Below, piece by piece: positions 1 to 64,000 of a DNA stretch of 64,000 nucleotides; within the stretch, counting starts at the first letter, position 1, and every line of letters begins with the position of its first letter. The translations under genes were made by a program, and so were the position numbers. The stretch is from a virus. The notes under the pieces were generated by a model that had not been told where the DNA came from, searched no databases, and saw nothing but the letters and a program-made list of their open reading frames with translations. Location of the stretch: IMG/VR virus record IMGVR_UViG_3300025127_006147, positions 1 through 64,000 of that record. One strand, 5' to 3'.

Positions 1-1628
1 ATAGGTGGTACTGGGGGTAATTTAATATATCTTAGTAACGTATCTAATAAACTTCTACAATCAGAAATGTTATCTATACTTTCAGTAGCAGCTAAAAGTG
101 TTTGTATAAGTGAATTTATAATAGCTGATTGTTTTACATCATTTTCTTTTAGAATTTTTTGTACTATGTATGATACTATTTGTATTATAAATTTTTTAAC
201 TTCCTCCCAAACATATTCTAAAATTAAATCTTTAATACGTTTTAAAATTTTAAAGATTATTCTAAAAAATTTCTTAATTAAATCCATTATATCTAAACTT
301 TCTAAAAAAGCTCCTACAGCTTTTAAGGCTATAGAAATACCCAATAAGACTTTAGGTGTTAGAATTAAACTAATTAATATTAATGGTAATTTTTTAATTA
401 TATTAAAATCAAAATCTACTTTAAGATTCGGTAATTTAAAACCTAATCCTAATTCTTTATCTACACTCATCCCATTTATAGCATTTTCGATAGCTGTATT
501 TATCATTACACCTTCCACGGTAGAGTTAGACTCGTTTAAAAGAGAATCTATAGCATTATTCATTTCATCTATATTTATTTCTCCTTCTATGTCATTACAA
601 GTAACAAACTTAATTAAACCTTTTAATTTTAAATTTACATCTTCATTTAAGTTTCTTAGGTCCTGGTCACCAAACTCAAAAAACTTGTCAATATCTTCAT
701 CCCCACCATCTTCGGATAAATGGCCAACACCAGAAGAATTTATAGACCCACCTAATGAACCATCTCCTTCATCACCACAAACATTTAAAAGTTTATTTAT
801 TAAAGCACCAAATTTACCTTTTAATTCTACTTCTGGTCCACTTAGGTCAGCCTGTATACTTAAGAACCCAGACATAGAATCTAATAATGTAGCTAAAAAA
901 TTATGGGGTTCAAATATTTTAATCGAATCATAATAATCTCTTAAAAATGTGGTTATTTTTCTATCATTATCGTTGGTTATTGTATTATCATTAAATGTAT
1001 TATCTAGACCTACTGGCTTAATTATATAATTAGCAGACCCGTCAAACTCTATTGTAAACAGTCTTTCACCTGACACCCCGAAGTAATCTTGAGGTGCTGT
1101 AGGATTTTCTAGTCTGGAGTATAACTCTTTGTTTGTTGAGTAGGGGAAATCTAGTTGTACTGGGTCATTTTTTTCGTAGGTGGATTTACCGACATTAGTT
1201 GTAGGTGCGTTTTGTAACATTTTAAATGGGTCCAGACTCTTTACTGGAATAGTCATAGAATTATCTACACCACCTGAACCATCCGCAGAGGGAATAACAA
1301 AATCTAAATTACAATTAATAAATTGTATTAATTCTTCAAATATAATTTCTTTACACTCCTCGCTTACCTTACCACCAATTTCGTTACTTATTTTTTTTCT
1401 AACTTTTTTTACAGATTCATCCCCACCTAAATTTTGTAAAAGGTCCATAAAATATTGTATCATATTTCCTTCACCCTCCTCTACGTTAGCACTTACAGAG
1501 TCCAATGAAGACATGAGACTATTTAATTTTGCCTCTTTATCTAAAGATTCTATAGCGTCTTTGGTATTAGTTAGATTTTGAATACCATTTAATCCATCTT
1601 TTTTAGTATTTCCAATATCCTGAGCCAT
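1..1628 (-). CDS. Hypothetical protein, 3'-truncated by the window edge (>540 aa; possibly virion-associated)
   Basis: Not in the ORF track. ATG at 1628 overlaps the stop of the upstream gene. Manual translation begins MAQDIGNTKKDGLNGIQNL and was still open at position 3 (..LRYIKLPPVPP). It explains the antisense shadow ORFs 67-933 and 1180-1581. Confidence 0.8.
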   Translation of the reverse strand, partial: MAQDIGNTKKDGLNGIQNLTNTKDAIESLDKEAKLNSLMSSLDSVSANVEEGEGNMIQYFMDLLQNLGGDESVKKVRKKISNEIGGKVSEECKEIIFEELIQFINCNLDFVIPSADGSGGVDNSMTIPVKSLDPFKMLQNAPTTNVGKSTYEKNDPVQLDFPYSTNKELYSRLENPTAPQDYFGVSGERLFTIEFDGSANYIIKPVGLDNTFNDNTITNDNDRKITTFLRDYYDSIKIFEPHNFLATLLDSMSGFLSIQADLSGPEVELKGKFGALINKLLNVCGDEGDGSLGGSINSSGVGHLSEDGGDEDIDKFFEFGDQDLRNLNEDVNLKLKGLIKFVTCNDIEGEINIDEMNNAIDSLLNESNSTVEGVMINTAIENAINGMSVDKELGLGFKLPNLKVDFDFNIIKKLPLILISLILTPKVLLGISIALKAVGAFLESLDIMDLIKKFFRIIFKILKRIKDLILEYVWEEVKKFIIQIVSYIVQKILKENDVKQSAIINSLIQTLLAATESIDNISDCRSLLDTLLRYIKLPPVPP

Positions 1629-1999
1629 TACATTTTATATTCTGTCGGATTATTGTCATCTTCTTTGTCTTTATTTAAAAGACTATTTAAGGTCTCCCGG
1701 TCCTCTAAAGAAAAGCCAGCAGAAGCATTACTACTACTTAAATCTTTTTGTACTAATGTACTTTGTATTTTTGCTAACTGAATTTTTTTCTCTAAAGCGG
1801 AGTCTATAACCTTTTGTTGTTCTTTAATTACTGGACCTAATTGTTGTAAATCATCAGGACCTTGCATAAAACTCAACATTTTATTTTGGATACGAATAGC
1901 TGTAGTTCTTTGTTCTACACATTCATTATAAACTTCTTGTAACAAAGCTAACACACTCTCTTGGTCTAACTTTATTTCCTTTTTTTTAGGTCTAGGCAT
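1628..1999 (-). CDS. Hypothetical helical protein (123 aa)
   Basis: ORF track; preceded by a TATTTAT motif (2018-2024, minus strand). Confidence 0.8.
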   Translation of the reverse strand: MPRPKKKEIKLDQESVLALLQEVYNECVEQRTTAIRIQNKMLSFMQGPDDLQQLGPVIKEQQKVIDSALEKKIQLAKIQSTLVQKDLSSSNASAGFSLEDRETLNSLLNKDKEDDNNPTEYKM

Positions 2000-2017
2000 A
2001 GTAAATTTATTTATTGC

Positions 2018-2024
2018 ATAAATA
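2018..2024 (-). promoter_or_regulatory. Putative late promoter TATTTAT
   Basis: One of about 15 copies located 7-40 nt upstream of start codons. Confidence 0.55.
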
Positions 2025-2041
2025 CCACAATAATAAAAACC

Positions 2042-2746
2042 TTAGTCCTTGTACCCGTCCATAACCCCCTTATAGATGATTTTAAATTTCTTTAGAGAAC
2101 TTCGAATTTCTTTTGTGGATAAATTAGTCATTTCTCTTAAATTTAAGAGAACTAAATTTTTATTAAATTTATTTCCTTCCCCATGAATAAAAATTTCATC
2201 ATAGTTAGTGAAAACTTCTATTAAAGCTGAACCCACTTTAACCTCATTTTCATTTAATGGTGTTATGGACATAAATTCTTCTATCTCATCTACTAAGTCA
2301 ATAAAAAACCTAGTAGTATCTGTTTCTTCTCCAGTACCCATATAATATACTTGGTCGGGCCTTTCTTCTATGGATTTGGAGATATCTTCATAGGATACAC
2401 TTCTATTCTGTAATTTTTGGTCTTTTATTATTTGACCCATTAAGTAGTTTTTACATATAGTACCAAAATATGAGTAGGCTTTTTTACCTTTAGCTGGTTG
2501 AAATTTTTCAGCTTTTGTAATTAGAAAGGAAAGTACATCTGCATGAATATCTCTAAATTCTAAACCTTTTCGATATAATTTATACCTTCTTATTATACTA
2601 TCTATCATTTTATTTAATGGTTCATATAAATAAGATGTATAAATTTGATTTCTTTCGGTAAGAGTAGTAGCTGTTAAAAACATTTTAACAGCGTACTCTT
2701 GTTCCTCTCCGAAGTACATATTATTTTTAGACTTAGGCCTTGGCAT
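2042..2746 (-). CDS. Phage sigma factor, T4 gp55-like late sigma
   Basis: Sigma region-2-like segment DVLSFLITKAEKFQPAKGKKAYSYFGTICKNYL resembles the gp55-type 'KNAFAYFT' block; 234 aa is typical of truncated phage sigmas. Confidence 0.7.
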   Translation of the reverse strand: MPRPKSKNNMYFGEEQEYAVKMFLTATTLTERNQIYTSYLYEPLNKMIDSIIRRYKLYRKGLEFRDIHADVLSFLITKAEKFQPAKGKKAYSYFGTICKNYLMGQIIKDQKLQNRSVSYEDISKSIEERPDQVYYMGTGEETDTTRFFIDLVDEIEEFMSITPLNENEVKVGSALIEVFTNYDEIFIHGEGNKFNKNLVLLNLREMTNLSTKEIRSSLKKFKIIYKGVMDGYKD

Positions 2747-3550
2747 TTAGTCAGCTGTTTCTGGAGTATATTTTATTCCCCTATCGGTAGTGAAAAAATA
2801 TTCTTTTTTAGCAGTCTCAATCCAAAAGTTAGCTTCCGTCGCATCGATTAACTCTTCCTGGTTAAACTTATAATTCCAAAATAAAGAGTCAGGACGCATA
2901 TTAGTATGTTTATAACCTACTTTAGGTATTGTGAAAACTTTTAAATCGTTATAAGTAGCTCTAAGTAAGAATTCGTAGACAAAAGTTAATCTAACAGTAC
3001 TTTTAAATCCTCCGACTTCTTGGAACTTTTCTTTATTTATTACCATTCCACTAGTTTGGAAATTAGGGTACCGTAATAAACACTGATTATCTAGATATCC
3101 CATTTTATCACTAAAATTCATAGCCCAAACTGCTTCATTTGTAAAATTAATAAATTCACCTTCCGCAGTTACATCTACAACTAATGGTAAGAAAATATCC
3201 ACATCCTTATATTCATTAGAATATTTAAACACATTTTTAAACCATATAGTTGCATATTCATCATCATATTCTAATACTGAGAACCATTTGGTTTTTACAT
3301 TATCAACACCAAAATTAATTTGTCCCATAAATGAAGTATCTCCTGTGTTTTCCACAATATCTACTTCTAAATTTTGAAAATCGAATTGGTCTAGGTAACT
3401 TTTAAGTTTAGGGTCATTACTACGTACAATTAAAAGTTTTGGTTTTTCTTCTACGGTTTGAGTTGTGATGCTTTTAATAGCATTCTTAAATAGGTCGTCT
3501 GTTTTTTCATTTGTTAAATGAATGGGTAATATAATAGTTAAATCTTTCAT
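2747..3550 (-). CDS. Glycosyltransferase family 2 (GT-A fold)
   Basis: N-terminal LTIILPI..AIKSI, acidic YDDEY motif, GGF..YEFLLR acceptor region. Confidence 0.8.
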   Translation of the reverse strand: MKDLTIILPIHLTNEKTDDLFKNAIKSITTQTVEEKPKLLIVRSNDPKLKSYLDQFDFQNLEVDIVENTGDTSFMGQINFGVDNVKTKWFSVLEYDDEYATIWFKNVFKYSNEYKDVDIFLPLVVDVTAEGEFINFTNEAVWAMNFSDKMGYLDNQCLLRYPNFQTSGMVINKEKFQEVGGFKSTVRLTFVYEFLLRATYNDLKVFTIPKVGYKHTNMRPDSLFWNYKFNQEELIDATEANFWIETAKKEYFFTTDRGIKYTPETAD

Positions 3551-3551
3551 T

Positions 3552-4646
3552 TTAATTTTCTTCGTTTACAGTAAGTTTATTAATAGCGTCTTCTAATTCT
3601 TTTTCTTTATCTTTCATTAATCCATCAATAAAAGATTTGATTTCTTTATCTTGTCTTTCAGTGGTGTAAGGTGAAACAGTTTCTTCCATTTTTTCGAATA
3701 ACTCAGACGGTACCGAATCCTCTAACCATGTTTTCATGTACGCATTTATGACATCTACCATTTGATTAAATTCGTAACTCCAAAAACCATTTTCCTCTTG
3801 TAACCATTCAGGTTTAAGATTAGGTATTTTACCAATTACTGGCACACCACTTTTCATACACTCTAGTGGGAAAGTACCAAAACCTGAAATATCGTCTACC
3901 CACACACCTACTGCAACATCTTTTAAAGTTTCAGCGAATGTTTTAGTGTCCATTCCTCTCATATCTCTAAATGTTATCCATTTAAATTGTGGGTATCTAG
4001 CATAAAAAGTTTTAACAATTTTCATAGTATCTCTAGGTTCTCTTGTATGGATAGCCACTAAAGGAGTTCCAGGTTTTTCAGTTTTAGTAAAATCGTCAGT
4101 GATAGATGGTGGAACTACTGAAACATTGACATTAGGGAATACTGAAAGTATGTATTCTTTTGAAATTTCAGAAGTAGTAATAACGTGATTATACCCATAA
4201 CTCATCCATTGTACACCAGGTTGTAACATCTCAAATATATAATCATATGACTGACATAGAACAACTTTAGTACAAACCATTTCTTTAGTTTGTTCCATAA
4301 CATGACCAAATAATTCTGGTACAATTAAAACATCTGCTGGTCCTACAGATAACCCACCTGAACTTACACAAGCGTGTGGTAAAGAAGAGTACTCTTCCCC
4401 TAACCATTCACTTATAGACATCCATTCTCCGTTTTGAGTATCGTTAATTTTATAGTCTTCATTTTCATGTAGAATAAAAGCGTTATACCCCTCATCAACT
4501 AAAGATTTAACTAATTGGTAGTTATATCTGATAGACGCTTTAGGGTTACCTTTACTATCTTGTGTTAAAATAAAAATTTTACCTTCTTTATCTCTGACTA
4601 GATTTAAAGCAAGTTCAATTTTTTGTACGTTAATGTTATTTTCCAT
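3552..4646 (-). CDS. Glycosyltransferase, GT-B fold (GT1/GT4-like)
   Basis: C-terminal GFGTFPLECMKSGVPVIG matches the GT4-like E-x-M-x-x-G-x-P-V signature. Confidence 0.75.
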   Translation of the reverse strand: MENNINVQKIELALNLVRDKEGKIFILTQDSKGNPKASIRYNYQLVKSLVDEGYNAFILHENEDYKINDTQNGEWMSISEWLGEEYSSLPHACVSSGGLSVGPADVLIVPELFGHVMEQTKEMVCTKVVLCQSYDYIFEMLQPGVQWMSYGYNHVITTSEISKEYILSVFPNVNVSVVPPSITDDFTKTEKPGTPLVAIHTREPRDTMKIVKTFYARYPQFKWITFRDMRGMDTKTFAETLKDVAVGVWVDDISGFGTFPLECMKSGVPVIGKIPNLKPEWLQEENGFWSYEFNQMVDVINAYMKTWLEDSVPSELFEKMEETVSPYTTERQDKEIKSFIDGLMKDKEKELEDAINKLTVNEEN

Positions 4647-4654
4647 TTTTTAAT

Positions 4655-4981
4655 TTAATTTACTTCTTTTATTATTTTATATTCAATTAAGGTATTAAAA
4701 GACAATTTAAACGGAAAACTCAAATTATCAAGACTTTTATAACCCATCTTTTCATCAATTTCTTCATTGGTAGATAATATAACATCTAAAAATAATCTTA
4801 ACATTTCATATTTTGCAGCATTTATAGCTAAATTATCTGTAACCTCTTCATCCTCTTTGGTTTTAGATTCTTTTTCGAGCGTTATACAGTTCATTAACTC
4901 GTCTAAGTCAACAACCATTTTAGTTCCCATAATGTCCACTTGAAAATCTTTAAGCGAACTCATTTCTCTCAATATACTCAT
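4655..4981 (-). CDS. Hypothetical protein (108 aa)
   Basis: ORF track, co-oriented in a tight operon. Confidence 0.7.
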   Translation of the reverse strand: MSILREMSSLKDFQVDIMGTKMVVDLDELMNCITLEKESKTKEDEEVTDNLAINAAKYEMLRLFLDVILSTNEEIDEKMGYKSLDNLSFPFKLSFNTLIEYKIIKEVN

Positions 4982-5546
4982 CTTCTATTAAATCTTTAAT
5001 CGAGGAGACATATAAGACATTTCCGTGATAATTAGATACCTTATCATCTTTATTATATTCCTCTTTGTTTATTTTTATATACTTAGTTTTTTTATAGTTA
5101 GTAATGTTTGAATTATTTGTAATTATTATATCTGCTTTTTCATTAACAGATTTAAAATCCTCTAAAGGAAAAAACTCTATATTATCTATTAGGATACCCA
5201 TTCTAGCTAAAAACATTAAAGTAGCGGGTTTAGATTTCTCAATTTCGTTAGAAAATAAAATTATATTAAATTTATCTCTATATTTTTTATAAAATTCATT
5301 AACCATAAATGAAGTTCCTTCTTCACACTCGTTGGAGTAACCAAATATTCTCATAGGACATTCTATGTACATATACTCAATTAAGTCCTCTTTAGAATCA
5401 AATCCTAAATATTCTTGTAGACCTTGTCCTTCATACTCATTTTCAAACTCTTTTTCTAAATTATCAGCCTTGTAAACTAATATAGTTTTACTTTCAATGT
5501 CTCTAATCAAATTATTTAATTCTATGTAAATATTTTTTTTCATCAT
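4950..5546 (-). CDS. HAD-fold 5'(3')-nucleotidase-like protein with degenerate motif I
   Basis: N-terminus IYIELNNLIRD aligns with HAD/NT5C 'IxIDxDGVxRD' but both Asp residues are replaced; KSKPATLMFL and ADIIIT regions are consistent with the fold. Confidence 0.5.
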   Translation of the reverse strand: MMKKNIYIELNNLIRDIESKTILVYKADNLEKEFENEYEGQGLQEYLGFDSKEDLIEYMYIECPMRIFGYSNECEEGTSFMVNEFYKKYRDKFNIILFSNEIEKSKPATLMFLARMGILIDNIEFFPLEDFKSVNEKADIIITNNSNITNYKKTKYIKINKEEYNKDDKVSNYHGNVLYVSSIKDLIEDEYIERNEFA

Positions 5547-5558
5547 TTAAAAAATAGG

Positions 5559-5565
5559 ATAAATA
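5559..5565 (-). promoter_or_regulatory. Putative late promoter TATTTAT
   Basis: 12 nt upstream of the gene at 4950-5546. Confidence 0.55.
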
Positions 5566-5581
5566 CTATAGTAGTAAACTA

Positions 5582-6244
5582 TTAATAACCCGTTAATAAA
5601 GTTAAAACTTCATCTATAGCTTCATGTCTGTGATTATCTTCTAAAACAGCTTTAAAAACAAATTCTGAATCTTTAATTTTAGGAATTTCATGTATAGCAG
5701 AGTAATTTTTATCTTTGAGGTCGATTTGTTGATTATCACCACAAAATATCATAGTAGAATTTTTACCCAACCTACCCAAAGCCATGTTTAACTGGGACTT
5801 AGTTAAGTTCTGAAATTCATCTACAATCACCACACAGTTTTCAAAAGTTCTACCCCTAAAGTGAGCTAATGAAACTAATTCTATACTTTCGTCTTCTTCC
5901 ATTCTAGAAAGTATTTGTGGTTTATTATATACCTTTCTCATATTACTTCTAATAGGAACAAGCCATGGTTCCATTTTTTCTTTTTCAGAACCAGGTAAAA
6001 ATCCATTATCTTCAGTAGATACTGTAGGTCTAGTTATTATAACTTTATTAACCATTCTTTTAAAGAACATATCTAAAGCACTTTGACAAGCTAATAGTGT
6101 TTTTCCGCTTCCAGCCTTACCCACAATAAAATTAAATGGGTGATTTAATATAGCTGCTTTTGCTGTTTTTTGTTCTGGAGATAAGGTTATTGAAAATCTA
6201 ACGGGCCCTTTAGGGGGGACCTTATCTATGTTTTGTTTTGCCAT
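5582..6244 (-). CDS. phoH: PhoH-family ATPase
   Basis: GKAGSGKT Walker A, ITRP, GFLPG, RGRTF, DEFQN, GD..QID and R(H)E motifs typical of PhoH. Confidence 0.93.
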   Translation of the reverse strand: MAKQNIDKVPPKGPVRFSITLSPEQKTAKAAILNHPFNFIVGKAGSGKTLLACQSALDMFFKRMVNKVIITRPTVSTEDNGFLPGSEKEKMEPWLVPIRSNMRKVYNKPQILSRMEEDESIELVSLAHFRGRTFENCVVIVDEFQNLTKSQLNMALGRLGKNSTMIFCGDNQQIDLKDKNYSAIHEIPKIKDSEFVFKAVLEDNHRHEAIDEVLTLLTGY

Positions 6245-6252
6245 CTAAATTT

Positions 6253-7308
6253 TTATTTTTTATATTTATTTAACCAATACTCTATCATTTCATCTAACAT
6301 AGTTTCAAAAGTGTATTTAGGTGTCCAACCTAATTCACTCCTTAATTTAGTAGAATCACCTTTTAAATCATGTAACTCTTCAGGTCTCATATGTTTTTCA
6401 TCAATCACTACATAATCCCTAAAATCTAAATCTAATCTATTAAAAGTATATTCACATAAATCTTTAACCGAGTGTGAAATACCTGTGGCACACACATAAT
6501 CATCTGGTTTTAAAGTGGATTGTAACATAAGCCACATAGCTTCCACATAATCTTTAGCATGACCCCAATCACGAGTAGCGTCTAGGTTACCTAAATGTAA
6601 TTTGTCTTGCAATCCTAATTTAATTCTAACTGCAGCTTTAACTACTTTATTTGTTACAAAATTTGTCCCTCTTCTAGGTGATTCGTGGTTAAAAAGAATA
6701 CCGTTCCATATTTTCATACCATAAGAATTTCTATAATTTCTTGTTATGTTGTAAGAAAATACTTTTGCACAACCATAAGGTGATACTGGATTCATAGCTG
6801 TAGTTTCCCTTTGAAATCTATCTGAATCTATATTATTACCAAACATCTCAGATGAACTAGCTTGGTATATTTTGGAGTTAGGTGACACCATCCGACAAGC
6901 TTCTAGTAAATTTAAAGTACCTAAACCTGTTGCATTTACAGTATATAGGGGTTGGTCAAAACTTACTCTAACATGTGATTGAGCTGCTAAATTATATATT
7001 TCGTCTGGTTCTACTTTTTGTAATACTCTAACTAAAGAAGCCATATCAGTTAAATCAGCATACTCTAAATTTAAATAATCGAATATATGGTCAATTCTAA
7101 CTGATTGAGTTTCGGAAACTGAATTTCTTTTTACAATACCCCATACCTCGTAATCTTTTTCTAATAATAGTTCTGCTAAATAAGAACCATCTTGTCCATT
7201 AATTCCAGTAATTAATGCTCTTTTTCTTCTATAATGTTTTTCACCCATATCTATAATCCCTAATTTAGATTCTTTAGGGTCAACTTCTACCCATCCGTCT
7301 TTATTCAT
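6253..7308 (-). CDS. gmd: GDP-mannose 4,6-dehydratase
   Basis: [67 protein letters not shown]. Confidence 0.96.
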
Positions 7309-8449
7309 GTTTATTTATTATATTAACTATTACGTCTATATTTTGGGTTGTAAGTCCTTGATGGTTAGGAATATAGAAACCCTGTGACTCAAGTAGTTCA
7401 CAGTTATTCAATCCCCCTTTATCACCTTTCCACATAGGTTTATTTGCCATATTTCCAGCAATTAATGGCCTAACTTCTATATTATTATCCACTAAATCTT
7501 TAATAATGTTATTTCTTTTCGGGTGAACTATCGGTATAGCAAAACTAGAAACGTAATCACTAGGTTTTTCATCTAAATCCAACAAATTAGTTTTTAACTT
7601 ACTAATATAATATTTAAAATTTTCTCTACGTCTTTTAGAATACTCATCTAGTTTTTCGATAGCTCTTAAACCTATAAAAGCCTGTAAATCAGTAGACCTT
7701 AAATTCATTCCAGGAACATAGAAATTATATAGTGCATCAAAATCCGTACACCCATATTGTTCTCTTAATTGTTTTTGTTTCCATTTAGGTAAATCTCGGT
7801 CCCACCCATGACTTCTCATCATTAGTAATAAATGATAAAACTCTTCATCATTGGTATTTATAAATCCACCCTCGATAGTTGATAGATGGTGACCAAAGTA
7901 CATAGAGAAAAAAGATGCGAAACCAAATGAACCTAAGTAATCTTCATTAAATTTAGAACCCATACTTTCACATACATCTTCTAATAAAATTACATCATAC
8001 TTATCACAAAGTTTGTTTATTTCTACCATATCGGGTACTAATCCTAAAGGAGAAACTAAAATTAGAGTAGATGGATTTTCTTTCTTAAATATTTTTTCTA
8101 ATGATTTTAAATCACACGACAAATCTGTTAAGTTACAATCACACATTACAACATCATAATCTAATAACATAGGGGAACTTACATCAGTTGCCCAACTTAG
8201 AGCTGGTACAACTATTTTATTATTTTTTAATTTACCTGATTCTTTTAAAGCAGCTAAAGTTAATAAAATAGAAGATGAACCAGAATTTACAAATACAGAA
8301 TATTTAGTTCCTATTTTTTTGGCCCATTTTTTTTCTAGTTCTTTGGTGAGTTCACCTTTTGTAAGTCTGGGTATTGGGTCCTGTTGTAACCAGGAAATGA
8401 GATGGTTTATATCCTCTCTATCTATTGTATCACTAACTAATTTTATCAT
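7301..8449 (-). CDS. colD: PLP-dependent GDP-4-keto-6-deoxy-D-mannose 3-dehydratase (ColD-type, DegT/DnrJ family)
   Basis: [22 protein letters not shown] (His where aminotransferases have the Schiff-base Lys), [26 protein letters not shown]; sits between gmd and an fcl-like reductase. Confidence 0.82.
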
Positions 8450-9326
8450 ATACTTTTTTTATTCCTTTACTTAAAGGTAATGTTTTAAACTCAGGGAGTA
8501 AACCTTTTAATTTATCTATTGACACATCTTTTCTGTGTTGCCCATCTGGTTTAGTAGAATCAAATACTATTTTTATATTTTTTAAATTACAGGATTCTAA
8601 GGCTATCTGAGCCATATCTTTTATTGTAAGGTTATCTTCAGTAGCTACATTTAAGTTTTCGTAGATTTGTTTATCTAAACATTCCTTTATTACCCAAGCT
8701 AAATCATCTGAATGCATAAATTGTCTTAAAGCTTTACCACTTCCGAAAAGATTTAGAGTGTCTCCCCCTTCTTTTTCTACTTTTACTATTTTTTTAACTA
8801 ATGCAGCTATAAAATGACTATTTTCCCCGAATTTATCATTTTCTCCATATAAATTACATGGTGTTAAATACTGATATTGTGTACCGTATTGTTTATTACA
8901 AGCTTCTATGTGTACCGCTAAACATCTTTTAGCGTAACCATACGAAAAATTTGTAGGTGTAGGAGGTCCAGAGTGTAACATCTCTTCAGTCATTGGGTAG
9001 GTGTCTACTTTGTCTGGATATATACAAGTACTTAATATCCCTATAAATCTTTTTACTCCAGTAAGCCGTGACCACTTAACTATATTTGTATTCATTTGGA
9101 TGTTTTCAGTAAAATAGCTTTCAGGGTTATTCATATTATCTATTATTCCACCACATTTTGCAGCTAAATGAATTACAACATCAAATTCATTTTTAACCAT
9201 TAAAGATTTTACTTCTTTTTCATTTGTCAAATCACATTCTTGTGAAGATAAGTACATGGCGTTCGGTAAATATTTTTTTAATGATTTACCAACCATACCA
9301 CTACCACCTGTAACTAATATATTCAT
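8433..9326 (-). CDS. fcl: GDP-L-fucose synthase family epimerase/reductase (probably ColC-like in this context)
   Basis: VTGGSGMVG, HLAAKCGGI, LSTCIYP, YGYAK, PCNLYG, RQFMHSDD, KPDGQHRK motifs of the Fcl/WcaG family. Confidence 0.88.
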   Translation of the reverse strand: MNILVTGGSGMVGKSLKKYLPNAMYLSSQECDLTNEKEVKSLMVKNEFDVVIHLAAKCGGIIDNMNNPESYFTENIQMNTNIVKWSRLTGVKRFIGILSTCIYPDKVDTYPMTEEMLHSGPPTPTNFSYGYAKRCLAVHIEACNKQYGTQYQYLTPCNLYGENDKFGENSHFIAALVKKIVKVEKEGGDTLNLFGSGKALRQFMHSDDLAWVIKECLDKQIYENLNVATEDNLTIKDMAQIALESCNLKNIKIVFDSTKPDGQHRKDVSIDKLKGLLPEFKTLPLSKGIKKVYDKIS

Positions 9327-9350
9327 ATTAAAATTATAATTAAATTTATT

Positions 9351-10184
9351 TTATAATAAACCCGTTTTTATGTAGTCATTAAAAATTTGATTTTCACCTA
9401 ACGTGAAATTTTTAGATAATTCTAAATTCTTTTTAATATGAGGTAACATTTTTTCATATTTTTCCACACTTAAGTCATTTAAAATTTTACTTATATCGTT
9501 TACATTATTAATAATGATAAATCCACGAGTATCAAAAAAGTCCCCTATTGATGGACATCCCCAATAAATTGGTACGGTACCAGTAATTAAACAATCTATA
9601 AGTTTTTCAGTAAACCAATAATCTCTTTTACAATTTTCTATCACTACTGAAAATCTATAATCACCTAAACCTTCTATTTTTTTATTTACATACTTATACC
9701 CATTACCGAATACATCTAATTTTTCTCTATTAGTTCCAATAATGTGATGTCTAATTTTATGTCCCTCCAACTGAACTTTATTCGATGCTATTATGGAAAC
9801 CAACTTATTTTTGGGGTGTAATTTTCTATCTTCAGGTTCTATCCAACAACCACCAAAAGGTATAAATTTAAAATTATCACCTAAATCTAATAGACTTTTT
9901 TCGTGCGTAAAAACATATTTAAAACTACTATTATTATTTTTAATAATTTCATAGGCTGTTGGAACAAAATCATATGGTTCTAATAACCAACAAACCTTAT
10001 TATTATTTTTATCATTGAGGGCTTCATTTACTGTACTATGTGTATAAAAAGTTAGTTCATTTTCTGATGGAGTACTCCAGTCCCATTCCATATGTTCACA
10101 AAAACTAACAGGAGGCATAGGATTATTACTATAACTACAGTGTTGAAATGAGGTGTCTTTTATTTTTACTTTTATTTTATCCAT
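9351..10184 (-). CDS. Glycosyltransferase family 10 (alpha-1,3/4-fucosyltransferase-like)
   Basis: YRFSVVIEN..DYWFTEKLIDCLITGTVPIYWG is the GT10 donor-binding motif. Confidence 0.8.
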   Translation of the reverse strand: MDKIKVKIKDTSFQHCSYSNNPMPPVSFCEHMEWDWSTPSENELTFYTHSTVNEALNDKNNNKVCWLLEPYDFVPTAYEIIKNNNSSFKYVFTHEKSLLDLGDNFKFIPFGGCWIEPEDRKLHPKNKLVSIIASNKVQLEGHKIRHHIIGTNREKLDVFGNGYKYVNKKIEGLGDYRFSVVIENCKRDYWFTEKLIDCLITGTVPIYWGCPSIGDFFDTRGFIIINNVNDISKILNDLSVEKYEKMLPHIKKNLELSKNFTLGENQIFNDYIKTGLL

Positions 10185-11124
10185 TTTTTATTTCTTTTTT
10201 AAACCAATTAACAAACTTAACTAATCCTTCATTAAGTGTACACACTGGAGACCACCCAATGTCCTTATAAAGTTTGTTAGATGTAGTGTAAGCATGCATT
10301 ATATCACCTTTTCTATGATAATCTGTTACAATTATTTTAGAATTAGAGTCTATTAATTTTTTTAACTGTTGAGTAACATCTAGAATTTTGGATGGTATAC
10401 CTGTACCTATATCGTAAGTTTTGTAGTTAGTATTTTCATTAATTATACAACCTAGTGTAGCATTTACCACATCGTTAACATATATGAAGTCTCTAGTAGG
10501 TTTTCCATTATCAAATATTGTGACATCTTTATTATTAATAAATAAATTACTAAAAATACTAATGATACCAGTATATGGATTATTTAAACTTTGTCCATCT
10601 CCAAAAACATTTTGATACCTTAAAATGGTATACGGTACTTTACTAGATGTTTTTATTAATTGTTCTTGTGTTAATTTTGTAATAGCGTAGACTGATTTGG
10701 GTTCTAAAAATTTATTATTTTCATCATTAATACCTTCACCATAGACCGCTCTACTAGAGGATAATATAATTTTTTTAGTACCATACTTACCACTATTAAT
10801 TAAATCTAACATTAATGAAGTTCCTACAATATTGGTAGTGGTGTACCTGTTAATTTCATCCATGGATTGTCCTGTACCAGTTTCTGAAGCTAAATGTAGT
10901 ATTACTTCAGGATTAAATTCTAGAGCCTTTTTCCAGTCACTCTCATTTCTAACATCACCAATAATATAAGTAACACCATCAATTAACTCTGGTGTATTAC
11001 CGTGAATTTGTTCTAACATATTGTCAAGAACCACAATTTTATAAGTTTGTGAGGAGTCCAAAACTAATTTATTAATTATTTTAGAACCTATAAAACCTGC
11101 TCCCCCCGTTATTAATATTTTCAC
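10177..11124 (-). CDS. NAD-dependent nucleotide-sugar epimerase/dehydratase (extended SDR)
   Basis: GGAGFIGS, SSRAVYG, YAITK (YxxxK), RYQNVFG, RDFIYVND. Confidence 0.9.
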   Translation of the reverse strand: MKILITGGAGFIGSKIINKLVLDSSQTYKIVVLDNMLEQIHGNTPELIDGVTYIIGDVRNESDWKKALEFNPEVILHLASETGTGQSMDEINRYTTTNIVGTSLMLDLINSGKYGTKKIILSSSRAVYGEGINDENNKFLEPKSVYAITKLTQEQLIKTSSKVPYTILRYQNVFGDGQSLNNPYTGIISIFSNLFINNKDVTIFDNGKPTRDFIYVNDVVNATLGCIINENTNYKTYDIGTGIPSKILDVTQQLKKLIDSNSKIIVTDYHRKGDIMHAYTTSNKLYKDIGWSPVCTLNEGLVKFVNWFKKEIKNG

Positions 11125-12521
11125 TGTTTATTTATTAAACAAAGTTTATTTATACCCCACATTGTTTTTGGTAATAAAAACATTTTCATGTCTTTAATGT
11201 TTTTTGTTAAAAACTCGTTTTCATTTTTAGTTAAATGATTACTACTAAAAATATTTTCATCTATATATCTTTCTAATACATTTACTGTAGACTGTCCCTC
11301 TTTGAAAGACATGTCATACCCATAAAGGGTTTTACCTTGCCAAACTTCTCCGTCCGAAGTGTGTAAATCTTCAATCCAGTACTGGCCTCCTTTTTTAAGA
11401 TGTTTAAATAAAGTACCTAAACTAACTAGTTGATGTTCTATTACATGTGAACCATCGTCTAGTATTACGTCTAAAGGACCTATTTTTTCCATTAAAGATT
11501 CTAGTTGTTCCCTATTTCCTTGGTCACAGACATGTGTTGTTACTCTATCATTATTGTGTCCTGAACAATCATTAATATCTATAGCGTGTATTGTCGCGTT
11601 TGGAAAAAACTCATACCACATTTTAAGTGATGGGCCACCACCAATTCCAATCTCTAAAAAGTTAAGTTTATCATACCTTATCTTTTCAAGATAATCACCA
11701 TAAATTGTACTAAAATGTAGTCTTGGCCCATGTCTTCTACCATCATTAGGTATGGTAGTACCCTTATCGGAACTATATTTATTTGCAAGTTCTGTTAAAA
11801 AATTATCCATATTTTTACTATCTTTCTTGTGTATTTTATTTTTGTAATATCTCCATTCTTTTTCTTCTAATTCTCTATGGGTCTGATATACCTGGTCATC
11901 ATGTATTCTAATTATTATTGATATTTCTGGAATTACTAGAGGTGCACCATAAAGTTCATACAACTGTTTATGCATATCTAAGTCATTTATTATTATCAGA
12001 TTTTCATCAAACAATGTCATATTATTTCTATCGTGTTTAAAAAATGAAATGGAAGGACAGCCAAAAAATTTAAAATTTTCACCATCAAATTGTGGGAAAG
12101 GAGAGGCTGGGTCTTTAAATATGTTTTCATTTTCGTGGTAGTGAATAAACCCCAAACCACCCCATTTATATTCAGTTCCACTTAACGATTTATTAAGTGT
12201 TTCTAAAACATTTGGGTTAGAAAACCTATCATCCATATGCATTATTTTAATAAAATCACCCGTTGAATGTTTAATAGCGTTATTCATATTGATGGAACTG
12301 TTACCCCTACCTTTTTCACAAAATATATGTTTAACATTTAATTTTTTTTCCCATATAGTTATAAGATTTTTTATATCATTATTTTTAGAATGGTCTGACA
12401 CAATAACTTCATAGTTATCGTATGTTTGCCCTTGAATTGTCATTAACAAATCAGTAAGTAATTCACACCCTTTATTATTTGCCTCATAAGTGGGGATACA
12501 TATTGAAAATTTCAAACTCAT
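11121..12521 (-). CDS. Fusion: GT2 glycosyltransferase + sugar O-methyltransferase (MycE/ElmM-like class I SAM MTase)
   Basis: N-half FSICIPTY..EVIVSDHS..MHMDD (GT2). C-half KYSSDKG..LEIGIGGGPSLKMWYEFFPNA..AIDI..LDDGSH..GGQYWIEDL. ATG at 12521 (ATGA overlap with the GT11 stop) preferred over the track's TTG at 12533. Confidence 0.78.
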   Translation of the reverse strand: MSLKFSICIPTYEANNKGCELLTDLLMTIQGQTYDNYEVIVSDHSKNNDIKNLITIWEKKLNVKHIFCEKGRGNSSINMNNAIKHSTGDFIKIMHMDDRFSNPNVLETLNKSLSGTEYKWGGLGFIHYHENENIFKDPASPFPQFDGENFKFFGCPSISFFKHDRNNMTLFDENLIIINDLDMHKQLYELYGAPLVIPEISIIIRIHDDQVYQTHRELEEKEWRYYKNKIHKKDSKNMDNFLTELANKYSSDKGTTIPNDGRRHGPRLHFSTIYGDYLEKIRYDKLNFLEIGIGGGPSLKMWYEFFPNATIHAIDINDCSGHNNDRVTTHVCDQGNREQLESLMEKIGPLDVILDDGSHVIEHQLVSLGTLFKHLKKGGQYWIEDLHTSDGEVWQGKTLYGYDMSFKEGQSTVNVLERYIDENIFSSNHLTKNENEFLTKNIKDMKMFLLPKTMWGINKLCLINKQ

Positions 12522-13285
12522 ATTATTTTCCAAGTATTAGGTATTAAATCTTTAGTTTCGTGATTTACTCCAGGACCAAACCAAATTGAGGGGGCTACTA
12601 CTTTTTTATCGACATTTTTATTTAACCAAGCACCCCACCAAGAAAAAGAAGAATTTGCTATTATATTATTTTTACACATACTCATTAAGTATAAGTCCTC
12701 AAAATCGGTATTGCCTTCTACAAATATAAATGAACTTCCTTTAAAAGTATTTTTACACCATTCTATATCATCCGAAAAAACTAAAAAAACATTATTACCA
12801 CCGATATAATTTATAGCTTCACCATAATAAACAGAAGAACAAACCGGATGGTGATTAGGTAATCGTAAATAATCTCCTCGTCTAACATGAATACTACAAA
12901 TGTTAGATTTACTAATAAAAGGATATTTGGTTTTTAGTTTTTCTATTATATCCTGTGTCGGTGAAAAAAACTGTAAAATTTCTTCCCTACGGTGATTAAA
13001 ATATTTTTCACTTTGAAAGTACCCATTTAATCTAATATTGGGTACATAATCAATTTTGTTGAAATGGAAATTAGGTTCGTTGTAGTGAACTACACTAGAA
13101 TTAATTTTATTAAAATTTATATTTCTAAAAATATTATCTCTATAACTATCAATGGGTTTATGGACTACCGTAGCATCATTATCGTCATATACTAATGTGT
13201 CTTTATTATCAAGACATAAAGCCAAACTAGTTGCTATTTGAAATAGATAATTTCCTAAACCCCCTATAAGATTAGAATTAACCAT
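12518..13285 (-). CDS. Glycosyltransferase family 11 (alpha-1,2-fucosyl/colitosyltransferase-like)
   Basis: GGLGNYLFQ, GYFQSEKYF, SIHVRRGDY, FSDD, NSSFSWWGAWL: the full GT11 motif set. Confidence 0.92.
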   Translation of the reverse strand: MVNSNLIGGLGNYLFQIATSLALCLDNKDTLVYDDNDATVVHKPIDSYRDNIFRNINFNKINSSVVHYNEPNFHFNKIDYVPNIRLNGYFQSEKYFNHRREEILQFFSPTQDIIEKLKTKYPFISKSNICSIHVRRGDYLRLPNHHPVCSSVYYGEAINYIGGNNVFLVFSDDIEWCKNTFKGSSFIFVEGNTDFEDLYLMSMCKNNIIANSSFSWWGAWLNKNVDKKVVAPSIWFGPGVNHETKDLIPNTWKII

Positions 13286-13289
13286 TTTA

Positions 13290-13913
13290 TTACTTTATTA
13301 AACATCTATTAAAAAATTCTATCATCCAACCATAGTCAGCGTGTTGGTTTTCTATATTACTATACCCTTCTTGTTGTATACATAACATGGGGTTCATAAT
13401 AAAAGTTTTTTGTCTAGGGACGATATGCCTACAGTAAAAAACATCTATAATCGGATGAAATGGTGCTTCTTTCAATATAAAATCATACATGGTATGATTT
13501 ATTGCGTAAGCGTGAGTTGTGTAAGCAAAATTAGTTTTAACTAAATTAGGTGTGTGGGTTACTAATCTCCCCACATTAGGGTCTACCGTAGCTCCTAAGT
13601 AAAATAAATCCCAATCCTGGTCCGTGAGTTGGTCTAGAGATTTATTTAAATGTGTGATGTTTTCATCTATAACTAACACATCATCTTCAAATATTAAGAC
13701 GTTTTTTAATCCTTCATCTTTAGCTTTTTTAATAATACTTAGATGACTTTCTCTACAACCTAAAGCTCCATTATCGAATTTTAATGCTGGAAAATGTAAA
13801 ACTTTATCCTTTATGTTTAATTTATCGAATTCTTTTTGTGCTTGTTCCCACCTATCAGTTCTTTCTTCTAGGTTTATACAAAACATCCCATCAAAAAATT
13901 TTTCTAGTCCCAT
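13290..13913 (-). CDS. Glycosyltransferase family 25
   Basis: CINLEERTDRW, GCRESH, LIFEDD, THAYAI. Confidence 0.87.
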   Translation of the reverse strand: MGLEKFFDGMFCINLEERTDRWEQAQKEFDKLNIKDKVLHFPALKFDNGALGCRESHLSIIKKAKDEGLKNVLIFEDDVLVIDENITHLNKSLDQLTDQDWDLFYLGATVDPNVGRLVTHTPNLVKTNFAYTTHAYAINHTMYDFILKEAPFHPIIDVFYCRHIVPRQKTFIMNPMLCIQQEGYSNIENQHADYGWMIEFFNRCLIK

Positions 13914-13932
13914 GAGTCAAATAATTTATTGA

Positions 13933-14580
13933 TTACTTTAATTTATTTTTAAACTCATCCACAGTAACCACATTCATTAGTGAATTACGTTCATTTTTAA
14001 ATAATTTCCAGTTAAGTTCCTCCATGTTTAAAATTTCTTTTTCCGACACAAAAGGTTCTTGTTCTCCTTTTTGTATAATACCTAAACCACAATCAGTGTC
14101 AATAGTATACATATTCAGGTCTTTTCTAGTCATCCGATAAAAAGCAAAAGATTTCCACACAGTACCCCACCAACCAAAACCAAAGTCTTTTTCTAATTGA
14201 CCTTCGTATCTTTCTGGCAAACAGTCATGTATTACAATAGTCCCACCCTCGTTTAAAAAACGTAATGAGTTATCGATATCTCTTTTAACCTGCCAGTCCA
14301 AATGAAGACCATCTATAAACACAATATCTAACATTTGTTTATTCTGTTCAAAAAACTCGTCGGAAGTCATAACGAATTGTATTTGATTAGAAAATATTTC
14401 CCTATTATCATCACCCCAATGTGTAGCTACTCTTAGGTTTTTATCGTATGGGTCAACACCTATTTTATTTTCAATTTCTATTTTATTAAAATTTAAATCT
14501 GGATTATCTATTCCAATCTCTAAATAGGTTTTATACCCATTATGTTTTATAAATTTATTAATTGCTTCTGTTCTAGTCAT
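13933..14580 (-). CDS. Class I SAM-dependent methyltransferase (Methyltransf_24-like)
   Basis: YLEIGI, GVDP, TSDEFF, DIVFIDGLH, GGTIVIHDC. Confidence 0.85.
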   Translation of the reverse strand: MTRTEAINKFIKHNGYKTYLEIGIDNPDLNFNKIEIENKIGVDPYDKNLRVATHWGDDNREIFSNQIQFVMTSDEFFEQNKQMLDIVFIDGLHLDWQVKRDIDNSLRFLNEGGTIVIHDCLPERYEGQLEKDFGFGWWGTVWKSFAFYRMTRKDLNMYTIDTDCGLGIIQKGEQEPFVSEKEILNMEELNWKLFKNERNSLMNVVTVDEFKNKLK

Positions 14581-14588
14581 GATTGTAT

Positions 14589-15350
14589 TTAAATTTTTAT
14601 TTTAAAGTAATTAGGTACTATTTCACATTTAGGTTCGTCAGTATCTATATTGTATGTTATTATTTTATTTGCTCTTTCATCTATAACACCGTCATTTTTA
14701 TAGTTTAATCTACAAGTCCAAGACTCATATTTTTTTCTAATATCTTTTCTTATTGTAGTATAGTGGTGCATAAGAATATCTTTCTTATCAAATAAGTGAG
14801 GGTTATGGTATGTGTTAACTATTCTAGTCGGGTCTATCTGTGAAACAAAATATTCACCACCCAAAACTAACTGTGTATTATCATAAATTTTATTAATAAA
14901 AGGTACCTTATAAGGTTCTGACAAACCAATAACTCGATATTCAGGAATTTTGTGGTAATTCTGTATCCAACACACTGAAGTGTCTATATCTTTAGTTTTA
15001 ATAAATTCTTTAGCTTTATTAAACTCTTCTTTAAAATAAAATTCATCACAATCCATTGTCATAAAGTGTGTGTAACCTAAACTTTTAACTTTTTCTAAAC
15101 CTATATTTTTTTTATTTAGTTCGTTCATTTGAGGACCGATAGGTGATGTCTTGTAAGAGATATATTCATTTATGAGTCCTTTTTTATAAAGATTAATGAC
15201 AGTATCTTCCACATCTGGATTAAAAACACCAAAATTAGAGGTGGTCTGATATACCACTATAATATAATCCACACATTCTTTTATAGAGTTAATTGATTGT
15301 TCTAATAGTTCTTCACCATCAAATACGTTATATATTGCTGCTAATTTCAT
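14589..15350 (-). CDS. Putative GT-A-fold glycosyltransferase, paralog 1
   Basis: YNVFDGEELLEQSINSI, DYIIVVYQ, NIGL, MDCDEFY (DxD), DPTR, MHH; near-identical architecture to the next gene. Confidence 0.6.
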   Translation of the reverse strand: MKLAAIYNVFDGEELLEQSINSIKECVDYIIVVYQTTSNFGVFNPDVEDTVINLYKKGLINEYISYKTSPIGPQMNELNKKNIGLEKVKSLGYTHFMTMDCDEFYFKEEFNKAKEFIKTKDIDTSVCWIQNYHKIPEYRVIGLSEPYKVPFINKIYDNTQLVLGGEYFVSQIDPTRIVNTYHNPHLFDKKDILMHHYTTIRKDIRKKYESWTCRLNYKNDGVIDERANKIITYNIDTDEPKCEIVPNYFKIKI

Positions 15351-16114
15351 AAAAATAATTTTTTAGTTTTCTTTAAATTTACAAGTTCTTCATTAGGTTT
15401 ATACATCAAACCTTGTTGTGGATATTCCCACTCATTAAAATGTTTAACTATTTTATTTATATTATTAAAATTAGGTGATGATGAAGAGTTAGTCAACTTA
15501 ATCTTTAAATCTTTTCTAATATAACTCATATGGTGCATTTCAATTTCTTCTCTGGTAAATATTTTACATTTACCGGATTCCATTCTTCTCGTAGGGTCCA
15601 CTAACGTGGGAAATGGTAAACCCATAACATATTGTTTACCACTCTTTATTTTATAAATTAAAGAAACGTAGTAGTCTTCATGGGGGTCTAACCTATAGAT
15701 TGGTTCCTTATAATAAGTTACCATTTGGCAACACGAAGAATCATAATCACCTTCTATCATTTCTTTTTTTAAAAATTTAAACTGTTCGTCTGTATAAAAT
15801 TCATCTGAATCCATGGCCATATGATGTGTACATTTTGCACCTTCAGATAAAAATAAACCTATATTTCTTTTACTTATTTCATTAAAGTGTCCTCCTCTTT
15901 GAGGTTGTGGCCTGTACTTAAAAACTTCATCTACCAGACCTTCATTTTTTAATCTATTAATTAGTGGTATTAAATTTTCGTTACATGGATTACCAAAATT
16001 CGATATCTCTTGATAAACCACAGAAATGTAATCTACGTTTTTTCTAATACTTTTTATAGAATTCTCTAGGAGCTCCTCTCCGTCAAATATATTATAACTT
16101 ACACCTAATTTCAT
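15347..16114 (-). CDS. Putative GT-A-fold glycosyltransferase, paralog 2
   Basis: YNIFDGEELLENSIKSI, DYISVVYQ, NIGL, MDSDEFY (DxD), DPTR, MHH. Confidence 0.6.
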   Translation of the reverse strand: MKLGVSYNIFDGEELLENSIKSIRKNVDYISVVYQEISNFGNPCNENLIPLINRLKNEGLVDEVFKYRPQPQRGGHFNEISKRNIGLFLSEGAKCTHHMAMDSDEFYTDEQFKFLKKEMIEGDYDSSCCQMVTYYKEPIYRLDPHEDYYVSLIYKIKSGKQYVMGLPFPTLVDPTRRMESGKCKIFTREEIEMHHMSYIRKDLKIKLTNSSSSPNFNNINKIVKHFNEWEYPQQGLMYKPNEELVNLKKTKKLFL

Positions 16115-17649
16115 ATTGTCAATTCTTTATATTTATTTTTTATTAGTAAAGATAAATTGTTTTTATCTATATTAGAAAAATTACTATGACATCCTTTAGA
16201 TTTTATTATTTTAGGTAATAAACGATACATATAATCTTCAGCTTCCCTTTTTAATTTTTCTTTATCTTTATTTCTAGTTTGACTTTCATAGTGATAAGCA
16301 ACCGCTGTCCCTATAAAGTAATTTTTATATTTTCTATTTAAACATTCTATGTTTAATTCTACATCTTCAAAACATTCGGTATATGACTCCTTAAATCCAC
16401 CAATCTGTTTAAACAAATCTTTTTTAATCATCATAAAAGCTGCGGTATTACCAAAAACTTCCTTTCTACCCTGATGGTAATTAAAGTATGTACCTATACC
16501 ATGATGACTAACCCTAATGTTATATTTGTCATCTACAAAAGCAATAACACCAGAATGTTGCACCCTATTATCACCAAAGTGTAACCTTATACCCACTGTA
16601 CCAGTTTTTTTATTAGTATTGTAAACCTCAACCATCTGAGTAATTGAGTTATTTAATAATTTAATATCATTATTACAAAACAACAGTAATTCTACATCGT
16701 CATCGACATGGTTAGATACTATGTCATTATTAATACTTGCAAAGTTATAGTAATTATATTCTATTAATTTAATATTTTTTTTATCCTTTATGTATTCCTC
16801 TATTTCATCTAACTCTTCTAGTGATGAACCAGTATCACCTATATAGATTTTTAAATTAGGATACCCATCCATATCAAATATGGAATCTATACAGTCTTTA
16901 AGTAGGTTAACATTACCTTTAGTGGGAATTACCACACCCACACCTGGTAATTTTTTAAGTTTAATTTTTTTATCTGTTAATAAGATTTGTGGGGTAAGTT
17001 CGTAAGGTAGATTTTGTGAGTTTTTTTCAACAAACTGTCTTCTATTCACTTCCCATTCTTCGTTAGTTTGGCCTATAGATTTATGGGTTATAGTTATGTT
17101 GGTTATCACACCTACTTTAGTTCCTTTTAAATGGTTATTAAAACAAAAATCTATTTCATAAAAGTGAAATCCTTTAATATTTTCGTCGAAGTCAGTACTT
17201 AATCTGTTTTTAGAAACAGCAAAAAATAAACCATCTACTAATATACTTTCTAATATTTCGTCCCCAAATTTTGGTGAGTAAGCACTATTCCAAGTTTTAC
17301 CTTCATGTGTGTGTTTAACTTGACCTAACATTAAAGATGGGTTTTGCCACCATCTTCCAGTAGATTGCATTTCAGTAGTTCCCGCAACACCTAGAATACC
17401 AAAATTAGTATTATTAAAATGGGATATAATCCTCTTACCCCAATTTTTAGTATTGAAGATGATATCATTGTGACAAAAAATTACAATATCATTTTTAGTT
17501 TCTTTTAAAGCTTTATTGTAAAATTTTGTTAGGGGTTCTCCTTTATTAATATATTCGATTATTTCTACTTCTTTTAAACCCACAGTTTTTTTAATGTGAG
17601 AAATATGAGATTCCATAGGTTTTGGAGTACAATAAACAACACTTAACAT
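16111..17649 (-). CDS. Two-domain GT2-like glycosyltransferase
   Basis: N-domain FCHNDI..GVAG..DGLF..GFHFYEIDFC; C-domain VVIPTK..DTGS..NFASINN..CNNDI..TAAFMMI..GGF..FEDVELN. Confidence 0.82.
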   Translation of the reverse strand: MLSVVYCTPKPMESHISHIKKTVGLKEVEIIEYINKGEPLTKFYNKALKETKNDIVIFCHNDIIFNTKNWGKRIISHFNNTNFGILGVAGTTEMQSTGRWWQNPSLMLGQVKHTHEGKTWNSAYSPKFGDEILESILVDGLFFAVSKNRLSTDFDENIKGFHFYEIDFCFNNHLKGTKVGVITNITITHKSIGQTNEEWEVNRRQFVEKNSQNLPYELTPQILLTDKKIKLKKLPGVGVVIPTKGNVNLLKDCIDSIFDMDGYPNLKIYIGDTGSSLEELDEIEEYIKDKKNIKLIEYNYYNFASINNDIVSNHVDDDVELLLFCNNDIKLLNNSITQMVEVYNTNKKTGTVGIRLHFGDNRVQHSGVIAFVDDKYNIRVSHHGIGTYFNYHQGRKEVFGNTAAFMMIKKDLFKQIGGFKESYTECFEDVELNIECLNRKYKNYFIGTAVAYHYESQTRNKDKEKLKREAEDYMYRLLPKIIKSKGCHSNFSNIDKNNLSLLIKNKYKELTI

Positions 17650-18617
17650 TACAAATAAGATTTTACAGTTTCAGTGATTCCTAAGTTAAAGTTTACTTCT
17701 GGTTTCCATCTTAACTTTGTGTAAATTTTATCAAAGTTTATAGAGTACCTTAAATCATGACCAGGACGGTCACCAACAAACGATATTAATCTAGAAGACG
17801 TTCCAGGCACTAAACCCTTTATGTTATCGTAGGTTGAACAAATTTTCTTTATTAATTCTAAATTAGTTAATTCAAAGTCACCACCAACATTATATCTTTC
17901 ACCACTTTTTCCCGAATGAAAAACTTTATCTATGGCTTTTACATGGTCGTTTACGTGTATCCAATCCCTTATATTACCACCATCACCATATACAGGGATT
18001 TGTGTATTTTCTTTTAAACATTTAATTACTTTAGGTATTAATTTTTCTGTGTGTTGTTTAGGACCATAGTTGTTAGAACAATGGGTAATACAACCAGGTA
18101 AGTTAAATGTTCTAAAAGCGGCTAAAACTAAAAAATCTGCAGACGCTTTAGACGCTGAATAGGGAGAACTTGGTGCAAAAGGAGTAAATTCATAAAAAGT
18201 TCTTCCGTCATCAAAGTTAAGACTTCCATAGACCTCATCAGTAGATACTTGTAAAAATTTGTTAACTTTATATTTTAAAGAAGCATTTATTAATGTTTGG
18301 GTTCCTATGACATTTGTCTCTAAAAAGATATCGGGACTATCAATTGAATTATCTACGTGTGTTTCTGCTGCTACGTTTATAACACCATCATAATTGTTTA
18401 ACTCAAACAAACTGTTTACATATCTTTTATTAGTTATATCTACTTCGTGAAATTTTATTTTATCAATATAATCCTCTAAATTTTTTTTGTTTCCAGCATA
18501 GGTTAAACAGTCCATGACATGAATGTCGTAAGTAGGATAGTTGTCTACCATATGTTTAACTAGATGTGAACCTATAAATCCAGCTCCTCCAGTTATTAAA
18601 ATAGTTCTTTTTTGCAT
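17649..18617 (-). CDS. rfbB: dTDP-glucose 4,6-dehydratase
   Basis: GGAGFIGS, DCLTYAGN, AAETHVDNSI, STDEVYG, SPYSASK, SNNYGP, RDWIHV, DRPGHDLRY. Confidence 0.92.
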   Translation of the reverse strand: MQKRTILITGGAGFIGSHLVKHMVDNYPTYDIHVMDCLTYAGNKKNLEDYIDKIKFHEVDITNKRYVNSLFELNNYDGVINVAAETHVDNSIDSPDIFLETNVIGTQTLINASLKYKVNKFLQVSTDEVYGSLNFDDGRTFYEFTPFAPSSPYSASKASADFLVLAAFRTFNLPGCITHCSNNYGPKQHTEKLIPKVIKCLKENTQIPVYGDGGNIRDWIHVNDHVKAIDKVFHSGKSGERYNVGGDFELTNLELIKKICSTYDNIKGLVPGTSSRLISFVGDRPGHDLRYSINFDKIYTKLRWKPEVNFNLGITETVKSYL

Positions 18618-18625
18618 TAGATTTT

Positions 18626-19255
18626 TTATTTTATACCAGTACTACCAAAACCTCCTTTTTCTCTGTTAGAGGCATTTAGTGTACCCACTTTATTTAATTT
18701 TCCCCACACCTTATCTAATACTGGTGATATAACACCTTGAGCTACTCTGTCACCATTAGTAATAACAAAATCTTTTTCACCTAAATTAATTAAAATTATT
18801 TTAACTTCTCCTCTATAGTTACTATCTACAGTACCTGGTGTATTTAAAACGGTTATCCCGTTTTTTAATGCTAAACCACTCCGTGGTCTTACTTGTAATT
18901 CATAACCTCTAGGTACCTCAAAGTAAAGGCCTGTAGGAATCAATTTTCTAGACCCAGGTTTTATAGTTATGCTTTCTTCTTGATTTAAGTTTGCTCTAAA
19001 ATCAAAACCACTATCTCCTTCATGAAAGTAATCTGGGTCCGTATTATTACTTTTATTTAAAAATTTTATTTCTATTTTAGGTTTAGTTATCTTTGTACTA
19101 TTGGTGGGTAGTGTTAAAGTCTCACCAATGTCACTAAATTTTTCTAAAATCTTTTCGGTCTCTGGTAGGGTGTCAGATTGTGGAATTAAATTATTAATTT
19201 CACTAATCGTTTCTTTTAATTTTTTAATATCAGCTATTATTTTTTCTTTTCCCAT
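18626..19255 (-). CDS. dut: Trimeric dUTPase with N-terminal extension
   Basis: DSGFD, PRSGLA, GTVDSNYRGEV, DRVAQ, RxxGGFGSTG motifs. Confidence 0.95.
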   Translation of the reverse strand: MGKEKIIADIKKLKETISEINNLIPQSDTLPETEKILEKFSDIGETLTLPTNSTKITKPKIEIKFLNKSNNTDPDYFHEGDSGFDFRANLNQEESITIKPGSRKLIPTGLYFEVPRGYELQVRPRSGLALKNGITVLNTPGTVDSNYRGEVKIILINLGEKDFVITNGDRVAQGVISPVLDKVWGKLNKVGTLNASNREKGGFGSTGIK

Positions 19256-19944
19256 TATGTAATATGTTTTACTAATTTTATAGTTGCCGTAACATCATTT
19301 TCACAATACTCCCTTATTTTATCCATATCTCTTTTTTCACTATAATAAAATTGATGCAGGAGGTCACCCTTTAGGTCTCCAGATTTAGGAGATTTTATAC
19401 CTAAAGAAGCACAAATTAAGTCTAGTGACGATAACCCAATATACGAATTAAAACCCCATACCTCTTTGGTGTCAACAACTCTGGTCTCCCAAGGTTTATC
19501 ATTATAGGTGGGTAAAATTTTAGGTAGAGTTATACCATGTACTAACATTTTTTTACCAATATACGGTAAATCAAAGTTTTTGATATTGTGTCCACAAATT
19601 CTAAACCCTAATTTATCAACCCTATTAAATAACTCACAAAGATTACCCAATATTTCTTTTTCCTCACCAACAAAACTATCTAGTTTAATTTCTCCATTAG
19701 GCACTATAAACCCTACAGAGGCACAAACTATTTTACCAAACTCAGGGAGTAAGGCTGCTTTTTTAATAAACATTTCATTACTATATAGGTCTTCATTGGG
19801 GTACCTCCTTTTACAGTAATCGTATCCAGTTTCATCCCACATTTTACTTAAATGTGGAAACTCTACATGTAAAGAATCCAAATCTTCCTCAATACCTACC
19901 GTTTCTATGTCTAGAAATAAAAGTTTATTTATATCTTTAATCAT
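19255..19944 (-). CDS. Stand-alone 3'-5' exonuclease related to the PolB proofreading domain (DnaQ-like)
   Basis: LFLDIETV (ExoI), GHNIKNFDLPY (ExoII), YCENDV (ExoIII). Confidence 0.87.
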   Translation of the reverse strand: MIKDINKLLFLDIETVGIEEDLDSLHVEFPHLSKMWDETGYDYCKRRYPNEDLYSNEMFIKKAALLPEFGKIVCASVGFIVPNGEIKLDSFVGEEKEILGNLCELFNRVDKLGFRICGHNIKNFDLPYIGKKMLVHGITLPKILPTYNDKPWETRVVDTKEVWGFNSYIGLSSLDLICASLGIKSPKSGDLKGDLLHQFYYSEKRDMDKIREYCENDVTATIKLVKHIT

Positions 19945-20174
19945 TGTTGATAATACTTAGGAGTTAACGTTGGGTGTAAAATATCTTCGTAAGGTGCTTT
20001 AATAAGAGACACAATTTCAGAATCTCTAGTGTCTTCTGACAAATATCTACTTACTCTTGTAGTAGCTTCATACACTGACTCAGCTTCTACAATATATTTA
20101 AATTTTTTAACTTTAGGGTTACCATTACCATCCAAGGCCCCTGTTTCAAATGCTACGATTGCTTGATAATACAT
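19941..20174 (-). CDS. Small hypothetical protein (resembles Bacteroidota DUF4494 N-terminal domain)
   Basis: KKFKYIVEAESVYEATTRV pattern; resemblance from memory only. Confidence 0.55.
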   Translation of the reverse strand: MYYQAIVAFETGALDGNGNPKVKKFKYIVEAESVYEATTRVSRYLSEDTRDSEIVSLIKAPYEDILHPTLTPKYYQQ

Positions 20175-20189
20175 GTTTTTCTTTTTTTT

Positions 20190-21413
20190 TTAATGTGATT
20201 TTATTATTTGTTTATATAATTCAGCTCTTTCCTCAGTAACTCTATCTATATGATATTTTTGAACCGATTCATAAAGCCTTTCACCTAAATCTTCTATCAA
20301 AGAAGGGTTGGTGATTAGTCTTTTTATGTGTTGTGCCCATTGTTTGTGATTTCTTGAAGCATCTACCAATAATGAATTTCCTTTATTGTTAAATGTTCCA
20401 CCCCTTTCGTAAGCGTTCACACAATCTATTTGGTACGGACCAAAATTTTGAGCTATTAACGCTTTTTTATGAAACCCAGCCTCAATTACCTTGAGTTGTG
20501 ATTTAACTCTATTAAATGTGTGGTGTTTAAGAGGAGCTACACTAATATCGAATTTGTTGTAGTTACTAGCGTAGGTAGTGATGGGTTTGGTCCAAACTCT
20601 TCTGTACGGTGTATCTGAATCCCCAAACTCCTCACCAAATTTAAACTGCATTAGTTGGAACATCTGGTCTTTGTCTACAATTTTGTAATTACCAGTAAAT
20701 ATTTTTTCGTACTCATACCACACCGATTCTTTAGGTTTAATTTTTCTAGTCATTTCTTCACCAGTCTGTGGATTTATTTGAGTTATACTACCTCTGGTGT
20801 CAAATCCACAAAGTACAAATTGCATTTTATCCTTTAAAGAGGTTAACTTATCTACAGTACCTCTTAAAATTTCTAAATCCGCTAAGTGTGATGAACCACC
20901 TAACCAACCCACCCTTATTCGGTCACTTTTTTCAGGGTTGTGATGGAATTGTTTTTCGTTAGGGTCTACACAATTAGGTAGTACATAAACATTTTTACAT
21001 ATTTTTTTAATTTCATCTGCAAATAAAGGTGTGGTGGTCGTCACATAATCTGCTAAGTTTAAATTAGCTGTAATAAGTTCATCCATCTTTTTATTTCTTA
21101 TTATCATATAAGCTGGATGTTCTTTGTTCGGCAACCAGTAATCATCAATATCCATAATACTAGGGATTCCTAACTTTTTAATTTTAGGCATTATTTGTCT
21201 AGAAAAGTTATAATCAGGATGTAAAGTTCTATGATAATGAATTAAATCATATTGTTTAAGGTAATTGTCATCGTTTAGTTTTGGGGAATAATCAATGTCA
21301 ACCCAAAAATCATCTCCAAATTTTTCTTGTAATTTTAAGTGTTGGTCTATCGACCTAAACTTAGATACACCAGTTCGGTCACTAGGTAAAACTAATATTT
21401 TGTACTTTGCCAT
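20190..21413 (-). CDS. Glycosyltransferase, GT-B fold (GT4-like)
   Basis: DIDDYW, VTTTT, RVGWLGGSSH, DISVAPL..FNRVKSQLKVIEAG. Confidence 0.82.
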   Translation of the reverse strand: MAKYKILVLPSDRTGVSKFRSIDQHLKLQEKFGDDFWVDIDYSPKLNDDNYLKQYDLIHYHRTLHPDYNFSRQIMPKIKKLGIPSIMDIDDYWLPNKEHPAYMIIRNKKMDELITANLNLADYVTTTTPLFADEIKKICKNVYVLPNCVDPNEKQFHHNPEKSDRIRVGWLGGSSHLADLEILRGTVDKLTSLKDKMQFVLCGFDTRGSITQINPQTGEEMTRKIKPKESVWYEYEKIFTGNYKIVDKDQMFQLMQFKFGEEFGDSDTPYRRVWTKPITTYASNYNKFDISVAPLKHHTFNRVKSQLKVIEAGFHKKALIAQNFGPYQIDCVNAYERGGTFNNKGNSLLVDASRNHKQWAQHIKRLITNPSLIEDLGERLYESVQKYHIDRVTEERAELYKQIIKSH

Positions 21414-21440
21414 ATATTTTTTTATATTTTATATGGAAAA

Positions 21441-21469
21441 AAGATACGAGTAATTGTAGAAATAGTCAA
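21441..21469 (-). promoter_or_regulatory. Host-RNAP-type promoter for the glycan/dUTPase operon
   Basis: Minus strand TTGACT-N17-TATCTT. Including flanking bases it also reads TTTG-N20-TATCTTTT, one mismatch from the Bacteroidota consensus. Confidence 0.55.
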
Positions 21470-21471
21470 AC

Positions 21472-21500
21472 AAAAAAAGAGAGGAAAACCTCTCTTTCTA
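21472..21500 (-). terminator. Intrinsic terminator
   Basis: Minus strand AAAAGAGAGG-TTTT-CCTCTCTTTTTTT hairpin with U-tract, downstream of 21522-22160. Confidence 0.8.
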
Positions 21501-21521
21501 ATCTTATTTAAAATAGTAATT

Positions 21522-22160
21522 TTATTTTTTTTGTGGTTTTACAGACTTAATAGATTTTATATTACCTACGAATATTTTATTACCAACTCTAATTTGTAAA
21601 TTTTCTTTAATGTTTTTAGATTCCATTAGTAAATTTTCTTCTACCATAATTTCTTTAATACATTCTTTTATGGTTTCTTTTAAAGAATTGCTATCTACCG
21701 AAGATGATTCAAATGGTGAAGGTATTGGGTCAGTAGATTTATTTTCTTTAATCTGTGTAGTTGGAATTGAAACTCTATTAACATTACTGTTAGCTGTATT
21801 TCTCATATTTTGAATACTATATTCTTCGGAGTTCATTTTTTGACTTACTTTTTCCATAAAGGACTCTGATAGATTAGGGGTCGGTGAAACATCAGGAATT
21901 GGATTAGTAATCATAGCTTGTTTAATAGCGTCTGGGAGTTTAGAATTTCTGATTGATTCTTCTGTCATCATCGCCTTAGGGTTCATGTTTGGTGAACTAG
22001 GAGTAGGCATTGACATTGGTGGCGTTTGTGTATTTTGTGGTGGTACGGTAACTGATTCTGTTTGTACATTAGAAGTTACCCTTCCTTGTCTATTATTGTT
22101 CATGGCTTTGTGTTCCATGAATTTTTTAGCGTTTAATAATGATTGTTCTAAATTTTTCAT
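21522..22160 (-). CDS. Hypothetical low-complexity protein (212 aa)
   Basis: ORF track; Pro/Ser/Asn-rich linkers, C-terminal LKETIKECIKEIMVEENLLMES. Confidence 0.75.
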   Translation of the reverse strand: MKNLEQSLLNAKKFMEHKAMNNNRQGRVTSNVQTESVTVPPQNTQTPPMSMPTPSSPNMNPKAMMTEESIRNSKLPDAIKQAMITNPIPDVSPTPNLSESFMEKVSQKMNSEEYSIQNMRNTANSNVNRVSIPTTQIKENKSTDPIPSPFESSSVDSNSLKETIKECIKEIMVEENLLMESKNIKENLQIRVGNKIFVGNIKSIKSVKPQKK

Positions 22161-22526
22161 TTAATCAAATTTTGCATTAATCCATACTTGGTTCATGCTT
22201 TTATCACCATTTGGGTTATAGTTTGGTCTAGGTTCATTAAAATTTTCAGTTGTAGGATTCCAATTACGTACCCTATCTAGTCTAAAAAATTTCCACCCAG
22301 GAACTTCAGTATCTGTAGCTCCTTCGGTTTGCCAAGCTCTAACTACAGGATTATTTCTTTTAGTTGTTCCTGCACACACTGGTTCTATTGTTCTCCATCC
22401 AGGATTATTAATAGTATCTCCCTCATAGTAAATAACAGCAGTATTTCTATTTTTTATAGCTTTTTGGACTTCGTCCCTATTAGCTACTTCAAGTATAATG
22501 GAAGACAGTGTGTTGTAAAGTTTCAT
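22161..22526 (-). CDS. Stand-alone WYL-domain-like protein
   Basis: IYYEG..WRTIEPV..VVRAW..WKFFRLDRV matches the WYL R-x-I-E-P and F-R-L-D-R-I/V signatures. Confidence 0.75.
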   Translation of the reverse strand: MKLYNTLSSIILEVANRDEVQKAIKNRNTAVIYYEGDTINNPGWRTIEPVCAGTTKRNNPVVRAWQTEGATDTEVPGWKFFRLDRVRNWNPTTENFNEPRPNYNPNGDKSMNQVWINAKFD

Positions 22527-22536
22527 CTTAAAAAAC

Positions 22537-22860
22537 TTAAGAAGGTGTTAAACCTATAGTACCATTAGTGACATTATCGTCAGGAACACTATATCCATTT
22601 TTTGAATTATATGAATTAGTTTTTACATTTTCTTTTCTAGTAAGAATATCTGTTTTTGTTCCTGTTTCTTGGTCTCTTACACCTAAAAATACCGCTGTAC
22701 CTCTACCTTTTTCATCACCGTCACTTAACGCGTTCTGATGTTGTGGTCCGTACTGGTCAGATTTTGGGCTATAAAGATTTTTAGGGAATAATTTATCCCT
22801 TTCAGCTTTAGCAAACTCTGATAGTTTTGCTCCTGGTTGCATTTGTTGTTCTCCTGCCAT
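22537..22860 (-). CDS. Hypothetical protein (107 aa)
   Basis: ORF track; TATTTATA motif 12 nt upstream (22873-22880, minus strand). Confidence 0.75.
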   Translation of the reverse strand: MAGEQQMQPGAKLSEFAKAERDKLFPKNLYSPKSDQYGPQHQNALSDGDEKGRGTAVFLGVRDQETGTKTDILTRKENVKTNSYNSKNGYSVPDDNVTNGTIGLTPS

Positions 22861-22897
22861 AACTTTTTATTTTATAAATATTTTATTTTATTTTTAT

Positions 22898-23068
22898 TTA
22901 TAGTTCAAAACCAAGATTTAATACCATAAATCTAAATTTAGAACATTTGTCAGTACTACACGGACAAATCTTAACTTCAAATACAGTTAATTTACCTAAT
23001 CTAAAAGTTAAACTATATTTTTCTTTTTTATTTCCACTTTTCCAGGAATTAATCCAATCTATTTTCAT
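22898..23068 (-). CDS. Small hypothetical protein (56 aa), below the ORF-track cutoff
   Basis: Manual translation MKIDWINSWKSGNKKEKYSLTFRLGKLTVFEVKICPCSTDKCSKFRFMVLNLGFEL*; starts 2 nt after the upstream stop and fills the gap. Confidence 0.65.
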   Translation of the reverse strand: MKIDWINSWKSGNKKEKYSLTFRLGKLTVFEVKICPCSTDKCSKFRFMVLNLGFEL

Positions 23069-23070
23069 AA

Positions 23071-23529
23071 TTAATAATTTATTAGTTTATTCATTCTTTT
23101 TATTGTTTCACTTAATGTCATCATATTATTTACATTATCTGGTGTTGGGACATTTACTTTAGTTGGATTTTTATTTCCGTCTTTTTCATGCTCATCATAG
23201 TGAGTATTCATCATACCACTGTTCATTTTTGTTTTTCTTCCAGATGATTTTCCATCTCTTAATTGTTTTTCTAACTCTAGAAAAACTTTTTTTCCGTAAT
23301 CACCTCCTGTTAAATTATATGGTTGTGTACCTTCTTCTTCATTCCTAAAAAAATTATTTATCTTTTTTAGTAATTCCATACTAATTACAGGATTTTTAAT
23401 AATGTTAAGTGCTCGTTGGTAACCTTCAGTAGTTTTTGGACCATTGAAGTCATGCACCGCGATTTTAATATGTTTTACACATTTATCGGGTACTTTAATC
23501 TGGTGTCCTTTTAAAACTTTATCAGGCAT
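23071..23529 (-). CDS. Hypothetical protein (152 aa)
   Basis: ORF track; abuts neighbours. Confidence 0.75.
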   Translation of the reverse strand: MPDKVLKGHQIKVPDKCVKHIKIAVHDFNGPKTTEGYQRALNIIKNPVISMELLKKINNFFRNEEEGTQPYNLTGGDYGKKVFLELEKQLRDGKSSGRKTKMNSGMMNTHYDEHEKDGNKNPTKVNVPTPDNVNNMMTLSETIKRMNKLINY

Positions 23530-24195
23530 TTAAAATTTATTTAATACTTCATTAGGGTCCACTCCTTGAGCTTCACACGCTTTTTTAAATCTAGAACCTA
23601 GTTTATCTAATATCGGATAATTCATTCTATCACGTAATTCCATTTCTACTCCTGGTTTAATGTCGTCTACTTCATCTTTTTTATTTAAGATTACTTCTAA
23701 CATATCTTTCATTTTTTTATTAGATAACTCTACCAGTCTTTTTCTTTCATCGTTTTCAGCTTTTTCTTGTGATACATCAGTTGCGTACCCATTTTCTTCA
23801 CATTTTTTAACCGCTTTTTCTCTAGTTAAACCATAATTACCCATAAAGTATTCCATACATTCATTAGTAGTTTCTACTTCACTATCTAATTCTTCGTTGT
23901 CACCAAGACCACCACCTAGATAAGCTTCTCCCCAGTATCTTTTATAATAATAACCAAAACCATTACCTTTTTGATGTGCGGTTTTTACCATATCATCACT
24001 AGTACTTCTACTAATTTTGTTACTTTTATTAATACCTAAAGGAATTTTTGAGTTCATCATTGAACCATCATAATCCACTAATTCTTCTAGTTCTTCTTCA
24101 TTTTTACCGTCTAAGAGTTCAGTTTCGGACATTTCCTCCTCTTTATCTAAGTAAGTTTTTTTAGAAGTTTTACCTTTATGTTTTAATCTATCCAT
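23530..24195 (-). CDS. Hypothetical acidic protein (221 aa)
   Basis: ORF track; TATTTATA upstream (24210-24217, minus strand). Confidence 0.75.
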   Translation of the reverse strand: MDRLKHKGKTSKKTYLDKEEEMSETELLDGKNEEELEELVDYDGSMMNSKIPLGINKSNKISRSTSDDMVKTAHQKGNGFGYYYKRYWGEAYLGGGLGDNEELDSEVETTNECMEYFMGNYGLTREKAVKKCEENGYATDVSQEKAENDERKRLVELSNKKMKDMLEVILNKKDEVDDIKPGVEMELRDRMNYPILDKLGSRFKKACEAQGVDPNEVLNKF

Positions 24196-24247
24196 AGTTT
24201 CTTTTTATCTATAAATATTAATGCATTCATTAAATATTTATTTATGT

Positions 24248-27040
24248 ATGGGACCACAGAATTTAAATAACTATTATTTCAATAAATTAGACGCTAGACT
24301 AGATTATAGCAGCTACTATGACATATTTTTAACGTCTGATGAGCGGGATTACAACCGAGAAGTTGTATTTTCTCCTTATCTTATTTGTGTGGGTGACCAC
24401 ATTAACGCTTATCTAAGTGGCAATACTTGGTGTTCAGATTGTTTACCTCTTTGGATTGACTTAAATAATCCCCAGTCCAGTAGACAGTTAGACCCCTACT
24501 TATGTACAGAATATAATGAAAATAATACTTTATTGAGTTTACCTTATTGGTGTTCTGCTAGACCAAATTCAGGTGACACACGATGTACGTGTCCTAAATG
24601 TGAAAACCGAGAATTTACAGGAAACACTTCATTCATAGAATCTATATGTGATGTTGGTTTAACTGGTGTAGATAATGGTTTGGTACAATATATGAGTGGA
24701 AACACTACCGAATATGATAAGTGTAAGGTAGAATTTATTAAAAGCACAGCATTTACAGTAACTATAAGTGCAGAAACAGGAACAAACTGTGTCGGCACAA
24801 TTCGTAGTCTTATAAGTGGCTTTATACCAGTTACCGTGTTAAGTTCTATAGTGGGTGGTAGCATCCCTTTAAAATATCCATGTACTGGAAGTACTACATC
24901 AGTTACTAGTGGGACCACAATAAATTGGAATAATTTTTATGATTCAGCAGTGGGTATACCTGCACTCGAACCTGATATGGCTTTATCTGGATGTTGTTTT
25001 TTTACCGCTGGTCAAGATGGTGGACAAGGAGACGGTTATAATTTAAATTTTACTAATTTTCAATCAACCTTTAGTGGGGAGACATTTACGGTTGACCTAA
25101 TTACCGAAAAGGGTTATTGGCAAGCGCCTTGTCAACTAGAGTCTATAAAATTGTGGACAGACATGCCAGACCAATACAAATGGGACCATTTACATTATGA
25201 TAGAAGATTTAAAATGAAACAAGTTACTGGTTTAACTCACCAGTATAGTTACGGTATCGAATCTGTTTCGGGAGGTCCAGAAGGTTATTACAACAATCTT
25301 AGGGGTGGATTCTACCAAGGATTCTATGAACTTTATGGGTATCCGTACCAAGTTTTACCAGAAAGAGTAGAGTGTGGTTGGACCGTAGAAAGTTTATTAA
25401 AATTTGATGTTAAATGTGTGACAGAATGTATAATATCTGGGACACAAACTTTAAATGATAAGTACCCCAACAATAAAGGTATATACTTCTATATGGGAAC
25501 ACGAGCAGAAAATAAATTCCATAATTATTATTCTGCAGAAACCCACCTACAAACTTGTGACCAAGGAGACTTTAGTTGTTCTGGGATACCAACACCAATT
25601 ATAACTACAGGTACAACAGGTCACTGTGGAACCTTAGTTAATGTCATAACATCAACATACGATGAAAAAATAGATTCTTTAAGTAATGCTTTTGCTTTGA
25701 GATTAACCGACGACGGAAGAGTAGGATATAGGGCTTTATATTACACGGGTAACTGTATAACCACATATTCTGAAAAAAAGGTTTTAGATTGTGAAACAAA
25801 TGAGTATTATGTTGTTGAGGATTGTGTGACTGGTTTAACCTATAGTTCAGGTTACACCGTAGTAGAAAAATATAGTAATATTGTTTGTGGTTTAACAGGT
25901 TCTACATTCGTAAATACTTGTCCTTGGTTATTGGTAAGTGCGAGGTTCCAAAGAGATTATTGTTATGAAGGTTGTGATTTAGAAAATGAGGGTGGGGTTA
26001 ATGATTTAATAGATATTCCAGTAATGGATACACCAGGTTACATAGATTCAGGTTTAAATAGTACCTCAACTACCTTAGTTAGGGAAGCTCCATTAATGCC
26101 TGGATGGCAAGATAATGGGAATAAAGTTGTTGTAACAGGTCAATACTTGGGACCGGGTCAAATTGCTACAGGGTGTACGGAAACTGAATGTTGTACTGGT
26201 TGTACTAAAACTGATTGTCATACTTGTGGCCCAGCTACTGGATGCACTACTAATTACACAAAATTAGTTGAAAAAATAAAATTTTCTAAAAAGTGGTCCG
26301 ATGAAAGATTTTTAAGAAAGGGAACTTTAACAATTTTTGTTAATGGTAGACCAGTATTGACAGACCCAGATTTTGAAGAAATAATACCTAGAAGACTTAA
26401 CACAGAAAAACAAAAACAGGTTGGTGTGCCATTTAATATCTCTTGGGGTGGTGGAACACAGGGTCTAATAGATAACCAGACATTTTCTGCTGACACTAGT
26501 GGAAACACCATAACTTGTCCACCTTATGTGCAGGACCCAGCAGATTTAGGGTTGTTAATAGAAAAGAATTTTGCGGGAACCTATATCGGAGGAATATCCC
26601 AATTAAGATACTACATAAGGCCGTTGGGTGTCGATGAAATATTTCATAATTTCTTGGTTAATAAAGACCGATATGATTTAGTTGATTGTGCTGGTGGTTG
26701 TACCAATGGTTGTGGTCCTTGTCCCGCTATAATAATACGTGACTGTGACTCATTAGATATCATTTTAGATTACGCTATAGGTCAAACTAGCACATCAGTA
26801 GACAGTTTATCTCAATTTATTGTGTCCCCAGAATATACATCAGTTAGGTTTACAGGAGTTCTTGTAGATAATGTTGTAAGTTATAGTATTAGGTTAATTG
26901 AAAACATGGGTACAGGAAGTGGTTCTATAGTCACCACACCATTTTTAGCTACACCCACAGATGTAATACAGGTTGAGATAATAAAATTTGATGCAACTAA
27001 AGAAGCAAAAGTTACCATTATAGGCAACTTAACTAAGTAA
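24248..27040 (+). CDS. Large Cys-rich virion protein with LamG/concanavalin-like segments
   Basis: About 40 Cys by manual count and many [S/T]GxT motifs; LTIFVNG and IGGISQLRYY are LamG-like. ATG 24248 (MGPQ) preferred over 24221 because TATTTAT lies at 24235-24245. Confidence 0.65.
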   Translation: MGPQNLNNYYFNKLDARLDYSSYYDIFLTSDERDYNREVVFSPYLICVGDHINAYLSGNTWCSDCLPLWIDLNNPQSSRQLDPYLCTEYNENNTLLSLPYWCSARPNSGDTRCTCPKCENREFTGNTSFIESICDVGLTGVDNGLVQYMSGNTTEYDKCKVEFIKSTAFTVTISAETGTNCVGTIRSLISGFIPVTVLSSIVGGSIPLKYPCTGSTTSVTSGTTINWNNFYDSAVGIPALEPDMALSGCCFFTAGQDGGQGDGYNLNFTNFQSTFSGETFTVDLITEKGYWQAPCQLESIKLWTDMPDQYKWDHLHYDRRFKMKQVTGLTHQYSYGIESVSGGPEGYYNNLRGGFYQGFYELYGYPYQVLPERVECGWTVESLLKFDVKCVTECIISGTQTLNDKYPNNKGIYFYMGTRAENKFHNYYSAETHLQTCDQGDFSCSGIPTPIITTGTTGHCGTLVNVITSTYDEKIDSLSNAFALRLTDDGRVGYRALYYTGNCITTYSEKKVLDCETNEYYVVEDCVTGLTYSSGYTVVEKYSNIVCGLTGSTFVNTCPWLLVSARFQRDYCYEGCDLENEGGVNDLIDIPVMDTPGYIDSGLNSTSTTLVREAPLMPGWQDNGNKVVVTGQYLGPGQIATGCTETECCTGCTKTDCHTCGPATGCTTNYTKLVEKIKFSKKWSDERFLRKGTLTIFVNGRPVLTDPDFEEIIPRRLNTEKQKQVGVPFNISWGGGTQGLIDNQTFSADTSGNTITCPPYVQDPADLGLLIEKNFAGTYIGGISQLRYYIRPLGVDEIFHNFLVNKDRYDLVDCAGGCTNGCGPCPAIIIRDCDSLDIILDYAIGQTSTSVDSLSQFIVSPEYTSVRFTGVLVDNVVSYSIRLIENMGTGSGSIVTTPFLATPTDVIQVEIIKFDATKEAKVTIIGNLTK

Positions 27041-27045
27041 AAAAC

Positions 27046-27053
27046 TATTTATA
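27046..27053 (+). promoter_or_regulatory. Putative late promoter TATTTATA
   Basis: 12 nt upstream of the fibre gene. Confidence 0.6.
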
Positions 27054-27065
27054 AAATAAAAAAAT

Positions 27066-29150
27066 ATGTCTTGTAAATGTAAAAATATTATAGAAAACTT
27101 CCAAGGAGGAACAATTCCTTTAGATACCATATTCAATGGAAACGTTCAAATTTGTGGTGCTGGTAAAACTTTAAAGGTAGAAAATATAATAGGTTGTTCT
27201 CCCACAACTATAGGGGCAGAGAGTGGTTGTACTTCTGCTACCACTACAGTTTTAATAGTTAGTGGTAAAACTAATTTTGGTTGTGATATTAATATTGCAA
27301 ATGGAGGTGGAATATTTTCAGGTGGTACAAATTTATTAGATATTTTTTCCACCACTACCTCATCAGGTTCCACAGGAGGAGGAACCTTTACTGGAAATAC
27401 TTCAGCTACCTGTATTAATGAATTATGGGTTTCTAATATTTCTGGATGTAGTCCAGTTACTATCGGAACAGAAGCAGAATTTTCACAAGACGTGTCGGTC
27501 TCACAATACATCAGACATACAGGTGATGCTGACACACATATTCAATTTTTAGATAATAAACTTCAGTTACATGCTGGTAACATACCTTTTATTCAACTTG
27601 ATAAAGATGCAGCAACACCTTACCCTCTTACAATTAATCATGGTGGTAATAGAGTTAACTTTAGGGTTCTAGATAAAGATAGTAACCTACTTTTAAAAAC
27701 CGATTCTGAAGCATCTAAGGTAAATTTATACCATGCTGGTAATATGAAATTAGAAACACAAATCGGAGGTATTGATGTAATAGGTGAACTTAATGTGACT
27801 AGTGGTTTAACTGTAACGGGAGACACTATAGTAAAGGGGGGGAAAATATTACTGGATGATGGTGATGTTAGTAATAACTATGCTGGATTTGGTAATAATG
27901 ATGACCTAAAAATATTCCACAATGGAGGCCATTCAGTAATAAGAGAAACAGGAACAGGAAACCTATACCTACAAAGTGATAATAATGTCATAATTTCTAA
28001 GGATTCGGCTACAGAAACTATGATTAAGTGTATTGCCGATGGAGCTGTTGAACTCTACCATAATAATGTTAAAAAGTTTGATACGGGTAGTCATGGTGTT
28101 GATATAGTAGATGAAGCACACATAGAAGGTGAGACTCCACACCTAACACTTAAAAGGACTGACAACGCAAATGTTCCTAGTCTACGTTTTAAAGGCAGTG
28201 GTGGTACTATAGGTGCAAGTATTGATTTTGACGGTACAGCAGGCAGTTCCAATGAACTTATATTTAAAACTTTTCCAGGACTTACACTTACAGAAAAATT
28301 TAGAGTTACATACACTGGAGCAAAAGTTTCAGGTGAACTTAATGTGACTAGTGGTTTAACTGTAACAAGTTCAGGCACAAATACTTCAGATACGGTATTT
28401 TTAGTACAAGATAGTGTCGGTAATCATATCATAGAAGGTTTAGATACTGGACAAGTTCATGTTGGAGACTTAGTTAATAGTGCCCTACCAACAAATCCAA
28501 CACTTATGATTGGTGCGGGTAAAACACCAAACGATAGAGGTTCGTTAGCCTTTACTTCTTCAGGTATAGGTATCGGGGGAGATAATGATGCAACTGGAGA
28601 TTTTCTACACTTTCTTTTACCAGGAAGTGATGATAGTAGATGGAGATTTGATACTAGTTCCGCTTTTGGTTTTACCTTAATAAGTAGACAAAGTAACGCT
28701 TTTGGTTCGGGTGCGGGAACTAGAAGTAGTATTTACACTAGTAGGACATACGGTATAGATTTTTTACTCGGTTATTCAAGTGGCCTAGGTGTTACCGATA
28801 CTGTCGGATATAGATTTAATACTAAAGATAGTACTAGTGCGGGTGCAAATGATATAGAAAGGTTTGTTATTGAAAACGGTACGAGTGAAACTAAATCTTA
28901 CTTTGATAATATTAGTGTGTTGGGTGTTGGGACACCTAATCCTGACACTAACGTTAAAGTACACATTAGTGGAGATACTTTAATAAGTGGTAGTTTTACC
29001 GCAAGTACCATGACACTTAAAAATGTCCCCGCTTTTCAAGATGAAGCAAATGCTGCACTTGGGGGACTCACAACTGGAGACGTATATCAAACAACTGGAA
29101 CTGGACCCTCTCCGTTAAATGTGGCGGGAATATTAATGATAAAACAATAA
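27066..29150 (+). CDS. Tail fibre / fibre-like virion protein
   Basis: Gly/Thr-rich beta repeats, e.g. GNNDDLKIFHNGGHSVIRETGTGNLYL and GAVELYHNNVKKFDT, typical of phage fibre modules; TATTTATA 12 nt upstream. Confidence 0.72.
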   Translation: MSCKCKNIIENFQGGTIPLDTIFNGNVQICGAGKTLKVENIIGCSPTTIGAESGCTSATTTVLIVSGKTNFGCDINIANGGGIFSGGTNLLDIFSTTTSSGSTGGGTFTGNTSATCINELWVSNISGCSPVTIGTEAEFSQDVSVSQYIRHTGDADTHIQFLDNKLQLHAGNIPFIQLDKDAATPYPLTINHGGNRVNFRVLDKDSNLLLKTDSEASKVNLYHAGNMKLETQIGGIDVIGELNVTSGLTVTGDTIVKGGKILLDDGDVSNNYAGFGNNDDLKIFHNGGHSVIRETGTGNLYLQSDNNVIISKDSATETMIKCIADGAVELYHNNVKKFDTGSHGVDIVDEAHIEGETPHLTLKRTDNANVPSLRFKGSGGTIGASIDFDGTAGSSNELIFKTFPGLTLTEKFRVTYTGAKVSGELNVTSGLTVTSSGTNTSDTVFLVQDSVGNHIIEGLDTGQVHVGDLVNSALPTNPTLMIGAGKTPNDRGSLAFTSSGIGIGGDNDATGDFLHFLLPGSDDSRWRFDTSSAFGFTLISRQSNAFGSGAGTRSSIYTSRTYGIDFLLGYSSGLGVTDTVGYRFNTKDSTSAGANDIERFVIENGTSETKSYFDNISVLGVGTPNPDTNVKVHISGDTLISGSFTASTMTLKNVPAFQDEANAALGGLTTGDVYQTTGTGPSPLNVAGILMIKQ
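27782..27817 (+). repeat. 36-bp perfect direct repeat, copy 1
   Basis: AGGTGAACTTAATGTGACTAGTGGTTTAACTGTAAC, identical to 28331-28366. Confidence 0.92.
28331..28366 (+). repeat. 36-bp perfect direct repeat, copy 2
   Basis: Identical to 27782-27817; both encode GELNVTSGLTV. Confidence 0.92.
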
Positions 29151-29178
29151 AATCGGTATTTATAACTAAAACACACAC

Positions 29179-29553
29179 ATGGAATTTTTTATAAGAAAAG
29201 ACTCATTAGAACCAGTATTAAAAATGCAATTAATACAAGATGGTAGAAACGATTTCAGAAAGTTTTACCAAGGTTTAGAAAATGCTATGTTAAGTTTTTC
29301 TATGAAAAAGGTAGATACTGGTGAGTACGTAATTTTAAATAAAGCTGCTGGTATCGTACAAAAGACACAGGTAGACCCAATCAACGACCCCGAATATTAT
29401 ATATACTACAGATGGCAACCAACAGACGTAATGGAAGAGGGAAGATATCAAGGTCAGTTTTTAATCGAATTTTTAACAGACGGGACCCAGTTAGTGGCTC
29501 CAGTAAGAGAAGATTTATATATCAATATTCAAGAAAGTTTTGGAATTATTTAA
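29179..29553 (+). CDS. BppU N-terminal-like (Ig-like) virion protein
   Basis: FFIRKDSLEPVLKMQL..YYRW..GRYQGQFLIEF pattern; TATTTATA at 29157-29164. Confidence 0.55.
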   Translation: MEFFIRKDSLEPVLKMQLIQDGRNDFRKFYQGLENAMLSFSMKKVDTGEYVILNKAAGIVQKTQVDPINDPEYYIYYRWQPTDVMEEGRYQGQFLIEFLTDGTQLVAPVREDLYINIQESFGII

Positions 29554-29554
29554 A

Positions 29555-29583
29555 TTGACATCTCACAAATAGTTTCTTATATT
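29555..29583 (+). promoter_or_regulatory. Host-RNAP-type promoter upstream of DNA polymerase
   Basis: TTGACA-N17-TATATT. Confidence 0.6.
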
Positions 29584-29651
29584 TTAATTAATGTTAAGTA
29601 AAATTCACTAATAGAGTGAAGCTAATATTACAAACGAAAATTATTATATAC

Positions 29652-32363
29652 ATGAAACCTACACAAGAAGAAATCCAACAATTTTTAGAAGGGAGTGACC
29701 CAGAAAAACACATAGTAGCGGTAGAATATGACTATCGTAGCAGTTCTATATTTAAAATCAAAGAAGACCCAATTAATGGTAAACAAATAGTTAAAGATAC
29801 TTTCGTACCTTTTGCTTGGGTTGGAGACTTAAGACCTTACAATTTTTATTCTAATAGTAAAGCTAGACAAAAAGAAGCTATGAGTAAGCATGGTATTCTT
29901 ATAGAAAAACTAGACAACCATAACCAACCAAGATTAGTAGAAGGATTAAATTTTATAATTAAAACTACTAAAACATATCAAAACCTAGTTTCATTTTTTA
30001 GAGAAGGTGGTGTAAACCCTTGGGGAGAAAATACTAGGTCATCAATTATTATACTTAGTCCTGTAGAACAATATTTAATTCAAAAAGAAAAAAGACTGTT
30101 TAAGGGTTTTGAAGATTATAACGATATCCATAGATTAGTTTTCGATATTGAGACTACCGCACTCAGACCTTCTGATGGTATGATATTTTTAGTAGGGATA
30201 TTAGATAATAGAGGCAATAGTGAAATATTTTATGCCCATGATGATGAAAGTGAAAGACAATTAATTATTAATTTTTTTGAAACTATTAATAGAATTAGAC
30301 CTACCATAATAGGTGGTTATAACTCCGCGTCCTTTGACTGGGAATGGATGTTTAAAAGAGCAGAAATATTAGGATTAAACATAAATGAAATTTCACATAC
30401 ACTACATCCAAATATTAATATTAGAAGAAAAGAATCTATACTTAAGTTAGGTGCAGAGATAGAAGATTATATGTCTACAAATATGTGGGGTTATAATGTT
30501 ATTGATATTGCACATGCGGTTAGAAGAGCACAAACAATTAATTCTGACATTAAGTCTTGGGGACTTAAATACATCACACAATTTATTGGAGCAAATAAAG
30601 AAACTCGTGTATACGTACCTGGTGACAAAATATCCTCGATATATGAAGAGAATGAAGACTATTATTTTAATCCAAGAACTGGAAAATATAAGTTAAGAAA
30701 TACAGAAGGGTTAGAAAATTTATTACAGAGACACCCAAACGTTTACGAAGAAGTTAATGGACAATTTATAATTAAAAAATATCTTGAGGGTGATATTGAA
30801 GAAACACTAACCGTTGACGAGGAATTTAACCAAGCTTCATTCTTATTGGCTTCAATGGTACCAACTACCTATGAAAGGGTGTCTACTATGGGAACCGCTA
30901 CACTATGGAAAATGTTGATGTTGGCTTGGTCATACAAACAAGGTTTAGCTATACCTAAAAAAGATGAAAAAAGACCTTTTGTTGGTGGATTGTCAAGATT
31001 ACTTAAGACTGGTTATTCTACTAATGTACTTAAACTGGACTTTAGTTCACTATACCCTTCAATACAATTAGTACATAAAGTTTTTCCTGACTGTGATGTT
31101 ACAGGTGCGATGGAATCTATGTTAAAATACTTTAGGGACACTAGAATAAAGTATAAAAAATTAGCTGCAGAATATTATGGTGTAGACAATAAAAAATCAT
31201 CATCTTATGGTAGAAAACAATTACCTATTAAAATTTTCATTAACTCGATGTTTGGTTCTTTATCCGCTCCTCAGGTTTTTCCTTGGGGTGAAATGGATAG
31301 TGGTGAAATGGTGACTTGTACAGGAAGACAATATCTAAGACACATGATTAGGTGGTTTATGGAACGTGAGTATTCTCCTTTAGTATTGGATACTGATGGT
31401 GTAAACTTTTCATCACCAGAAGGTGTAGAAGAACGTCTTTACATAGGTAAGGGACATAATGAATTAGTGGTGGAAGGTAAGGAATATAAAGGTGCGGATG
31501 CAGATGTAGCTGAATATAATGATTTATATATGAGAGACGAAATGGGTCTAGATACAGATGGTACTTGGCCTTCTTGTATAAATGTAGCTAGAAAAAACTA
31601 CGCTCTTTTAACAGATAAAGGAAAAGTTAAATTAACAGGAAACTCTATTAAATCCAAAACATTACAGGGATTTTTGGTTGAGTTTATAGACGAAGGTCTA
31701 CAAATGTTGTTAAAAGGTGACGGTAAATCTTTCATAGAACACTATTACTCTTACGTTGAGAAAATTTACAACAAGGAAATCCCACTATCTAAAATAGCTA
31801 ATAAATCTAGAGTTAAATTAACTGTCGCGGAATACAAAGAAAGAGCTAAAAAAGTAACCAAAGCTGGAAACCCTATGTCTAAAATGGCACATATGGAATT
31901 AGTTTTAAAAGAAAATCTTAGAGTTAATTTAGGTGACACTATCTATTACGTTAATAACGGAACGGCTATGTCTCACGGTGATGTACAAAATAAAAAATTA
32001 AAAGATGGAACTAAAGAAACTATATTAAGATGTTACAGAATTCCTGAAAAAGACATAGAAGAAAAACCTGAGATGTGTGGAGACTACAACGTACCAAGAT
32101 ATATGAACACTTTTAATAAGAGGGTTGAACCTTTATTGGTGGTTTTTAAACAAGAGGTGAGGGATAGTTTAATTGTGAATAAACCAGAAGATAGGCAATT
32201 TTTCACGACTAAACAATGTGAGTTAATAAATGGTTTAGCTAGAAAAGAAGGAGACCAAGATGATTTAAATGAAGTTTTATCATTGTCTGATGAAGAAGAT
32301 GTCTTCTGGGATAAAATGGGTCAGGACCCAGAAAAATTTCTAGAACCTCTAGGAATTTTTTAA
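29652..32363 (+). CDS. DNA polymerase family B
   Basis: FDIETT (ExoI), YNSASFDW (ExoII), LDFSSLYPSI (motif A), KIFINSMFG (motif B), LDTDG (motif C). ATG 29652 (MKPTQEE) preferred over the track's 29616. Confidence 0.95.
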   Translation: MKPTQEEIQQFLEGSDPEKHIVAVEYDYRSSSIFKIKEDPINGKQIVKDTFVPFAWVGDLRPYNFYSNSKARQKEAMSKHGILIEKLDNHNQPRLVEGLNFIIKTTKTYQNLVSFFREGGVNPWGENTRSSIIILSPVEQYLIQKEKRLFKGFEDYNDIHRLVFDIETTALRPSDGMIFLVGILDNRGNSEIFYAHDDESERQLIINFFETINRIRPTIIGGYNSASFDWEWMFKRAEILGLNINEISHTLHPNINIRRKESILKLGAEIEDYMSTNMWGYNVIDIAHAVRRAQTINSDIKSWGLKYITQFIGANKETRVYVPGDKISSIYEENEDYYFNPRTGKYKLRNTEGLENLLQRHPNVYEEVNGQFIIKKYLEGDIEETLTVDEEFNQASFLLASMVPTTYERVSTMGTATLWKMLMLAWSYKQGLAIPKKDEKRPFVGGLSRLLKTGYSTNVLKLDFSSLYPSIQLVHKVFPDCDVTGAMESMLKYFRDTRIKYKKLAAEYYGVDNKKSSSYGRKQLPIKIFINSMFGSLSAPQVFPWGEMDSGEMVTCTGRQYLRHMIRWFMEREYSPLVLDTDGVNFSSPEGVEERLYIGKGHNELVVEGKEYKGADADVAEYNDLYMRDEMGLDTDGTWPSCINVARKNYALLTDKGKVKLTGNSIKSKTLQGFLVEFIDEGLQMLLKGDGKSFIEHYYSYVEKIYNKEIPLSKIANKSRVKLTVAEYKERAKKVTKAGNPMSKMAHMELVLKENLRVNLGDTIYYVNNGTAMSHGDVQNKKLKDGTKETILRCYRIPEKDIEEKPEMCGDYNVPRYMNTFNKRVEPLLVVFKQEVRDSLIVNKPEDRQFFTTKQCELINGLARKEGDQDDLNEVLSLSDEEDVFWDKMGQDPEKFLEPLGIF

Positions 32364-33221
32364 ACCATCAGAAGAAAGTATAAACCAGTTAGTGTTGTCC
32401 GATAATACCTCAATACTACTTTGTGGTCCCATATTAATTTCTTCCCACTCACCGTCTATTTTACCAGATTTTGTTTTTACTGTAATATTAGCCATAGATT
32501 TAATATAAAAACGGTTAAGGTTAGTATCATTAAGTGTGATGGTTAAATCTTCTGTAGCTATAATATATCTTGTATTAAGAGTAGTGTAGTTTGAATTTAT
32601 ACTTACGGGGATATTCTCTATATTTTCAACTGTCTTCTCAACCACAGGGATTTTACCCTGTTTTAATACAGCAATTAATGCTATAGTAAGTAGTTTATAG
32701 TTTATACCATCAGGTTCACCGTTTTCATCATAAATTACAAAATCTTTAAGACCTACGGAATCTACTTCCTCAGCAATTAATCCTACTGAAGATTTTCCAT
32801 TATTTTTCCATTTAAATTTTACTGGTGTTAATTCTAAAATAGAATTCAATTCAGTAAGATTTATTGGTTTTACATCTTTTTTATATTTTAAAGATGAAGC
32901 TACTCTAAAAACTTCGTTAGTGGACACATCTATTTCTAAGTCTGTCCCAGTACCTGTTGGGATTAGGTCTGAATTAATCTGTATAGCTGACTTACCAAAA
33001 GTTAAATCTGGGTCTAACCCCATAGAAAAAACCGCTGTATTAGCTGATGTAGATGTAAAATTAAAATTATAAGTAGACGAATCACCAGATTTACTAATTA
33101 AAACATTTTGTTGTAATCTACTACTACCAGACATTTCTGCAGTTGTATCACAATTTTGATAAACTTGTCTAGAAAAATCTATTTTAGTTCTTAGTCCGAA
33201 TCCTGGATAACTATATCCCAT
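32349..33221 (-). CDS. Fibre/spike-associated protein with an internal intramolecular chaperone (peptidase S74) domain
   Basis: SSLKYKKDV..ILELTPVKFKW..GLIAEEV..GINYKLLTIALIAVLK, followed by about 95 further residues. Confidence 0.72.
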   Translation of the reverse strand: MGYSYPGFGLRTKIDFSRQVYQNCDTTAEMSGSSRLQQNVLISKSGDSSTYNFNFTSTSANTAVFSMGLDPDLTFGKSAIQINSDLIPTGTGTDLEIDVSTNEVFRVASSLKYKKDVKPINLTELNSILELTPVKFKWKNNGKSSVGLIAEEVDSVGLKDFVIYDENGEPDGINYKLLTIALIAVLKQGKIPVVEKTVENIENIPVSINSNYTTLNTRYIIATEDLTITLNDTNLNRFYIKSMANITVKTKSGKIDGEWEEINMGPQSSIEVLSDNTNWFILSSDGLKNS

Positions 33222-33222
33222 A

Positions 33223-34344
33223 TTATATTACATTATAAGGGTCCTGGAATGGTCTGTATCCCAAGGCTTTATTAAGATTTTCAGCTACTAGAGCTTTTCT
33301 TTCCATTAATTTATCTTCTCTTAATCTTTCTAATCGTCCCATTAACTCCTCTGATAATTTTGTTTTTTCATCTTGTGATTCACTAAACAACGACGAATAA
33401 TCCATAGTCAATTCACTATCAGGAACTTTTAAAGCTCCACTAAATTTACCTCTTACTCTACCTAAAGTTTCTTTTGCGAGAGCGGTAAAATATCTCCTAA
33501 CCCAAGCTCTAGCTGGAGAATTTAAGTCAATCCATTCTATATCACTAATAGGTGCGTCGGAAGGAACTCTAATAATGTCTTTATTTTGAGCTAAACAATC
33601 ATTCACATTATCATCATTAACATCATAATACCAATACCAAACACGAGCTCCATTTATTTCAGAGTTTCCAAAATCAAATTTACCACCAGGTACATTGTAC
33701 AAGTGAAGATATCTAGTACCTTCTGGTCCAGCTGTAACTCTATATGTTAAGTCAGAACCTATAAGTCTATTTTTAATATTCCTATCTTGCATTCTTAAAA
33801 GAATATCATAAGCCGGCATCATGTAATATGAACCAACAATACCCATTTGTGCAAAACCACCAGCTCCACCCATACCAATTCCACCAAAACCACCAAACCC
33901 ACCTAAGAATGGGTCCACCAACATTTCATTTAATTCTGGTCTATTAAACCAAAGAATTTCGTTTATTTCCCTTCCTGCTGGAATTTGATATATTTGTTGG
34001 TTAGTTACTAATTCAACGTAGTCTTTTTTAAGAATCCACGGACCCATTGTTTGTAAACCAACAATTTTAGAATAAGCATAAGTAAACGAACTTTCCCAAT
34101 CCAAACTACGGGTAGTATATGCTCTAGCTAAATCAGCCTCGTCTACATTAATACCGTCTAATGATGCCCATTGGTTTTCAATTAACCAGTCGTTAACATA
34201 CATAGCATAGTCTTGTATCGCTATTTCTAATAACGAATCCAACATATCATCCTCTAATTCTACACCGACAATCGGTGCACCTAGTTGATGCCTAAGTTGG
34301 GTATATAGTCTCTGTTTGTCTATTACTGAAATATTAGTTGGCAT
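33223..34344 (-). CDS. Neck protein (T4 gp13-like head-tail adaptor)
   Basis: LRHQLGAPIVGVELEDDML..W(V)RRYFTALAKETLGRVRGKF; TATTTATA at 34357-34364 (minus strand). Confidence 0.8.
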   Translation of the reverse strand: MPTNISVIDKQRLYTQLRHQLGAPIVGVELEDDMLDSLLEIAIQDYAMYVNDWLIENQWASLDGINVDEADLARAYTTRSLDWESSFTYAYSKIVGLQTMGPWILKKDYVELVTNQQIYQIPAGREINEILWFNRPELNEMLVDPFLGGFGGFGGIGMGGAGGFAQMGIVGSYYMMPAYDILLRMQDRNIKNRLIGSDLTYRVTAGPEGTRYLHLYNVPGGKFDFGNSEINGARVWYWYYDVNDDNVNDCLAQNKDIIRVPSDAPISDIEWIDLNSPARAWVRRYFTALAKETLGRVRGKFSGALKVPDSELTMDYSSLFSESQDEKTKLSEELMGRLERLREDKLMERKALVAENLNKALGYRPFQDPYNVI

Positions 34345-34382
34345 AATGTTTTTCTATATAAATATTACAAGTTATGTTACTT

Positions 34383-36143
34383 TCAATTATTATGTAACTC
34401 ATTAAATAATTCTGTCATAATATCTGTGTCAGGATGAGAAGAAATATCACCCATAACTGTATCGATAACGTTTTTTTTCTTTTGTAATATATTATATATA
34501 ATTCTTTCTATAGTGTTATCGAACGTTGGGTAAAAACATGAGACGTTTTTTTTCTGACCAATCCTAAAAGCTCTATCTTCAGCTTGTGAATGGTCTGAAG
34601 GAACAAAACTAAGGTCATTCATTATCACTGCCTCCGCTGAAGTTAATGTTATACCCACACCTCCCGCTTTTAAGTTCGATATGAATATTTTCACATCAGG
34701 ATTATTTTGGAATTCGTCTACAGATTTTTGTCTATCTTCTTTAGACATTTGGCCATTTAATATTACAGAGTTATTTGGGTAATGGGAATGTAACTCCATT
34801 AAAGGGGAGGTAAAGTTAGTGAAAACAATTACTTTTTTATCTTGTTCTAAAATATCATTTATTATTTGTCTAGTGTGTACAATCTTACTTGAAGCTATAA
34901 TTTGTCTAACCTTAGTTAGTTTAGCTAAGTGTATGGTTATACTTTCGTTTTGATTTTCATCAGACCAAGACAAATATTCTCCCATTTCTTTTTCATATTC
35001 TGAAGAACTTAATTCTAGATAAACTGGTGTAATAATTTTATCTGGTAAATCCAGTACATCTTCTTTTAATCTTCTAGTAATTTTGTCTTGGGTCCTGTCC
35101 CTTAATTCTTCTAAATTAGAAGCTCCACTAACATTCCATATTTTCCTACCGTTTGGTCCTCTGAATTGTCTACCTTCACAATATCTACTAACATAGGTTA
35201 TCCAGTTGTTAGCCACCCTACTTTTTACCAATTTTAATAAATTATAATAATTTATTGGTCTAGATGTCATTGGTGTTCCAGTTAGTAACCACACCTTACC
35301 TAATTTATTAACTATTTCATTAATAATTTTTGTTCTTTGTGCTTTGGGATTAGAAATGTAGTGAGCTTCGTCTATTATTATTCTTTCAATACCAGAATCT
35401 AATAAGGTTCTAATTGAATCATTTTTAAGTGAATGAAAATTTTTTAAAATATCGTAATTTACTATAATAAATTTACCTTCTTTCCATTTTTTACCTTCAA
35501 CAATAACAACCTCTTCATCTGTATAATTTTCTATTTCTCTTTTCCAGTTAATTTTTAGTGATGCTGGACAAACTATTAATGTACGTTTATTGTTTTCTAT
35601 TATACTAGCGAGAACAGCCGAAGTAGTTTTACCCAAACCCATATCATCAGCTAAAATATACATATCGTTTTTTAATAATGATTCTATAGCTGGGATTTGA
35701 TGTTCCATAGGTGGCCTATGTGAAAAGGGAGTATAATCTATTTTAATTTTTTTATTGGTGGATGGAACTACTTGAGACTTGGGTATCCAAAATGCATAAA
35801 GATTTTCCGAATCTATTACCTTACCCCAAATATGATATGATTTGTCACCCTCTACTAGTATTTTCTCAACCCATATCTCTGTTGGTGCTTTTGGTAGTAA
35901 TTTTTTTTCTTGTAGTTGTTCTGAAAGGTAAGGGTCTATTTTTACTTTTTTTCTAGCTACCTTAGGTATAATATTGTGATTATTTAATACATAGTCCGCC
36001 TGATTTCTAGTTAGATTAAAGTACTTACTTTTAATTTTTTCTTTTAAATCTAATATGAAATTATTAGCTCCACTATATGTGGAGAGTATGTTACGAGCTT
36101 CAACTTCCGGTATTTTTATTTCCACAATATGATAATTATCCAA
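34383..36143 (-). CDS. SNF2-family (SMARCAL1/HARP-like) helicase
   Basis: LADDMGLGKT, CPASL, DEAH, LTGTP, GGVGITLT, QAEDRAFRIGQ. Confidence 0.93.
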   Translation of the reverse strand: MDNYHIVEIKIPEVEARNILSTYSGANNFILDLKEKIKSKYFNLTRNQADYVLNNHNIIPKVARKKVKIDPYLSEQLQEKKLLPKAPTEIWVEKILVEGDKSYHIWGKVIDSENLYAFWIPKSQVVPSTNKKIKIDYTPFSHRPPMEHQIPAIESLLKNDMYILADDMGLGKTTSAVLASIIENNKRTLIVCPASLKINWKREIENYTDEEVVIVEGKKWKEGKFIIVNYDILKNFHSLKNDSIRTLLDSGIERIIIDEAHYISNPKAQRTKIINEIVNKLGKVWLLTGTPMTSRPINYYNLLKLVKSRVANNWITYVSRYCEGRQFRGPNGRKIWNVSGASNLEELRDRTQDKITRRLKEDVLDLPDKIITPVYLELSSSEYEKEMGEYLSWSDENQNESITIHLAKLTKVRQIIASSKIVHTRQIINDILEQDKKVIVFTNFTSPLMELHSHYPNNSVILNGQMSKEDRQKSVDEFQNNPDVKIFISNLKAGGVGITLTSAEAVIMNDLSFVPSDHSQAEDRAFRIGQKKNVSCFYPTFDNTIERIIYNILQKKKNVIDTVMGDISSHPDTDIMTELFNELHNN

Positions 36144-36166
36144 CCTAAATATAAGTAAAAACTAGA

Positions 36167-36178
36167 TATTTATAAATA
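36167..36178. promoter_or_regulatory. Palindromic double late-promoter site TATTTATAAATA
   Basis: Reads TATTTATA on both strands, between the divergent helicase and gp14-like genes. Confidence 0.6.
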
Positions 36179-36191
36179 AAAAACGTTAACA

Positions 36192-36707
36192 ATGAGTGAA
36201 AAAAGAGTGCCCATAACGAGAGTAAATAAGTTTTTCGGTGATGAAGACTTCCGACTCCAGGAGTCCATGGGTATGGAATACCTACACGGCAATTTAAATT
36301 TTACTCTGGTTTTATATAGTGTAGATAGGGGTAAAAGTGTTACTGATGATGTTTACGGTGAAGCTGCTGAAGAAGAAATAAGATTTTTTCCTCCTGTAGA
36401 ATTTAAAGCCTTGGTTAACATTTCGGGCCCTACTAACGATAGTTATGCGGGTGGTCTAATGAGATATTTAGAAAGTGGTAATCTTACTATTAGTGTCTAC
36501 AAAAAAGAGCTTGAACAGTTAGGTATAGACATAAAATATGGTGACTACATAGGTTATCCAGAAACTGAAGATTTTACAAGGTACTTTACTGTATCTAATG
36601 ATGGTAGAGTAGCTGGAGATAATGCACACACTATCCTAGGTTATAAATCTTTTTATAGAACCATAACATGTGTACCAACAAGTGAAAATGAATTTAAAGG
36701 AATTTAA
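36192..36707 (+). CDS. Neck/head-closure protein (T4 gp14-like)
   Basis: DDVYGEA..FFPPVEF..GDYI; position next to the gp15-like gene; TATTTATA at 36167-36174. Confidence 0.65.
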   Translation: MSEKRVPITRVNKFFGDEDFRLQESMGMEYLHGNLNFTLVLYSVDRGKSVTDDVYGEAAEEEIRFFPPVEFKALVNISGPTNDSYAGGLMRYLESGNLTISVYKKELEQLGIDIKYGDYIGYPETEDFTRYFTVSNDGRVAGDNAHTILGYKSFYRTITCVPTSENEFKGI

Positions 36708-36709
36708 TT

Positions 36710-37810
36710 ATGGGTAAAATAAATAAAAAAATTAAAAAGACACTTAACATGTATCCAGTGGTTAGAAATCAACCACAATATCCATCGGGTTATGATGGAT
36801 TATCAACGCCTAAAAGAAGAAAACAATTAGCTGAATTTATTAGTGAAGACGGTACATTTTTACCTAAGAGTGTTCTACACGCTGATTTAGATAAAGGTAT
36901 GTTAGATTTTGTTAAGGATAGACTTCAGATAAGTGTAAATGGTAAAGGAATTTCAATTGTGGACCAAATACTTACGATACAAAGGTGGGCAGAATTTTCA
37001 AATACTTGGTCATTTAGTGATAAGGATTTAAATCCTGAAATTCCGTTTTTGGTAACTGTAAGAAATCCAGCGGTACAGTACGGTTCCAACCCTTCTTTAA
37101 TTTATACTATACCAGATAGAAGAACTTTTCACTATGCTAAAGTTCCTACCTGGGATGGTCAAAGAAAAGGAATGGATTTATATAAAATACCACAACCAGT
37201 TCCTGTAGACATAACCTATAACCTTAAAATAGTATGTAATAGAATGAGGGAGTTAAATCAATTTAATAAAGTTATGATGCAAACTTTCACATCTAGACAA
37301 GCATATACGTTTGTAAAAGGACATTACATACCTATTATTTTAGAAACACTTAGTGATGAGAGTCAAATTTCAGATAATGATAAAAGAAAGTTCTACACAC
37401 AAGACTATCAATTACAACTTCAAGGATTTTTAATAGATGAAGAAGAATTTGAGGTAACTCCAGCAATTACAAGAAAATTATTAGTTTTTGAAACAGATTT
37501 AAAAACTAAAAAACGTGACGCAGGCCCAACTAAAGAAAACCCACTTAGTATTTTTACTGAAACTTTTACTATTGACGCTGGTGTAACCACACTTACCATA
37601 CCTTTTGAATTTGACGCTAATGTTCAGGTTACTGAAACTACCAATAATAATAACTATACTGTAGGTATTGTGATTGACGGAGTTACTGAATTAGTTAGTG
37701 ACGAATTTACAACATACTATGTGTCTAGAGGTCAGAGTTTAAGATTTAATTTAACTCCATTAGATGCGTCAGAACCCCAAACAATTACTTTACAAACAAA
37801 ATTTATTTAA
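36710..37810 (+). CDS. Tail sheath stabiliser/terminator (T4 gp15-like)
   Basis: PQPVPVDITYNLKIV..ELNQF segment; lies upstream of the tail sheath. Confidence 0.68.
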   Translation: MGKINKKIKKTLNMYPVVRNQPQYPSGYDGLSTPKRRKQLAEFISEDGTFLPKSVLHADLDKGMLDFVKDRLQISVNGKGISIVDQILTIQRWAEFSNTWSFSDKDLNPEIPFLVTVRNPAVQYGSNPSLIYTIPDRRTFHYAKVPTWDGQRKGMDLYKIPQPVPVDITYNLKIVCNRMRELNQFNKVMMQTFTSRQAYTFVKGHYIPIILETLSDESQISDNDKRKFYTQDYQLQLQGFLIDEEEFEVTPAITRKLLVFETDLKTKKRDAGPTKENPLSIFTETFTIDAGVTTLTIPFEFDANVQVTETTNNNNYTVGIVIDGVTELVSDEFTTYYVSRGQSLRFNLTPLDASEPQTITLQTKFI

Positions 37811-37968
37811 AGGTCTCCGTAAATGTCTTTTTTTGGTGAACATTTTTCTTTTATCAACTTCTCGACAAACTGAAACATTTTTAAACCGTTTTTACTACAA
37901 TAGTCTTTTAATAGTTTGTGAACCCCACTATCTATTTTAATGTTTTTTATGTTTTTAGGGTAAGGCAT
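37807..37968 (-). CDS. Small ribbon-helix-helix-like DNA-binding protein (53 aa), below the ORF-track cutoff
   Basis: Manual translation MPYPKNIKNIKIDSGVHKLLKDYCSKNGLKMFQFVEKLIKEKCSPKKDIYGDL*: an alternating beta strand followed by two helices. Confidence 0.62.
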   Translation of the reverse strand: MPYPKNIKNIKIDSGVHKLLKDYCSKNGLKMFQFVEKLIKEKCSPKKDIYGDL

Positions 37969-38102
37969 AACCATAAGTATGAAAAAAGTATGTTTTTTTT
38001 CTTACAAGAACTTGCAATAGTCAAAAATGTGGTAATCTTTTGGGATTAGAGATAATATTTATTAATAAAATAAAACCAAAAATATAAAAAAAATTAATTA
38101 AC

Positions 38103-41100
38103 ATGGCAACAGACGGAAAAGTTTTTGTATCCCCAGGGGTATACACGTCAGAGAAAGATTTAAGTTTCGTAGCACAAAGTGTGGGAGTAACAACACTTGG
38201 TTTAGCTGGTGAAACTCTTCAGGGTCCTGCTTTTGAACCTATTTTCATAAGTTCATATGGAGAATTCCAAACCTATTTCGGTTCATTAAACCCAGAAAAG
38301 TTTACGGAAACACAAATCCCTAAATACGAATTATCATATATAGCAAAAGCATATTTACAACAATCTAATCAGTTATTTGTGACTAGAGTATTAGGTTATT
38401 CTGGATATGACGCTGGACCTTCTTGGTCAATAACAACAATAGGTAACCCTGATTGTGAAACTATTAGAACTCAGTGTGCTGACACTACAAGTACAGTATA
38501 TAGTGCTTCTACATGTAACACTGGAACGGCTTTTGAGTCAACTAGTGGTTCTACTGCTGTGGTAAATAGTGGTTCTGTTGGGTTATACTTTACTGGAGGG
38601 ACTGACGTTTGGACTGATTCATCCACAACTGTTAAACCTATTGATTCTTTACCTTGGCCTATTTCTGAAAAAATAAATGAAACTTTAACAAAAACAGATG
38701 GTAGTAGTACAACTATTTCTGCCGAGTTAGATAGTATGTTATCTACATATTACTCTAGTTTATCACACATAGCAGTATGTGCAACTGGAGGTACCCCATG
38801 TTTCTTACCTATGACAGGAGGAACTAGTGTAGAAAAAGCTTTTGGTTGTAACTATGATGGAGATACGGTTTCAGGAAATACATTATATGAAGGAACATAT
38901 TTAGAAAATGCAGGAACACCAGCATCTTCAGGATACACTTACCAGTCTAAATTTAGTGGTATAACAGAAACACAAGTTTTAGGTTCTTCTTGTAACCCTA
39001 AACCTTCAGTATTCTGTAATGACATTAACGACCCTTGGTTATACGGATTCTTTGACCTAGTTCCTGGAACAGACCAGTATACTGGTTTCTCAATGAGTAT
39101 CGGTATCAATACTAATGATGTTTTAGATATTAGTACATCCGCTCAAACAACATTATATTCTGGAGATTCTGCTTTAAGATTCTCTTACACATTATATACA
39201 GGAGAAACTTTCTGTAACTACAACGATTTAGTAGTCGCAACTTTCCGTTCAAGAGGTGTAAGTACACAAAATTCAGGTGGACCTGTTTATCAAGTAACTG
39301 GTGGAACAGATGTTACAATGGTTTGTACGGGAGACACTTTCTCCAAAGTAAATACTGACCCATTTGCCACTTTTGGTATGGATGTTACAGATAAAGACGG
39401 TGATTCATTTAGATTTGAAACTTCTATGTCTCCATCATCTAAAGACTTTGTTAAACGAGTATTTGGGGTGGCACCGTTTGATAAACAAATGGAACAAGTT
39501 CCAATCTTTGTAGAGGAAGCTTATCCTAACATGTTAACATACGCTTATAAGAAGGGTTACATTAAAGGATTAAACTGTAGTCTACTAGATTTACCTTCAT
39601 TTAGAGATTCTAATAATACTGGAACTATTGGTTTCTACCAAGAACAATGGCAAACCCCAGTAACACCTTATGTTGTTTCTGAACTAAGAGGTACCAAAGT
39701 ATATAAATTATTTAGATTTATATCTATATGTGATGGTAACGCAGCTAACACACAAGTTAAAATATCTATTGTTAACATTTCATTTGAAAGAAATGAATTC
39801 GATGTGTTAGTTAGAAGTTTCTATGACACAGACGCTTCACCAGTTGTATTGGAAAGATATACAAGATGTAGTATGAATCCTAATTTGAACTCTTTTGTTG
39901 GGGTTAAAATTGGTACCGCTAATGGTGAATATGAATTGAAGAGTAGATACATTATGGTAGACTTAGACCCAGAACAAGAGACTGACACTAACCGTCATGA
40001 TGCTGTTCCTTGTGGATTCGAAGGTTATGTGACTAGAAATTACTTAGGAGAACAAAGTCCTACATTATACTATAAAACAAAATATAATAAACCAGGTGAT
40101 ATAATCTGGAACCCACCTTTCGCTGTAAGTTCAACTGTGGATAACTCAGTGATAAGTGCGGGAGATAAAATTAGAAGAGTTTATTTAGGTATTTCTGATA
40201 CTGCAGCTTCAGCTTATGACGATGACTTCTTCCAATATAAAGGAAAACAAGCACCTACAGATAAATGTAATGATTTAGATGGTACAGACTGGAATTGTTT
40301 AACTCAAGGATTCCATATGGATAGTGGAGCGACTTGTGTAAATACTTTAGGTGAGTTATGTGTAACTACACTTTGTAAAAATTGTGGTACTGGAACAACA
40401 ACTGAAGACCAGTTCGCTGTTGGTGTAGCACCGTTTAGAAGTGAACCAACTAATTCACAGGACCCATACTACACATTACAGTCTAGAAAATTCACATTAG
40501 CACCGTATGGTGGTTTTGATGGATGGGACATTTATAGAAAATCAAGAAGTAACGGAGATAGTTATGTTAGAGGTAAATCAGGGTTCTTAAACGGAGCTTG
40601 TACTTCAACTACATTCCCTAACGCGTCTGGTGATGGTTCATTTAAACTATTATCAAGCACTCCTTGGGGTGAATCAGGATTCTTCGCAACAACTGACTAT
40701 TACGCTTATTTCTTCGGTATTAGAACATTTAGAAACCCAGAAGCGGTTAACATTAACGTATTAGCAACACCAGGTATTGACTATGTAAACAATAGTAACC
40801 TTGTAGAGGAAACAATTGACATGGTAGAAACTGAAAGAGCTGATTCACTGTATGTTACTACAACACCTGACTACAACTTGTTTGTACCAGGAGCTACGGT
40901 AGCGGCAAACATAATCCAACCTACTGAAGCGGTAGATAACTTAGATTTAACAGCAATCGATTCTAACTACACCGCTACTTACTACCCATGGGTACAGTAC
41001 AACGACCAAGAGAACAATACAAGAGTATGGTTACCACCTACTTATGATGTAATGAGAAACATTGCTTTAACAGATAATATCTCATTCCCTTGGTTCGCGT

Positions 41101-41582
41101 CCGCTGGTTACACTAGAGGTATTGTAAACGCGGTTAAAGCTAGAAAGAAACTTACTCTTGATGAAAGAGATACGTTATACGCTGGTAGAATTAACCCAAT
41201 CGCAACTTACTCAGATGTTGGTACTATTATCTGGGGTAACAAGACACTACAAAGTAGACAATCTGCATTAGACAGAATCAACGTTAGAAGATTGTTACTA
41301 CAGGCTAGAAAATTAATTTCGGCAGTAGCAGTTAAATTGTTATTCGAACAAAATGACGAACAAGTAAGAAACGAATTCTTAGACTTAGTTAACCCAATCT
41401 TAGACTCTATTAGAAGAGAGAGAGGTTTAACAGACTTTAGAGTTGTTCTTTCTGACGACCCACAATTGATTGACCAAAATACATTAGAAGGTAAGATTTA
41501 CATAAAACCAACTAGGTCTCTAGAATTTATCGATATCGAATTCTTAATTACACCTACTGGAGCATCATTTGAAAATGTATAA
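38103..41582 (+). CDS. Contractile tail sheath protein (gp18-like) with large insertions
   Basis: N-terminal SPGVYTSEKDLS; C-terminal WFASAGYTRG, RINPI, IWGNKTL, DRINVRRLL, RSLEFI. Confidence 0.95.
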   Translation: MATDGKVFVSPGVYTSEKDLSFVAQSVGVTTLGLAGETLQGPAFEPIFISSYGEFQTYFGSLNPEKFTETQIPKYELSYIAKAYLQQSNQLFVTRVLGYSGYDAGPSWSITTIGNPDCETIRTQCADTTSTVYSASTCNTGTAFESTSGSTAVVNSGSVGLYFTGGTDVWTDSSTTVKPIDSLPWPISEKINETLTKTDGSSTTISAELDSMLSTYYSSLSHIAVCATGGTPCFLPMTGGTSVEKAFGCNYDGDTVSGNTLYEGTYLENAGTPASSGYTYQSKFSGITETQVLGSSCNPKPSVFCNDINDPWLYGFFDLVPGTDQYTGFSMSIGINTNDVLDISTSAQTTLYSGDSALRFSYTLYTGETFCNYNDLVVATFRSRGVSTQNSGGPVYQVTGGTDVTMVCTGDTFSKVNTDPFATFGMDVTDKDGDSFRFETSMSPSSKDFVKRVFGVAPFDKQMEQVPIFVEEAYPNMLTYAYKKGYIKGLNCSLLDLPSFRDSNNTGTIGFYQEQWQTPVTPYVVSELRGTKVYKLFRFISICDGNAANTQVKISIVNISFERNEFDVLVRSFYDTDASPVVLERYTRCSMNPNLNSFVGVKIGTANGEYELKSRYIMVDLDPEQETDTNRHDAVPCGFEGYVTRNYLGEQSPTLYYKTKYNKPGDIIWNPPFAVSSTVDNSVISAGDKIRRVYLGISDTAASAYDDDFFQYKGKQAPTDKCNDLDGTDWNCLTQGFHMDSGATCVNTLGELCVTTLCKNCGTGTTTEDQFAVGVAPFRSEPTNSQDPYYTLQSRKFTLAPYGGFDGWDIYRKSRSNGDSYVRGKSGFLNGACTSTTFPNASGDGSFKLLSSTPWGESGFFATTDYYAYFFGIRTFRNPEAVNINVLATPGIDYVNNSNLVEETIDMVETERADSLYVTTTPDYNLFVPGATVAANIIQPTEAVDNLDLTAIDSNYTATYYPWVQYNDQENNTRVWLPPTYDVMRNIALTDNISFPWFASAGYTRGIVNAVKARKKLTLDERDTLYAGRINPIATYSDVGTIIWGNKTLQSRQSALDRINVRRLLLQARKLISAVAVKLLFEQNDEQVRNEFLDLVNPILDSIRRERGLTDFRVVLSDDPQLIDQNTLEGKIYIKPTRSLEFIDIEFLITPTGASFENV

Positions 41583-41608
41583 TAAGAAAAGATAAAAAAA
41601 GGTAAAAA

Positions 41609-43558
41609 ATGAAACTTAATTATAAAAAACAAAAATTAGTAGAAAGTTTAGGTTTTAACGTAAATTTCAAAAACCATTATGGTAATAAACCACAAAACGT
41701 TAAAGTAACACCAGACCAGTTCAAAAGATTAATGGAGTCTTACTTAGTATATGAGGAAGAAATACACAAGGAAGAGGAGGATTTAGAGTTAGCAGAATTC
41801 TCTGATTCATTCCAAGACGAACTTGACCAAGACATATTAGATGAAATGGATATGGAAAAAGAAACCAAAGAAGGGTATGGTAAAAAACATATGGACGAAA
41901 TGAACTTTGGTGATGACGGTGGTTTGAATTTACCTTCAGATGTAGATATGGATACTGAAAACGACAATAACCCGATTGATTTAGATGAATATGGTTATCA
42001 GTCTATTGACCATTCTGATAGAGACGAGTTCGATGGTAGAAAATCTAGAGTTGTTGGGGTATATTCAGACATTAACAAACAACGTTATGGGATGAATGAA
42101 GATTCTGAAGGAGAGGAAACATATCACTACGATGAAGATTTACACCATGACAGAGATGAATTACATCATTTAGAACGTGAAAGAAGTCACGCTCATGGTG
42201 GACATAAGTCCGACCTAGACCAACATATCGCAGCTCTAATTGATTCAATGAAGTATGACGATAAAAGAGGTGTGGGTAAAGATGATATGTACAGAAGAGA
42301 ACCAGGAACACACTTTTACCATGAAGGAAACGGTTTAGCGGAATCTGTTGACAAAACTTTTAAAATGATTAGAGAATCTATTAGAAGAGAAAGACCAAAA
42401 GGTTTAAGAATGAGTAACTATAGTAGAAAAACTTTAAATGAACAATTTGTTGGTTATACTGAAATGGGTGAACAATTCTATGGTGGTAGAGGTAACTACA
42501 ATAATCCTGGAGTAAATGCCGCTAAGGGTATTGAAGAGTTAGTTAAGAACATTAAAAAAGCTTATAACTTTATTAAAGATTCAAGAACTAGAAAACAAAT
42601 TGAAAACACCTTAGTTAAGTTACAAAACTTTATGGCTATCACAGCTGACGCAGTTATGGCAGGTAAACAACAAAGAGCACCTAGAAGAAATGACCAATTA
42701 ACTAGACCATTACCTTATCCTGAATTAGACGAACCAGAAGATTTAGAGGATATTGATGATGAGTTAGATTTAGATTCACTTAATGAGTCCCAAAAACGTA
42801 GTTTGGTTAGAGAAGCTAAAAGAGAGTTGAGAAGAAGAGCTTTAGTTGAAGAATTTTATTTACTTAACGAACAGGACGGAAAAGATAAAATTAAACAGTT
42901 AAAAGACGCTTTAAAAAGAGAAAGACAAGCTAAAAGAGATTTAAACAAACTAGGAAGAAAAGAACAAAGAGAAGAAAGAAAAAAAGCTAGAGAACAAAGA
43001 AAAGAACTCAAAAAATTCGAACAACTATGTTCTAAATTTCCAGACGCTCCAGAATGTTCTGATAAAGATGAATTCGTAAAAGATGTTGAACAAGAAATTA
43101 CAAAGGTAGAAGTTGCAACAAAAGATGCGGAAAAAGATTTCCAAAAACCCCCATCTGGGATACCAGATAAAAAACCTGGTGATTCGGTTAGTGGAAAAGA
43201 AACATCAAAGTTATGTCAACTAAAAGGAGACAAAACCTATGAGTATAAAGTAGAAAATGATGAGTGGTACAGTAGAAAAAGAGGTACAACTAAATGGAAC
43301 TCATTAGCTGGAGATAAATTTACTTTAGCAAGAGCAAGGTTAGATAAAGGTTGCCCAACGTTTAGAAAAACTAAAGAAGAAATGCCAGATGACGCGGTTA
43401 GTTCACAGGAAGATAAAGTGAGTTCAGCTACACAAACAAATGACCCAGATTCTTGGAAATCAAATATTCCAGGAAATGACCCAAAAAAGGACGCTGAAGC
43501 AAGACAAAGAGCCAGAGAATTTGCAGCTATGGGGTACCAAGGTTATTCAGGTAATTAA
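41609..43558 (+). CDS. Acidic, His-rich, coiled-coil hypothetical protein (possible internal head/scaffold protein)
   Basis: ORF track; D/E-rich blocks, His cluster, K/R/E coiled coil, repeated L/M/I-x-E-S/Q junctions. Confidence 0.7.
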   Translation: MKLNYKKQKLVESLGFNVNFKNHYGNKPQNVKVTPDQFKRLMESYLVYEEEIHKEEEDLELAEFSDSFQDELDQDILDEMDMEKETKEGYGKKHMDEMNFGDDGGLNLPSDVDMDTENDNNPIDLDEYGYQSIDHSDRDEFDGRKSRVVGVYSDINKQRYGMNEDSEGEETYHYDEDLHHDRDELHHLERERSHAHGGHKSDLDQHIAALIDSMKYDDKRGVGKDDMYRREPGTHFYHEGNGLAESVDKTFKMIRESIRRERPKGLRMSNYSRKTLNEQFVGYTEMGEQFYGGRGNYNNPGVNAAKGIEELVKNIKKAYNFIKDSRTRKQIENTLVKLQNFMAITADAVMAGKQQRAPRRNDQLTRPLPYPELDEPEDLEDIDDELDLDSLNESQKRSLVREAKRELRRRALVEEFYLLNEQDGKDKIKQLKDALKRERQAKRDLNKLGRKEQREERKKAREQRKELKKFEQLCSKFPDAPECSDKDEFVKDVEQEITKVEVATKDAEKDFQKPPSGIPDKKPGDSVSGKETSKLCQLKGDKTYEYKVENDEWYSRKRGTTKWNSLAGDKFTLARARLDKGCPTFRKTKEEMPDDAVSSQEDKVSSATQTNDPDSWKSNIPGNDPKKDAEARQRAREFAAMGYQGYSGN

Positions 43559-43582
43559 TAACTTATAACATTTTTATTATTT

Positions 43583-43610
43583 AAAAAGGGTCCTAATGGA
43601 CCCTTTTTTT
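43583..43610. terminator. Bidirectional intrinsic terminator
   Basis: AAAAAGGGTCC-TAAT-GGACCCTTTTTTT between convergent genes. Confidence 0.88.
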
Positions 43611-43842
43611 ATTCATCTATTTTTCCTCCGTTTCCAAGGATTAGTAAAAATATCATAGGAAACATTAATGGTGCTTTTAAGATGTGGGTAAATATATAGA
43701 AGTTGAACCATCCGTTTGAAGGTTCCCCTGAGTTTTCCTGTTCAAGTTCCAAATAATTTTTTTCAATCTGTTTTTTATTTATTTCGATAAAGAAAATCAT
43801 AGTAATGATTGAAATCGTAAGGTATGTGATAATGTATGTCAT
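43609..43842 (-). CDS. Small membrane protein (77 aa, two hydrophobic segments)
   Basis: MTYIITYLTISIITMIFFI and LMFPMIFLLILG; has its own Bacteroidota-type promoter. Confidence 0.65.
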   Translation of the reverse strand: MTYIITYLTISIITMIFFIEINKKQIEKNYLELEQENSGEPSNGWFNFYIFTHILKAPLMFPMIFLLILGNGGKIDE

Positions 43843-43868
43843 TGGTTCGTATTTTAATAATTATGATA

Positions 43869-43901
43869 CAAAGATAATAAATTCGGTGGGACTACACAAA
43901 T
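43869..43901 (-). promoter_or_regulatory. Bacteroidota sigma-A-type promoter
   Basis: Minus strand TTTG-N21-TATCTTTG (consensus TTTG-N19-21-TAnnTTTG). Confidence 0.7.
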
Positions 43902-43926
43902 ATATACGTAATTAGTTTACGTGATG

Positions 43927-44709
43927 TTACGAAAAACTAAAACGTCTTTTACTGTAAATTCTCCAAGCTTCGTTGTTGTCATATTTCTCATTAATTTTAC
44001 TAACAACTTCTGTAGGTAATTCCTCTTCAATTAAACTTTTTTTGGTTATGTCACATTTAATATTTGTGATTTGACTGTTCAATGAAGACATTTTAGACCT
44101 TAATTCATCAATTTGTTTTGCCAACTCTTCTTTTTCTTTTTGAGCTTTTGTCAACTCTTCACTACCATTAAACTCCTTTTTCCAAGCGTCTTCATAAGTG
44201 TCATCAGTAAATAACTCAACGTGATTTCTAGTATACCTTTCATTGATGTTGGATACTTGACCTTCAAGGTAATCGTTAATGGTATCCAACAATTTATTTG
44301 TAAAAATTTCAGTTATCCTAGGAATGTCCTGAATAAAAGTATCATAGATACCATCGTACTTTTCAATTTTCTTTTTTCTTGTACGAATTCCAGTAAATTT
44401 AAATTCTACTCTATGTGTTTCGTGCATGTTATAACATTCTGACTCTTCTCTCAGAATTTGAGAAAGTTTGACAGCTTTTAATAATTGTGGGTTGATAGAC
44501 TTAAGTGTCTCTACAATTTCTGGTTTAAGAACAACATAAACACTCATCCAAAGAGAACGGTCAAAGGAATATTTAGCGTCAACAGCTCTGTCTGCGTCTT
44601 TTTTTGAGTTGGAGGTTTTGACTATTACATCATCTTTTGTGATTCCTTCTACAATTGTTAAATATTCTTTGTCGTTACTAAATAAGCTTTCTGTTTTTTC
44701 TATCTTCAT
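43927..44709 (-). CDS. Hypothetical early protein with C-terminal coiled coil (260 aa)
   Basis: ORF track; Bacteroidota-type promoter upstream. Confidence 0.75.
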   Translation of the reverse strand: MKIEKTESLFSNDKEYLTIVEGITKDDVIVKTSNSKKDADRAVDAKYSFDRSLWMSVYVVLKPEIVETLKSINPQLLKAVKLSQILREESECYNMHETHRVEFKFTGIRTRKKKIEKYDGIYDTFIQDIPRITEIFTNKLLDTINDYLEGQVSNINERYTRNHVELFTDDTYEDAWKKEFNGSEELTKAQKEKEELAKQIDELRSKMSSLNSQITNIKCDITKKSLIEEELPTEVVSKINEKYDNNEAWRIYSKRRFSFS

Positions 44710-44736
44710 GTTTTTCTTTTATCGTTTTGTTATATA

Positions 44737-44768
44737 CAAATATAAGAGCTTTATTTTAAAATACCAAA
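44737..44768 (-). promoter_or_regulatory. Bacteroidota sigma-A-type promoter
   Basis: Minus strand TTTG-N20-TATATTTG. Confidence 0.72.
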
Positions 44769-44788
44769 TTAAATTTATCTTTTTTTTG

Positions 44789-44819
44789 TTTGTTTACTAA
44801 ATATTTTTTCTTATATTTG
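44789..44819 (+). promoter_or_regulatory. Bacteroidota sigma-A-type promoter
   Basis: Plus strand TTTG-N19-TATATTTG, upstream of 44843. Confidence 0.72.
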
Positions 44820-44842
44820 TATCGAACTTTAAAACATAATAA

Positions 44843-45283
44843 ATGAAATTAGCACTTTTTGACTTTGATAATACATTATTTAAAACCCCTTATGACGAAA
44901 GTCCAAGTTATATGGATAAACCAGAAAGTTTATCAATACGTAAATGGAAATTCGAACCAATACTTGAGACTATAAAAAAGTTTAAAGAATGTAAAAAAGA
45001 AAAAAATACGAAAGTTATTTTACTTACAAATAGAATTGACAATGTTTACTCAGAATTAAAGACTTTATTAGAGGAATACGGTTTGGTATTTGACGACTAC
45101 AAAATGATTATTGGTGTGGATGGTGATAGGTCTAAAGGTAAACGAGTAAAGGACTTGATATTAAATAATAACGTGGGTTCTGTTGAGTATTGGGAAGATA
45201 AAGATAAACATATAGAAGATGTCAAAAACACCATGGACTTTTTTCCAGAGATAGAATTAAAAATAAATAAAGTAGTTATTTAA
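44843..45283 (+). CDS. HAD-superfamily phosphatase
   Basis: LALFDFDNTLFKTP (motif I), LLTNR (II), K (III), YWEDKDKHIE (IV). Confidence 0.85.
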   Translation: MKLALFDFDNTLFKTPYDESPSYMDKPESLSIRKWKFEPILETIKKFKECKKEKNTKVILLTNRIDNVYSELKTLLEEYGLVFDDYKMIIGVDGDRSKGKRVKDLILNNNVGSVEYWEDKDKHIEDVKNTMDFFPEIELKINKVVI

Positions 45284-45929
45284 TTCTATTAATACTACCA
45301 GTAGCCCTTTCTCCTTTAGGTAAATCTCTAGTATTATCTACAATCCAATAATTATCTACCATAGGAATTAAATCTTTAACAACTCTTCTAACTTTATCGT
45401 GATAATCAATAACCATGTCTCTAGGTAAACTTCGGTCTCTTTCTTGATTTCTCTCCAAAGCTTTATCCAATTCTGTAACAACATGAACTATAGTTACAGC
45501 ATAACCATTGTCTTTAGCTAAATTAATTACATCATTCATAACTTGTCTTTGACCACCACCCGCATCATATACAATATTAGGTGTGTGATTTCTCTCCACC
45601 TCTAAAAAGTTCTTTAAAAATCTAATAGTTAAATTTCTAGGGTCTGATGTGGTATATGACATATCTAATATCTTTTTATAACCCTCGTCAGTAGAAATAT
45701 TTTCTTTCCAAGAATCACCCCAGATTTTTTTAGCTAACGCTACTCTATAGTTGTCTACATTAAATTGTTTGTAATCAGGTAAGTCTATAAAGTTTTGTGT
45801 AACGAAACTTTTTCCCGCACCTGGGCCACCAGCAATAATTACAAAATTACCCTGAGGTCTATCAAATCCAACTACCCTGGACTCAACAAACATTAATCTT
45901 TTGATTTTCTCAATTTCTTTTAGTAGCAT
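45276..45929 (-). CDS. P-loop nucleotide kinase (zeta-toxin/AAA_33/PNK-like) with N-terminal leader
   Basis: IIAGGPGAGKS, FNVD, VYDAGG, ALERNQERDR lid. Confidence 0.82.
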   Translation of the reverse strand: MLLKEIEKIKRLMFVESRVVGFDRPQGNFVIIAGGPGAGKSFVTQNFIDLPDYKQFNVDNYRVALAKKIWGDSWKENISTDEGYKKILDMSYTTSDPRNLTIRFLKNFLEVERNHTPNIVYDAGGGQRQVMNDVINLAKDNGYAVTIVHVVTELDKALERNQERDRSLPRDMVIDYHDKVRRVVKDLIPMVDNYWIVDNTRDLPKGERATGSINRIK

Positions 45930-45937
45930 ATCTTTAT

Positions 45938-45951
45938 ATAAATATATTTAT
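45938..45951. promoter_or_regulatory. Back-to-back late-promoter palindrome ATAAATATATTTAT
   Basis: Gives TATTTAT on each strand, facing the divergent kinase and deoC genes. Confidence 0.62.
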
Positions 45952-45973
45952 TAATGATAATAATACAATAATC

Positions 45974-46780
45974 ATGAACACAAAATTACTTATCGAAAGA
46001 ATGATGAGATTAATGGAAATAGAAGACATTAAGTCTGATATTTCAAATTATCTCGATTCAACGTATTTAAAAACATCAGAACAAGCTGGTATCTCAGACG
46101 AAGAAACTAAAAACAACGTTATGTCATTATTAGATGACGCTTTAAACCATAATATGAAATTAGTTATGGTAAGACCAGAACAGGTAGAATTAGCCAGAGA
46201 AGTAATAGACCAAAGAAACGGTAATACTTTAGTTGGTACAGTAATTGATTTCCCGTTTGGAAATGGTAGTACTTCAGATAAAGTTAATGAAGCTAAAAGA
46301 GCCATTAATATGGGTGTAGATGAAATTGATTATGTAACGGACTATAAATCTTTTAAGGCAGGAAATATAGAAAAATTTATTAGAGACATTGTAGATGGAA
46401 CCAGGGTTGGTATGGATGCTGGTAAAGTTGTTAAGTGGATTATAGAAAGTGAAGCTCTTACAAACCAAGAAATACAAGACATAACTCAGCTTATCAGAGA
46501 TGTGGTAGTTAATGAGTTTGGTGAGATACCAGCATCATCTGTTTTTGTTAAAACATCTACGGGATTTTTTAACGGTGAAAAACCAAATCCTGAAAAAACT
46601 AAAGAAGAAGACGTAATAATTATGTCTCAAAATGCTGGACCACTGAGGGTTAAAGCTTCTGGTGGTATTTATACTATAGACGATTTAAATAAAATGGTTA
46701 AAGCTGGAGCTAGTAGAATCGGAACTTCAGCTGCCAAAGAAATAATACGTGGTGATAAAGACGTTATAAAAGATTATTAA
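45974..46780 (+). CDS. deoC: Deoxyribose-phosphate aldolase with N-terminal leader
   Basis: LDSTYL, TVIDFPFG, DEIDYV, VKWIIE, FVKTSTG (Schiff-base Lys), VKASGGI, GASRIGTS. Confidence 0.92.
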   Translation: MNTKLLIERMMRLMEIEDIKSDISNYLDSTYLKTSEQAGISDEETKNNVMSLLDDALNHNMKLVMVRPEQVELAREVIDQRNGNTLVGTVIDFPFGNGSTSDKVNEAKRAINMGVDEIDYVTDYKSFKAGNIEKFIRDIVDGTRVGMDAGKVVKWIIESEALTNQEIQDITQLIRDVVVNEFGEIPASSVFVKTSTGFFNGEKPNPEKTKEEDVIIMSQNAGPLRVKASGGIYTIDDLNKMVKAGASRIGTSAAKEIIRGDKDVIKDY

Positions 46781-46781
46781 A

Positions 46782-47663
46782 ATGAGTAAACGAATTAGAC
46801 AAATAATTAGAGAACAAGCTGGATTAAATTTATCCGTACAGGATGAAATCGGTAATTTGAACCCTAATGAAAGACAACAAATTAAGGGAGCGTTAATAGA
46901 TTTATTAAATAATAATCCAGAACAGGAAATGTCAGAAATAGAGTATGGTGGTATTCCTGAGTTAAAAGCTACTGGTTTAGTAGGTAAAATAGGTAAGTGG
47001 TTTAAAAGATTCTTAACAGATAAAGCTTCAGACTATTTAATCGACGCTAGTGCACAAGAAATGGAGGACACCATAAAATTAATTGACGCGTTAGACCCTA
47101 ATGACTTGACTGGTATATTCACTCCTAGAGCAATGTATTTAGGTGGTGGTATAGATTTTGCTGATGACGCGTTGTCATGGAGAACTCAGGTTGAGAACTT
47201 TTTTGGTCCTGGTCACGTAGTTAAAGGAGATAAATTATTTGAGTTAATTACCACGGGTAACATGAGTTTTAAAGGTCTTGATACTCCAGCAATACTTAAT
47301 CCATTAAGAGCAGAAACAGTAAGAGATGAAGACGATGAATTTCAACAAATGTTTAAACAGTGGAAAGCTGGTGAACTAGACGGACAGACATTCCAAAAAT
47401 TTAGAGAAAAGATTAGAGAACAAATAGTTGTACAAGATTTATATATGTTAAAAGTGTGTGACACTAACCTAATTAATTTTGATGGTACTGCTGGAGCTGG
47501 AACATTCGGAGAAGCTCAGTTTAGTGCTTTGAAAAACTCACAAATCTTTGTTTGGTTAACTAACGGAATGAAAATATCTAACATCTCTCCATGGATGATG
47601 CCCTCAATAACCAAAATTCTTCAAGAAGACGAACTTTGGCCTTTCTTGTCTAACTTCAAATAA
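46782..47663 (+). CDS. Nucleoside 2-deoxyribosyltransferase / DNPH1(RCL)-like N-glycosidase with ~100-aa N-terminal extension
   Basis: MYLGGG..SWR..LNPLR..DLYMLKVCD..AGTFGEA (catalytic Glu position)..SPW. Confidence 0.7.
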   Translation: MSKRIRQIIREQAGLNLSVQDEIGNLNPNERQQIKGALIDLLNNNPEQEMSEIEYGGIPELKATGLVGKIGKWFKRFLTDKASDYLIDASAQEMEDTIKLIDALDPNDLTGIFTPRAMYLGGGIDFADDALSWRTQVENFFGPGHVVKGDKLFELITTGNMSFKGLDTPAILNPLRAETVRDEDDEFQQMFKQWKAGELDGQTFQKFREKIREQIVVQDLYMLKVCDTNLINFDGTAGAGTFGEAQFSALKNSQIFVWLTNGMKISNISPWMMPSITKILQEDELWPFLSNFK

Positions 47664-48332
47664 ATGAATCTTGTCAGAAGAATATTAAGAGAATACACTG
47701 AACAACCATTAAATGAACTAGCTAGAACTAATCGTTTAATAGTTCTTGACGTTGACGATACATTACTTAAACCTTCTGGTGTATACATCTATAGAAATTT
47801 ACCTTCAGACCCCCAAGAAATTGCATTAACACCTTACGAATACGGTTTAGAAAACGTAACCCCAGAAACGAAACAATATTACGACTATAGGGACTTTTTA
47901 GACCCAGTAAAAACACAACAATCAATAGAACAAGCTGAACCAATAGTTACTAACTTATCAGTAATGGACGATTATTTAAAATTAGGTCATCAGATAGCTA
48001 TATTAACAGCAAGGTCTAATGAACAGGTTGTTTTTGACGGATTAAAACAATGGTTAATGTATAAAGACAGAAAAGGTAACCTAATACCAATAGGGGACCG
48101 TCTAAATAGAGAAAACGTATTTGCGGTAAACGACACCAACAGAATGAGTACACTAGAGTCGGAGACTGATTATGAAAAAAAGGCGGAGATAATGGAAAAA
48201 TTAGTTAAAGTTTATGACGAAATAGTTTTCATAGATGATGATATGAAAAATATTAAACAAATGAAGATGTTAAAAAGAGATTTACCGGAAGAGCTTGCTA
48301 AGAAATTATTTGTAATGCATGCTAAAGAATAA
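47664..48332 (+). CDS. HAD-superfamily phosphatase (PNK-phosphatase-like) with N-terminal leader
   Basis: LIVLDVDDTL, ILTAR, EKK, FIDDDMKNI. Confidence 0.85.
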   Translation: MNLVRRILREYTEQPLNELARTNRLIVLDVDDTLLKPSGVYIYRNLPSDPQEIALTPYEYGLENVTPETKQYYDYRDFLDPVKTQQSIEQAEPIVTNLSVMDDYLKLGHQIAILTARSNEQVVFDGLKQWLMYKDRKGNLIPIGDRLNRENVFAVNDTNRMSTLESETDYEKKAEIMEKLVKVYDEIVFIDDDMKNIKQMKMLKRDLPEELAKKLFVMHAKE

Positions 48333-48478
48333 TTAGTATTATTATATTTATATTATATAATAGCTTGTATGCTATATGGATATAAAATTAGAAAAATAAA
48401 GTAAAGGGTTAAATTGGTCGATTTTTAAAAACCCGTATATTTATTAAGAAATAAGAACACAAAACAAAAAAAACTAAC

Positions 48479-48967
48479 ATGGCTGACTTATTAATGAAAA
48501 TGCCCATACCGTATGAACCTAAAAAGAAAAATAGGTTTATCTTAAGATTCCCTTCGTCGTTGGGTATTAATGAGTGGTATGTGGAAAGTACTTCTAGACC
48601 TGCTGTTAATATTAACCCAGTAGAAATCCCTTTCTTAAACACATCTACTTATGTAGCTGGTAGATTTACATGGAACACAATCAGTGTGACATTTAGAGAC
48701 CCTATAGGACCATCAGCGTCACAAGCACTTATGGAGTGGGTAAGATTACACGCAGAATCTGTAACAGGTAGAATGGGTTACGCTGCAGGATATAAAAAGG
48801 ACATCGATTTAGAGATGTTAGACCCTACAGGTGTTGTAGTTGAAAAGTGGATAATGCAAGGAACATTCTTAACAGACGTTAACTTCGATAGTTTAGGATA
48901 TAGTGATGATGCAATTGCAACTATTTCAGCAACCTTGAGACCAGATAGATGTATATTAGTATACTAA
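48479..48967 (+). CDS. Tail tube protein (T4 gp19-like)
   Basis: YEPKKKNRF, WNTISVTFRDPI, ALMEW, YKKDIDLEMLDPTGVVVEKW; TATTTAT at 48438-48444. Confidence 0.9.
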   Translation: MADLLMKMPIPYEPKKKNRFILRFPSSLGINEWYVESTSRPAVNINPVEIPFLNTSTYVAGRFTWNTISVTFRDPIGPSASQALMEWVRLHAESVTGRMGYAAGYKKDIDLEMLDPTGVVVEKWIMQGTFLTDVNFDSLGYSDDAIATISATLRPDRCILVY

Positions 48968-48987
48968 TCTACATTACATAAAATTTT

Positions 48988-49016
48988 AAAACCCGTACTT
49001 AGTGTATGGGTTTTTT
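48988..49016. terminator. Intrinsic terminator (probably bidirectional)
   Basis: AAAACCCGTAC-TTAGT-GTATGGGTTTTTT between the tail tube and the convergent Mom-like gene. Confidence 0.8.
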
Positions 49017-49628
49017 ATTTAAAGGAGCTTTGTTTTTTATTTTAGGGTAAGGTTTTTCTTCCCATAAACAATTTAGTGTTTTATCAAAAACCATTAAGTA
49101 CCTGTGTTTACGTTCACGAGGTCGCCATTCACCTTTTTTACCTTTAACTGGACCTCTCTGATGTTTAACAAAAGAACCATCCCCTAACTCAAACCAAAAG
49201 TCTTTTTTAGAGTCAGTTAAACCGTAATATTTAAAATTTGTGGCTTGATATATAAAACCAGTGTGTAGAGAAGAATCTGCATAAGATAGTATGGACCTAA
49301 CCGTTGTTTCTTTTTTTAATTTTTTTATACATCTAGAAACAAACCAAGACAATATGTTCTTTTCTTTAATTTGAGGGTCTAAACATAAACGACCTAATTC
49401 ATATACACCGTTTTGTTCTGTTCTACTTAAACCAAAACAGCCTTTTAATGTTTCGGGTACCGATGGAGAGTGAAACACACAAACACCAACTAAAACAGTA
49501 TCCTTATATAAACCAAAATTAAAACCAGTTCTAAAGCCTTTACTTTTTTTATTTAAATAATGATATTGTGAAAGTATGGACTTACATAAATCTTTACTTA
49601 TTATTTGTATGTTATAGGTTTTATTCAT
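48999..49628 (-). CDS. Mu Mom-like GNAT-fold DNA-modification protein
   Basis: YHYL, VGVCVF, YELGRLCL, SWFVSRCIKKL, LSYAD, HTGFIYQATNFKYYG. Confidence 0.7.
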   Translation of the reverse strand: MNKTYNIQIISKDLCKSILSQYHYLNKKSKGFRTGFNFGLYKDTVLVGVCVFHSPSVPETLKGCFGLSRTEQNGVYELGRLCLDPQIKEKNILSWFVSRCIKKLKKETTVRSILSYADSSLHTGFIYQATNFKYYGLTDSKKDFWFELGDGSFVKHQRGPVKGKKGEWRPRERKHRYLMVFDKTLNCLWEEKPYPKIKNKAPLNKKPIH

Positions 49629-49676
49629 TGTAATAATTATAGCAAAAATAAACTAAAAAGTATATAAAATAAATAA

Positions 49677-50435
49677 ATGGACCCAAGAGAATACTCAGAC
49701 CCGTCACAATCAAACATCCCTTATGATGTGGTACCATTACCATCTAAAGGTATGTTTTACAAAAACAAACTGGAGTCTGTAAAGGTAACATATCTCACCG
49801 CAGCAGATGAAAATCTTTTAAGTTCCCCTAATATTGTTGAAAGTGGAAATATAATAGATGAACTACTTAGAAGAAAAATTTTAGGTAGTGAAGTTAACAT
49901 AACCGAAATGTTAGAATGTGATAAACAAGCTGTTCTAATATTTTTACGTAATACTGCTTTTGGACCAGTATATGAATTCACTTTAACTGACCCACAAACC
50001 AAACAAACATTTAATCACTCACACGATTTAAGTAACGTGAGTATGAAGGAGTTTAATTTAGTTGCTGATGAAAAGGGAGAGTTTTCTTACACACTTCCTA
50101 TAACAAAAAAAGTAGTTAAATTTAAATTCTTAAGTTCAACACAAGAAACAGAACTAACCAATATAGACACACAATATCAAGGACGAATTTCACCTAAAGT
50201 AACAAAAAGACTAGAATATCTTATACAAGAGATAGAGGGTGAAAGAGATAAGGGTAATTTAGCACAAATGATTCAATCAATGCCCATAAAAGATTCTCAG
50301 GAGTTTAGAAACTACGTTAGAGATAACGAACCTGGGTTGGATTTAAAAATAACAGTTAGGGCACCGTCAGGAGAAGAGGTTACAACTTCGGTTGTTCTTG
50401 GTGCCCATTTTTTTCGTCCTTTCTTCGGATTATAG
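49677..50435 (+). CDS. Tail/baseplate hub assembly chaperone (T4 gp26-like)
   Basis: VPLPSKGMFY..YLTAADENLL..DKQAVLIFLR; ends FFRPFFGL; located between tube and tape measure. Confidence 0.72.
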   Translation: MDPREYSDPSQSNIPYDVVPLPSKGMFYKNKLESVKVTYLTAADENLLSSPNIVESGNIIDELLRRKILGSEVNITEMLECDKQAVLIFLRNTAFGPVYEFTLTDPQTKQTFNHSHDLSNVSMKEFNLVADEKGEFSYTLPITKKVVKFKFLSSTQETELTNIDTQYQGRISPKVTKRLEYLIQEIEGERDKGNLAQMIQSMPIKDSQEFRNYVRDNEPGLDLKITVRAPSGEEVTTSVVLGAHFFRPFFGL

Positions 50436-50610
50436 GCAGGGTGTGCTCGACGAAATCTATTATCTAGTAAAATTCGCAAATTTTAATCATCAAGACTTAA
50501 CAAATATGCCTGTTTATGAACGTAGGTACTATCTTGGCAAACTTATAGAAGAGTTTGATAAGAAAAAAGAAGCTGCGGAAAAACAAAAGAACAAGTCAGG
50601 TGGGTTTTAA
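50392..50610 (+). CDS. Chaperone extension (gp51-like / GT-like), probably reached by frameshift
   Basis: DEIYYLVKFANFNHQDLTNMPVYERRYYLGKL; no ATG with an A-rich leader near its 5' end; overlaps the previous ORF in the +1 frame. Confidence 0.65.
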   Translation: MFLVPIFFVLSSDYRQGVLDEIYYLVKFANFNHQDLTNMPVYERRYYLGKLIEEFDKKKEAAEKQKNKSGGF

Positions 50611-50625
50611 AAATAGATAATTATC

Positions 50626-50633
50626 TATTTATA
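50626..50633 (+). promoter_or_regulatory. Putative late promoter TATTTATA
   Basis: 12 nt upstream of the tape measure gene. Confidence 0.6.
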
Positions 50634-50645
50634 TAAAAAAAGACT

Positions 50646-52715
50646 ATGGCTATGGAATCTTTAAATACACCGTGGAATAAGTTGACACCAACTCAACAAG
50701 CACAATATCCTGGTGGTCAAGCACAGTGGCAAAACTTACAAAGACAATTTAAAAGTAACCAGACCAAACAAACCGAATCTAACGATAATCTAGCGGAAGG
50801 TCAAAACAAACTTACAGGGATACTTACTAAAAACTTAAGTTTATGGACTAATCTAAGTCAATCCATAGTAAACGCGAATGAAGCTCAAACTACCCTTAAT
50901 AGTGTTACCGATATCGCGGTAGCAGCTCTACAAAGAGAACAAAAAATACGTACCGAAATAGTCCAAGAGTTAGGACAAGTTGGAAAACTCCAACTAATGC
51001 AAAACCAAAATATCCAACAAGCTGCGATAGAAGCTGAAAGATATGGTGTGAGTTTAGATGAGACATTGACCACTATGGTTAGTCTTGCTCAGGCTATGGG
51101 TAGAAACATGTTTATATCAGACGAGGATTTAGCTAGAGTAGCCATTTTCCAAAAATCCATGGGTCTTACCAGTACTGAAGCTGCAAATGTAGCTCAATTC
51201 TTTGACCAAATGGGATTATCTGTAGGAGAAGCTATAGACAAAGGTAATGAAATGGCCACAGTCGCAAGACAGATGGGAGTTAATGTTGGTGATTTCATGA
51301 GTACAATTTCAGGTAATATGAAATTGATGAATACCTTTAATTTTGCAGATGGAGTACAAGGATTTGCAAAAATGGCCGCACAAGCACAAAAATTGGGTAT
51401 CAGTATGGAGACCACCGCTGCTTTAGCAGAAAAAGTGATGGACCCAGAGGGAGCTATAGAATTAGCTGCAAATTTACAAGTAATTGGTGGAGCCGCTGGT
51501 GATTTAGCTGACCCATTTAAATTAATGTACATGGCTACAAACGATTTAGCTGGACTACAAGACTCCTTAGTTGAAGCGGGACAAGAACTTGCGATGTTTA
51601 ATGAAGAAACTGGTGAAATTTCTTTCCCACCTACAGCACAAAGACAACTACGTGCTATGGCAGAGGCATTAGGGATGAATAAAGACGAGTTTGCTCAAAT
51701 GATTAAACTACAAACGAAGTTTAAATCTATGCAAAATCAGTTCTCTTTTGAATTAGAAGGTAGAGAGGACATGCAAGAGTTTGTAACTAGTATGGCTAGT
51801 TTAAATCAACAAACTGGAAAATATGAAATTAAAGTTCCTGGTCTAGAGGACGCGGTTGAAATAGAAGACCTAACATCTAGACAATTAGACGCTTTAAAAG
51901 AAGTCCAAGACCAACAAAACATGACCGAAAAAGAGTTAATGGCGGAACAAACAGGACTCTTACAAAATATTGACAATAATACCAACGCTTTAAACAGTGC
52001 TTTATTAGCTGGTGTAGACCAAGGTTTGAATTTGGGTAAGATTGATGTAGATTTAAGTCAAGCGATAAGTAAAGCTTTCAGTTCTGACGAACTAGGTAAA
52101 GTTAGTGAACAATTTGCAGGACTACTATCAAGTGGTGTTGAGAATGTATTTGGTGATGAATTGTCAAATATTACAGAAATGATTGCTGGTGGTGGAAATG
52201 TTATGCAAGCTCTTATGGGCACAGCGATGAGTGGTACAGTGGATTTAATGTCATTAATGACCGAAGCGAGCCAAAAAGACTTTGTTGTACAACAAGGGTA
52301 TTTTAAAATTAGTGAAATGACCGCAGAAGGTGAAAACGCTAATGATTTTGAACTAGGTCCTGGTGAAGCTAAAGCGGTATTAACAGAGAGTGGTTTTGTA
52401 ATACCTTCAGTAAATGACACAGTAAGTGGTGTTGATTTAACAGCTGGTGCTAGAGGAGCAAACTTAGGTTCCTTAGTTAGTAATGCACAAACATTACCGC
52501 AACAAACTATGAAAGTAGAGTTTACGGGACTACCTTCCAGAATACCAATTGAATTAAACGGAACAAATATGGGTGACTTTAATTGGAGAGGATTGATTGG
52601 TAATAATTTATTCATGCAGAACTTAAAATCTATGTTAATTGAAACTAACTTAACTAGTGCTCCTGGTTTAGACAACGAAAGAGAACTTGCAAGGTATACT
52701 GAGTTATCAGCATAA
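50646..52715 (+). CDS. Tail tape measure protein
   Basis: Ala/Gln/Met-rich helical protein directly after the chaperone pair; TATTTATA at 50626-50633. Confidence 0.8.
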   Translation: MAMESLNTPWNKLTPTQQAQYPGGQAQWQNLQRQFKSNQTKQTESNDNLAEGQNKLTGILTKNLSLWTNLSQSIVNANEAQTTLNSVTDIAVAALQREQKIRTEIVQELGQVGKLQLMQNQNIQQAAIEAERYGVSLDETLTTMVSLAQAMGRNMFISDEDLARVAIFQKSMGLTSTEAANVAQFFDQMGLSVGEAIDKGNEMATVARQMGVNVGDFMSTISGNMKLMNTFNFADGVQGFAKMAAQAQKLGISMETTAALAEKVMDPEGAIELAANLQVIGGAAGDLADPFKLMYMATNDLAGLQDSLVEAGQELAMFNEETGEISFPPTAQRQLRAMAEALGMNKDEFAQMIKLQTKFKSMQNQFSFELEGREDMQEFVTSMASLNQQTGKYEIKVPGLEDAVEIEDLTSRQLDALKEVQDQQNMTEKELMAEQTGLLQNIDNNTNALNSALLAGVDQGLNLGKIDVDLSQAISKAFSSDELGKVSEQFAGLLSSGVENVFGDELSNITEMIAGGGNVMQALMGTAMSGTVDLMSLMTEASQKDFVVQQGYFKISEMTAEGENANDFELGPGEAKAVLTESGFVIPSVNDTVSGVDLTAGARGANLGSLVSNAQTLPQQTMKVEFTGLPSRIPIELNGTNMGDFNWRGLIGNNLFMQNLKSMLIETNLTSAPGLDNERELARYTELSA

Positions 52716-52747
52716 CAAAAGAAACTCTTAATATTTCTATTATGGAA

Positions 52748-52755
52748 TATTTATA
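52748..52755 (+). promoter_or_regulatory. Putative late promoter TATTTATA
   Basis: 16 nt upstream of the 1683-aa baseplate gene. Confidence 0.6.
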
Positions 52756-52771
52756 TTAAAAAAGAGACAAT

Positions 52772-55700
52772 ATGCCAGGGTCACCACAAAATAATAATTT
52801 TTCTTCATTAAGTTTTTCAGGAACTAAAGCTCTTAGAGATTTACTTCTAACTAAAAACTTACCTAACCCAGAAGGTTTGGGACCATACGGTAACTTTACA
52901 AATGCAACATATTCTACGGCTTCTTTATCAGTTAAAGATGTTGTAGACCAACCACCAGTAGAAGAAAATTCGGAGATGTTTTTAAATAAACTTTATTTAA
53001 ACAACGCTTACGGCCCAGAAGGAGGTTATTCTGACTTTGTTAAAATTTACACAACTAGTCAAGGAGTAGCTAAGGTTAATGAAGGTGAGTATCCAGATTT
53101 TACAGCACCCGAAACAGGAACTGGTTTATTCGGTGAAAATCCATTTAGGTTAGTGGGTAGATATTACTCACCGATAGACATACTTTTAGGTGTGTCCGCG
53201 GAAGGACTATTATCACAAACATTATTAGAAGATAGCCCACTTCAACAAGCTGGAGCTATTCAGTTAAGAGCAGAATTCCAAGAAAGGATAGCTCAGGAAC
53301 TTTATCAAGAAACTATAGGTAGATTAAGTTTTGTTGACGCTTTACAAGACCCTGTAGACGCATTAGAGATAGTAACTGGTAGACAACCATTAATAGATAG
53401 AAACTACAGTATAACACAACCTAAATCACTTGTAGGACAAGGTTTAGATTTTGTATCAAGACTTACTGGTGTTTATGTGCCTTATTCTTATATTCCTGGA
53501 GACTATTTTGAATTAGAACCACCAAGAGGATTAAGTACCGCTGGTAAAATAATATCAGATGTTACTGGTATTTTAGGTAGTTTAGTGGGAATTCCAAGAA
53601 GAAGACAATCACCATCACAAAGATTTTTAGAATATACTGGTGGTGGAACAAAATCAAAATTATTTAAAGCTATTAGATATAACAAATATGGTCCACAGTA
53701 TGGTGAAGGTGCACAAGCACAAACAGCTATTGGTGCTGGATTTGGTGAAGCTATAGACTTTATTGGTGGTGGAATACTAGGTTTTGGTAATAACCCACCT
53801 AATAGACCACAATATATCGGTGGACCAAGGAATAGAGTAGCTGATATGACTAGTCCTCCAGACAATACATTTGCTGGTAAAAATTATGTTCCTATGTTTG
53901 GACCAGACGCGGTGGCAAAGGAATTCGATTCTAACGAATATGAGTTTGGAATGAAAGGTAGAGCGTATACTAACCAAGGGAATGTTCCTGGTGGTTTTAC
54001 TTGGTTTACTGATAAAACACCTGGTGGTGGTTTCTTAAATAGTGTAGCGTCTTTATTCAATAATAACGCTAATAATAATAGAATAGGACCACAAGAACCA
54101 GGAGCTACACAAGGACCAGAAGCCTCAACAGACGATACTACCCGTTATCAAACACCAAACAACTACGACAGTACTAAATCTACTAACTATAAATTTAGGG
54201 AGGACAGTATAATGGACACCACCCAACAAATCATAGATTCTGTACCTAAAGGAGGTGCTGCATTAAAATCTGTGTCTCATGCCATGAATCAAGTTAGTAA
54301 AGTTTTTAATGATGGGTACAAAGAACTAACCAAAGGTTCTAGGGTTAGAAAATATGTAAATACAGACCCAACATCAGGTCAAGGTGTTGAAGAGGCAAGA
54401 GAATATTGTAGAGTATGGACAAAAGATGTTCCATATTACACATATGATAGATTAGTCAGGTTTAATATGAACCATAGAAAAGAAACTTATTCTGTTTTAG
54501 ATAGTCCATATAATTTAAATATTGCACCCCATAGAACAGATGAAAGTGGAAAAGGTTCTAGTAATATTGTTGATGGTAAAGTTAAAAAATATATGTTTTC
54601 TATAGAAAATTTAGCGTGGAGAACTAGTGGAGAACCAGGGTTTACATATGACGATTTACCTTCATGTGAAAAAGGCCCAAATGGAGGTAGAGTAATGTGG
54701 TTCCCACCATATGATTTAAGTGTTGACGAATCTAGTTCTGCAAATTGGACAGAAAATAATTTCTTAGGTAGACCAGAACCAATTTACACATATAATAACA
54801 CTAATAGAACTGGAAGTTTAAGATTTAGGATAGTGGTAGACCACCCGAGTATTTTAAACTTGTTAGTTAGAAAAGAATTGGAAAAACTAGGTCCAGAAGA
54901 AACGGATGCTATAGTAGACTCTTTCTTTGCTGGGTGTAAAAGATATGATATATTTGATTTAGCTAGAAAATGGAAACAATTTTCAGTTAATGAATTAGCT
55001 TCTTTAAATGAACAACTTAATACACCTGGTCTATCTGATAGAGCAACTAGAGAAATAATAAATGAATCAGCTACAGAAGAACCTGAAAAAATAGTAGAAA
55101 TACCAGAACCTAACTTACCAGATGGGTTAACTTTTTATTTTGATAACGATTATCCTAATCCAAATACTTCTAGAATAACTTCTACTGTTAGTTATGTCGC
55201 GTGTGCTGAAGGAAGTATGTCTAAATTTGGACAGTACTTGGTACCTGGAGGAACATCATTCCAACCTCAAATAGACAGAGCTACCACAAACGATAAAGCA
55301 GGTTTAACTAATTTCTTTGAAGAAAAAGCTTATAGTGAATACCAAGATAAATGGCCTACATTTGCACGTGAATTAAAAAGGGTGTTGGATACAGGGTTAT
55401 GGGAAGTCACACTAAATTTTAAAGGGTCTGCAAGTTCCATAGCCTCTAATTCTTATAATAAAAAACTTTCTAAAAGAAGACTAGACTCTGTTGTACAGAT
55501 GTTTCAAGAATATGAAATAGATGGTAAAAACGCTTTTAATAATTATTTAACTTCAGGTGACTTATCTATACCTACGGGTGAAGCTTTAGGAGAAGAGTTT
55601 TGTAATAATGTTTTATATTCAGCGACAACAGGTACTGGTGAGGCAGGAGAATCTGGAGCTGTTTATTCTGCTCCTGCAGCTAGTTGTAGATACGTTACTA

Positions 55701-57823
55701 TATCTTCAGTTAATTTGGTACCTAAACCACAACCCGAACCTGAACCAGAACCAAAACCACCAGTAGATAGAAAAAGAATTAGACCAATACAACAACAAGA
55801 AGAACTTAATATAGAAAAAGATAAAAATACTAGGAGAGAAATAGCTAATAAAGTTTTAATGAAAATGGTTACCGAATGTGACTATTTTGATATGATTCAA
55901 GAAGAAAACGAATTTATTTACGATTCTTTAAAACAAAAATTTAAATTTTTTCACCCAGCATTTCACGCTATTACACCAGAAGGGTTAAATAGTAGACTTA
56001 CCTTCCTTAATCAATGTGTAAGACCAGGAGCGACAATACCTACAGTTGTAGATAAAAATGGTACATTAAATAGGAGTGTTGATGCTAAAAATACATCTTT
56101 TGGTGCACCCCCTATATGTGTGTTAAGATTTGGAGATTTTTATCACACTAAGATTGCTATAAATCAAGTTTCTTTAACTTATGATGAAAACTTGTTGGAT
56201 TTAAATCCAGAGGGTATAGGTGTACAACCTATGATAGCTACTGTAAGTCTTAACTTTAATTTTATTGGTGGACAAGGATTAAAAGAACCCGTAAATCAAC
56301 TTCAGAACGCGTTATCGTTTAATTTCTTTGGTAATACTGAAATGTATGATGATAGAGCGGTATTAACAGTGACAGACGATGACCCAGATGAACAAGCCTG
56401 GATTGCTGAAAATTCAGACTTAATTAACAATACTGGTTTAGAAAACCCTGAAGGTACAGCTGATGAAACAGACGAACAAGACACATCAGCAAATGATGGA
56501 ATAACTATTGGTGATAGAACTAATTCATACGGTGGAACAACTGGACAAACTGGAACAATTAATTACAAAAATAATTGGAATGATTTAAGTAATGCAGCTT
56601 ACGAATATATTACTAGTACTAACAACGATTTATTTAATTACGTTAAAAATCAAAACTACGCAGGATTAAAAATATTCTTTGATAAAAAACAAATGTTTGA
56701 GGGTGAGTATACTGTTGCTACATCAACAGGTCCAATAGGTACTTCTGGAAATTTAATAGGCACATCAAAAGGTTGGGAAGTAAGACTTAAATCGATTGAG
56801 GATGATTATAAATCTAAAATTGAGGGAGGGACAACCCACATACAGATTTTAGCTACAGACCTAACACCAACCCAAGAAGACGATTTAAAAACATTCTTAT
56901 TAGAACAATTAGATTTAAATATATCAGATTATGAATACCAGTTTACACAGTTGGACCTAGATTTAAAAGCGGCCACACTAAAATATGTAAAAAATATAAA
57001 TGCGTTAAATATTATTAATAGTGGTGGTGACGGTTATGGTGAAAATGGTAAATGGACGGTATTAAAGTTATCGGGAGGTTCCGAAACGTATCCAGTAGCT
57101 AACGGTGTGACAGCACCAACAGATACACTAGAAGAATTAGGCAACGACTACAATTACTTAACCAACCTAATAACGTGTTATAGTCAAATTTATAATGGAG
57201 ACGATAATGGATTATCCGTAGGTAATGTCCTTAATGACGTTATAAGTGCCAAACTTACTGGCCCTAATGAATTACAGATGGGTGTGTTAGGTGGAGTAGG
57301 TAACACATTTAGTTCTCCATCTGCATCAAATTTAACCCCGTTTATTATGGAGTATTACTTATTTGGTATGGACTTAATGGACCAATCTACAATAGACTCT
57401 TTAGTTACTACTAATATTCAACCACTAAAAGATAATAATAGAAATTATACTGGACCAGCACTTTTTATAGATAATATGGTTAATGTACTTTATCCACCAC
57501 CATTTACAGTTCCTAACTGGGTAAGTACTTTTAGAAATGAAGTATCTCAGTACATCGCACTTAATGAAGATTTTTATATGAGAAAATTATTAGACATTAA
57601 AGAAGAATTTGTAGATAAAATGACACCACAAGGCAAGAGTACATTATCACAAGGACTAACCAACTTAATATACCCAACAAACTTAACTGACTTGAAAGAT
57701 GATAAAAAACGTGAAATGACATATGAACAGATTACTGACCAAAGTATAGAGGCCGAATTAAGAAAGTACGCGAGTAAAACAAATCAAGGTCCAGACAGTA
57801 GTTTTAATTTAAAATTTAATTAA
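52772..57823 (+). CDS. Giant baseplate/tube-initiator protein (gp48/gp54-like segments) with an inserted OmpA-like domain
   Basis: FPPYDLSVDESSSANW..LGRPEPIYTYNNTNRTGSLRF and PPICVLRFGDFY segments flank FYFDNDYP..GSASS..YNKKLSKRRLDSV; TATTTATA at 52748-52755. Confidence 0.7.
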   Translation: MPGSPQNNNFSSLSFSGTKALRDLLLTKNLPNPEGLGPYGNFTNATYSTASLSVKDVVDQPPVEENSEMFLNKLYLNNAYGPEGGYSDFVKIYTTSQGVAKVNEGEYPDFTAPETGTGLFGENPFRLVGRYYSPIDILLGVSAEGLLSQTLLEDSPLQQAGAIQLRAEFQERIAQELYQETIGRLSFVDALQDPVDALEIVTGRQPLIDRNYSITQPKSLVGQGLDFVSRLTGVYVPYSYIPGDYFELEPPRGLSTAGKIISDVTGILGSLVGIPRRRQSPSQRFLEYTGGGTKSKLFKAIRYNKYGPQYGEGAQAQTAIGAGFGEAIDFIGGGILGFGNNPPNRPQYIGGPRNRVADMTSPPDNTFAGKNYVPMFGPDAVAKEFDSNEYEFGMKGRAYTNQGNVPGGFTWFTDKTPGGGFLNSVASLFNNNANNNRIGPQEPGATQGPEASTDDTTRYQTPNNYDSTKSTNYKFREDSIMDTTQQIIDSVPKGGAALKSVSHAMNQVSKVFNDGYKELTKGSRVRKYVNTDPTSGQGVEEAREYCRVWTKDVPYYTYDRLVRFNMNHRKETYSVLDSPYNLNIAPHRTDESGKGSSNIVDGKVKKYMFSIENLAWRTSGEPGFTYDDLPSCEKGPNGGRVMWFPPYDLSVDESSSANWTENNFLGRPEPIYTYNNTNRTGSLRFRIVVDHPSILNLLVRKELEKLGPEETDAIVDSFFAGCKRYDIFDLARKWKQFSVNELASLNEQLNTPGLSDRATREIINESATEEPEKIVEIPEPNLPDGLTFYFDNDYPNPNTSRITSTVSYVACAEGSMSKFGQYLVPGGTSFQPQIDRATTNDKAGLTNFFEEKAYSEYQDKWPTFARELKRVLDTGLWEVTLNFKGSASSIASNSYNKKLSKRRLDSVVQMFQEYEIDGKNAFNNYLTSGDLSIPTGEALGEEFCNNVLYSATTGTGEAGESGAVYSAPAASCRYVTISSVNLVPKPQPEPEPEPKPPVDRKRIRPIQQQEELNIEKDKNTRREIANKVLMKMVTECDYFDMIQEENEFIYDSLKQKFKFFHPAFHAITPEGLNSRLTFLNQCVRPGATIPTVVDKNGTLNRSVDAKNTSFGAPPICVLRFGDFYHTKIAINQVSLTYDENLLDLNPEGIGVQPMIATVSLNFNFIGGQGLKEPVNQLQNALSFNFFGNTEMYDDRAVLTVTDDDPDEQAWIAENSDLINNTGLENPEGTADETDEQDTSANDGITIGDRTNSYGGTTGQTGTINYKNNWNDLSNAAYEYITSTNNDLFNYVKNQNYAGLKIFFDKKQMFEGEYTVATSTGPIGTSGNLIGTSKGWEVRLKSIEDDYKSKIEGGTTHIQILATDLTPTQEDDLKTFLLEQLDLNISDYEYQFTQLDLDLKAATLKYVKNINALNIINSGGDGYGENGKWTVLKLSGGSETYPVANGVTAPTDTLEELGNDYNYLTNLITCYSQIYNGDDNGLSVGNVLNDVISAKLTGPNELQMGVLGGVGNTFSSPSASNLTPFIMEYYLFGMDLMDQSTIDSLVTTNIQPLKDNNRNYTGPALFIDNMVNVLYPPPFTVPNWVSTFRNEVSQYIALNEDFYMRKLLDIKEEFVDKMTPQGKSTLSQGLTNLIYPTNLTDLKDDKKREMTYEQITDQSIEAELRKYASKTNQGPDSSFNLKFN

Positions 57824-57825
57824 TT

Positions 57826-58326
57826 ATGGCTAGATATTATAATAGATATAGTGATTTTAATATAAATGGAGAAAACCTTACTGTGCCATTTCTTAAACTA
57901 CCATCACTACCAACAGATAAAAAAACAATTTATAAAGTTAACAGTTCCAGATTAGATAAAATTAGTCAACAATATTATGATAGCCCTTACTTTGGTTGGT
58001 TAATTTTACAAGCTAATCCACAGGTTGGTGGGTTAGAATGGAATATTAAAGACGGACAAGTATTGATTGTTCCGTATCCTTTAGTAGCTTCTTTGCAAAA
58101 TTATAAACAAGCGGTAGACGACTATTTTTTCTTCTACGGTAAAAATTTACCTATGAATACATATACTGTTCCTAATATAACTTCAACACCAATAACCTAT
58201 GTAGCACCTGTATCTAATGGTACAAGTACAACACAGGGTAGTAACAACACAACTGGAACTCAAGGAACCATAAACACCACACCTAACACGTCTAATGGTG
58301 GTGGTTCATATTCGTCTTCTTATTAA
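57826..58326 (+). CDS. LysM-like baseplate wedge protein (gp53-like)
   Basis: RLDKISQQYYDSPYFGWLILQANP..GQVLIVP. Confidence 0.78.
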   Translation: MARYYNRYSDFNINGENLTVPFLKLPSLPTDKKTIYKVNSSRLDKISQQYYDSPYFGWLILQANPQVGGLEWNIKDGQVLIVPYPLVASLQNYKQAVDDYFFFYGKNLPMNTYTVPNITSTPITYVAPVSNGTSTTQGSNNTTGTQGTINTTPNTSNGGGSYSSSY

Positions 58327-58340
58327 CTGTATGATTAATT

Positions 58341-61300
58341 ATGGCAAATGAAATTTCTAATGGTGATAATGTCTTAGTAGAGTTTTCCGAAAACAATATA
58401 TTACTAGTAGACCCTAATAGAGTATTTGAGGGTGGAAGAGTAAAAGACCGTTTAGTTGACTCTGAAAATTTGGTTATATACGCTAGTTTAAAAGCTAGGG
58501 TAGTACCTCGTAGTAAATTAATTAGTGGTGCGGGAGTTGACAACCAGACACCAGAAGCGTTCGTAGATGTTTTTGAAGGAGAAATAAATTTTCTAAAACC
58601 CCAAGGAAAAGACTATTATACAAGTGATTGGACTGACACACAAACAGGCAAAGGATTTGGAAGTGAAGCAGGTTCTTTTAATCAAAGGGTACAAACTAGT
58701 ACTATTGGAGCTAACGGACAATTACTATTCAAAGAACAAATTAGAAATAAAATAGATTCCGAAGGTTTTGGTATTAATAACATTTCAGTAACACTTAACA
58801 GAGCGTTTACACCAATAGTTAATATTACTTTTACTGACGTTAGGGGTCAAACATTATTTGAACAAGGCCCTAATTCACCATATGCTGCTTTTTTCCAATT
58901 ACCATATCCTTTATTTAAATTAAAATTAAAAGGTTATTATGGTAAAGCGGTGGAGTATCAGTTAATGTTGGAAAAATTTAACGCGTCTTTTGATTCTAGT
59001 ACTGGAAATTATAATGTAACTTGTAATTTTAAAGGTAGGGTTACCGCTTTATTAGCTGATATTACCTTACAAGAAATGCGTATAGCACCTTATATGTTTG
59101 CTAGGTCATATGAGATAGAAACTGGAGAAGATGAAAAATCTTCTTTTATAAGTAGCAGAGGTAGACAAACCTTAAGTCAAGTTTATGCAGCTTATAAATC
59201 AAAAGGTCTAATTGGAGAAAGTTTACCTGATTTAACTATAGATGACTTAATTGAAAGAATAAAACAATTAGAAACTGATATAGAAAAAAAATTAAAAAGT
59301 TATAATTTAGACGCTTTAGATGACATTGAGACTTATGACAAGTATTCTACTTCCTATAGAAATAAAATACTTGCTTCTGGAGGTTGGAGAGCAACCTATA
59401 TAGATAATGATATAAATTCTGTAAGTGGCCCACAAGTAGATATATCTACAGATGTGGTTTATTATCAGTTTAAAAAAACATATAGAGATAATCCCGTAAA
59501 ACAAAAAGACGCTTTTGAAAATTTAAAGAAAAGGATAAAAGAAGGTAATGAAGCTTTACTTAGAAATAAAACATTTGGTAAAGGGGGAAAACAGGCGATT
59601 CCTGTAGATATAAAATTAGAAGATTTTGAAAGTTCACCCCCTACAGGGTTTGAAGACAGTACTAGTAATTGGTTTAGGTTTGATGTTTTTGAAGAAAAAA
59701 TTGGTAAAATAATTACAGTATTTAACACAAAAAGAACTGAGATTGAAACCACACTAACATCTGCTGTTAATGAAGTTGTGATAGAATCGTTAGGGTTTAA
59801 CCCAACAGTTAGAAATATATTTGCGATTATGATAGCTCATGCAGATACATTCTTAAGATTGATGGACGAAACCCACACCCAAGCTTTCGAAGTTAGAGAT
59901 GAACTAGATAGATTGAATGCGGTTAAAGGACCAGGAAATCCTAGTAGTGCTGATGAAGATGTTATAGTTTATCCTTGGCCACATTATTATATTGAAGAAA
60001 CAACAGAAAACGGACCACAATATGTAAGTACTTATCCTGGTTCACCCAAAGTTTTAGGACAAACCAAAGCTTATAACGCCACACTATGGCCTGAAGTTAA
60101 CTTTGTCGAAGAATTTTTTAAAGCACAAGTAATTAGTAATTCGGACACTAAACCCGAATTTTCTGTAAATACTGTGGGTGGTAATTGGGTACCCATATCT
60201 TCTTTTGAGTTGGGAGAAGAACAAGTTTATATAAACAAAGCTACAGTCCCATTCAACTACGAAATCTGGGACCGTTCAGTAGCTTTTTCATGTTTTTATG
60301 GTTTAGCTACTAGATTAAAAGATAATGTTGCTAAAAATACCTATTATGAATTATCTAAAATAGAAGCAGCAAATATAAAAGAATATCTTACAGGCCTGTT
60401 GGACCTTAACGAATTATTAAAAAATCAAAATTTTGATTATAATACTTACATAGATTACTTACAACAAATTTCACCACTAAATAACTACCAACTCTTATTA
60501 AGAGACCAGTTTAGTACACCCTACATTAGAGAAAAAGTTAATAACTCCACTTTTACTATTAGACCATTTAATTCTTTTAAAAGTTTAACATATCAACTAA
60601 ATGATGGTGAAATAGAAAGTTCATTAGAGTCTTTAAATACTGTATTAGCTTCTGGAAACATAAGAGAAAATAATATTTTAGAAACTTTTCCTTTTTCTCA
60701 TTTTGTTTCTAATGCACCAAACACTTCCTGGACAGTAAATAATTTAGCTGGTGGAGTACAAATATCTAGTTATGAAAATTTAAACAGTATATCACAGAGT
60801 ATAAGTTATCAATCAGACCAAAAAGTTTTTGCATCAATTATACCTAATAACACTACCTCATCTGTTATAGAAAATATTCAATTTTATACTGATGGGGATT
60901 GGGCAGCAAAAACAGCTATAACAGATTTAGCCACAAAAATAGATACAAGATTTATAAACAATCAAAATACTAAAAATTCTTGGCAAGTATTTTTCGATAA
61001 TGTACAATTCCAAGAAAACTCATCTTATGTTTCTAACCAAAATTTGGTAACTACAGAAGGTAGTTTGAATTATGGGGATGATTATGGTGGAGATATATCC
61101 TCTAAACAAATAACTTCATTATTAAATACACCATACTTTATTAATAGTTTAGTGGAAGGTGTAAATAATGAAATTAATAATACTAGTAATCCCTATAAAT
61201 CAGCAGCCTACTTATTTTTAAATTCATTACCTTTACCCACACTAAGAGAAAAAACATTATTATCTAATCAGTCTACATATAACTTATATGGTGATTATAT

Positions 61301-64000
61301 CGGTAAAACTCTGAACCAAGTTTCAGCAGTGCATCCTTTACCCAGTGCGTGGATTTTAAAGTATGGTGCTATTTGGCATAGATATAAAGAATTTACAAAT
61401 AACGGTTCTGACTTTCTTTCCTCTATTTGGGACAATTTTGATGCCAACACTTATTTTAATAATAGTAATGGTTTGGGTTATACCTATGATTTAAATGTCG
61501 GGCCCAATAATACATTAACAAGTTTTGGAGGACAATGGTCCCCCACCCCAACATCCGACCAGTTAAATCTTGGATTTTATCCTGAGTTAAACAACTATAT
61601 TTATTATTTTGTAACTGGTGAACTTTTATATGATGGGTTAAATATAAGTGGTTTCCCAATAACGGACAATCAAGTTAATCAGTTAATTTTACAGGAAGCG
61701 TTATTTCTTAAAAACGCGGAAGAATTAACAATAACTTCTATACCTACTGACCCAGTACAAACCAAAGCTAGTTTGTGGTTCAATTATTATGATTTAACCA
61801 GAGAGGGTTATCTTAGTGGATATACTACTGCACAGTACTTACTTTTCCCATGTGAAGGGGGTATGAAAAAATCACAACTAGAATTTGAAGTTAATACACC
61901 ATATAATTTAATTAATAATAGTAATGTAACTAATGGTGCCGCAAGACTAGTTTGGTCTTTATCGAATTACGGTTATTTTGAACACAATCAAAATACTTTC
62001 CCACAACCAGACCAATACCTTAAAGTGATTGATAGTACACAAGAAGAACAACTGTCTTTTAATATTAGTAATAATGAAAACTATTCTTCCATTGAAGAAT
62101 TATTTGATATTTTTACACCCCAGATACTCGATACATTTGAGGAGTATTTTCTAAATTTTACAGAAGCTTTTAATCCAGACCCACCAGTATATTACGATAG
62201 TGAAGACATTAGAAGTTTGAATTTCCAAAAAACCATTAGAGAATTTTTGAAAATAGACCAAGACAAAGTTAACGATTCTCAAAGTAATACACAACTAAGT
62301 TATAATTTAGGTCAAACACAGTTAAATAAAATTAACTCTACTTTAAGAGAATTTTTGTCACACCAAACAGCTTTTAATTTCTACAACCCAAAAGATATAG
62401 ATATCTTAGTATTTAAAAGTATGGCTCCCCAATCAGGAGCTACACCTTACATAACTTTTGGTCAATATAAAGGTAATTTACCCCCAGACATTTCTTTAAA
62501 TGATTCCACAACCCTATATGTAAACGAGTGGAAAGAATTAAGACAACAAGTAGGTTTTTATAGTGACTCTTTATCTTCCGCTTATACATTAAATTTAATT
62601 TATAACGATAGTGGAAACTATGTAACAGAATTTTTCCGTGAGTTTAATATCGACTTTAATGTCCCCAACATTAAAAACCTGAGAAAAATTATTAGAATGT
62701 ATGTAACTGCTAGAATTGAAGCGGGAGCGACACAAAATATAGACAATATAGAATTTTTACAAAGAATTAAAACGGAATCTATTGAAGCGTGGGAATTTGC
62801 ACAATTTGATTTTATAAATCAATTGTTTATACAACTAAAAAAAGTGTTACCACAAACAGCGGAAACAGAAATCGAAGAATTTACAAACAATTCTACTTTT
62901 GAAACTGATGAAGCTAAATTAGAACAATATCAGGTATTTAAGACTCTAAACGATAAGTGGGTAAGTGGGGAAGAATTCAGTAATAAGTATTTGTTTGAGG
63001 ATTTCTTATTTTATGATGTAGCTAACAGAGATGTGGGTGATAAAGCTATAATTACTACTGATGCTATTGCCAATTTTGATAGTATTAATAACGCTAATAA
63101 AAGTTTATTAACCATTATAGGAGCTATTTTACAAGGTAACTTCTTTAACTTTATGGGTATGCCTAGTTATATTAATTTTTACGGTATGACATCACAAGGT
63201 AACACACCCATCCCTAAATTAAGTACTCAAGAAGAAGCAGACGCTATTTTTGGTACACATTTAGAGGTAGATACTCTAGACTCAGGACCTAAATTTTTAT
63301 GTCAATACGTAGGACCACCGTCAACACAATTGGGTGGTGAATTAGCTAAACAAAGTAAATATGAAAATGATTCCTTCCTTTTAGGTAGGACAGCTCAAAA
63401 TCCATTACTTTCAACCGACTATGACCCACAAAAAAATAATAAGGTAGTTGCTTTTGCGGTAGATTTTGGAATACAGAGTCAAGGGGTATTTAAAGGAATT
63501 AGTTTAGACCAGAGTGAATTTAAAAACACTTCTGAATCTTTTGCTGTTACAGAATCCATGGCACAATCAGCGAATGATAAAAGTATTTTAACACAAGGAT
63601 TAAGTTTATTTAATATCTATAAAACTAGGTCGTATACATGTAAAATAGAAGCTATGGGTAATGTGTGTATACAACCAACAATGTACTTTTCACTCAGACA
63701 CATTCCAATGTTTAGTGGACCTTACTTAATATTAGACGTTGAACATACAATACAACCTAATACTATGACTACTAGTTTTACTGGAGTTAGAGTACCATTC
63801 CATAAAATGCCTGAAATAAGTCAACTAGTAGCTAAAGTTAATCAAACGTTTTTAAACAAACTAAGAAAAAAAGTAAAAGAAGAAAAAGCAATTCAAAGAC
63901 AAGGAGGATTTGAACCAGAGAGCACTACAGAAAGTAATTCAGTTAGAGAAGGTAATTATAATTTTAGGGGTAGAGATGATGGTAAGTTAGATTATATAAT
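58341..64000 (+). CDS. Very large baseplate hub protein (gp27/late-control-D-like), truncated by the window edge (>1880 aa)
   Basis: Not in the ORF track because no stop is reached. ATG 58341 gives MANEISNGDN, and the frame is open in both terminal segments I translated. N-terminal GFGINNISV..VNITFTDVRG..FKLKLKGYYG; near the end RSYTCKIEAMGNVCIQPTMYF..GPYLILDVEHTI. Confidence 0.75.
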   Translation, partial: MANEISNGDNVLVEFSENNILLVDPNRVFEGGRVKDRLVDSENLVIYASLKARVVPRSKLISGAGVDNQTPEAFVDVFEGEINFLKPQGKDYYTSDWTDTQTGKGFGSEAGSFNQRVQTSTIGANGQLLFKEQIRNKIDSEGFGINNISVTLNRAFTPIVNITFTDVRGQTLFEQGPNSPYAAFFQLPYPLFKLKLKGYYGKAVEYQLMLEKFNASFDSSTGNYNVTCNFKGRVTALLADITLQEMRIAPYMFARSYEIETGEDEKSSFISSRGRQTLSQVYAAYKSKGLIGESLPDLTIDDLIERIKQLETDIEKKLKSYNLDALDDIETYDKYSTSYRNKILASGGWRATYIDNDINSVSGPQVDISTDVVYYQFKKTYRDNPVKQKDAFENLKKRIKEGNEALLRNKTFGKGGKQAIPVDIKLEDFESSPPTGFEDSTSNWFRFDVFEEKIGKIITVFNTKRTEIETTLTSAVNEVVIESLGFNPTVRNIFAIMIAHADTFLRLMDETHTQAFEVRDELDRLNAVKGPGNPSSADEDVIVYPWPHYYIEETTENGPQYVSTYPGSPKVLGQTKAYNATLWPEVNFVEEFFKAQVISNSDTKPEFSVNTVGGNWVPISSFELGEEQVYINKATVPFNYEIWDRSVAFSCFYGLATRLKDNVAKNTYYELSKIEAANIKEYLTGLLDLNELLKNQNFDYNTYIDYLQQISPLNNYQLLLRDQFSTPYIREKVNNSTFTIRPFNSFKSLTYQLNDGEIESSLESLNTVLASGNIRENNILETFPFSHFVSNAPNTSWTVNNLAGGVQISSYENLNSISQSISYQSDQKVFASIIPNNTTSSVIENIQFYTDGDWAAKTAITDLATKIDTRFINNQNTKNSWQVFFDNVQFQENSSYVSNQNLVTTEGSLNYGDDYGGDISSKQITSLLNTPYFINSLVEGVNNEINNTSNPYKSAAYLFLNSLPLPTLREKTLLSNQSTYNLYGDYIGKTLNQVSAVHPLPSAWILKYGAIWHRYKEFTNNGSDFLSSIWDNFDANTYFNNSNGLGYTYDLNVGPNNTLTSFGGQWSPTPTSDQLNLGFYPELNNYIYYFVTGELLYDGLNISGFPITDNQVNQLILQEALFLKNAEELTITSIPTDPVQTKASLWFNYYDLTREGYLSGYTTAQYLLFPCEGGMKKSQLEFEVNTPYNLINNSNVTNGAARLVWSLSNYGYFEHNQNTFPQPDQYLKVIDSTQEEQLSFNISNNENYSSIEELFDIFTPQILDTFEEYFLNFTEAFNPDPPVYYDSEDIRSLNFQKTIREFLKIDQDKVNDSQSNTQLSYNLGQTQLNKINSTLREFLSHQTAFNFYNPKDIDILVFKSMAPQSGATPYITFGQYKGNLPPDISLNDSTTLYVNEWKELRQQVGFYSDSLSSAYTLNLIYNDSGNYVTEFFREFNIDFNVPNIKNLRKIIRMYVTARIEAGATQNIDNIEFLQRIKTESIEAWEFAQFDFINQLFIQLKKVLPQTAETEIEEFTNNSTFETDEAKLEQYQVFKTLNDKWVSGEEFSNKYLFEDFLFYDVANRDVGDKAIITTDAIANFDSINNANKSLLTIIGAILQGNFFNFMGMPSYINFYGMTSQGNTPIPKLSTQEEADAIFGTHLEVDTLDSGPKFLCQYVGPPSTQLGGELAKQSKYENDSFLLGRTAQNPLLSTDYDPQKNNKVVAFAVDFGIQSQGVFKGISLDQSEFKNTSESFAVTESMAQSANDKSILTQGLSLFNIYKTRSYTCKIEAMGNVCIQPTMYFSLRHIPMFSGPYLILDVEHTIQPNTMTTSFTGVRVPFHKMPEISQLVAKVNQTFLNKLRKKVKEEKAIQRQGGFEPESTTESNSVREGNYNFRGRDDGKLDYI

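Follow-up and report, generated by a model that had tools for sequence, protein, structure and literature searches.

A lineage-typical glycan-synthesis island in an uncultured marine jumbo myophage and its candidate acceptors

The window analysed here, i.e., the whole stretch of 64,000 nucleotides (positions 1 to 64,000 of the IMG/VR virus record IMGVR_UViG_3300025127_006147), is part of a 194-kb contig (G000), whose full genome is estimated at about 320 kb, and was compared with two relatives, G001 (93% complete) and G003. Between positions 2747 and 21413, on the minus strand, lie ten genes for glycosyltransferases (GTs), encoding 11 GT domains in all, together with genes for Gmd, ColD, a Fcl/ColC-like reductase, RfbB, one further SDR and two sugar O-methyltransferase domains. 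The profile matches bear out an earlier sequence-only reading of this DNA, which had listed about ten GT genes, nucleotide-sugar enzymes and two methyltransferase domains. The features are the following.

2042-2746 (-): sigma-like gene bordering the block downstream (Sigma70_r2 21 bits, cut-off 24)
2747-3550 (-): core GT2-type GT (PF00535 23.7 bits, cut-off 23.3)
3552-4646 (-): core GT-B (GT4-like) GT (A3 profile against PDB 8xsg, E 5.8e-14)
4655-5546 (-): two conserved small genes, of 108 aa and 198 aa, the latter (4950-5546) HAD-like by eye (alignment A4)
5582-6244 (-): PhoH-like ATPase, left edge of the sugar island (PF02562 6.6e-50)
6253-7308 (-): Gmd, GDP-mannose 4,6-dehydratase (PF16363 2.9e-121; TIGR01472 397 bits, below the cut-off of 415)
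7301-8449 (-): ColD-type GDP-4-keto-6-deoxymannose 3-dehydratase (best PDB match ColD/WbdK 2gms, 6e-62)
8433-9326 (-): Fcl/ColC-like GDP-sugar epimerase-reductase (NF047922 2e-58, far below its cut-off)
9351-10184 (-): GT10-type (fucosyltransferase family) GT (PF00852 30.9 bits, cut-off 23.9)
10177-11124 (-): extended SDR, NDP-sugar epimerase or reductase (PF01370 1.1e-41; reaches no equivalog cut-off)
11121-12533 (-): fusion protein of a GT2 domain and a TylF/MycF-type sugar O-methyltransferase (PF00535 1.3e-11)
12518-13285 (-): GT11-type (alpha-1,2-fucosyltransferase family) GT (PF01531 1.9e-29)
13290-13913 (-): GT25-type GT (PF01755 1.2e-10)
13933-14580 (-): Methyltransf_24 methyltransferase (PF13578 3.6e-10)
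14589-15350 (-): DxD GT-A paralogue, 39% identical to 15347-16114
13933-15350 (-): two-gene cassette formed by the two preceding genes, present or absent in natural populations
15347-16114 (-): GT-A fold DxD GT of a family without a Pfam model (alignment A1; structure model and Foldseek)
16111-17649 (-): core two-domain GT, Glyco_tranf_2_5 and GT2 (PF13712 1e-30; PF00535 7.6e-18)
17649-18617 (-): RfbB, dTDP-glucose 4,6-dehydratase (TIGR01181 396 bits, above the NCBIfam cut-off of 365)
18626-20174 (-): dUTPase (18626-19255), PolB-exo-like exonuclease (19255-19944) and a small DUF4494-like gene, conserved non-glycan neighbours
20190-21413 (-): core GT4-like retaining GT-B, first gene after the terminator (predicted model, pLDDT 89)
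21441-21499 (-): hairpin resembling a terminator (21499-21474), then a match to a sigma-70-like promoter (21469-21441), both preceding the GT-B gene (consensus matches only)
24221-29150 (+): two large proteins (939 and 694 aa), candidate acceptors, encoded on the other strand just past the upstream genes of the block
38103-41582 (+): tail sheath with a long N-terminal extension, candidate acceptor (phrog_23 covers residues 872-1157 only)

The sugar genes are co-oriented, as the picture of one glycan block implied, but the block is not purely glycan: PhoH, the HAD-like gene, the dUTPase, the exonuclease and small unassigned genes lie inside it, those in 4655-5546 matching no Pfam or PHROG model. 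The sequence-only reading had also placed the block next to a late sigma and tail genes, and both points call for correction. The sigma-like gene, kept in the relatives with the next four genes (identity 91% in G003 and 68% in G001), stays below its cut-off and has no PHROG match; the sheath gene at 38103 lies 17 kb from the block, behind polymerase and helicase genes. Moreover, the promoter-like motif TATTTAT[AT], common to the structural genes, is not located directly before the GT genes, which are preceded instead by the terminator and the sigma-70-like match.

The nearest solved relative of the GT-B at 3552-4646 is AmGGT, an Agt-family alpha-1,6-glucosyltransferase (PDB 8xsg), the next match of the A3 profile being a BshA-type GT4 at 5e-3. 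In the case of the GT-B at 20190-21413, the best fold matches of the predicted model are GlgM, MshA, PglA and BshA. The two DxD paralogues are predicted to adopt a GT-A fold on the basis of a structure model and Foldseek, and the model of 15347-16114 resembles CgT, TarS, TarP and SpsA. In the fusion protein (11121-12533), residues 7-110 match TarS and TarP, and residues 272-395 match PDB 8ia9 (3.5e-21) and 3ssm (1.5e-20). The ColD-type enzyme keeps the His-His of ColD.

Several of these enzyme families look bacterial, and this is the only point in favour of an artefact, i.e., phage DNA wrongly joined to a bacterial rfb locus, whose probability is practically nil. The GC content is even (28-31%) over the block and its flanks, and both are found unchanged in three other assemblies (ENA, Logan and JGI), for a total of four independent ones; furthermore, the block is syntenic in both relatives (of 191 and 298 kb) and is bridged by 18.6-kb metagenome contigs. 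The synteny, the identical assemblies and the bridging contigs rule out the mis-assembled locus that the sequence-only reading had named as a possible refutation. The island for glycan synthesis is real, is typical of its lineage and belongs to an uncultured marine jumbo myophage.

The comparison with relatives, already proposed as a means of separating core from variable GTs, revealed both. The GTs at 2747 (identity 85% in G003 and 57% in G001), 3552, 16111 and 20190 are kept in G003 and G001, in a lineage whose proteins share about 40-90% identity; the segment 7301-15350 is replaced by other GTs, sulfotransferases and methyltransferases; its first gene, the ColD-type one, is absent from G003. 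In the nearest relatives five GTs are conserved, namely these four and the GT-A gene at 15347, which is kept in the ten closest loci and is absent from G001, where no match was found. A finer variation concerns the two-gene cassette, since a variant about 99% identical and devoid of it (13930-15457) occurs in three seawater metagenomes, in whose contigs position 13929 is joined to 15458 through a different stretch of 94 letters. The two-domain GT was found in 33 IMG/VR loci, 27 of which also contain the GT-B of 20190-21413. As for the distribution of the families, the GT-A of 15347-16114 belongs to an Atlas cluster (n=1450) that is 89% viral, and its family has 1162 clusters in metagenomes and homologues in Lak phages; the Atlas clusters of the GT-B at 20190 are virus-only. 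Overall, viruses dominate at least three of the core GT families, whose range extends to Lak phages and phapecoctaviruses. Judging from this gene content, the glycan product is probably strain-specific.

Family membership, from which every pathway step is read, supports a soluble phage-borne glycan pathway with its own rare-sugar steps, which would build a methylated, deoxyhexose-rich oligosaccharide. Host GDP-mannose would be converted by Gmd, the ColD-type enzyme and the Fcl/ColC-like reductase into GDP-colitose or a related 3,6-dideoxy or 6-deoxy sugar, and host dTDP-glucose would be transformed by RfbB, probably with the extra SDR, into a dTDP-6-deoxyhexose. The core would be laid by the conserved GTs (2747, 3552, 16111 and 20190, plus 15347 in closer relatives), and strain-specific outer residues would be added by the variable GT10, GT11, GT25, GT2-methyltransferase and DxD paralogue, with the two O-methyltransferase domains; the whole pathway would be cytoplasmic. 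The term autonomous, which had been applied to the system, is overstated: the profile search found no NTP_transferase, and since no nucleotidyltransferase is encoded, GDP-mannose and dTDP-glucose must come from the host. The earlier proposal of a methylated oligosaccharide assembled stepwise on virion proteins is sustained as regards the soluble pathway, whereas the evidence for a virion acceptor is circumstantial.

No block gene encodes a hydrophobic segment or membrane helix, in agreement with the sequence-only reading, which had recognised no flippase, Wzy, ligase, priming transferase or membrane-anchored GT; in the whole 194-kb contig, no protein with more than five hydrophobic segments was found, nor any priming transferase (Bac_transf), flippase, ligase or GtrA-like gene. 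The missing flippase, Wzy and priming GT say little about the acceptor, because bacterial GT10, GT11 and GT25 enzymes are also soluble or peripheral, acting on lipid-linked intermediates exported by host machinery. It is conceivable, though doubtful, that the phage GTs and sugar enzymes modify the host's lipid-linked LPS, LOS, capsule or protein-glycan precursors on the cytoplasmic face, with host flippases exporting them; no less doubtfully, the altered cell surface might block superinfection or keep progeny off debris. In bacteria, GT10, GT11, GT25 and TarS-like GT2 enzymes, all represented here, act on LPS, LOS or teichoic acid and often have no membrane helices, so that the absence of a flippase is no argument against such remodelling. 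The sigma-70-like promoter match ahead of the genes, in place of the phage motif, points the same way. Accessory genes matched to the host should, however, differ from host to host, whereas four GTs persist throughout the lineage and nearly all members of three core families come from viruses; in the bacterial genomes searched, identity to the Gmd does not exceed 72%, and the lack of any priming transferase, flippase, ligase or GtrA-like gene in 194 kb also counts against remodelling. In the literature, similar clusters of pelagimyophages and cyanophages have been read as host LPS modification (PMC7029224, PMC12801897), which favours this explanation and counts against a virion acceptor.

As a fair possibility short of a probable one, we tentatively propose that the sugars are attached to surface-exposed proteins of the phage itself (tail, sheath and fibres), with hydrophobic-[ST]-[GA]-x-T as a possible site; the virions of each strain would then carry a glycan coat of their own. 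The circumstantial pointers are the virus-dominated core GTs found throughout the lineage, a sequon-like motif that clusters on tail and sheath-surface proteins, and the Agt-family relative of the GT-B at 3552: Agt proteins homologous to AmGGT extend protein-linked glucose (glycopeptides), although AmGGT itself does not (PMC12159676). The motif [ST][GA]xT occurs 158 times in G000 versus 64.6 expected, with observed/expected ratios of 2.54 in G001 and 2.57 in G003 and of about 1 for permuted control motifs; in T4, the sole negative control, the ratio is 0.99 for structural genes (long fibres, 11 versus 8.9 expected). The excess is concentrated in eight or nine proteins of the tail module, the sheath extension and the surroundings of the block, such as those of 939 aa (20 sites versus 2.1 expected) and 694 aa (12 versus 3.0) and the sheath, where 12 of the 14 sites fall in the N-terminal extension; enzymes have one site versus 4.0 expected. 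Also in favour of virion proteins, the site density is kept between G000 and G001 although only 32 of 105 aligned sites coincide. Against them, the excess might reflect no more than the structure of beta-rich fibre domains. No initiating protein glycosyltransferase was recognisable, GT41/NGT being absent. The position of the core GTs amid nucleotide-metabolism genes and the lack of TATTTAT[AT] directly before them also count against virion proteins.

The interleaving of the dUTPase, exonuclease, PhoH and HAD-like genes with the core GTs would rather fit DNA hypermodification, with a GT-built oligosaccharide on a modified base evading restriction, which is nevertheless improbable. Strain-variable glycans are typical of T-even DNA, and published phage GT clusters, strain-variable like the present one, put up to three sugars on 5hmC (PMC13326640; bioRxiv 10.1101/2023.12.21.572611). 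An SHMT is encoded at 161833-162975, and G002, a more distantly related genome with the two-domain GT, encodes a thymidylate-synthase homologue at a distance of about 4 kb. All known routes, those of the T-even and metavirome systems included, begin, however, with a thymidylate-synthase homologue, or with a C5-methylase plus TET/JBP, to provide the acceptor base; the rest-of-genome check that had been suggested found neither a thymidylate-synthase homologue nor a C5 methylase in G000, G003 and the 93%-complete G001, and no ThyX in G000. Tet_JBP had no match in G000, G003 and G001, a weak test in which the control matched nowhere. The core GT-B model matches GT4 enzymes, the T4 alpha- and beta-glucosyltransferases not being among the best matches listed, and ten GTs plus methylation (and sulfation in relatives) exceed the mono- to trisaccharide DNA glycans described in the paper on those 5hmC clusters. 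On these genes, DNA glycosylation appears disfavoured.

With a pathway wholly cytoplasmic and an acceptor only putative, the product might also be a soluble or lipid glycoconjugate (compatible solute, signalling or decoy glycan), or be attached to host cytoplasmic proteins, and AmGGT indeed uses free oligosaccharides (PMC12159676). The chance of this is slight: phages offer no precedent, and the strain-level diversification suggests a product exposed to recognition.

A virion-protein acceptor would resemble, in logic only, the systems of chloroviruses and mimiviruses, which infect eukaryotes. They combine Gmd-type enzymes with soluble multi-domain GT/methyltransferase proteins and cytoplasmic synthesis, and their virion proteins carry glycans with a conserved core and strain-specific methylated deoxyhexose decorations. 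Among bacteriophages, the only precedent is that of mycobacteriophages, whose soluble GTs, as described in papers citing Freeman et al. 2023, decorate capsid and tail-tube subunits; these phages of Actinobacteria are small siphoviruses that encode 2-4 GTs and whose acceptor sites are C-terminal, and the present lineage is known from genes alone.

Similar glycan islands have already been published for cyanophages, pelagimyophages and moraphages. The cyanophage "LPS / cell-wall" clusters (S-SCSM2R, S-SCSM1, P-SSM2; PMC12801897, PMC9602691) and the GT-rich host-recognition cluster of pelagimyophages (PMC7029224) also belong to large marine myophages, with many soluble GTs (GT2, GT10, GT11, GT25) beside NDP-sugar dehydratases/epimerases in a hypervariable region of predicted function. 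Unlike them, the present island is anchored by lineage-conserved GTs and contains a ColD-type dehydratase and TylF-type methyltransferase fusions, to which relatives add sulfotransferases; nor is the phage a close T4-like virus, its sheath being only 28-30% identical to cyanophage sheaths. The moraphages, aquatic jumbo phages of 200-307 kb, have four putative GT orthogroups in their core genome, a Lak-phage link and predicted Bacteroidota hosts (Perez-Hernandez et al. 2025, PMC12619734). That paper does not describe a variable sugar island; by description, the two resemble each other in genome size, in the four to five conserved GTs and in the GT-A homologue of Lak phages, and the best bacterial matches of the present Gmd are Saprospiraceae.

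The contig (G000, IMGVR_UViG_3300025127_006147) is linear, 194,481 bp long, with 32% G+C and an estimated completeness of 61%; its first 64 kb, i.e., the window, encode a contractile tail sheath, baseplate wedge proteins, PolB, DnaB, a UvsX-like protein, and SSB, and contain no tRNA genes. The phage falls outside the T4-like cyanophage and pelagimyophage groups, its sheath sharing at most 30% identity, over partial length only, with those of deposited phages (top matches: Microcystis phage Mel-JY01, a 484-kb uncultured phage, and T4-like cyanophages). A megablast of the glycosyltransferase (GT) block against 50,697 phage records gave no match. An identical copy of the block region is located at 79.6-100.4 kb of the ENA contig ERZ27249001 k141_649654 (270,550 bp), in which the same phage is assembled to a greater length, with about 76 kb extra past the start of the G000 contig. 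The same block and flanks were also found in Logan and JGI assemblies, and parts of the window are present in marine, estuarine, and sponge metagenomes from 14 studies, with no RNA run among the sequencing runs listed. Two relatives, G003 (191 kb) and G001 (298 kb, 93% complete), match, respectively, 170 and 138 of the 195 G000 ORFs; both are syntenic along most of the contig and harbor the block at the same place. The G+C content is even through the block and its flanks. This flat composition, the independent assemblies, and the synteny in both relatives rule out a mis-assembled bacterial rfb locus, an eventuality that the sequence-only reading had kept in view.

Every gene from 24195 down to 1628 is carried by the minus strand, and the gene ends mostly overlap or nearly touch. 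Pfam, NCBIfam, PDB sequence, and profile searches, together with two AlphaFold models, disclosed ten GT genes with eleven GT domains and two methyltransferase domains in the block.

Glycosyltransferase and methyltransferase genes of the block (2747-21413); single numbers are start coordinates
2747, minus strand: GT2
3552, minus strand: GT-B (its profile, A3, against PDB 8xsg, 5.8e-14)
9351, minus strand: GT10
11121-12533, minus strand: GT2 fused to a methyltransferase domain homologous to the TylF/MycF sugar O-methyltransferases (3.5e-21)
12518, minus strand: GT11
13290, minus strand: GT25
13933, minus strand: free-standing methyltransferase (weak PDB match to 6g7d, a methyltransferase-domain protein)
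14589 and 15347, minus strand: two paralogous GT-A "DxD" proteins (model pLDDT 72; Foldseek matches CgT, TarS, TarP, SpsA)
16111, minus strand: two-domain GT
20190, minus strand: GT4-like GT-B (model pLDDT 89; best folds GlgM, MshA, PglA, BshA)

Single-sequence PDB searches with 15347, 20190, and 16111 returned no match, and the profiles A1 (built on 15347) and A2 (a further one) gave no useful match among PDB sequences. The sugar-nucleotide enzymes comprise Gmd (397 bits, slightly below the NCBIfam cut-off of 415), a ColD-type dehydratase, an Fcl/ColC-like reductase (198 bits to Fcl, the cut-off being 500), an SDR without assigned specificity, and RfbB, whose score exceeds the equivalog cut-off. 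The best PDB match of the ColD-type protein is ColD itself (6e-62 vs. 2e-35 for E1 and 3e-24 for perosamine synthase); its "GHH" aligns to the "SHH" of ColD, so that the His-His pair, with His replacing the PLP lysine, is retained. Outside the window, at contig positions 159722-165542 (stretch L066, local 4722-10542), are encoded a DUF456 membrane protein, a UvdE UV-endonuclease, SHMT, and a sixth SDR epimerase; SHMT is encoded although the contig lacks any thymidylate synthase.

The gene content predicted by the sequence-only reading (about ten GTs, sugar-nucleotide enzymes, and two methyltransferase domains) is thus verified, as is the lack of membrane-anchored GTs, since a Kyte-Doolittle scan detected no hydrophobic segment in the GT, sugar-nucleotide, or methyltransferase genes of the block. 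The genes are also co-oriented, as it had stated, but they do not form one unbroken glycan block, PhoH, a HAD-like gene, dUTPase, an exonuclease, and small unknown genes being interspersed among them. One of the conserved genes, 4950-5546 (198 aa), encodes an N-terminal I-x-I-N-G-V-L-R-D recalling a degenerate HAD/5'-nucleotidase motif I and matched no family. The proposed neighborhood did not hold: the match of the putative late sigma gene beside the block is below threshold and without PHROG support (none of ten unknown block and flank genes, the sigma-like one included, matched PHROGs), and the nearest recognizable tail gene is that of the sheath (38103-41582, plus strand), 17 kb away and behind polymerase and helicase genes.

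The comparison with the relatives separates core GTs from a variable segment (7301-15350), which is replaced in both G003 and G001. Using the two-domain GT 16111 as a query, 33 IMG/VR loci were retrieved, most of which share this gene, the dUTPase, the exonuclease, and GT-B 20190; GT-A 15347 is present in the ten closest loci, and the sigma-like/GT2/GT-B (3552) module in G001, G003, and three more. The island flanks of G000 and G003 are 84-91% identical. The ColD, GT2-methyltransferase fusion, GT11, and free methyltransferase genes have no counterpart in G003, where the Fcl-like, GT10, and SDR genes find just 25-34% matches. The variable island of G003 (L054:12441-L055:1495) contains instead three sulfotransferases, three methyltransferases (one TylF/CmcI-like), a DUF268 protein, and a GT25; that of G001 (L049:17666-L050:12432) contains sulfotransferases, a second Gmd, a NodZ/FUT8-like GT, a GT7C-like GT, a GT2, and an asparagine-synthase-like amidotransferase. 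The sulfotransferases belong to PF00685 and PF03567. Because of these sulfotransferase and amidotransferase genes, the glycans of the sister phages are predicted to be sulfated and amidated.

In three seawater metagenomes from different studies, contigs about 99% identical to the window join position 13929 to 15458 via 94 other letters (only the contig-covered parts of the stretch count as evidence in this comparison). Those contigs therefore lack a cassette formed by a methyltransferase and a DxD paralogue; the region 13930-15457 (Methyltransf_24 gene and DxD GT-A paralogue) is a natural presence/absence polymorphism, and the island varies cassette-wise between near-identical genomes.

The core GTs belong to families dominated by viruses. 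GT-A 15347 has no Pfam model; it falls in an Atlas cluster of 1450 members, 89% of which are viral, and matched 1162 metagenomic clusters, Tara records included, while among deposited phages it occurs only in Lak megaphages. GT-B 20190 belongs to virus-only clusters, with homologues in a 735-kb uncultured phage, Campylobacter phages, and Escherichia coli phapecoctaviruses. When Gmd was compared with bacterial genomes in search of a host or donor, the best matches were to Saprospiraceae (69-72% identity), too distant for naming a host.

As to the acceptor, the possibility that the GTs act on a modified base in the phage DNA appears quite improbable. In all documented cases of DNA-base glycosylation, the acceptor base is created either by a thymidylate-synthase homologue, for 5hmC, 5hoC, and 5hmU, or by the joint action of a C5-methylase and a TET/JBP dioxygenase (PMC13326640; bioRxiv 10.1101/2023.12.21.572611). 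The search for a hydroxymethylase or thymidylate-synthase homologue, suggested by the sequence-only reading, revealed neither of the entry enzymes PF00303 and PF00145 in G000, G003, or the near-complete G001, and PF02511 is absent from G000; PF12851 (TET/JBP) gave no match either, a weak test because its control also matched nowhere. Moreover, the model of core GT-B 20190, the one GT compared, seems to resemble ordinary GT4 enzymes, its best matches, rather than T4 DNA glucosyltransferases, as neither the alpha- nor the beta-enzyme is among the matches listed for it. The SHMT of G000 leaves a small door to DNA modification. The only thymidylate-synthase homologue encountered is that of G002 (IMGVR_UViG_3300000931_000001; DTR-complete, 266 kb), a remote phage that carries the two-domain GT but has just this gene in common with G000; the homologue is located at 120243-121040, about 4 kb from the GT, and a role in DNA modification is therefore worth considering in the G002 lineage.

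A second possibility is that these soluble GTs modify glycans of the host envelope, the lipid-linked products being exported by the host machinery. Bacterial enzymes of the GT10, GT11, and GT25 families are also soluble or peripheral, and their lipid-linked products are passed to host export machinery; the lack of flippase, Wzy, and ligase, on which the sequence-only reading had relied, is thus a weak argument against an envelope acceptor. Modification of the envelope is also the reading preferred in the pelagimyophage and cyanophage papers (PMC7029224, PMC12801897). Nevertheless, it seems rather unlikely here: virus-dominated GT families are retained through a lineage with 40-90% protein identity, and the priming step is not encoded. 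The family search returned neither Bac_transf nor NTP_transferase, and no protein with more than five hydrophobic segments was found in the 194-kb contig (Kyte-Doolittle scan); the traits of a Wzx/Wzy- or ABC-type rfb locus are accordingly absent. The same holds for those of gtrABC-type cassettes, the block having no TM segment and DUF456 and DUF998 being the only small multi-TM proteins.

For glycosylation of the virion proteins, which may be proposed tentatively as the favored acceptor among those considered here, the support is circumstantial and includes an excess of the motif [ST]-[GA]-x-T. Its expectation was computed from the composition of each protein, with permuted motifs and phage T4 as controls. 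In G000, 158 occurrences were observed vs. 64.6 expected, and the observed/expected ratio is 2.54 in G001 and 2.57 in G003, while the permuted motifs gave ratios of 0.76-1.4 and T4 gave 0.99 in its structural region and 11 vs. 8.9 expected in its long fibers. The excess (3- to 10-fold) is limited to eight or nine proteins, and a hydrophobic residue often precedes the motif.

Motif-rich proteins
88163 (contig position): 3043-aa protein, with four more genes of the 82-110 kb tail module (82887-110098)
24221-29150: two large proteins, past the upstream genes of the block; 20 sites vs. 2.1 expected in 24221-27040
38103-41582, plus strand: tail sheath, with 12 of 14 sites in an N-terminal extension, outside the conserved sheath domain

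No enrichment was observed in the block enzymes (3 vs. 3.8 expected), in the replication enzymes (1 vs. 4.0), or in other giant proteins, and no striking mucin-like Ser/Thr tracts were found as acceptor sites. The site density is maintained between G000 and G001 (107 vs. 96 sites), yet only 32 of 105 aligned sites coincide; such a turnover at equal density would be more in keeping with surface sites that are interchangeable than with structurally fixed positions, without proving it. It may also be that the motif is merely favored by fiber domains, T4 being a single negative-control phage. The closest solved relative of core GT 3552 is AmGGT (8xsg), an Agt-family alpha-1,6-glucosyltransferase; in Actinobacillus, the Agt homologues elongate glucose already attached to glycopeptides (PMC12159676). 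Unlike the NGT/Agt system of protein N-glycosylation, the phages have an Agt-family relative but not the GT41 initiator (HMW1C/NGT, PF13844), which is absent from G000, G001, and G003. Overall, the interpretation of the sequence-only reading stands in part: the island is phage-borne and the known DNA routes are absent, while the support for a virion acceptor is circumstantial.

On this basis a more specific scheme can be outlined, although it is somewhat doubtful that all of it holds. One abundant marine jumbo-phage lineage might glycosylate its own tail, sheath-surface, and fiber proteins inside the host cytoplasm, at a hydrophobic-[ST]-[GA]-x-T sequon; the core glycan would be laid by the conserved virus-specific GTs, and the outer residues (colitose- or fucose-type, O-methylated and, in the relatives, sulfated) would be added by swappable cassettes. 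The virions might then fall into strain-specific "serotypes", in a phage parallel to chlorovirus glycobiology.

The earliest report of clusters of GT and sugar-nucleotide genes in large marine phages is reportedly that of P-SSM2. The type of island described here is already published, and G000 is neither the first case nor tractable by itself. The cyanophage S-SCSM2R encodes 13 GTs, including families 2, 10, 11, and 25, and NDP-sugar epimerases, with homologues in S-SCSM1 and P-SSM2 (PMC12801897), and pelagimyophages harbor hypervariable clusters rich in GTs (PMC7029224); as in these "LPS-like" islands of large myophages, several soluble GT families and NDP-sugar dehydratases/epimerases share one locus in G000, and the locus is hypervariable between related phages. 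In the published accounts consulted, these two among them, no acceptor is shown for such islands. The moraphages, of which 25 genomes are published (PMC12619734), are jumbo phages from aquatic environments with genomes of 200-307 kb, four core-genome GT orthogroups, and hosts predicted to be Bacteroidota; G000 is consistent with them in its size, its core GTs, its link to Lak phages, and a Gmd resembling those of Saprospiraceae. What G000 adds is a clean core/cassette split and a cassette that is naturally present or absent, as well as a ColD-type pathway and fusions with sugar O-methyltransferases. Sulfotransferases are found in its relatives, one of which, near-complete, lacks the known DNA routes, and the motif signal is replicated and has a negative control. 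The function of such islands can be tested, and this locus supplies a definite sequon candidate for it, together with proteins that are candidate acceptors. Should virion glycosylation prove right, abundant ocean phages would bear strain-specific glycan coats, with consequences for adsorption, grazing, particle stickiness, and antigenic diversity.

Concerning expression, the promoter-like TATTTAT[AT], the reverse complement of the T4 late-promoter word TATAAATA, was found 11-55 nt upstream of 45 genes; examples in the window are located at 24217 and 22880 (minus strand, that of the block) and at 27046, 38056, and 52748 (plus strand). Since it precedes both structural and replication genes, it is of no use for timing the block. 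A strong terminator-like hairpin (21499-21474, minus strand; 11-bp stem and T-run) lies between the upstream small genes and GT-B gene 20190, and is followed, just ahead of this gene, by a sigma-70-like TTGACT-17-TATCTT (a consensus match only).

Nothing relevant on the function of phapecoctavirus GTs was found in the literature. Since these cultured E. coli phages carry a homologue of the core GT-B, a bench test is feasible, and Escherichia phage anhysbys (NC_052656) might serve in the laboratory as a model of the island core. In its genome, four adjacent GT genes, one of which is the core GT-B homologue, occupy 10294-13438 (L038), and RmlC- and RmlD-like genes are located elsewhere, beside PhoH, at 86462-87864 (L152).

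Follow-up and report, generated by a model that had tools for sequence, protein, structure and literature searches.

Several proteins encoded in a 64,000-nucleotide stretch from an uncultured marine giant phage (IMG/VR record IMGVR_UViG_3300025127_006147, positions 1 to 64,000; hereafter the window) carry many copies of the short word [ST]-G-x-T. The preliminary description of the window proposed that the word is an acceptor site (sequon) for O-glycosylation by the glycosyltransferases (GTs) encoded in the same DNA. The locus raises the question whether the word is a product of composition, a piece of protein architecture or a site that an enzyme reads. For the genome under study, G000, 194 kb were examined (~61% complete). 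Proteins significantly enriched for the motif are called hot in what follows.

Motif counts in the window

Three tail-associated proteins contain the word Ser/Thr-Gly/Ala-x-Thr at about five times its chance frequency:

24221..27040, plus strand: Cys-rich protein, fold unknown, 939 aa (930 aa if translation starts at the probable ATG, 24248)
27066..29150, plus strand: fibre-like protein, 694 aa, matching three PHROG families that have no assigned function (13518, 29834 and 23731)
38103..41582, plus strand: T4-type contractile tail sheath with large inserted domains, 1159 aa (Pfam, PHROG, Foldseek)

The Cys-rich protein has 16 [ST]G.T sites against 1.6 expected (z ~12), at residues 66, 117, 133, 159, 222, 230, 285, 336, 463, 537, 543, 559, 650, 659, 673 and 760, and [ST]A.T sites at 176, 183 and 438. 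The fibre-like protein has 10 against 2.1 (z ~5.5; residues 53, 66, 85, 100, 109, 246, 251, 378, 429 and 635), and the sheath 12 against 2.0 (z ~7). The first counts (at least 15, at least 9 and about 10) were slight undercounts, and the concentration that they pointed to, where about two sites are expected in each protein, survives shuffles that preserve local composition; limiting the shuffles to 20-residue blocks leaves z = 9.7 for [ST]G.T in the Cys-rich protein. The remaining 50 ORFs of the window are at expectation, with 6 sites against ~9. As first described, the word is nearly absent from the enzymes: the 29 minus-strand ORFs upstream of 24221, sugar and nucleotide enzymes among them, have two [ST]G.T sites. 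In non-virion proteins the motif is not depleted, a point against the reading preferred below, and the idea of off-target avoidance was dropped.

It is very improbable that a Ser/Thr/Gly-rich composition, or repeats within the proteins, produced these counts artefactually. All three proteins are indeed rich in Ser, Thr and Gly, and the fibre-like protein contains the repeat ELNVTSGLTVT twice. However, z remains at 4.6-12 after whole-protein and 20-residue-block shuffles, neither the reversed word nor [ST][GA].S is enriched, two large proteins at 52772 and 58341 that are equally rich in these residues are at expectation, and the DNA differs at 36 of the 38 sites. The 38 [ST]G.T sites are encoded by 36 distinct 12-mers, with the codon usage of the genes at large, so that an explanation at the DNA level was rejected and the earlier view, of variable DNA with conservation in the protein, was confirmed.

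Neither Pfam nor PHROG yielded a match for the Cys-rich protein. A TATTTAT element, common to other tail genes, lies 5′ of the second ATG of its gene, in agreement with the length of 930 aa given before. Gene position and this shared element suggest a surface virion protein. The fibre-like gene has the element TATTTATA upstream; composition and gene position suggest that its product is a fibre.

Elsewhere in G000 we found six more hot proteins. The hot proteins together hold 127 [ST][GA].T sites against 26 expected, and 77 against 8.6 when a hydrophobic residue is required in front.

Definition of the motif

The actual motif is hydrophobic-[ST]-[GA]-x-T. At position 1 Ser is enriched 5.8x and Thr 4.8x (Asp 1.0x, Asn 0.5x); at position 2 Gly is enriched 5.2x and Ala 4.5x. 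Position 3 tolerates every residue except Pro, with no preference for Asn, Asp or Gly. Position 4 accepts Thr alone (5.2x; Ser 1.4x, Val 0.8x, Ile 1.3x). The motif is directional, the reversed word occurring 36 times against 27 expected. At conserved sites Ser and Thr replace each other, as do Gly and Ala, while the Thr of position 4 is constant. In the flanks, Phe or Tyr is favoured at -1 and Thr at +5, with a weak preference for Cys at +7. Since there is no further flanking preference, the sites are not copies of one domain. No extended conserved context or shared domain was found around them, the motif-bearing proteins show no detected similarity to each other, and a Pfam search with nine motif-rich proteins gave no known repeat family and just three sub-threshold matches.

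Two known sequons were counted alongside. The N-glycosylation sequon N-x-[ST] is not enriched (149 against 147.7). The Bacteroidota sequon D-[ST]-[AILVMT] occurs 47 times in hot proteins against 41.2 expected, and Asp at -1 is not enriched; the motif is distinct from that host sequon, as was first stated. Full-text searches of the literature found no description of the motif.

A structural role would need no enzyme as reader: the motif would be a cap or turn at the exit of a strand, reused in the beta-rich tail modules and fibre shafts of this lineage. The alternation of the motif with Thr at +5 resembles an extended strand and fits this view. The residue preferences do not match those of beta-turns, and the pattern is not that of the two-residue beta-hairpin turns (type I′, II′, and I + G1 bulge), which use Asn, Asp and Gly and in which Gly is not replaceable. 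A beta-turn reading is unfit because Asp (1.0x) and Asn (0.5x) are not favoured at position 1, Ala does about as well as Gly at position 2, and the two swap at conserved sites. Also against a structural role are the indifference of position 3 to Asn, Asp and Gly, the failure of Ser, Val and Ile to substitute for Thr at position 4, and the lack of an extended context that would mark a shared module.

Sites on the sheath and in the Cys-rich family

The product of 38103-41582 has the conserved N- and C-terminal domains and the fold of a T4-type contractile sheath (gp18). Pfam gives Phage_sheath_1 and Phage_sheath_1C, both under the curated cut-offs; PHROG 23 'tail sheath' matches with E 9e-55, and the top Foldseek match is T4 gp18 in 9mkb (E 3e-10). 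Its motif sites fall in two segments:

38457..39383, plus strand: sheath insert, residues 119-427, with 10 of the 12 [ST]G.T sites
40323..40400, plus strand: second site-bearing segment, residues 741-766, with SGAT at 741 and TGTT at 763

The [ST]G.T sites of the insert are at residues 148, 164, 228, 238, 257, 276, 285, 366, 399 and 409, with [ST]A.T at 134 and 346. All sites lie within 134-409 and 741-763, leaving none in residues 1-133, 410-740 and 764-1159; the last of these ranges bears out the near-absence from the conserved C-terminus noted at the outset. The inserted domains of T4 gp18 face outward.

The confinement is general. In 81 aligned sheaths every site is in the insert (119-427) or in the 741-766 segment, and residues 430-740, likewise inserted, lack the motif in all 81 homologues, which speaks against the reading preferred below. 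The most conserved site, 741, is present in 58 of the 81. Eighty sheath homologues have a mean of 6.1 sites against 1.7 expected. In relatives, sites come and go by substitution in columns of unchanged length (FTGCT/FTGCS, VSGLT/VDSLT, YSGVT/YSGVL, DSGAT/DKNAS), which suggests that the motif is dispensable for the local fold; such single-substitution toggling at equivalent positions, free of indels, argues against a structural role.

The Cys-rich family behaves similarly. Its 36 homologues have 18-42 Cys throughout and a mean of 15.6 motif sites. Homologues at ~40% identity have 5-6 of the 19 sites of the window protein in common, and the five that were checked hold 12-20 sites each. One site is invariant (36/36) and another nearly so (35/36). 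Recurrence of a few sites that are invariant across families is a point in favour of a structural role.

AlphaFold models were weakly informative for mapping the sites. That of the Cys-rich protein (mean pLDDT 47.5) was unusable. In the sheath model (pLDDT 68) sites fall where strands end, within loops and in stretches of low confidence, in no single conformation. Five of the 14 sites directly follow a predicted beta-strand ending in a hydrophobic residue, as a strand-exit cap would, but the secondary-structure context of the better-modelled sites is not uniform.

These observations favour a recognition tag over an element of the fold, since sites turn over by point substitution at equivalent positions, their number is kept and the residue preferences are unlike those of a beta-turn.

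Distribution in the lineage

Hot proteins are present in G000 and in the related genomes G001, G004, G005, G007, G010, G011, G013 and G014; all whole relatives examined contain them. The [ST][GA].T count in hot proteins is 208 against 41 expected in G001 and 62 against 14 in G005. G014 (257 kb, CheckV 100%) has 134 against 70 and six hot proteins. No close cultured relative was found, the best cultured match being Microcystis phage Mel-JY01 (30% sheath identity). That phage has no hot protein among 95 ORFs (motif 45 against 42), despite the presence of GTs, and T4 has none among 90 (39 against 36), its fibres and baseplate being free of excess. The motif is a lineage trait and not a general property of fibres.

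Both sides of the structural question are touched by these data. Neither the fibres and baseplate of T4 nor the tail proteins of Mel-JY01 show the excess that reuse of a common fold element might bring. Yet the richest fibres of the relatives hold the motif within short repeats that resemble a shaft ('nltvTGNTnl' and 'ylplSGGTvTGDT' are examples), at intervals of 5-17 residues, with 51 sites in 855 aa and 24 sites in 405 aa. Because of this repeat setting a structural role is a live rival, although we consider it unlikely.

One genome had appeared to be a motif-free relative without the conserved GTs: G003, a 43.6-kb fragment. It was rejected in this role. G010, whose sheath is 100% identical to that of G003, has hot baseplate and fibre proteins, and the conserved GTs are present in G011, a member of the same clade. 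Among 85 polB-anchored loci that were compared, motif-poor flanks simply lacked fibre genes, and GT407 of G005 (see below) is located elsewhere. The genome sample contained no relative free of GTs or of the motif.

Sugar island and candidate enzymes

Seven ORFs at 2747-21413 have GT family matches, and the island ends 2.8 kb upstream of the Cys-rich gene. G000 thus encodes GTs near its structural genes, as in virion glycosylation of the mycobacteriophage type. The main features are:

2747-3550, minus strand: conserved GT2, 267 aa
3552-4646, minus strand: conserved 364-aa protein, orthologues of which have a weak GT1 signal; forms a pair (2747..4646) with the 267-aa GT2
6253..15350, minus strand: island middle; Pfam GDP-mannose dehydratase, DegT aminotransferase, epimerases/reductases, GT10, GT2, GT11, GT25 and methyltransferase
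16111..17649, minus strand: double GT2, 512 aa, conserved candidate enzyme (Pfam Glyco_tranf_2_5 and Glycos_transf_2)
20190..21413, minus strand: GT407, a soluble GT-B (GT4/RfaG-like), 407 aa, conserved candidate enzyme (PHROG 7162 'glycosyltransferase')

The nearest ESM Atlas clusters of GT407 are RfaG / GT family 1; it has no Pfam match and, like the double GT2, no PDB sequence match. Both have orthologues in G001, G005, G011 and G013, and both are absent from the complete genome G014. The island middle has no orthologues in G001. The conserved GTs adjoin a dUTPase gene and a PolB-exonuclease-like gene, and so could serve DNA modification or some other target; no thymidylate-synthase-like hydroxymethylase was found in the 194 kb of the ~61% complete G000.

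The tie between motif and GT block is unproven, and weakened by G014: GT407, the double GT2, the 267-aa GT2 and the 364-aa protein are all missing there, but the motif persists, and a different sugar cassette lies beside it. PF11397, a polypeptide transferase family (CAZy GT60-like), is found among the fibre genes of seven of nine relatives (G001, G003, G005, G007, G011, G013 and G014), which makes protein glycosylation plausible in the lineage, but it has no HMM or BLAST match in the 194 kb of G000. No one GT orthologue therefore co-occurs with the motif across the relatives. The proposed sequon for the phage GT block holds in part: the motif behaves as a short linear recognition site, while its link to that block is weak, given G014 and the absence of PF11397.

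A tag of another kind would do without a GT. The motif could be a site of another modification such as phosphorylation, acylation or methylation, a peptide on which a decoration protein or a chaperone of assembly docks, or a repeated site of weak binding to host surface polymers. Specificity, direction and turnover fit such a tag equally well, and the lack of a tracking GT orthologue leaves room for a different reader. On the other hand, we identified no kinase, acyltransferase or other candidate reader, and sugar genes, which adjoin the genes of motif-rich proteins in every genome of the lineage examined, are the sole enzyme class beside them in every relative. We judge a non-glycan tag improbable.

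Proposed explanation

The reading we prefer, at a probability of roughly 0.4, is that of a short linear motif, kept in the lineage by selection on outward parts of the tail, baseplate and fibres, at which a phage enzyme modifies a hydroxyl group, with O-glycosylation as the leading candidate. What the data show is that the motif is enriched and specific, how it is spread over the lineage and that its sites turn over; from this we infer surface exposure of the sites, a modification of any kind, a sugar as that modification and the enzyme responsible.

The motif would be read in the host cytoplasm by a soluble phage-encoded enzyme. The modified hydroxyl would be that of the invariant Thr at position 4 or of the Ser/Thr at position 1; the small Gly or Ala may leave room for the enzyme to reach it, and the hydrophobic residue in front may mark the end of a beta-strand. 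If the modification is O-glycosylation by GTs of the phage itself, a conserved initiating enzyme would start the glycan chain, and the swappable island middle would extend it with fucosyltransferase-type GT10/GT11, GDP-sugar enzymes (possibly a colitose route) and a methyltransferase. Such a pathway would cover the tail with glycans that are specific to the strain. The host phylum is probably Bacteroidota. The more specific proposition, that widespread aquatic jumbo T4-like phages of Bacteroidota use a cytoplasmic O-glycosylation sequon in exposed loops of sheath, baseplate and fibres and so vary their tail glycans by strain, is tentative and well short of even odds.

Comparison with known systems

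Bacteroidota O-glycosylation modifies exported proteins in the periplasm, but the assembly of phage particles takes place in the cytoplasm. The sequon D-[S/T]-[A/I/L/V/M/T] of this phylum is likewise a short acceptor in which Ser/Thr is followed by a small or aliphatic residue, from the probable host phylum, but it is unenriched in G000, where Asp before Ser/Thr is not favoured.

The GT60/PF11397 proteins of the related jumbo phages belong to a protein-directed GT family, the polypeptide alpha-GlcNAc-transferases, and adjoin proteins with Thr-Pro tracts. They differ from the system sought here in that G000 has none in its 194 kb and in that their likely substrates are Thr-Pro or poly-Thr tracts, not [ST]-[GA]-x-T.

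Mycobacteriophage virions are O-glycosylated by phage-encoded GTs (Freeman et al. 2023, Cell Host Microbe 31:1216, as cited in PMC12619734). As in G000, the soluble GTs are encoded by the tailed phage itself, close to structural genes, and the coat proposed for G000 would likewise consist of glycans made in the cytoplasm on particle proteins. According to the same citing account, the mycobacteriophage glycans were measured and occupy the C-terminal ends of capsid and tail-tube subunits, whereas G000 is known from sequence alone and its candidate acceptor is a four-residue word in sheath inserts, fibres and baseplate proteins. No acceptor of the mycobacteriophage kind was found in G000: the tail tube (48479-48967) has 0 motif sites, and no major capsid protein was found within the 194 kb.

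Large aquatic T4-like phages have glycan ('LPS / cell-wall') gene islands, and the 'moraphages' have four core GT orthogroups (PMC12619734). These islands resemble that of G000 in being large and membrane-free, with conserved flanks, a swappable middle and predicted Bacteroidota hosts; the published accounts differ in naming no acceptor and describing no virion-protein motif.

Significance

If the motif is structural, it marks a unit from which this lineage builds the decoration domains of its fibres and sheath, and is of narrower interest. If it is an O-glycosylation sequon, no earlier acceptor code for phage virion glycosylation could have been read from sequence, and as a short tag for soluble enzymes of the cytoplasm it would be useful in glyco-engineering. 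As a modification site it would allow the glycan-coated surfaces of uncultured phages to be predicted from their genomes, and would broaden phage virion glycosylation beyond a few mycobacteriophages, to take in an abundant lineage of aquatic phages. Such glycosylation would matter for adsorption and host range, for the stickiness of particles and for their recognition by grazers or immune systems.

Gene layout of the window

The window takes up the left 64 kb of one virus record of 194 kb and has a G+C content of about 30%. Its first part is filled by minus-strand genes; from 24221 the plus strand carries, in order, genes for a 939-aa Cys-rich protein, a 694-aa fibre-like protein, PolB, a 1159-aa tail sheath, the tail tube and baseplate proteins.

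1-24195, minus strand: sigma-factor-like gene, PhoH, GDP-sugar enzymes, and seven ORFs matching glycosyltransferase (GT) families
24221 onward, plus strand: 939-aa Cys-rich protein, no family match
38103-41582, plus strand: 1159-aa T4-type tail sheath carrying a large insertion

Between PolB and helicase genes, on the opposite strand, lies a 290-aa ORF (32349-33221, minus strand) with a Peptidase_S74 (endosialidase intramolecular chaperone) domain; its PHROG matches are to tail-fibre and baseplate proteins, and it has no site of the [ST]G.T motif studied here.

Translation of the Cys-rich gene could begin at either of two in-frame ATGs (24221 or 24248). Because TATAAATA is found at 24210-24217, upstream of the first, and TATTTAT stands immediately 5′ of the second, the sequence suggests that the real start is 24248, giving the 930 aa of the preliminary description. 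TATTTAT also occurs, no more than about 40 nt before the start, at the fibre-like (27066), sheath, tube and baseplate genes, and it precedes orf124 (29179), orf171 (36192) and the genes at positions 50646 and 52772; this hints, short of proof, that the Cys-rich gene is part of one late set with them. A small Cys/Thr-dense repeat at residues 650-680 of the Cys-rich protein (26169-26260), with three TGCT words in about 30 residues, loosely recalls disulfide-rich Thr-x-Thr beta-helix repeats.

Motif enrichment

The preliminary description proposed that [ST]G.T is concentrated in surface virion proteins and is an O-glycosylation sequon for the phage GT block. The concentration is real and survives composition-controlled shuffling: the Cys-rich, fibre-like and sheath proteins have 16, 10 and 12 sites, where 500 shuffles of each gave 1.6, 2.1 and 2.0, and with shuffles confined to 20-residue blocks z is 9.7, 4.6 and 6.2. 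The remaining 50 window ORFs together have 6 sites (about 9 expected), and the large ORFs at 52772 and 58341, of similar Ser/Thr/Gly content, have only 1 and 2. Sheath sites are confined to residues 134-409 and 741-763. Over the whole genome there are 109 sites versus 43.5 expected, an excess carried by about ten significantly enriched (‘hot’) proteins; six of them form a block (82887-110098) that lies downstream of a baseplate-wedge-like gene at 74770.

Motif definition

In an unbiased scan of hot proteins the top residue pairs were SG, G.T, A.T, S..T and T..T, a ranking that is partly circular since the hot set was picked by motif count; the position scans are less affected. At position 1 Ser (5.8x) and Thr (4.8x) are favoured, while Asp (1.0x) and Asn (0.5x) are not; position 2 takes Gly (5.2x) or Ala (4.5x); position 3 tolerates every residue except Pro; and position 4 requires Thr (5.2x), with Ser (1.4x), Val (0.8x) and Ile (1.3x) not accepted. 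The preceding residue is hydrophobic, chiefly Phe or Tyr, at 61% of sites versus 34% in the background. Thr is over-represented at +5 and Cys weakly at +7, with no enrichment at other flanks from -5 to +8. With the hydrophobic residue included, hydrophobic-[ST]-[GA]-x-T occurs 77 times versus 8.6 expected. Control words are not enriched: the reversed word (36 versus 26-27), [ST][GA].S (24 versus 20), the host sequon D[ST][AILVMT] (47 versus 41) and N.[ST] (149 versus 148). The DNA encoding the sites is not conserved, in agreement with the earlier remark that it varies, unlike the protein.

Distribution among relatives

The comparison covered 80 homologues of the sheath, 85 loci anchored on PolB, and nine relatives, whole or large. 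The sheath homologues average 6.1 sites versus 1.7 expected, invariably within the insert. Relatives G001, G013 and G014 have 279, 261 and 134 sites versus 98, 111 and 70 expected, and G005 about 137 versus 74 with one low-complexity ORF excluded; all whole relatives are enriched, with 6-17 hot proteins apiece. A 3313-aa ORF of G005 (42567-52508 = L195:2567-12508, plus strand) is extreme in Ser/Thr/Gly and has 3 [ST]G.T sites versus about 98 expected by composition; either a strict repeat leaves no room for the word, or there is avoidance of it.

Phage T4 has 27 sites versus 26 expected in virion proteins, and 39 versus 36 across all ORFs in 100 kb, none hot. The nearest cultured sheath relative, Microcystis phage Mel-JY01 (30% identity), carries four GT genes and has 45 versus 42 in its first 100 kb, none hot, a stretch in which its capsid, sheath and tube genes lie, as do two large genes that closely follow the tube gene. 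The motif is a lineage trait, and its enrichment is real, specific and lineage-wide.

G014, which is without a full Cys-rich gene, has a 375-aa ORF (248773-249900 = L297:8773-9900, minus strand) that fuses part of the G001 Cys-rich homologue (62% identity over 216 aa) to a homologue of orf124, with a weak papain-like (Peptidase_C1) match.

Tag or structural element

Several results favour a tag-like reading. At equivalent sheath columns relatives show FTGCT/FTGCS, VSGLT/VDSLT, YSGVT/YSGVL and DSGAT/DKNAS, so single substitutions make or break the word at constant length. In one conserved protein (about 390 aa) a given site may read Ser or Thr, and Gly or Ala, but keeps its final Thr. The 36 homologues of the Cys-rich family average 15.6 sites, which fall in 79 alignment columns; at about 40% identity, members have only 5-6 of the 19 window sites in common, yet the five checked bear 12-20 each. 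The residue preferences point the same way, contradicting beta-turn statistics (Asx not favoured, Ala equal to Gly, position 3 indifferent), and so does the sheath model (pLDDT 67.8), in which the sites adopt no single conformation: some stand at strand exits, others in loops or low-confidence stretches. A lineage-specific structural element is favoured by other results: in relatives’ richest fibres the word is embedded in short shaft-like repeats, a handful of sites do not vary across families, and sheath residues 430-740 (39390-40320), although insertion too, lack the motif in all 81 homologues, in contrast to the insert segments on either side. These residues are conserved and predicted with good confidence (pLDDT mostly >80).

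Relation to glycosyltransferases

Four GT-type genes of the minus-strand sugar island are common to G001, G005, G011 and G013, together with two conserved neighbours.

2747-3550, minus strand: GT-type gene
3552-4646, minus strand: GT-type gene
16111-17649, minus strand: GT-type gene, double GT2
18626-19944, minus strand: dUTPase (209 aa) and PolB-exonuclease-like protein (229 aa), not transferases; flanked by the double GT2 and the 407-aa GT
20190-21413, minus strand: GT-type gene, 407-aa GT

One orthologue of the 407-aa GT (G008:C1:47892-49106, the record behind L191) has in-frame TGA and TAA stops.

Sugar enzymes adjoin fibre genes in every genome examined, in keeping with the proposed GT link. 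G014 (rated 100% complete), however, has none of these six genes and retains the motif; the small cassette next to its fibre genes encodes UDP-galactopyranose mutase, an FkbM methyltransferase, a weak GT-B and, from PF11397, a GT60-like transferase. PF11397 occurs in seven relatives, adjoining proteins with Thr-Pro tracts, and is absent from the genome of the window.

L103:15490-16737, plus strand: PF11397 (GT60-like polypeptide GlcNAc-transferase), amid fibre genes, beside DUF285-type proteins
G003 22583-24511 = L104:2583-4511, plus strand: the same, in the same setting

In G003 a 642-aa protein near this gene has long Thr-Pro tracts. PF11397 and the Thr-Pro proteins look like a second, mucin-type candidate glycosylation system.

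Because G014 is without the island GTs and the window’s genome without PF11397, no single GT orthologue tracks the motif among the genomes examined, and co-occurrence argues against a simple model in which this island reads this motif. The sample of relatives included no GT-free or motif-free genome; the G003 fragment looked motif-free, but its phage has hot distal tail proteins.

Four core GT orthogroups, with no acceptor motif, have been reported for the ‘moraphages’ (PMC12619734), which may be this phage lineage or a near one. The preferred reading is of a short linear motif kept under selection on presumably exposed tail surfaces. O-glycosylation is the leading candidate, at a probability of about 0.4; a lineage-specific structural element is a serious rival, only somewhat less probable, and another kind of recognition a further one, less probable still.

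Follow-up and report, generated by a model that had tools for sequence, protein, structure and literature searches.

Enzyme genes between the tail sheath and tail tube

The window analysed here is a stretch of 64,000 nucleotides from an uncultured marine giant phage whose own record extends to 194 kb and is 61% complete. Between the tail sheath gene (38103–41582) on one side and the tail tube gene (48479–48967) on the other lie four enzyme genes, the reading frames of which are exactly as described in an earlier note on this DNA: a kinase gene on the minus strand (45276–45929) followed, on the plus strand, by DeoC (45974–46780), a 293-aa ORF (46782–47663) and a gene for a HAD-superfamily phosphatase, HAD-B (47664–48332). 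The 0–1-nt gaps given in that note are also correct, with 1 nt separating DeoC from the 293-aa ORF and none separating the latter from HAD-B. A second HAD gene (HAD-A, 44843–45283, plus strand), which overlaps the kinase gene tail-to-tail, lies just beyond the segment that the earlier note covered (45276–48332).

The spacer between the divergent kinase and DeoC genes contains a perfect 14-nt palindrome, ATAAATATATTTAT (45938–45951), formed by two back-to-back copies of a TATTTAT(A) motif that face the kinase and DeoC; the TATTTATA copy precedes the kinase ATG by 7 nt and the TATTTATT copy precedes the DeoC ATG by 21 nt. The raw count of TATAAATA/TATTTATA in the window is at chance level (18 observed vs 17.96 expected), and it is only the placement of the sites that is non-random. 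Of the 65 TATTTATA sites in the 194-kb record, 36 are confined to the 4.7% of the sequence that is non-coding, and 31 are positioned 3–21 nt upstream of a start on the same strand. This concentration in non-coding sequence just upstream of starts indicates that the motif, as the earlier note had supposed, is a real regulatory element. It is found upstream of non-structural genes too, so late timing does not follow from its presence.

DeoC and the fold of its neighbour

The 268-aa DeoC protein scores 138.4 bits against TIGR00126, above the cut-off of 117.3, and matches solved DERAs at E 3e-23. Residues D116, D119, K154, K193 and K227 align with those of the solved enzymes and are invariant in 11 homologues, the Schiff-base lysine being K193 (VKTSTG) while K227 falls within VKASGG. 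Judged by sequence, these features identify a true class I aldolase DERA, confirming the original annotation, and cleavage of 2-deoxyribose 5-phosphate (dR5P) to glyceraldehyde 3-phosphate and acetaldehyde is predicted.

The adjacent 293-aa protein has no Pfam match, falling below every Pfam threshold, and direct searches of Pfam, NCBIfam and PDB sequences with it gave nothing meaningful; 8 of 31 more distant members of its family match PF05014 or PF15891, at up to 5e-7. The protein comprises a leader (residues 1–11, 46782–46814, plus strand) ending in IRE, a variable linker (residues 12–60, to 46961, plus strand) ending in an invariant GIPE60, a helical subdomain (residues 61–105) and a catalytic domain (residues 105–293, 47094–47660, plus strand). 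AF2 modelled the full-length protein poorly (pLDDT 64), with no Foldseek match to that model, and the usable model, obtained with AF2 from a deeper alignment, is therefore that of the C-terminal domain only (pLDDT 94.9). The top Foldseek matches of the domain model are solely NDT, MilB, DNPH1, YtoQ and BcmB (probability 1.0). VIA-align against structures of this superfamily gave Z scores of 10–12.7 over 114–141 residues (7o62, 12.7; 6evs, 12.2; DNPH1, 11.6; MilB, 11.2), and DNPH1 superposes with an rmsd of 2.7 over 120 residues. An HMM alignment to CtNDT places Y119 on Y7, D219 on D62 and E244 on E88, with an Asp-to-Glu spacing of 25–26 residues common to both proteins, and all three residues are invariant in the family alignment (A4). 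The modelled domain thus adopts the flavodoxin-like fold of the NDT/DNPH1/MilB superfamily, as had been proposed from the DNA, and keeps the catalytic Tyr, Asp and Glu.

The surroundings of this catalytic core differ from those of the characterised enzymes. In HMM alignments, CtNDT and TbNDT carry an Asp six residues before the catalytic Glu, which we take to be the ligand of the 5'-OH in nucleoside NDTs; it is absent from the NDT-like protein, where the loop is shorter, Gly or Ala occupies the position and a conserved D234 is found at −10. The phosphate ligands of DNPH1 and MilB are S98 and S97, respectively, at −6 from the Glu, together with Arg23 of MilB at +6 from the first-strand aromatic residue (PMC10603095), and these too are absent, with Gly238 in place of the Ser and Asp125 in place of the MilB-type Arg. 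Because it has neither a DNPH1-type Ser, a MilB-type Arg nor an NDT-type Asp, recognition of the 5'-group is not readable from the model. The loop that contains Gly238 (G238-A-G-T241) is, however, part of a G-A-G-T-x-x-E pattern identical to that of CgLOG (G116-A117-G118-T119..E122), in which this segment both binds the AMP 5'-phosphate and provides the catalytic Glu (PMC4979012), and this LOG-like loop may have taken over the role of phosphate ligand. In DNPH1 as compared with MilB, a first-strand Tyr rather than Phe goes with a preference for deoxyribose (PMC10603095), and the first-strand residue here is Tyr (Y119), as in DNPH1.

A conserved DeoC/NDT-like pair

The DeoC and NDT-like genes are adjacent in all 19 related IMG/VR loci, seven of which lie in an unrelated genomic context (ClpB, DnaK, SprT, M42 peptidase). 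More distant phages show the pairing again, in one case with the order reversed: a homologue with 27–33% identity (P0150) has DeoC directly downstream, and elsewhere a paralogue of the NDT-like gene (L030) is divergent from DeoC. A scan that started from DeoC found an NDT-like gene no more than 3 kb away in 12 of approximately 42 distant viral DeoC loci, and some distant members of the NDT-like family have no DeoC within 5 kb. Such strongly conserved adjacency supports the functional coupling of the two genes suggested in the earlier note. The same comparison does not sustain its four-gene cassette, since the kinase and HAD-B genes are unlinked to the pair in a 93%-complete relative and absent from its vicinity in a second lineage; the kinase and HAD phosphatases adjoin it in one lineage only, and in one relative (G001) the HAD-B gene is some 125 kb away. 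The conserved unit is the DeoC/NDT-like pair, not the four genes.

Phages with the pair occur in at least 12 marine studies. The cassette had no blastn match among 50,697 phage records, and tblastn with the NDT-like protein matched solely a 735-kb uncultured megaphage (25% identity), which leaves the phage with no cultured relative.

The kinase and HAD phosphatases

The 217-aa kinase is a P-loop protein of the PNK/PSTK clade, with matches to AAA_33 (1.9e-10), Zeta_toxin (6e-7) and phrog_5268 (1e-17), and its family profile matches PSTK (3adb) at 3e-6 and the CthPnkp kinase (4mde) at 1.4e-3. Of the two phosphatases, HAD-B (222 aa) matches phrog_415 (1.8e-8), HAD-SF-IIIC (1.5e-4) and Acid_phosphat_B and has a DxDxT motif (DVDDT), while HAD-A (146 aa) matches phrog_415 (3.8e-8) and, weakly, PNK3P and HAD_SAK_1. 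HAD-B shares no significant BLASTP similarity with the HAD-like neighbour in two other loci (L028/L096). A PNK/PSTK-clade kinase alongside HADs of PNK-phosphatase-type families fits the secondary suggestion of the earlier note that they are parts of a split PNK. No RNA ligase of PF09414 or PF09511 was found in four related records, the PF09511 search being one that had no positive control. Most likely, the kinase and HADs have a separate end-healing or nucleotidase function and share only their delivery route with the pair.

Leader peptides resembling a capsid-targeting sequence

The kinase, DeoC, NDT-like protein and HAD-B all begin with leaders of 9–18 aa ending in L/I-x-E. Such sites are LKE5 and FVE16 in the kinase, LIE8 and LME15 in the approximately 25-aa N-terminal extension of DeoC, and ILRE10 and LNE18 in HAD-B, and the leaders of DeoC and HAD-B are kept in their homologues; HAD-A starts at its DxDxT motif (FDFDNT) and has no leader. 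Among representatives of the NDT-like protein, 116 of the 118 close ones and 17 of the 20 distant ones show the pattern M-x(4-14)-[LIVMFY]-x-E in their first 16 residues, compared with 31% of the ORFs of this genome when a wider range of positions is allowed. The NDT-like leader has an invariant Glu, and the linker of variable length ends in another conserved site, GIPE or L-N-E-S. Near-identical leaders occur on unrelated enzymes, as in the kinase (MKNLIKNILREE) and the NDT-like protein (MKNLIKNILREQ). In one relative (G002) the kinase is the C-terminal domain of a 1796-aa ORF, and an LRE site (...RLLRE|EKVVGF) joins it to the rest of the polyprotein.

The capsid-targeting sequence (CTS) of phage T4 is MKTYQEFIAE (PMC8442874), and distant homologues begin with MKKYGEFINE, which matches it at 7 of 10 positions. 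In T4, the protease gp21 cleaves behind L/I-X-E, and proteins fused to a CTS become packaged and delivered (PMC9026906). Genes for a gp21-type head protease (PF03420) are present in the records of three of five relatives, one of them 93% complete; a search of the 61%-complete record of the phage itself yielded none. The bare [LIVMF]-x-E motif at residues 8–20 is not enriched genome-wide (50 vs 43 of 163 ORFs), so that the argument from the leaders rests on their conservation within families, and their Lys/Asn/Ile-rich composition could partly reflect AT-rich translation starts. By virtue of their resemblance to the T4 CTS, the leaders suggest that the enzymes are probably packaged, clipped and ejected with the DNA, and virion delivery, raised in the earlier note, gains support accordingly from their conservation.

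A proposed route and its alternatives

On balance we lean towards a coupled route of dNMP N-glycosidase and DERA that is probably packaged in the virion. The NDT/DNPH1-fold enzyme would most likely cut the N-glycosidic bond of a 2'-deoxynucleoside 5'-monophosphate, with Glu244 forming a glycosyl-enzyme intermediate, Asp219 acting as the acid and Tyr119 placed at the sugar, to give the free base and dR5P. The adjacent DERA would split the latter into glyceraldehyde 3-phosphate and acetaldehyde, which would make the loss of the deoxynucleotide irreversible. The leader-bearing enzymes, that is, the pair, the PNK-like kinase and HAD-B, would probably be loaded into the prohead, have their leaders clipped there by a gp21-type protease and be ejected into the host with the DNA, in the manner of T4 Alt and the internal proteins. 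They could serve to remodel the nucleotide pool, to sanitise nucleotides or to counter defence as infection begins. Against packaging, it is not easy to see what would be gained metabolically by injecting catabolic enzymes in a few copies.

In the alternative that survives best, though we regard it as unlikely, the pair serves ordinary cytoplasmic auxiliary metabolism and recycles the dNMPs of degraded host DNA into central carbon and energy late in infection, the leaders being AT-rich starts or signals for some other localisation rather than for the capsid. The chemistry would be the same, and both the lack of genome-wide enrichment of the short L-x-E motif and the failure to find a protease in the phage's own record speak for it. 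It fares less well with the invariant leader Glu and second site that bracket a variable linker, with the sharing of near-identical leaders by unrelated enzymes, with the distant leader so close to the T4 CTS, with the use of the same site to link polyprotein domains and with the structural genes that surround the enzyme genes.

It is appreciably less probable that the NDT-like protein acts on nucleosides, exchanging or removing a canonical base as a 2'-deoxyribosyltransferase or hydrolase in the way suggested for the NDTs of diaminopurine phages, with DeoC merely finishing general deoxyribose catabolism alongside host enzymes. Nucleoside NDTs are its best structural matches (Z 12.7), there is a report of a phage NDT that prefers dA (bioRxiv 10.1101/2025.10.22.683976), a short member of the NDT-like family adjoins a MazZ-like gene, and the residue at Tyr+6 is acidic and not the Arg of MilB. 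However, DERA requires a 5-phosphate and the pair has neither a deoxyribokinase nor a phosphopentomutase linked to it, while the LOG-like GAGT phosphate loop favours a nucleotide substrate and the Asp at −6 of the aligned nucleoside NDTs is missing. Furthermore, searches for base-replacement pathways found no PurZ-type adenylosuccinate synthetase, TGT/DpdA or ThyX in four related records and no ThyA (PF00303) in the phage's own record, and a role in canonical-base exclusion is therefore unsupported.

We give least credence to a single five-gene pathway, in which the PNK-like kinase and a HAD 3'-phosphatase would turn 3'-dNMPs or 5'-OH breakdown products into 5'-dNMPs for the glycosidase and DERA and a HAD would dispose of dR5P, since the kinase and HAD-B are linked to the pair in a single lineage and the PF09511 ligase search lacked a positive control, even if the PNK affinities of the kinase and HADs, the HAD or NT5C-like genes abutting NDT-like genes in two other lineages and the lack of an RNA ligase in four related records, which leaves classical RNA repair without its ligase, speak for it.

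Implications of the proposed packaged glycosidase and aldolase

DNPH1-type enzymes and DERA are each well known singly. That viruses keep the two physically paired was not described in the literature searched. Should the pair destroy dNMPs, it would constitute a compact, irreversible, phage-encoded nucleotide sink, and if the leaders direct packaging, the T4 internal-protein system would be widened from small inhibitors and Alt to include a set of enzymes of nucleotide metabolism, with a portable combination of leader and protease for loading giant-phage capsids. The NDT-like family itself, which carries a LOG-like phosphate loop, forms its own branch of the NDT superfamily and can help to explain how these N-glycosidases choose their substrates.

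Beyond the coupled, probably packaged route of this phage, a broader and decidedly tentative proposal is that a widespread set of giant marine T4-like phages, all uncultured, packages a complete deoxynucleotide-destroying route by means of CTS-like leaders, injects it with the genome and has it act from the start of infection. It would comprise the NDT-fold dNMP N-glycosidase and DERA, to which some lineages would add a PNK-like kinase and HAD phosphatases, and its targets would be deoxynucleotide-derived molecules of the host or a competitor, with pool sanitising, host shut-off or removal of deoxynucleotide immune signals as the use. If true, it would make these phages the first case in which metabolic enzymes of such a kind are injected.

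Comparison with known systems

Human DNPH1 is 2'-deoxynucleoside 5'-phosphate N-hydrolase 1, and its product, dR5P, is the substrate of DERA. The phage protein resembles it in fold (Z 11.6), in having Tyr, Asp and Glu at equivalent sequence positions and in its proposed product, but it has no sequence-level match to DNPH1, has Gly238 at the equivalent of S98 and adds a helical insertion of approximately 50 residues (174–225) and an N-terminal extension of approximately 105 residues; moreover, the phage gene is physically coupled to DERA and bears a leader peptide. The NDTs (PF05014), including the phage NDTs of diaminopurine genomes, provide the best structural matches (7o62, 6evs) and a weak HMM alignment that spans the catalytic Asp and Glu, and distant members of the NDT-like family match PF05014/PF15891, whereas the phage protein is without the Asp at −6 from the Glu and has a shorter, glycine-rich loop. 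LOG, the cytokinin riboside 5'-monophosphate phosphoribohydrolase (PGGxGTxxE motif), has the identical G-A-G-T-x-x-E pattern. However, LOG structures are outside the top 50 structural matches of the phage domain, and LOG acts on ribonucleotides through an Arg/Glu pair.

The accessory enzymes recall T4 Pnkp, a 5'-kinase and HAD 3'-phosphatase, through the PNK/PSTK-clade membership of the kinase and the matches of the HADs to PHROG and Pfam families of PNK phosphatases; they differ from Pnkp in that the functions are split between genes, that searches yielded no RNA ligase partner and that a relative carries the kinase as part of a polyprotein. Closest to the proposed mode of delivery is the T4 CTS system (IPI-III and Alt, with the gp21 prohead protease), with which the phage and its relatives share leaders of 9–18 aa ending in L/I-x-E, one homologue leader identical to MKTYQEFIAE at 7 of 10 positions and, in relatives, a gp21-family protease. 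T4 Alt is a precedent for an enzyme that is packaged and ejected, a fate that is here predicted, together with cleavage, from sequences, and the cargo would differ from that of T4 in consisting of nucleotide-metabolising enzymes and in having a second conserved internal site.

Organisation of the locus

The enzyme genes lie on a 194-kb IMG/VR virus contig with an estimated completeness of 61%, and the same stretch recurs in at least 12 studies of marine, seawater and estuary metagenomes. They are flanked on one side by the gene for a 1159-aa tail sheath protein (38103–41582) and on the other by that for the tail tube (48479–48967), with the baseplate hub farther along. Divergent from a kinase gene (45276–45929, minus strand), the plus-strand genes for DeoC (45974–46780), a 293-aa NDT-like protein (46782–47663) and a HAD protein, HAD-B (47664–48332), are co-directional, with spacings of 1 nt and then 0 nt. 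The gene positions, 0–1-nt gaps and placement between sheath and tube described in the earlier note are all confirmed by this ORF map. A second and smaller HAD gene, HAD-A (44843–45283, plus strand), overlaps the kinase gene tail-to-tail. A Mom-like DNA-modification gene (48999–49628, minus strand; PF25680, 3.9e-30) sits between tail tube and baseplate hub and suggests that adenines in the phage DNA may be modified; among the related loci it is common to one relative only (L018), and so looks like a recent insertion.

The divergent kinase/DeoC spacer contains a perfect palindrome, ATAAATATATTTAT, at 45938–45951. Across the whole record TATTTATA is strongly intergenic, with 36 of its 65 copies in the non-coding 4.7% of sequence, and 31 copies lie 3–21 nt upstream of same-strand start codons. 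It is a real upstream element, and its proximity to starts implies either very short leaders or a promoter combined with a translation signal. As it is also found upstream of genes adjoining the helicase and polymerase, it cannot be labelled a late promoter from sequence alone.

A deoxyribose-phosphate aldolase and an NDT-like enzyme

Judged by sequence, DeoC is a genuine deoxyribose-phosphate aldolase (DERA): it scores 138 bits against a TIGR00126 cut-off of 117, matches solved DERAs at 3e-23, and has a Schiff-base lysine (K193) that is invariant in 11 homologues, as are K227, K154, D116 and D119.

The 293-aa protein has no sequence matches in Pfam, NCBIfam or PDB. Its family is narrow (54 clusters at 50% identity among 1.8 billion proteins) and internally very conserved, with 60–70% identity on contigs of 150–300 kb; eight of 31 divergent members match PF05014/PF15891, at up to 5e-7. 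The full-length AF2 model is poor (pLDDT 64), whereas that of residues 105–293, built on a 41-sequence alignment, reaches a pLDDT of 94.9. With this domain model Foldseek returned only NDT, MilB, DNPH1, YtoQ and BcmB, at probability 1.0 throughout, and VIA-align gave Z values of 12.7 (NDT 7o62), 12.4 (7m5h), 11.6 (DNPH1 9da6), 11.4 (YtoQ) and 11.2 (MilB 4jem), which are too close for a subfamily to be assigned from them. The domain model and both searches thus bear out the initial guess of an NDT/DNPH1-like fold. In one distant member, P0175 (412 aa), the NDT-like domain follows a fused LAGLIDADG homing-endonuclease domain (PF03161, 1.1e-27).

In a profile alignment to the Chroococcidiopsis NDT, the catalytic D62 is matched by D219 and the nucleophile E88 by E244; D219 and E244 are invariant in the family alignment, as is Y119 within the first-strand YxxG motif. 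DNPH1 uses D80 and E104 equivalently, and an F17Y change in MilB moves its preference toward deoxyribose (PMC10603095), so that the invariant Tyr119 fits a deoxy substrate. The loop ahead of the glutamate, G238-A-G-T241-x-x-E244, has the same pattern as that of CgLOG, where G116-A117-G118-T119, with catalytic E122, binds the 5′-phosphate of AMP (PMC4979012). By contrast, the DNPH1 serine at −6 from the glutamate is Gly238 here, the MilB arginine at Tyr+6 is Asp125, and the aspartate at −6 of the aligned nucleoside NDTs is missing, which together argue for a separate superfamily branch. We infer a nucleotide substrate, which is not directly readable from the structure.

Conservation of the pair

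In all 19 IMG/VR loci with a close NDT-like homologue, DeoC lies directly upstream of it. The layout sheath, HAD-A, kinase, DeoC, NDT-like, HAD-B, tube is kept in 12 of these, and the remaining seven share the pair alone, with an M42-like peptidase, SprT-like protease, ClpB-like ATPase and Hsp70 as neighbours. Kinase and HAD-B are kept in the wider phage group, unlinked to the pair (in the 93%-complete relative G001, the kinase at about 10 kb and HAD-B at about 125 kb from it), so the conserved functional unit is the pair. Of the four-gene cassette proposed in the earlier note, a core of two genes therefore remains, with neighbours that differ by lineage. The note's proposed coupling of the NDT-like enzyme to DeoC is supported, both by the close loci and by more distant cases. 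A distant homologue of 27–33% identity has DeoC immediately downstream, in reversed order; at locus L030 an NDT-like paralogue is divergent from DeoC; and among the roughly 42 distant viral DeoC loci of a scan starting from DeoC, 12 have an NDT-like gene within 3 kb, in two cases a short stand-alone form that abuts DeoC. For other distant members the flanking 5 kb lack DeoC, and several of these members abut a HAD or NT5C-type phosphatase gene instead. The strongest evidence for production of the DERA substrate, 2-deoxyribose 5-phosphate (dR5P), by the NDT-like enzyme is the conserved pairing.

In a second phage lineage (L019, 4261–12064; also L020, L015 and L017) the genes flanking the pair encode an M42-like peptidase, a zinc-ribbon SprT-like metalloprotease, a ClpB-like double AAA ATPase and a full-length Hsp70. 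DNA–protein crosslinks, which aldehydes can cause, are substrates of SprT-type proteases, and DERA releases acetaldehyde; the presence of a SprT-like gene beside it may be coincidence. In a 735-kb uncultured megaphage (L096; LR756501.1, 233864–244688) a leader-tagged HAD-like gene of about 295 aa lies upstream of the NDT-like homologue, whose leader is MKNFTRFINE, and overlaps it by 4 nt. At another viral locus (L028, 6143–7018) a gene whose product is 70% identical to this HAD-like protein lies downstream of its NDT-like neighbour; DeoC was found within 5 kb at neither locus.

Possible roles

Candidate roles for the pair are sanitising or reshaping of the nucleotide pool, host shut-off, or removal of deoxynucleotide-derived defence molecules at entry. 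An NDT with dA preference has been proposed in diaminopurine phages (bioRxiv 10.1101/2025.10.22.683976), where a canonical base is excluded. Here, in contrast, searches found no ThyA in the phage's own record and, across four related records, no ThyX, PurZ or TGT/DpdA, and there is thus no sign of such a need. Elsewhere, a 151-aa stand-alone NDT-like member lies directly upstream of a dGTP_diPhyd_N (MazZ-type) domain gene (L025, 333–1344), an arrangement that ties the wider family to nucleotide remodelling of the diaminopurine type.

The kinase-family profile matches PSTK at 3e-6 and the Clostridium thermocellum Pnkp kinase domain at 1.4e-3, and both HAD proteins have a DxDxT motif and match PNK-phosphatase-type families. 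These enzymes may serve in nucleic-acid end healing, 3′-/5′-nucleotide interconversion or phosphate removal from dNMP/dR5P. Classical Pnkp-plus-ligase RNA repair is not evident, since a search of four related records turned up no RNA ligase.

Leader sequences and probable capsid loading

NDT-like proteins begin with the consensus MKxxIKKILxE, in which E11 is invariant, followed by a linker of variable length that closes with an invariant GIPE60. Divergent members, which start with MKKYGEFINE, MKIIKNYENFINE or MKKLVGYNDFLNE, carry a second site, (L/I/V)-N-E-S, in the same alignment column. The T4 capsid-targeting sequence (CTS) is MKTYQEFIAE (PMC8442874); the prohead protease gp21 cleaves after L/I-X-E, and ten CTS residues suffice to package and deliver foreign proteins (PMC9026906). 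Among NDT-like representatives, 116 of 118 close and 17 of 20 distant ones have the leader pattern; of this genome's ORFs, 31% contain the bare motif when the window is wider, a share no higher than that of an internal control.

DeoC homologues have the leaders MLNEQIKRIKDLMLIKE and, in distant DeoCs, MKLKKYTQFINE; the canonical DERA start is preceded by about 25 residues in the DeoC studied here. The kinase leader, MKNLIKNILREE, is near-identical to an NDT-like leader, and HAD-B is likewise leader-bearing, whereas the N-termini of HAD-A, tail tube, hub and sheath are without such leaders. A 649-aa protein with no family match, encoded between sheath and cassette (41609–43558, plus strand), has the leader MKLNYKKQKLVE followed by S, or in relatives MKKINLKKSNILE followed by G, and may be a further capsid cargo. 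In a 298-kb relative (L012, 4917–6017) the DeoC ORF is 366 aa long, with an N-terminal extension of about 100 residues unlike the usual short leader.

PF03420 prohead protease genes are present in three of five relatives' records; the incomplete record of this phage yielded none. In the relative G002 (L093, C1:49082–52699) a kinase homologue of 59% identity forms the last domain of a 1796-aa ORF and is preceded by ...RLLRE/EKVVGF, the same site as the end of the free-standing leader. This ORF also has a HExxH zincin-like motif and long acidic linkers. Given the conservation of the leaders, their likeness to the CTS, the relatives' protease and the polyprotein junction, the most economical reading is that leader-bearing enzymes would be processed by the head protease and loaded into the capsid. 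Part of the composition of these N-termini could stem from AT-rich translation starts. At the distant viral loci L030, L070, L079 and L060 the NDT-like/DeoC genes are surrounded by many small ORFs in succession that start with MK..K(Y/F)..F..E-type leaders, a pattern suggesting that CTS-tagged genes form entire islands in these giant phages. An NAD synthase gene and a pair of NDT-like paralogues are also present at L030.

To the first reading of the locus, the leaders bring a new aspect that is substantive and can be tested. The literature searched yielded no description of DERA and an NDT-like enzyme being paired in phages, and we rate the set of NDT-like enzyme, DERA and leader as a variation on DNPH1/NDT-type N-glycosidases, DERA and T4 CTS cargo, each of which is known.
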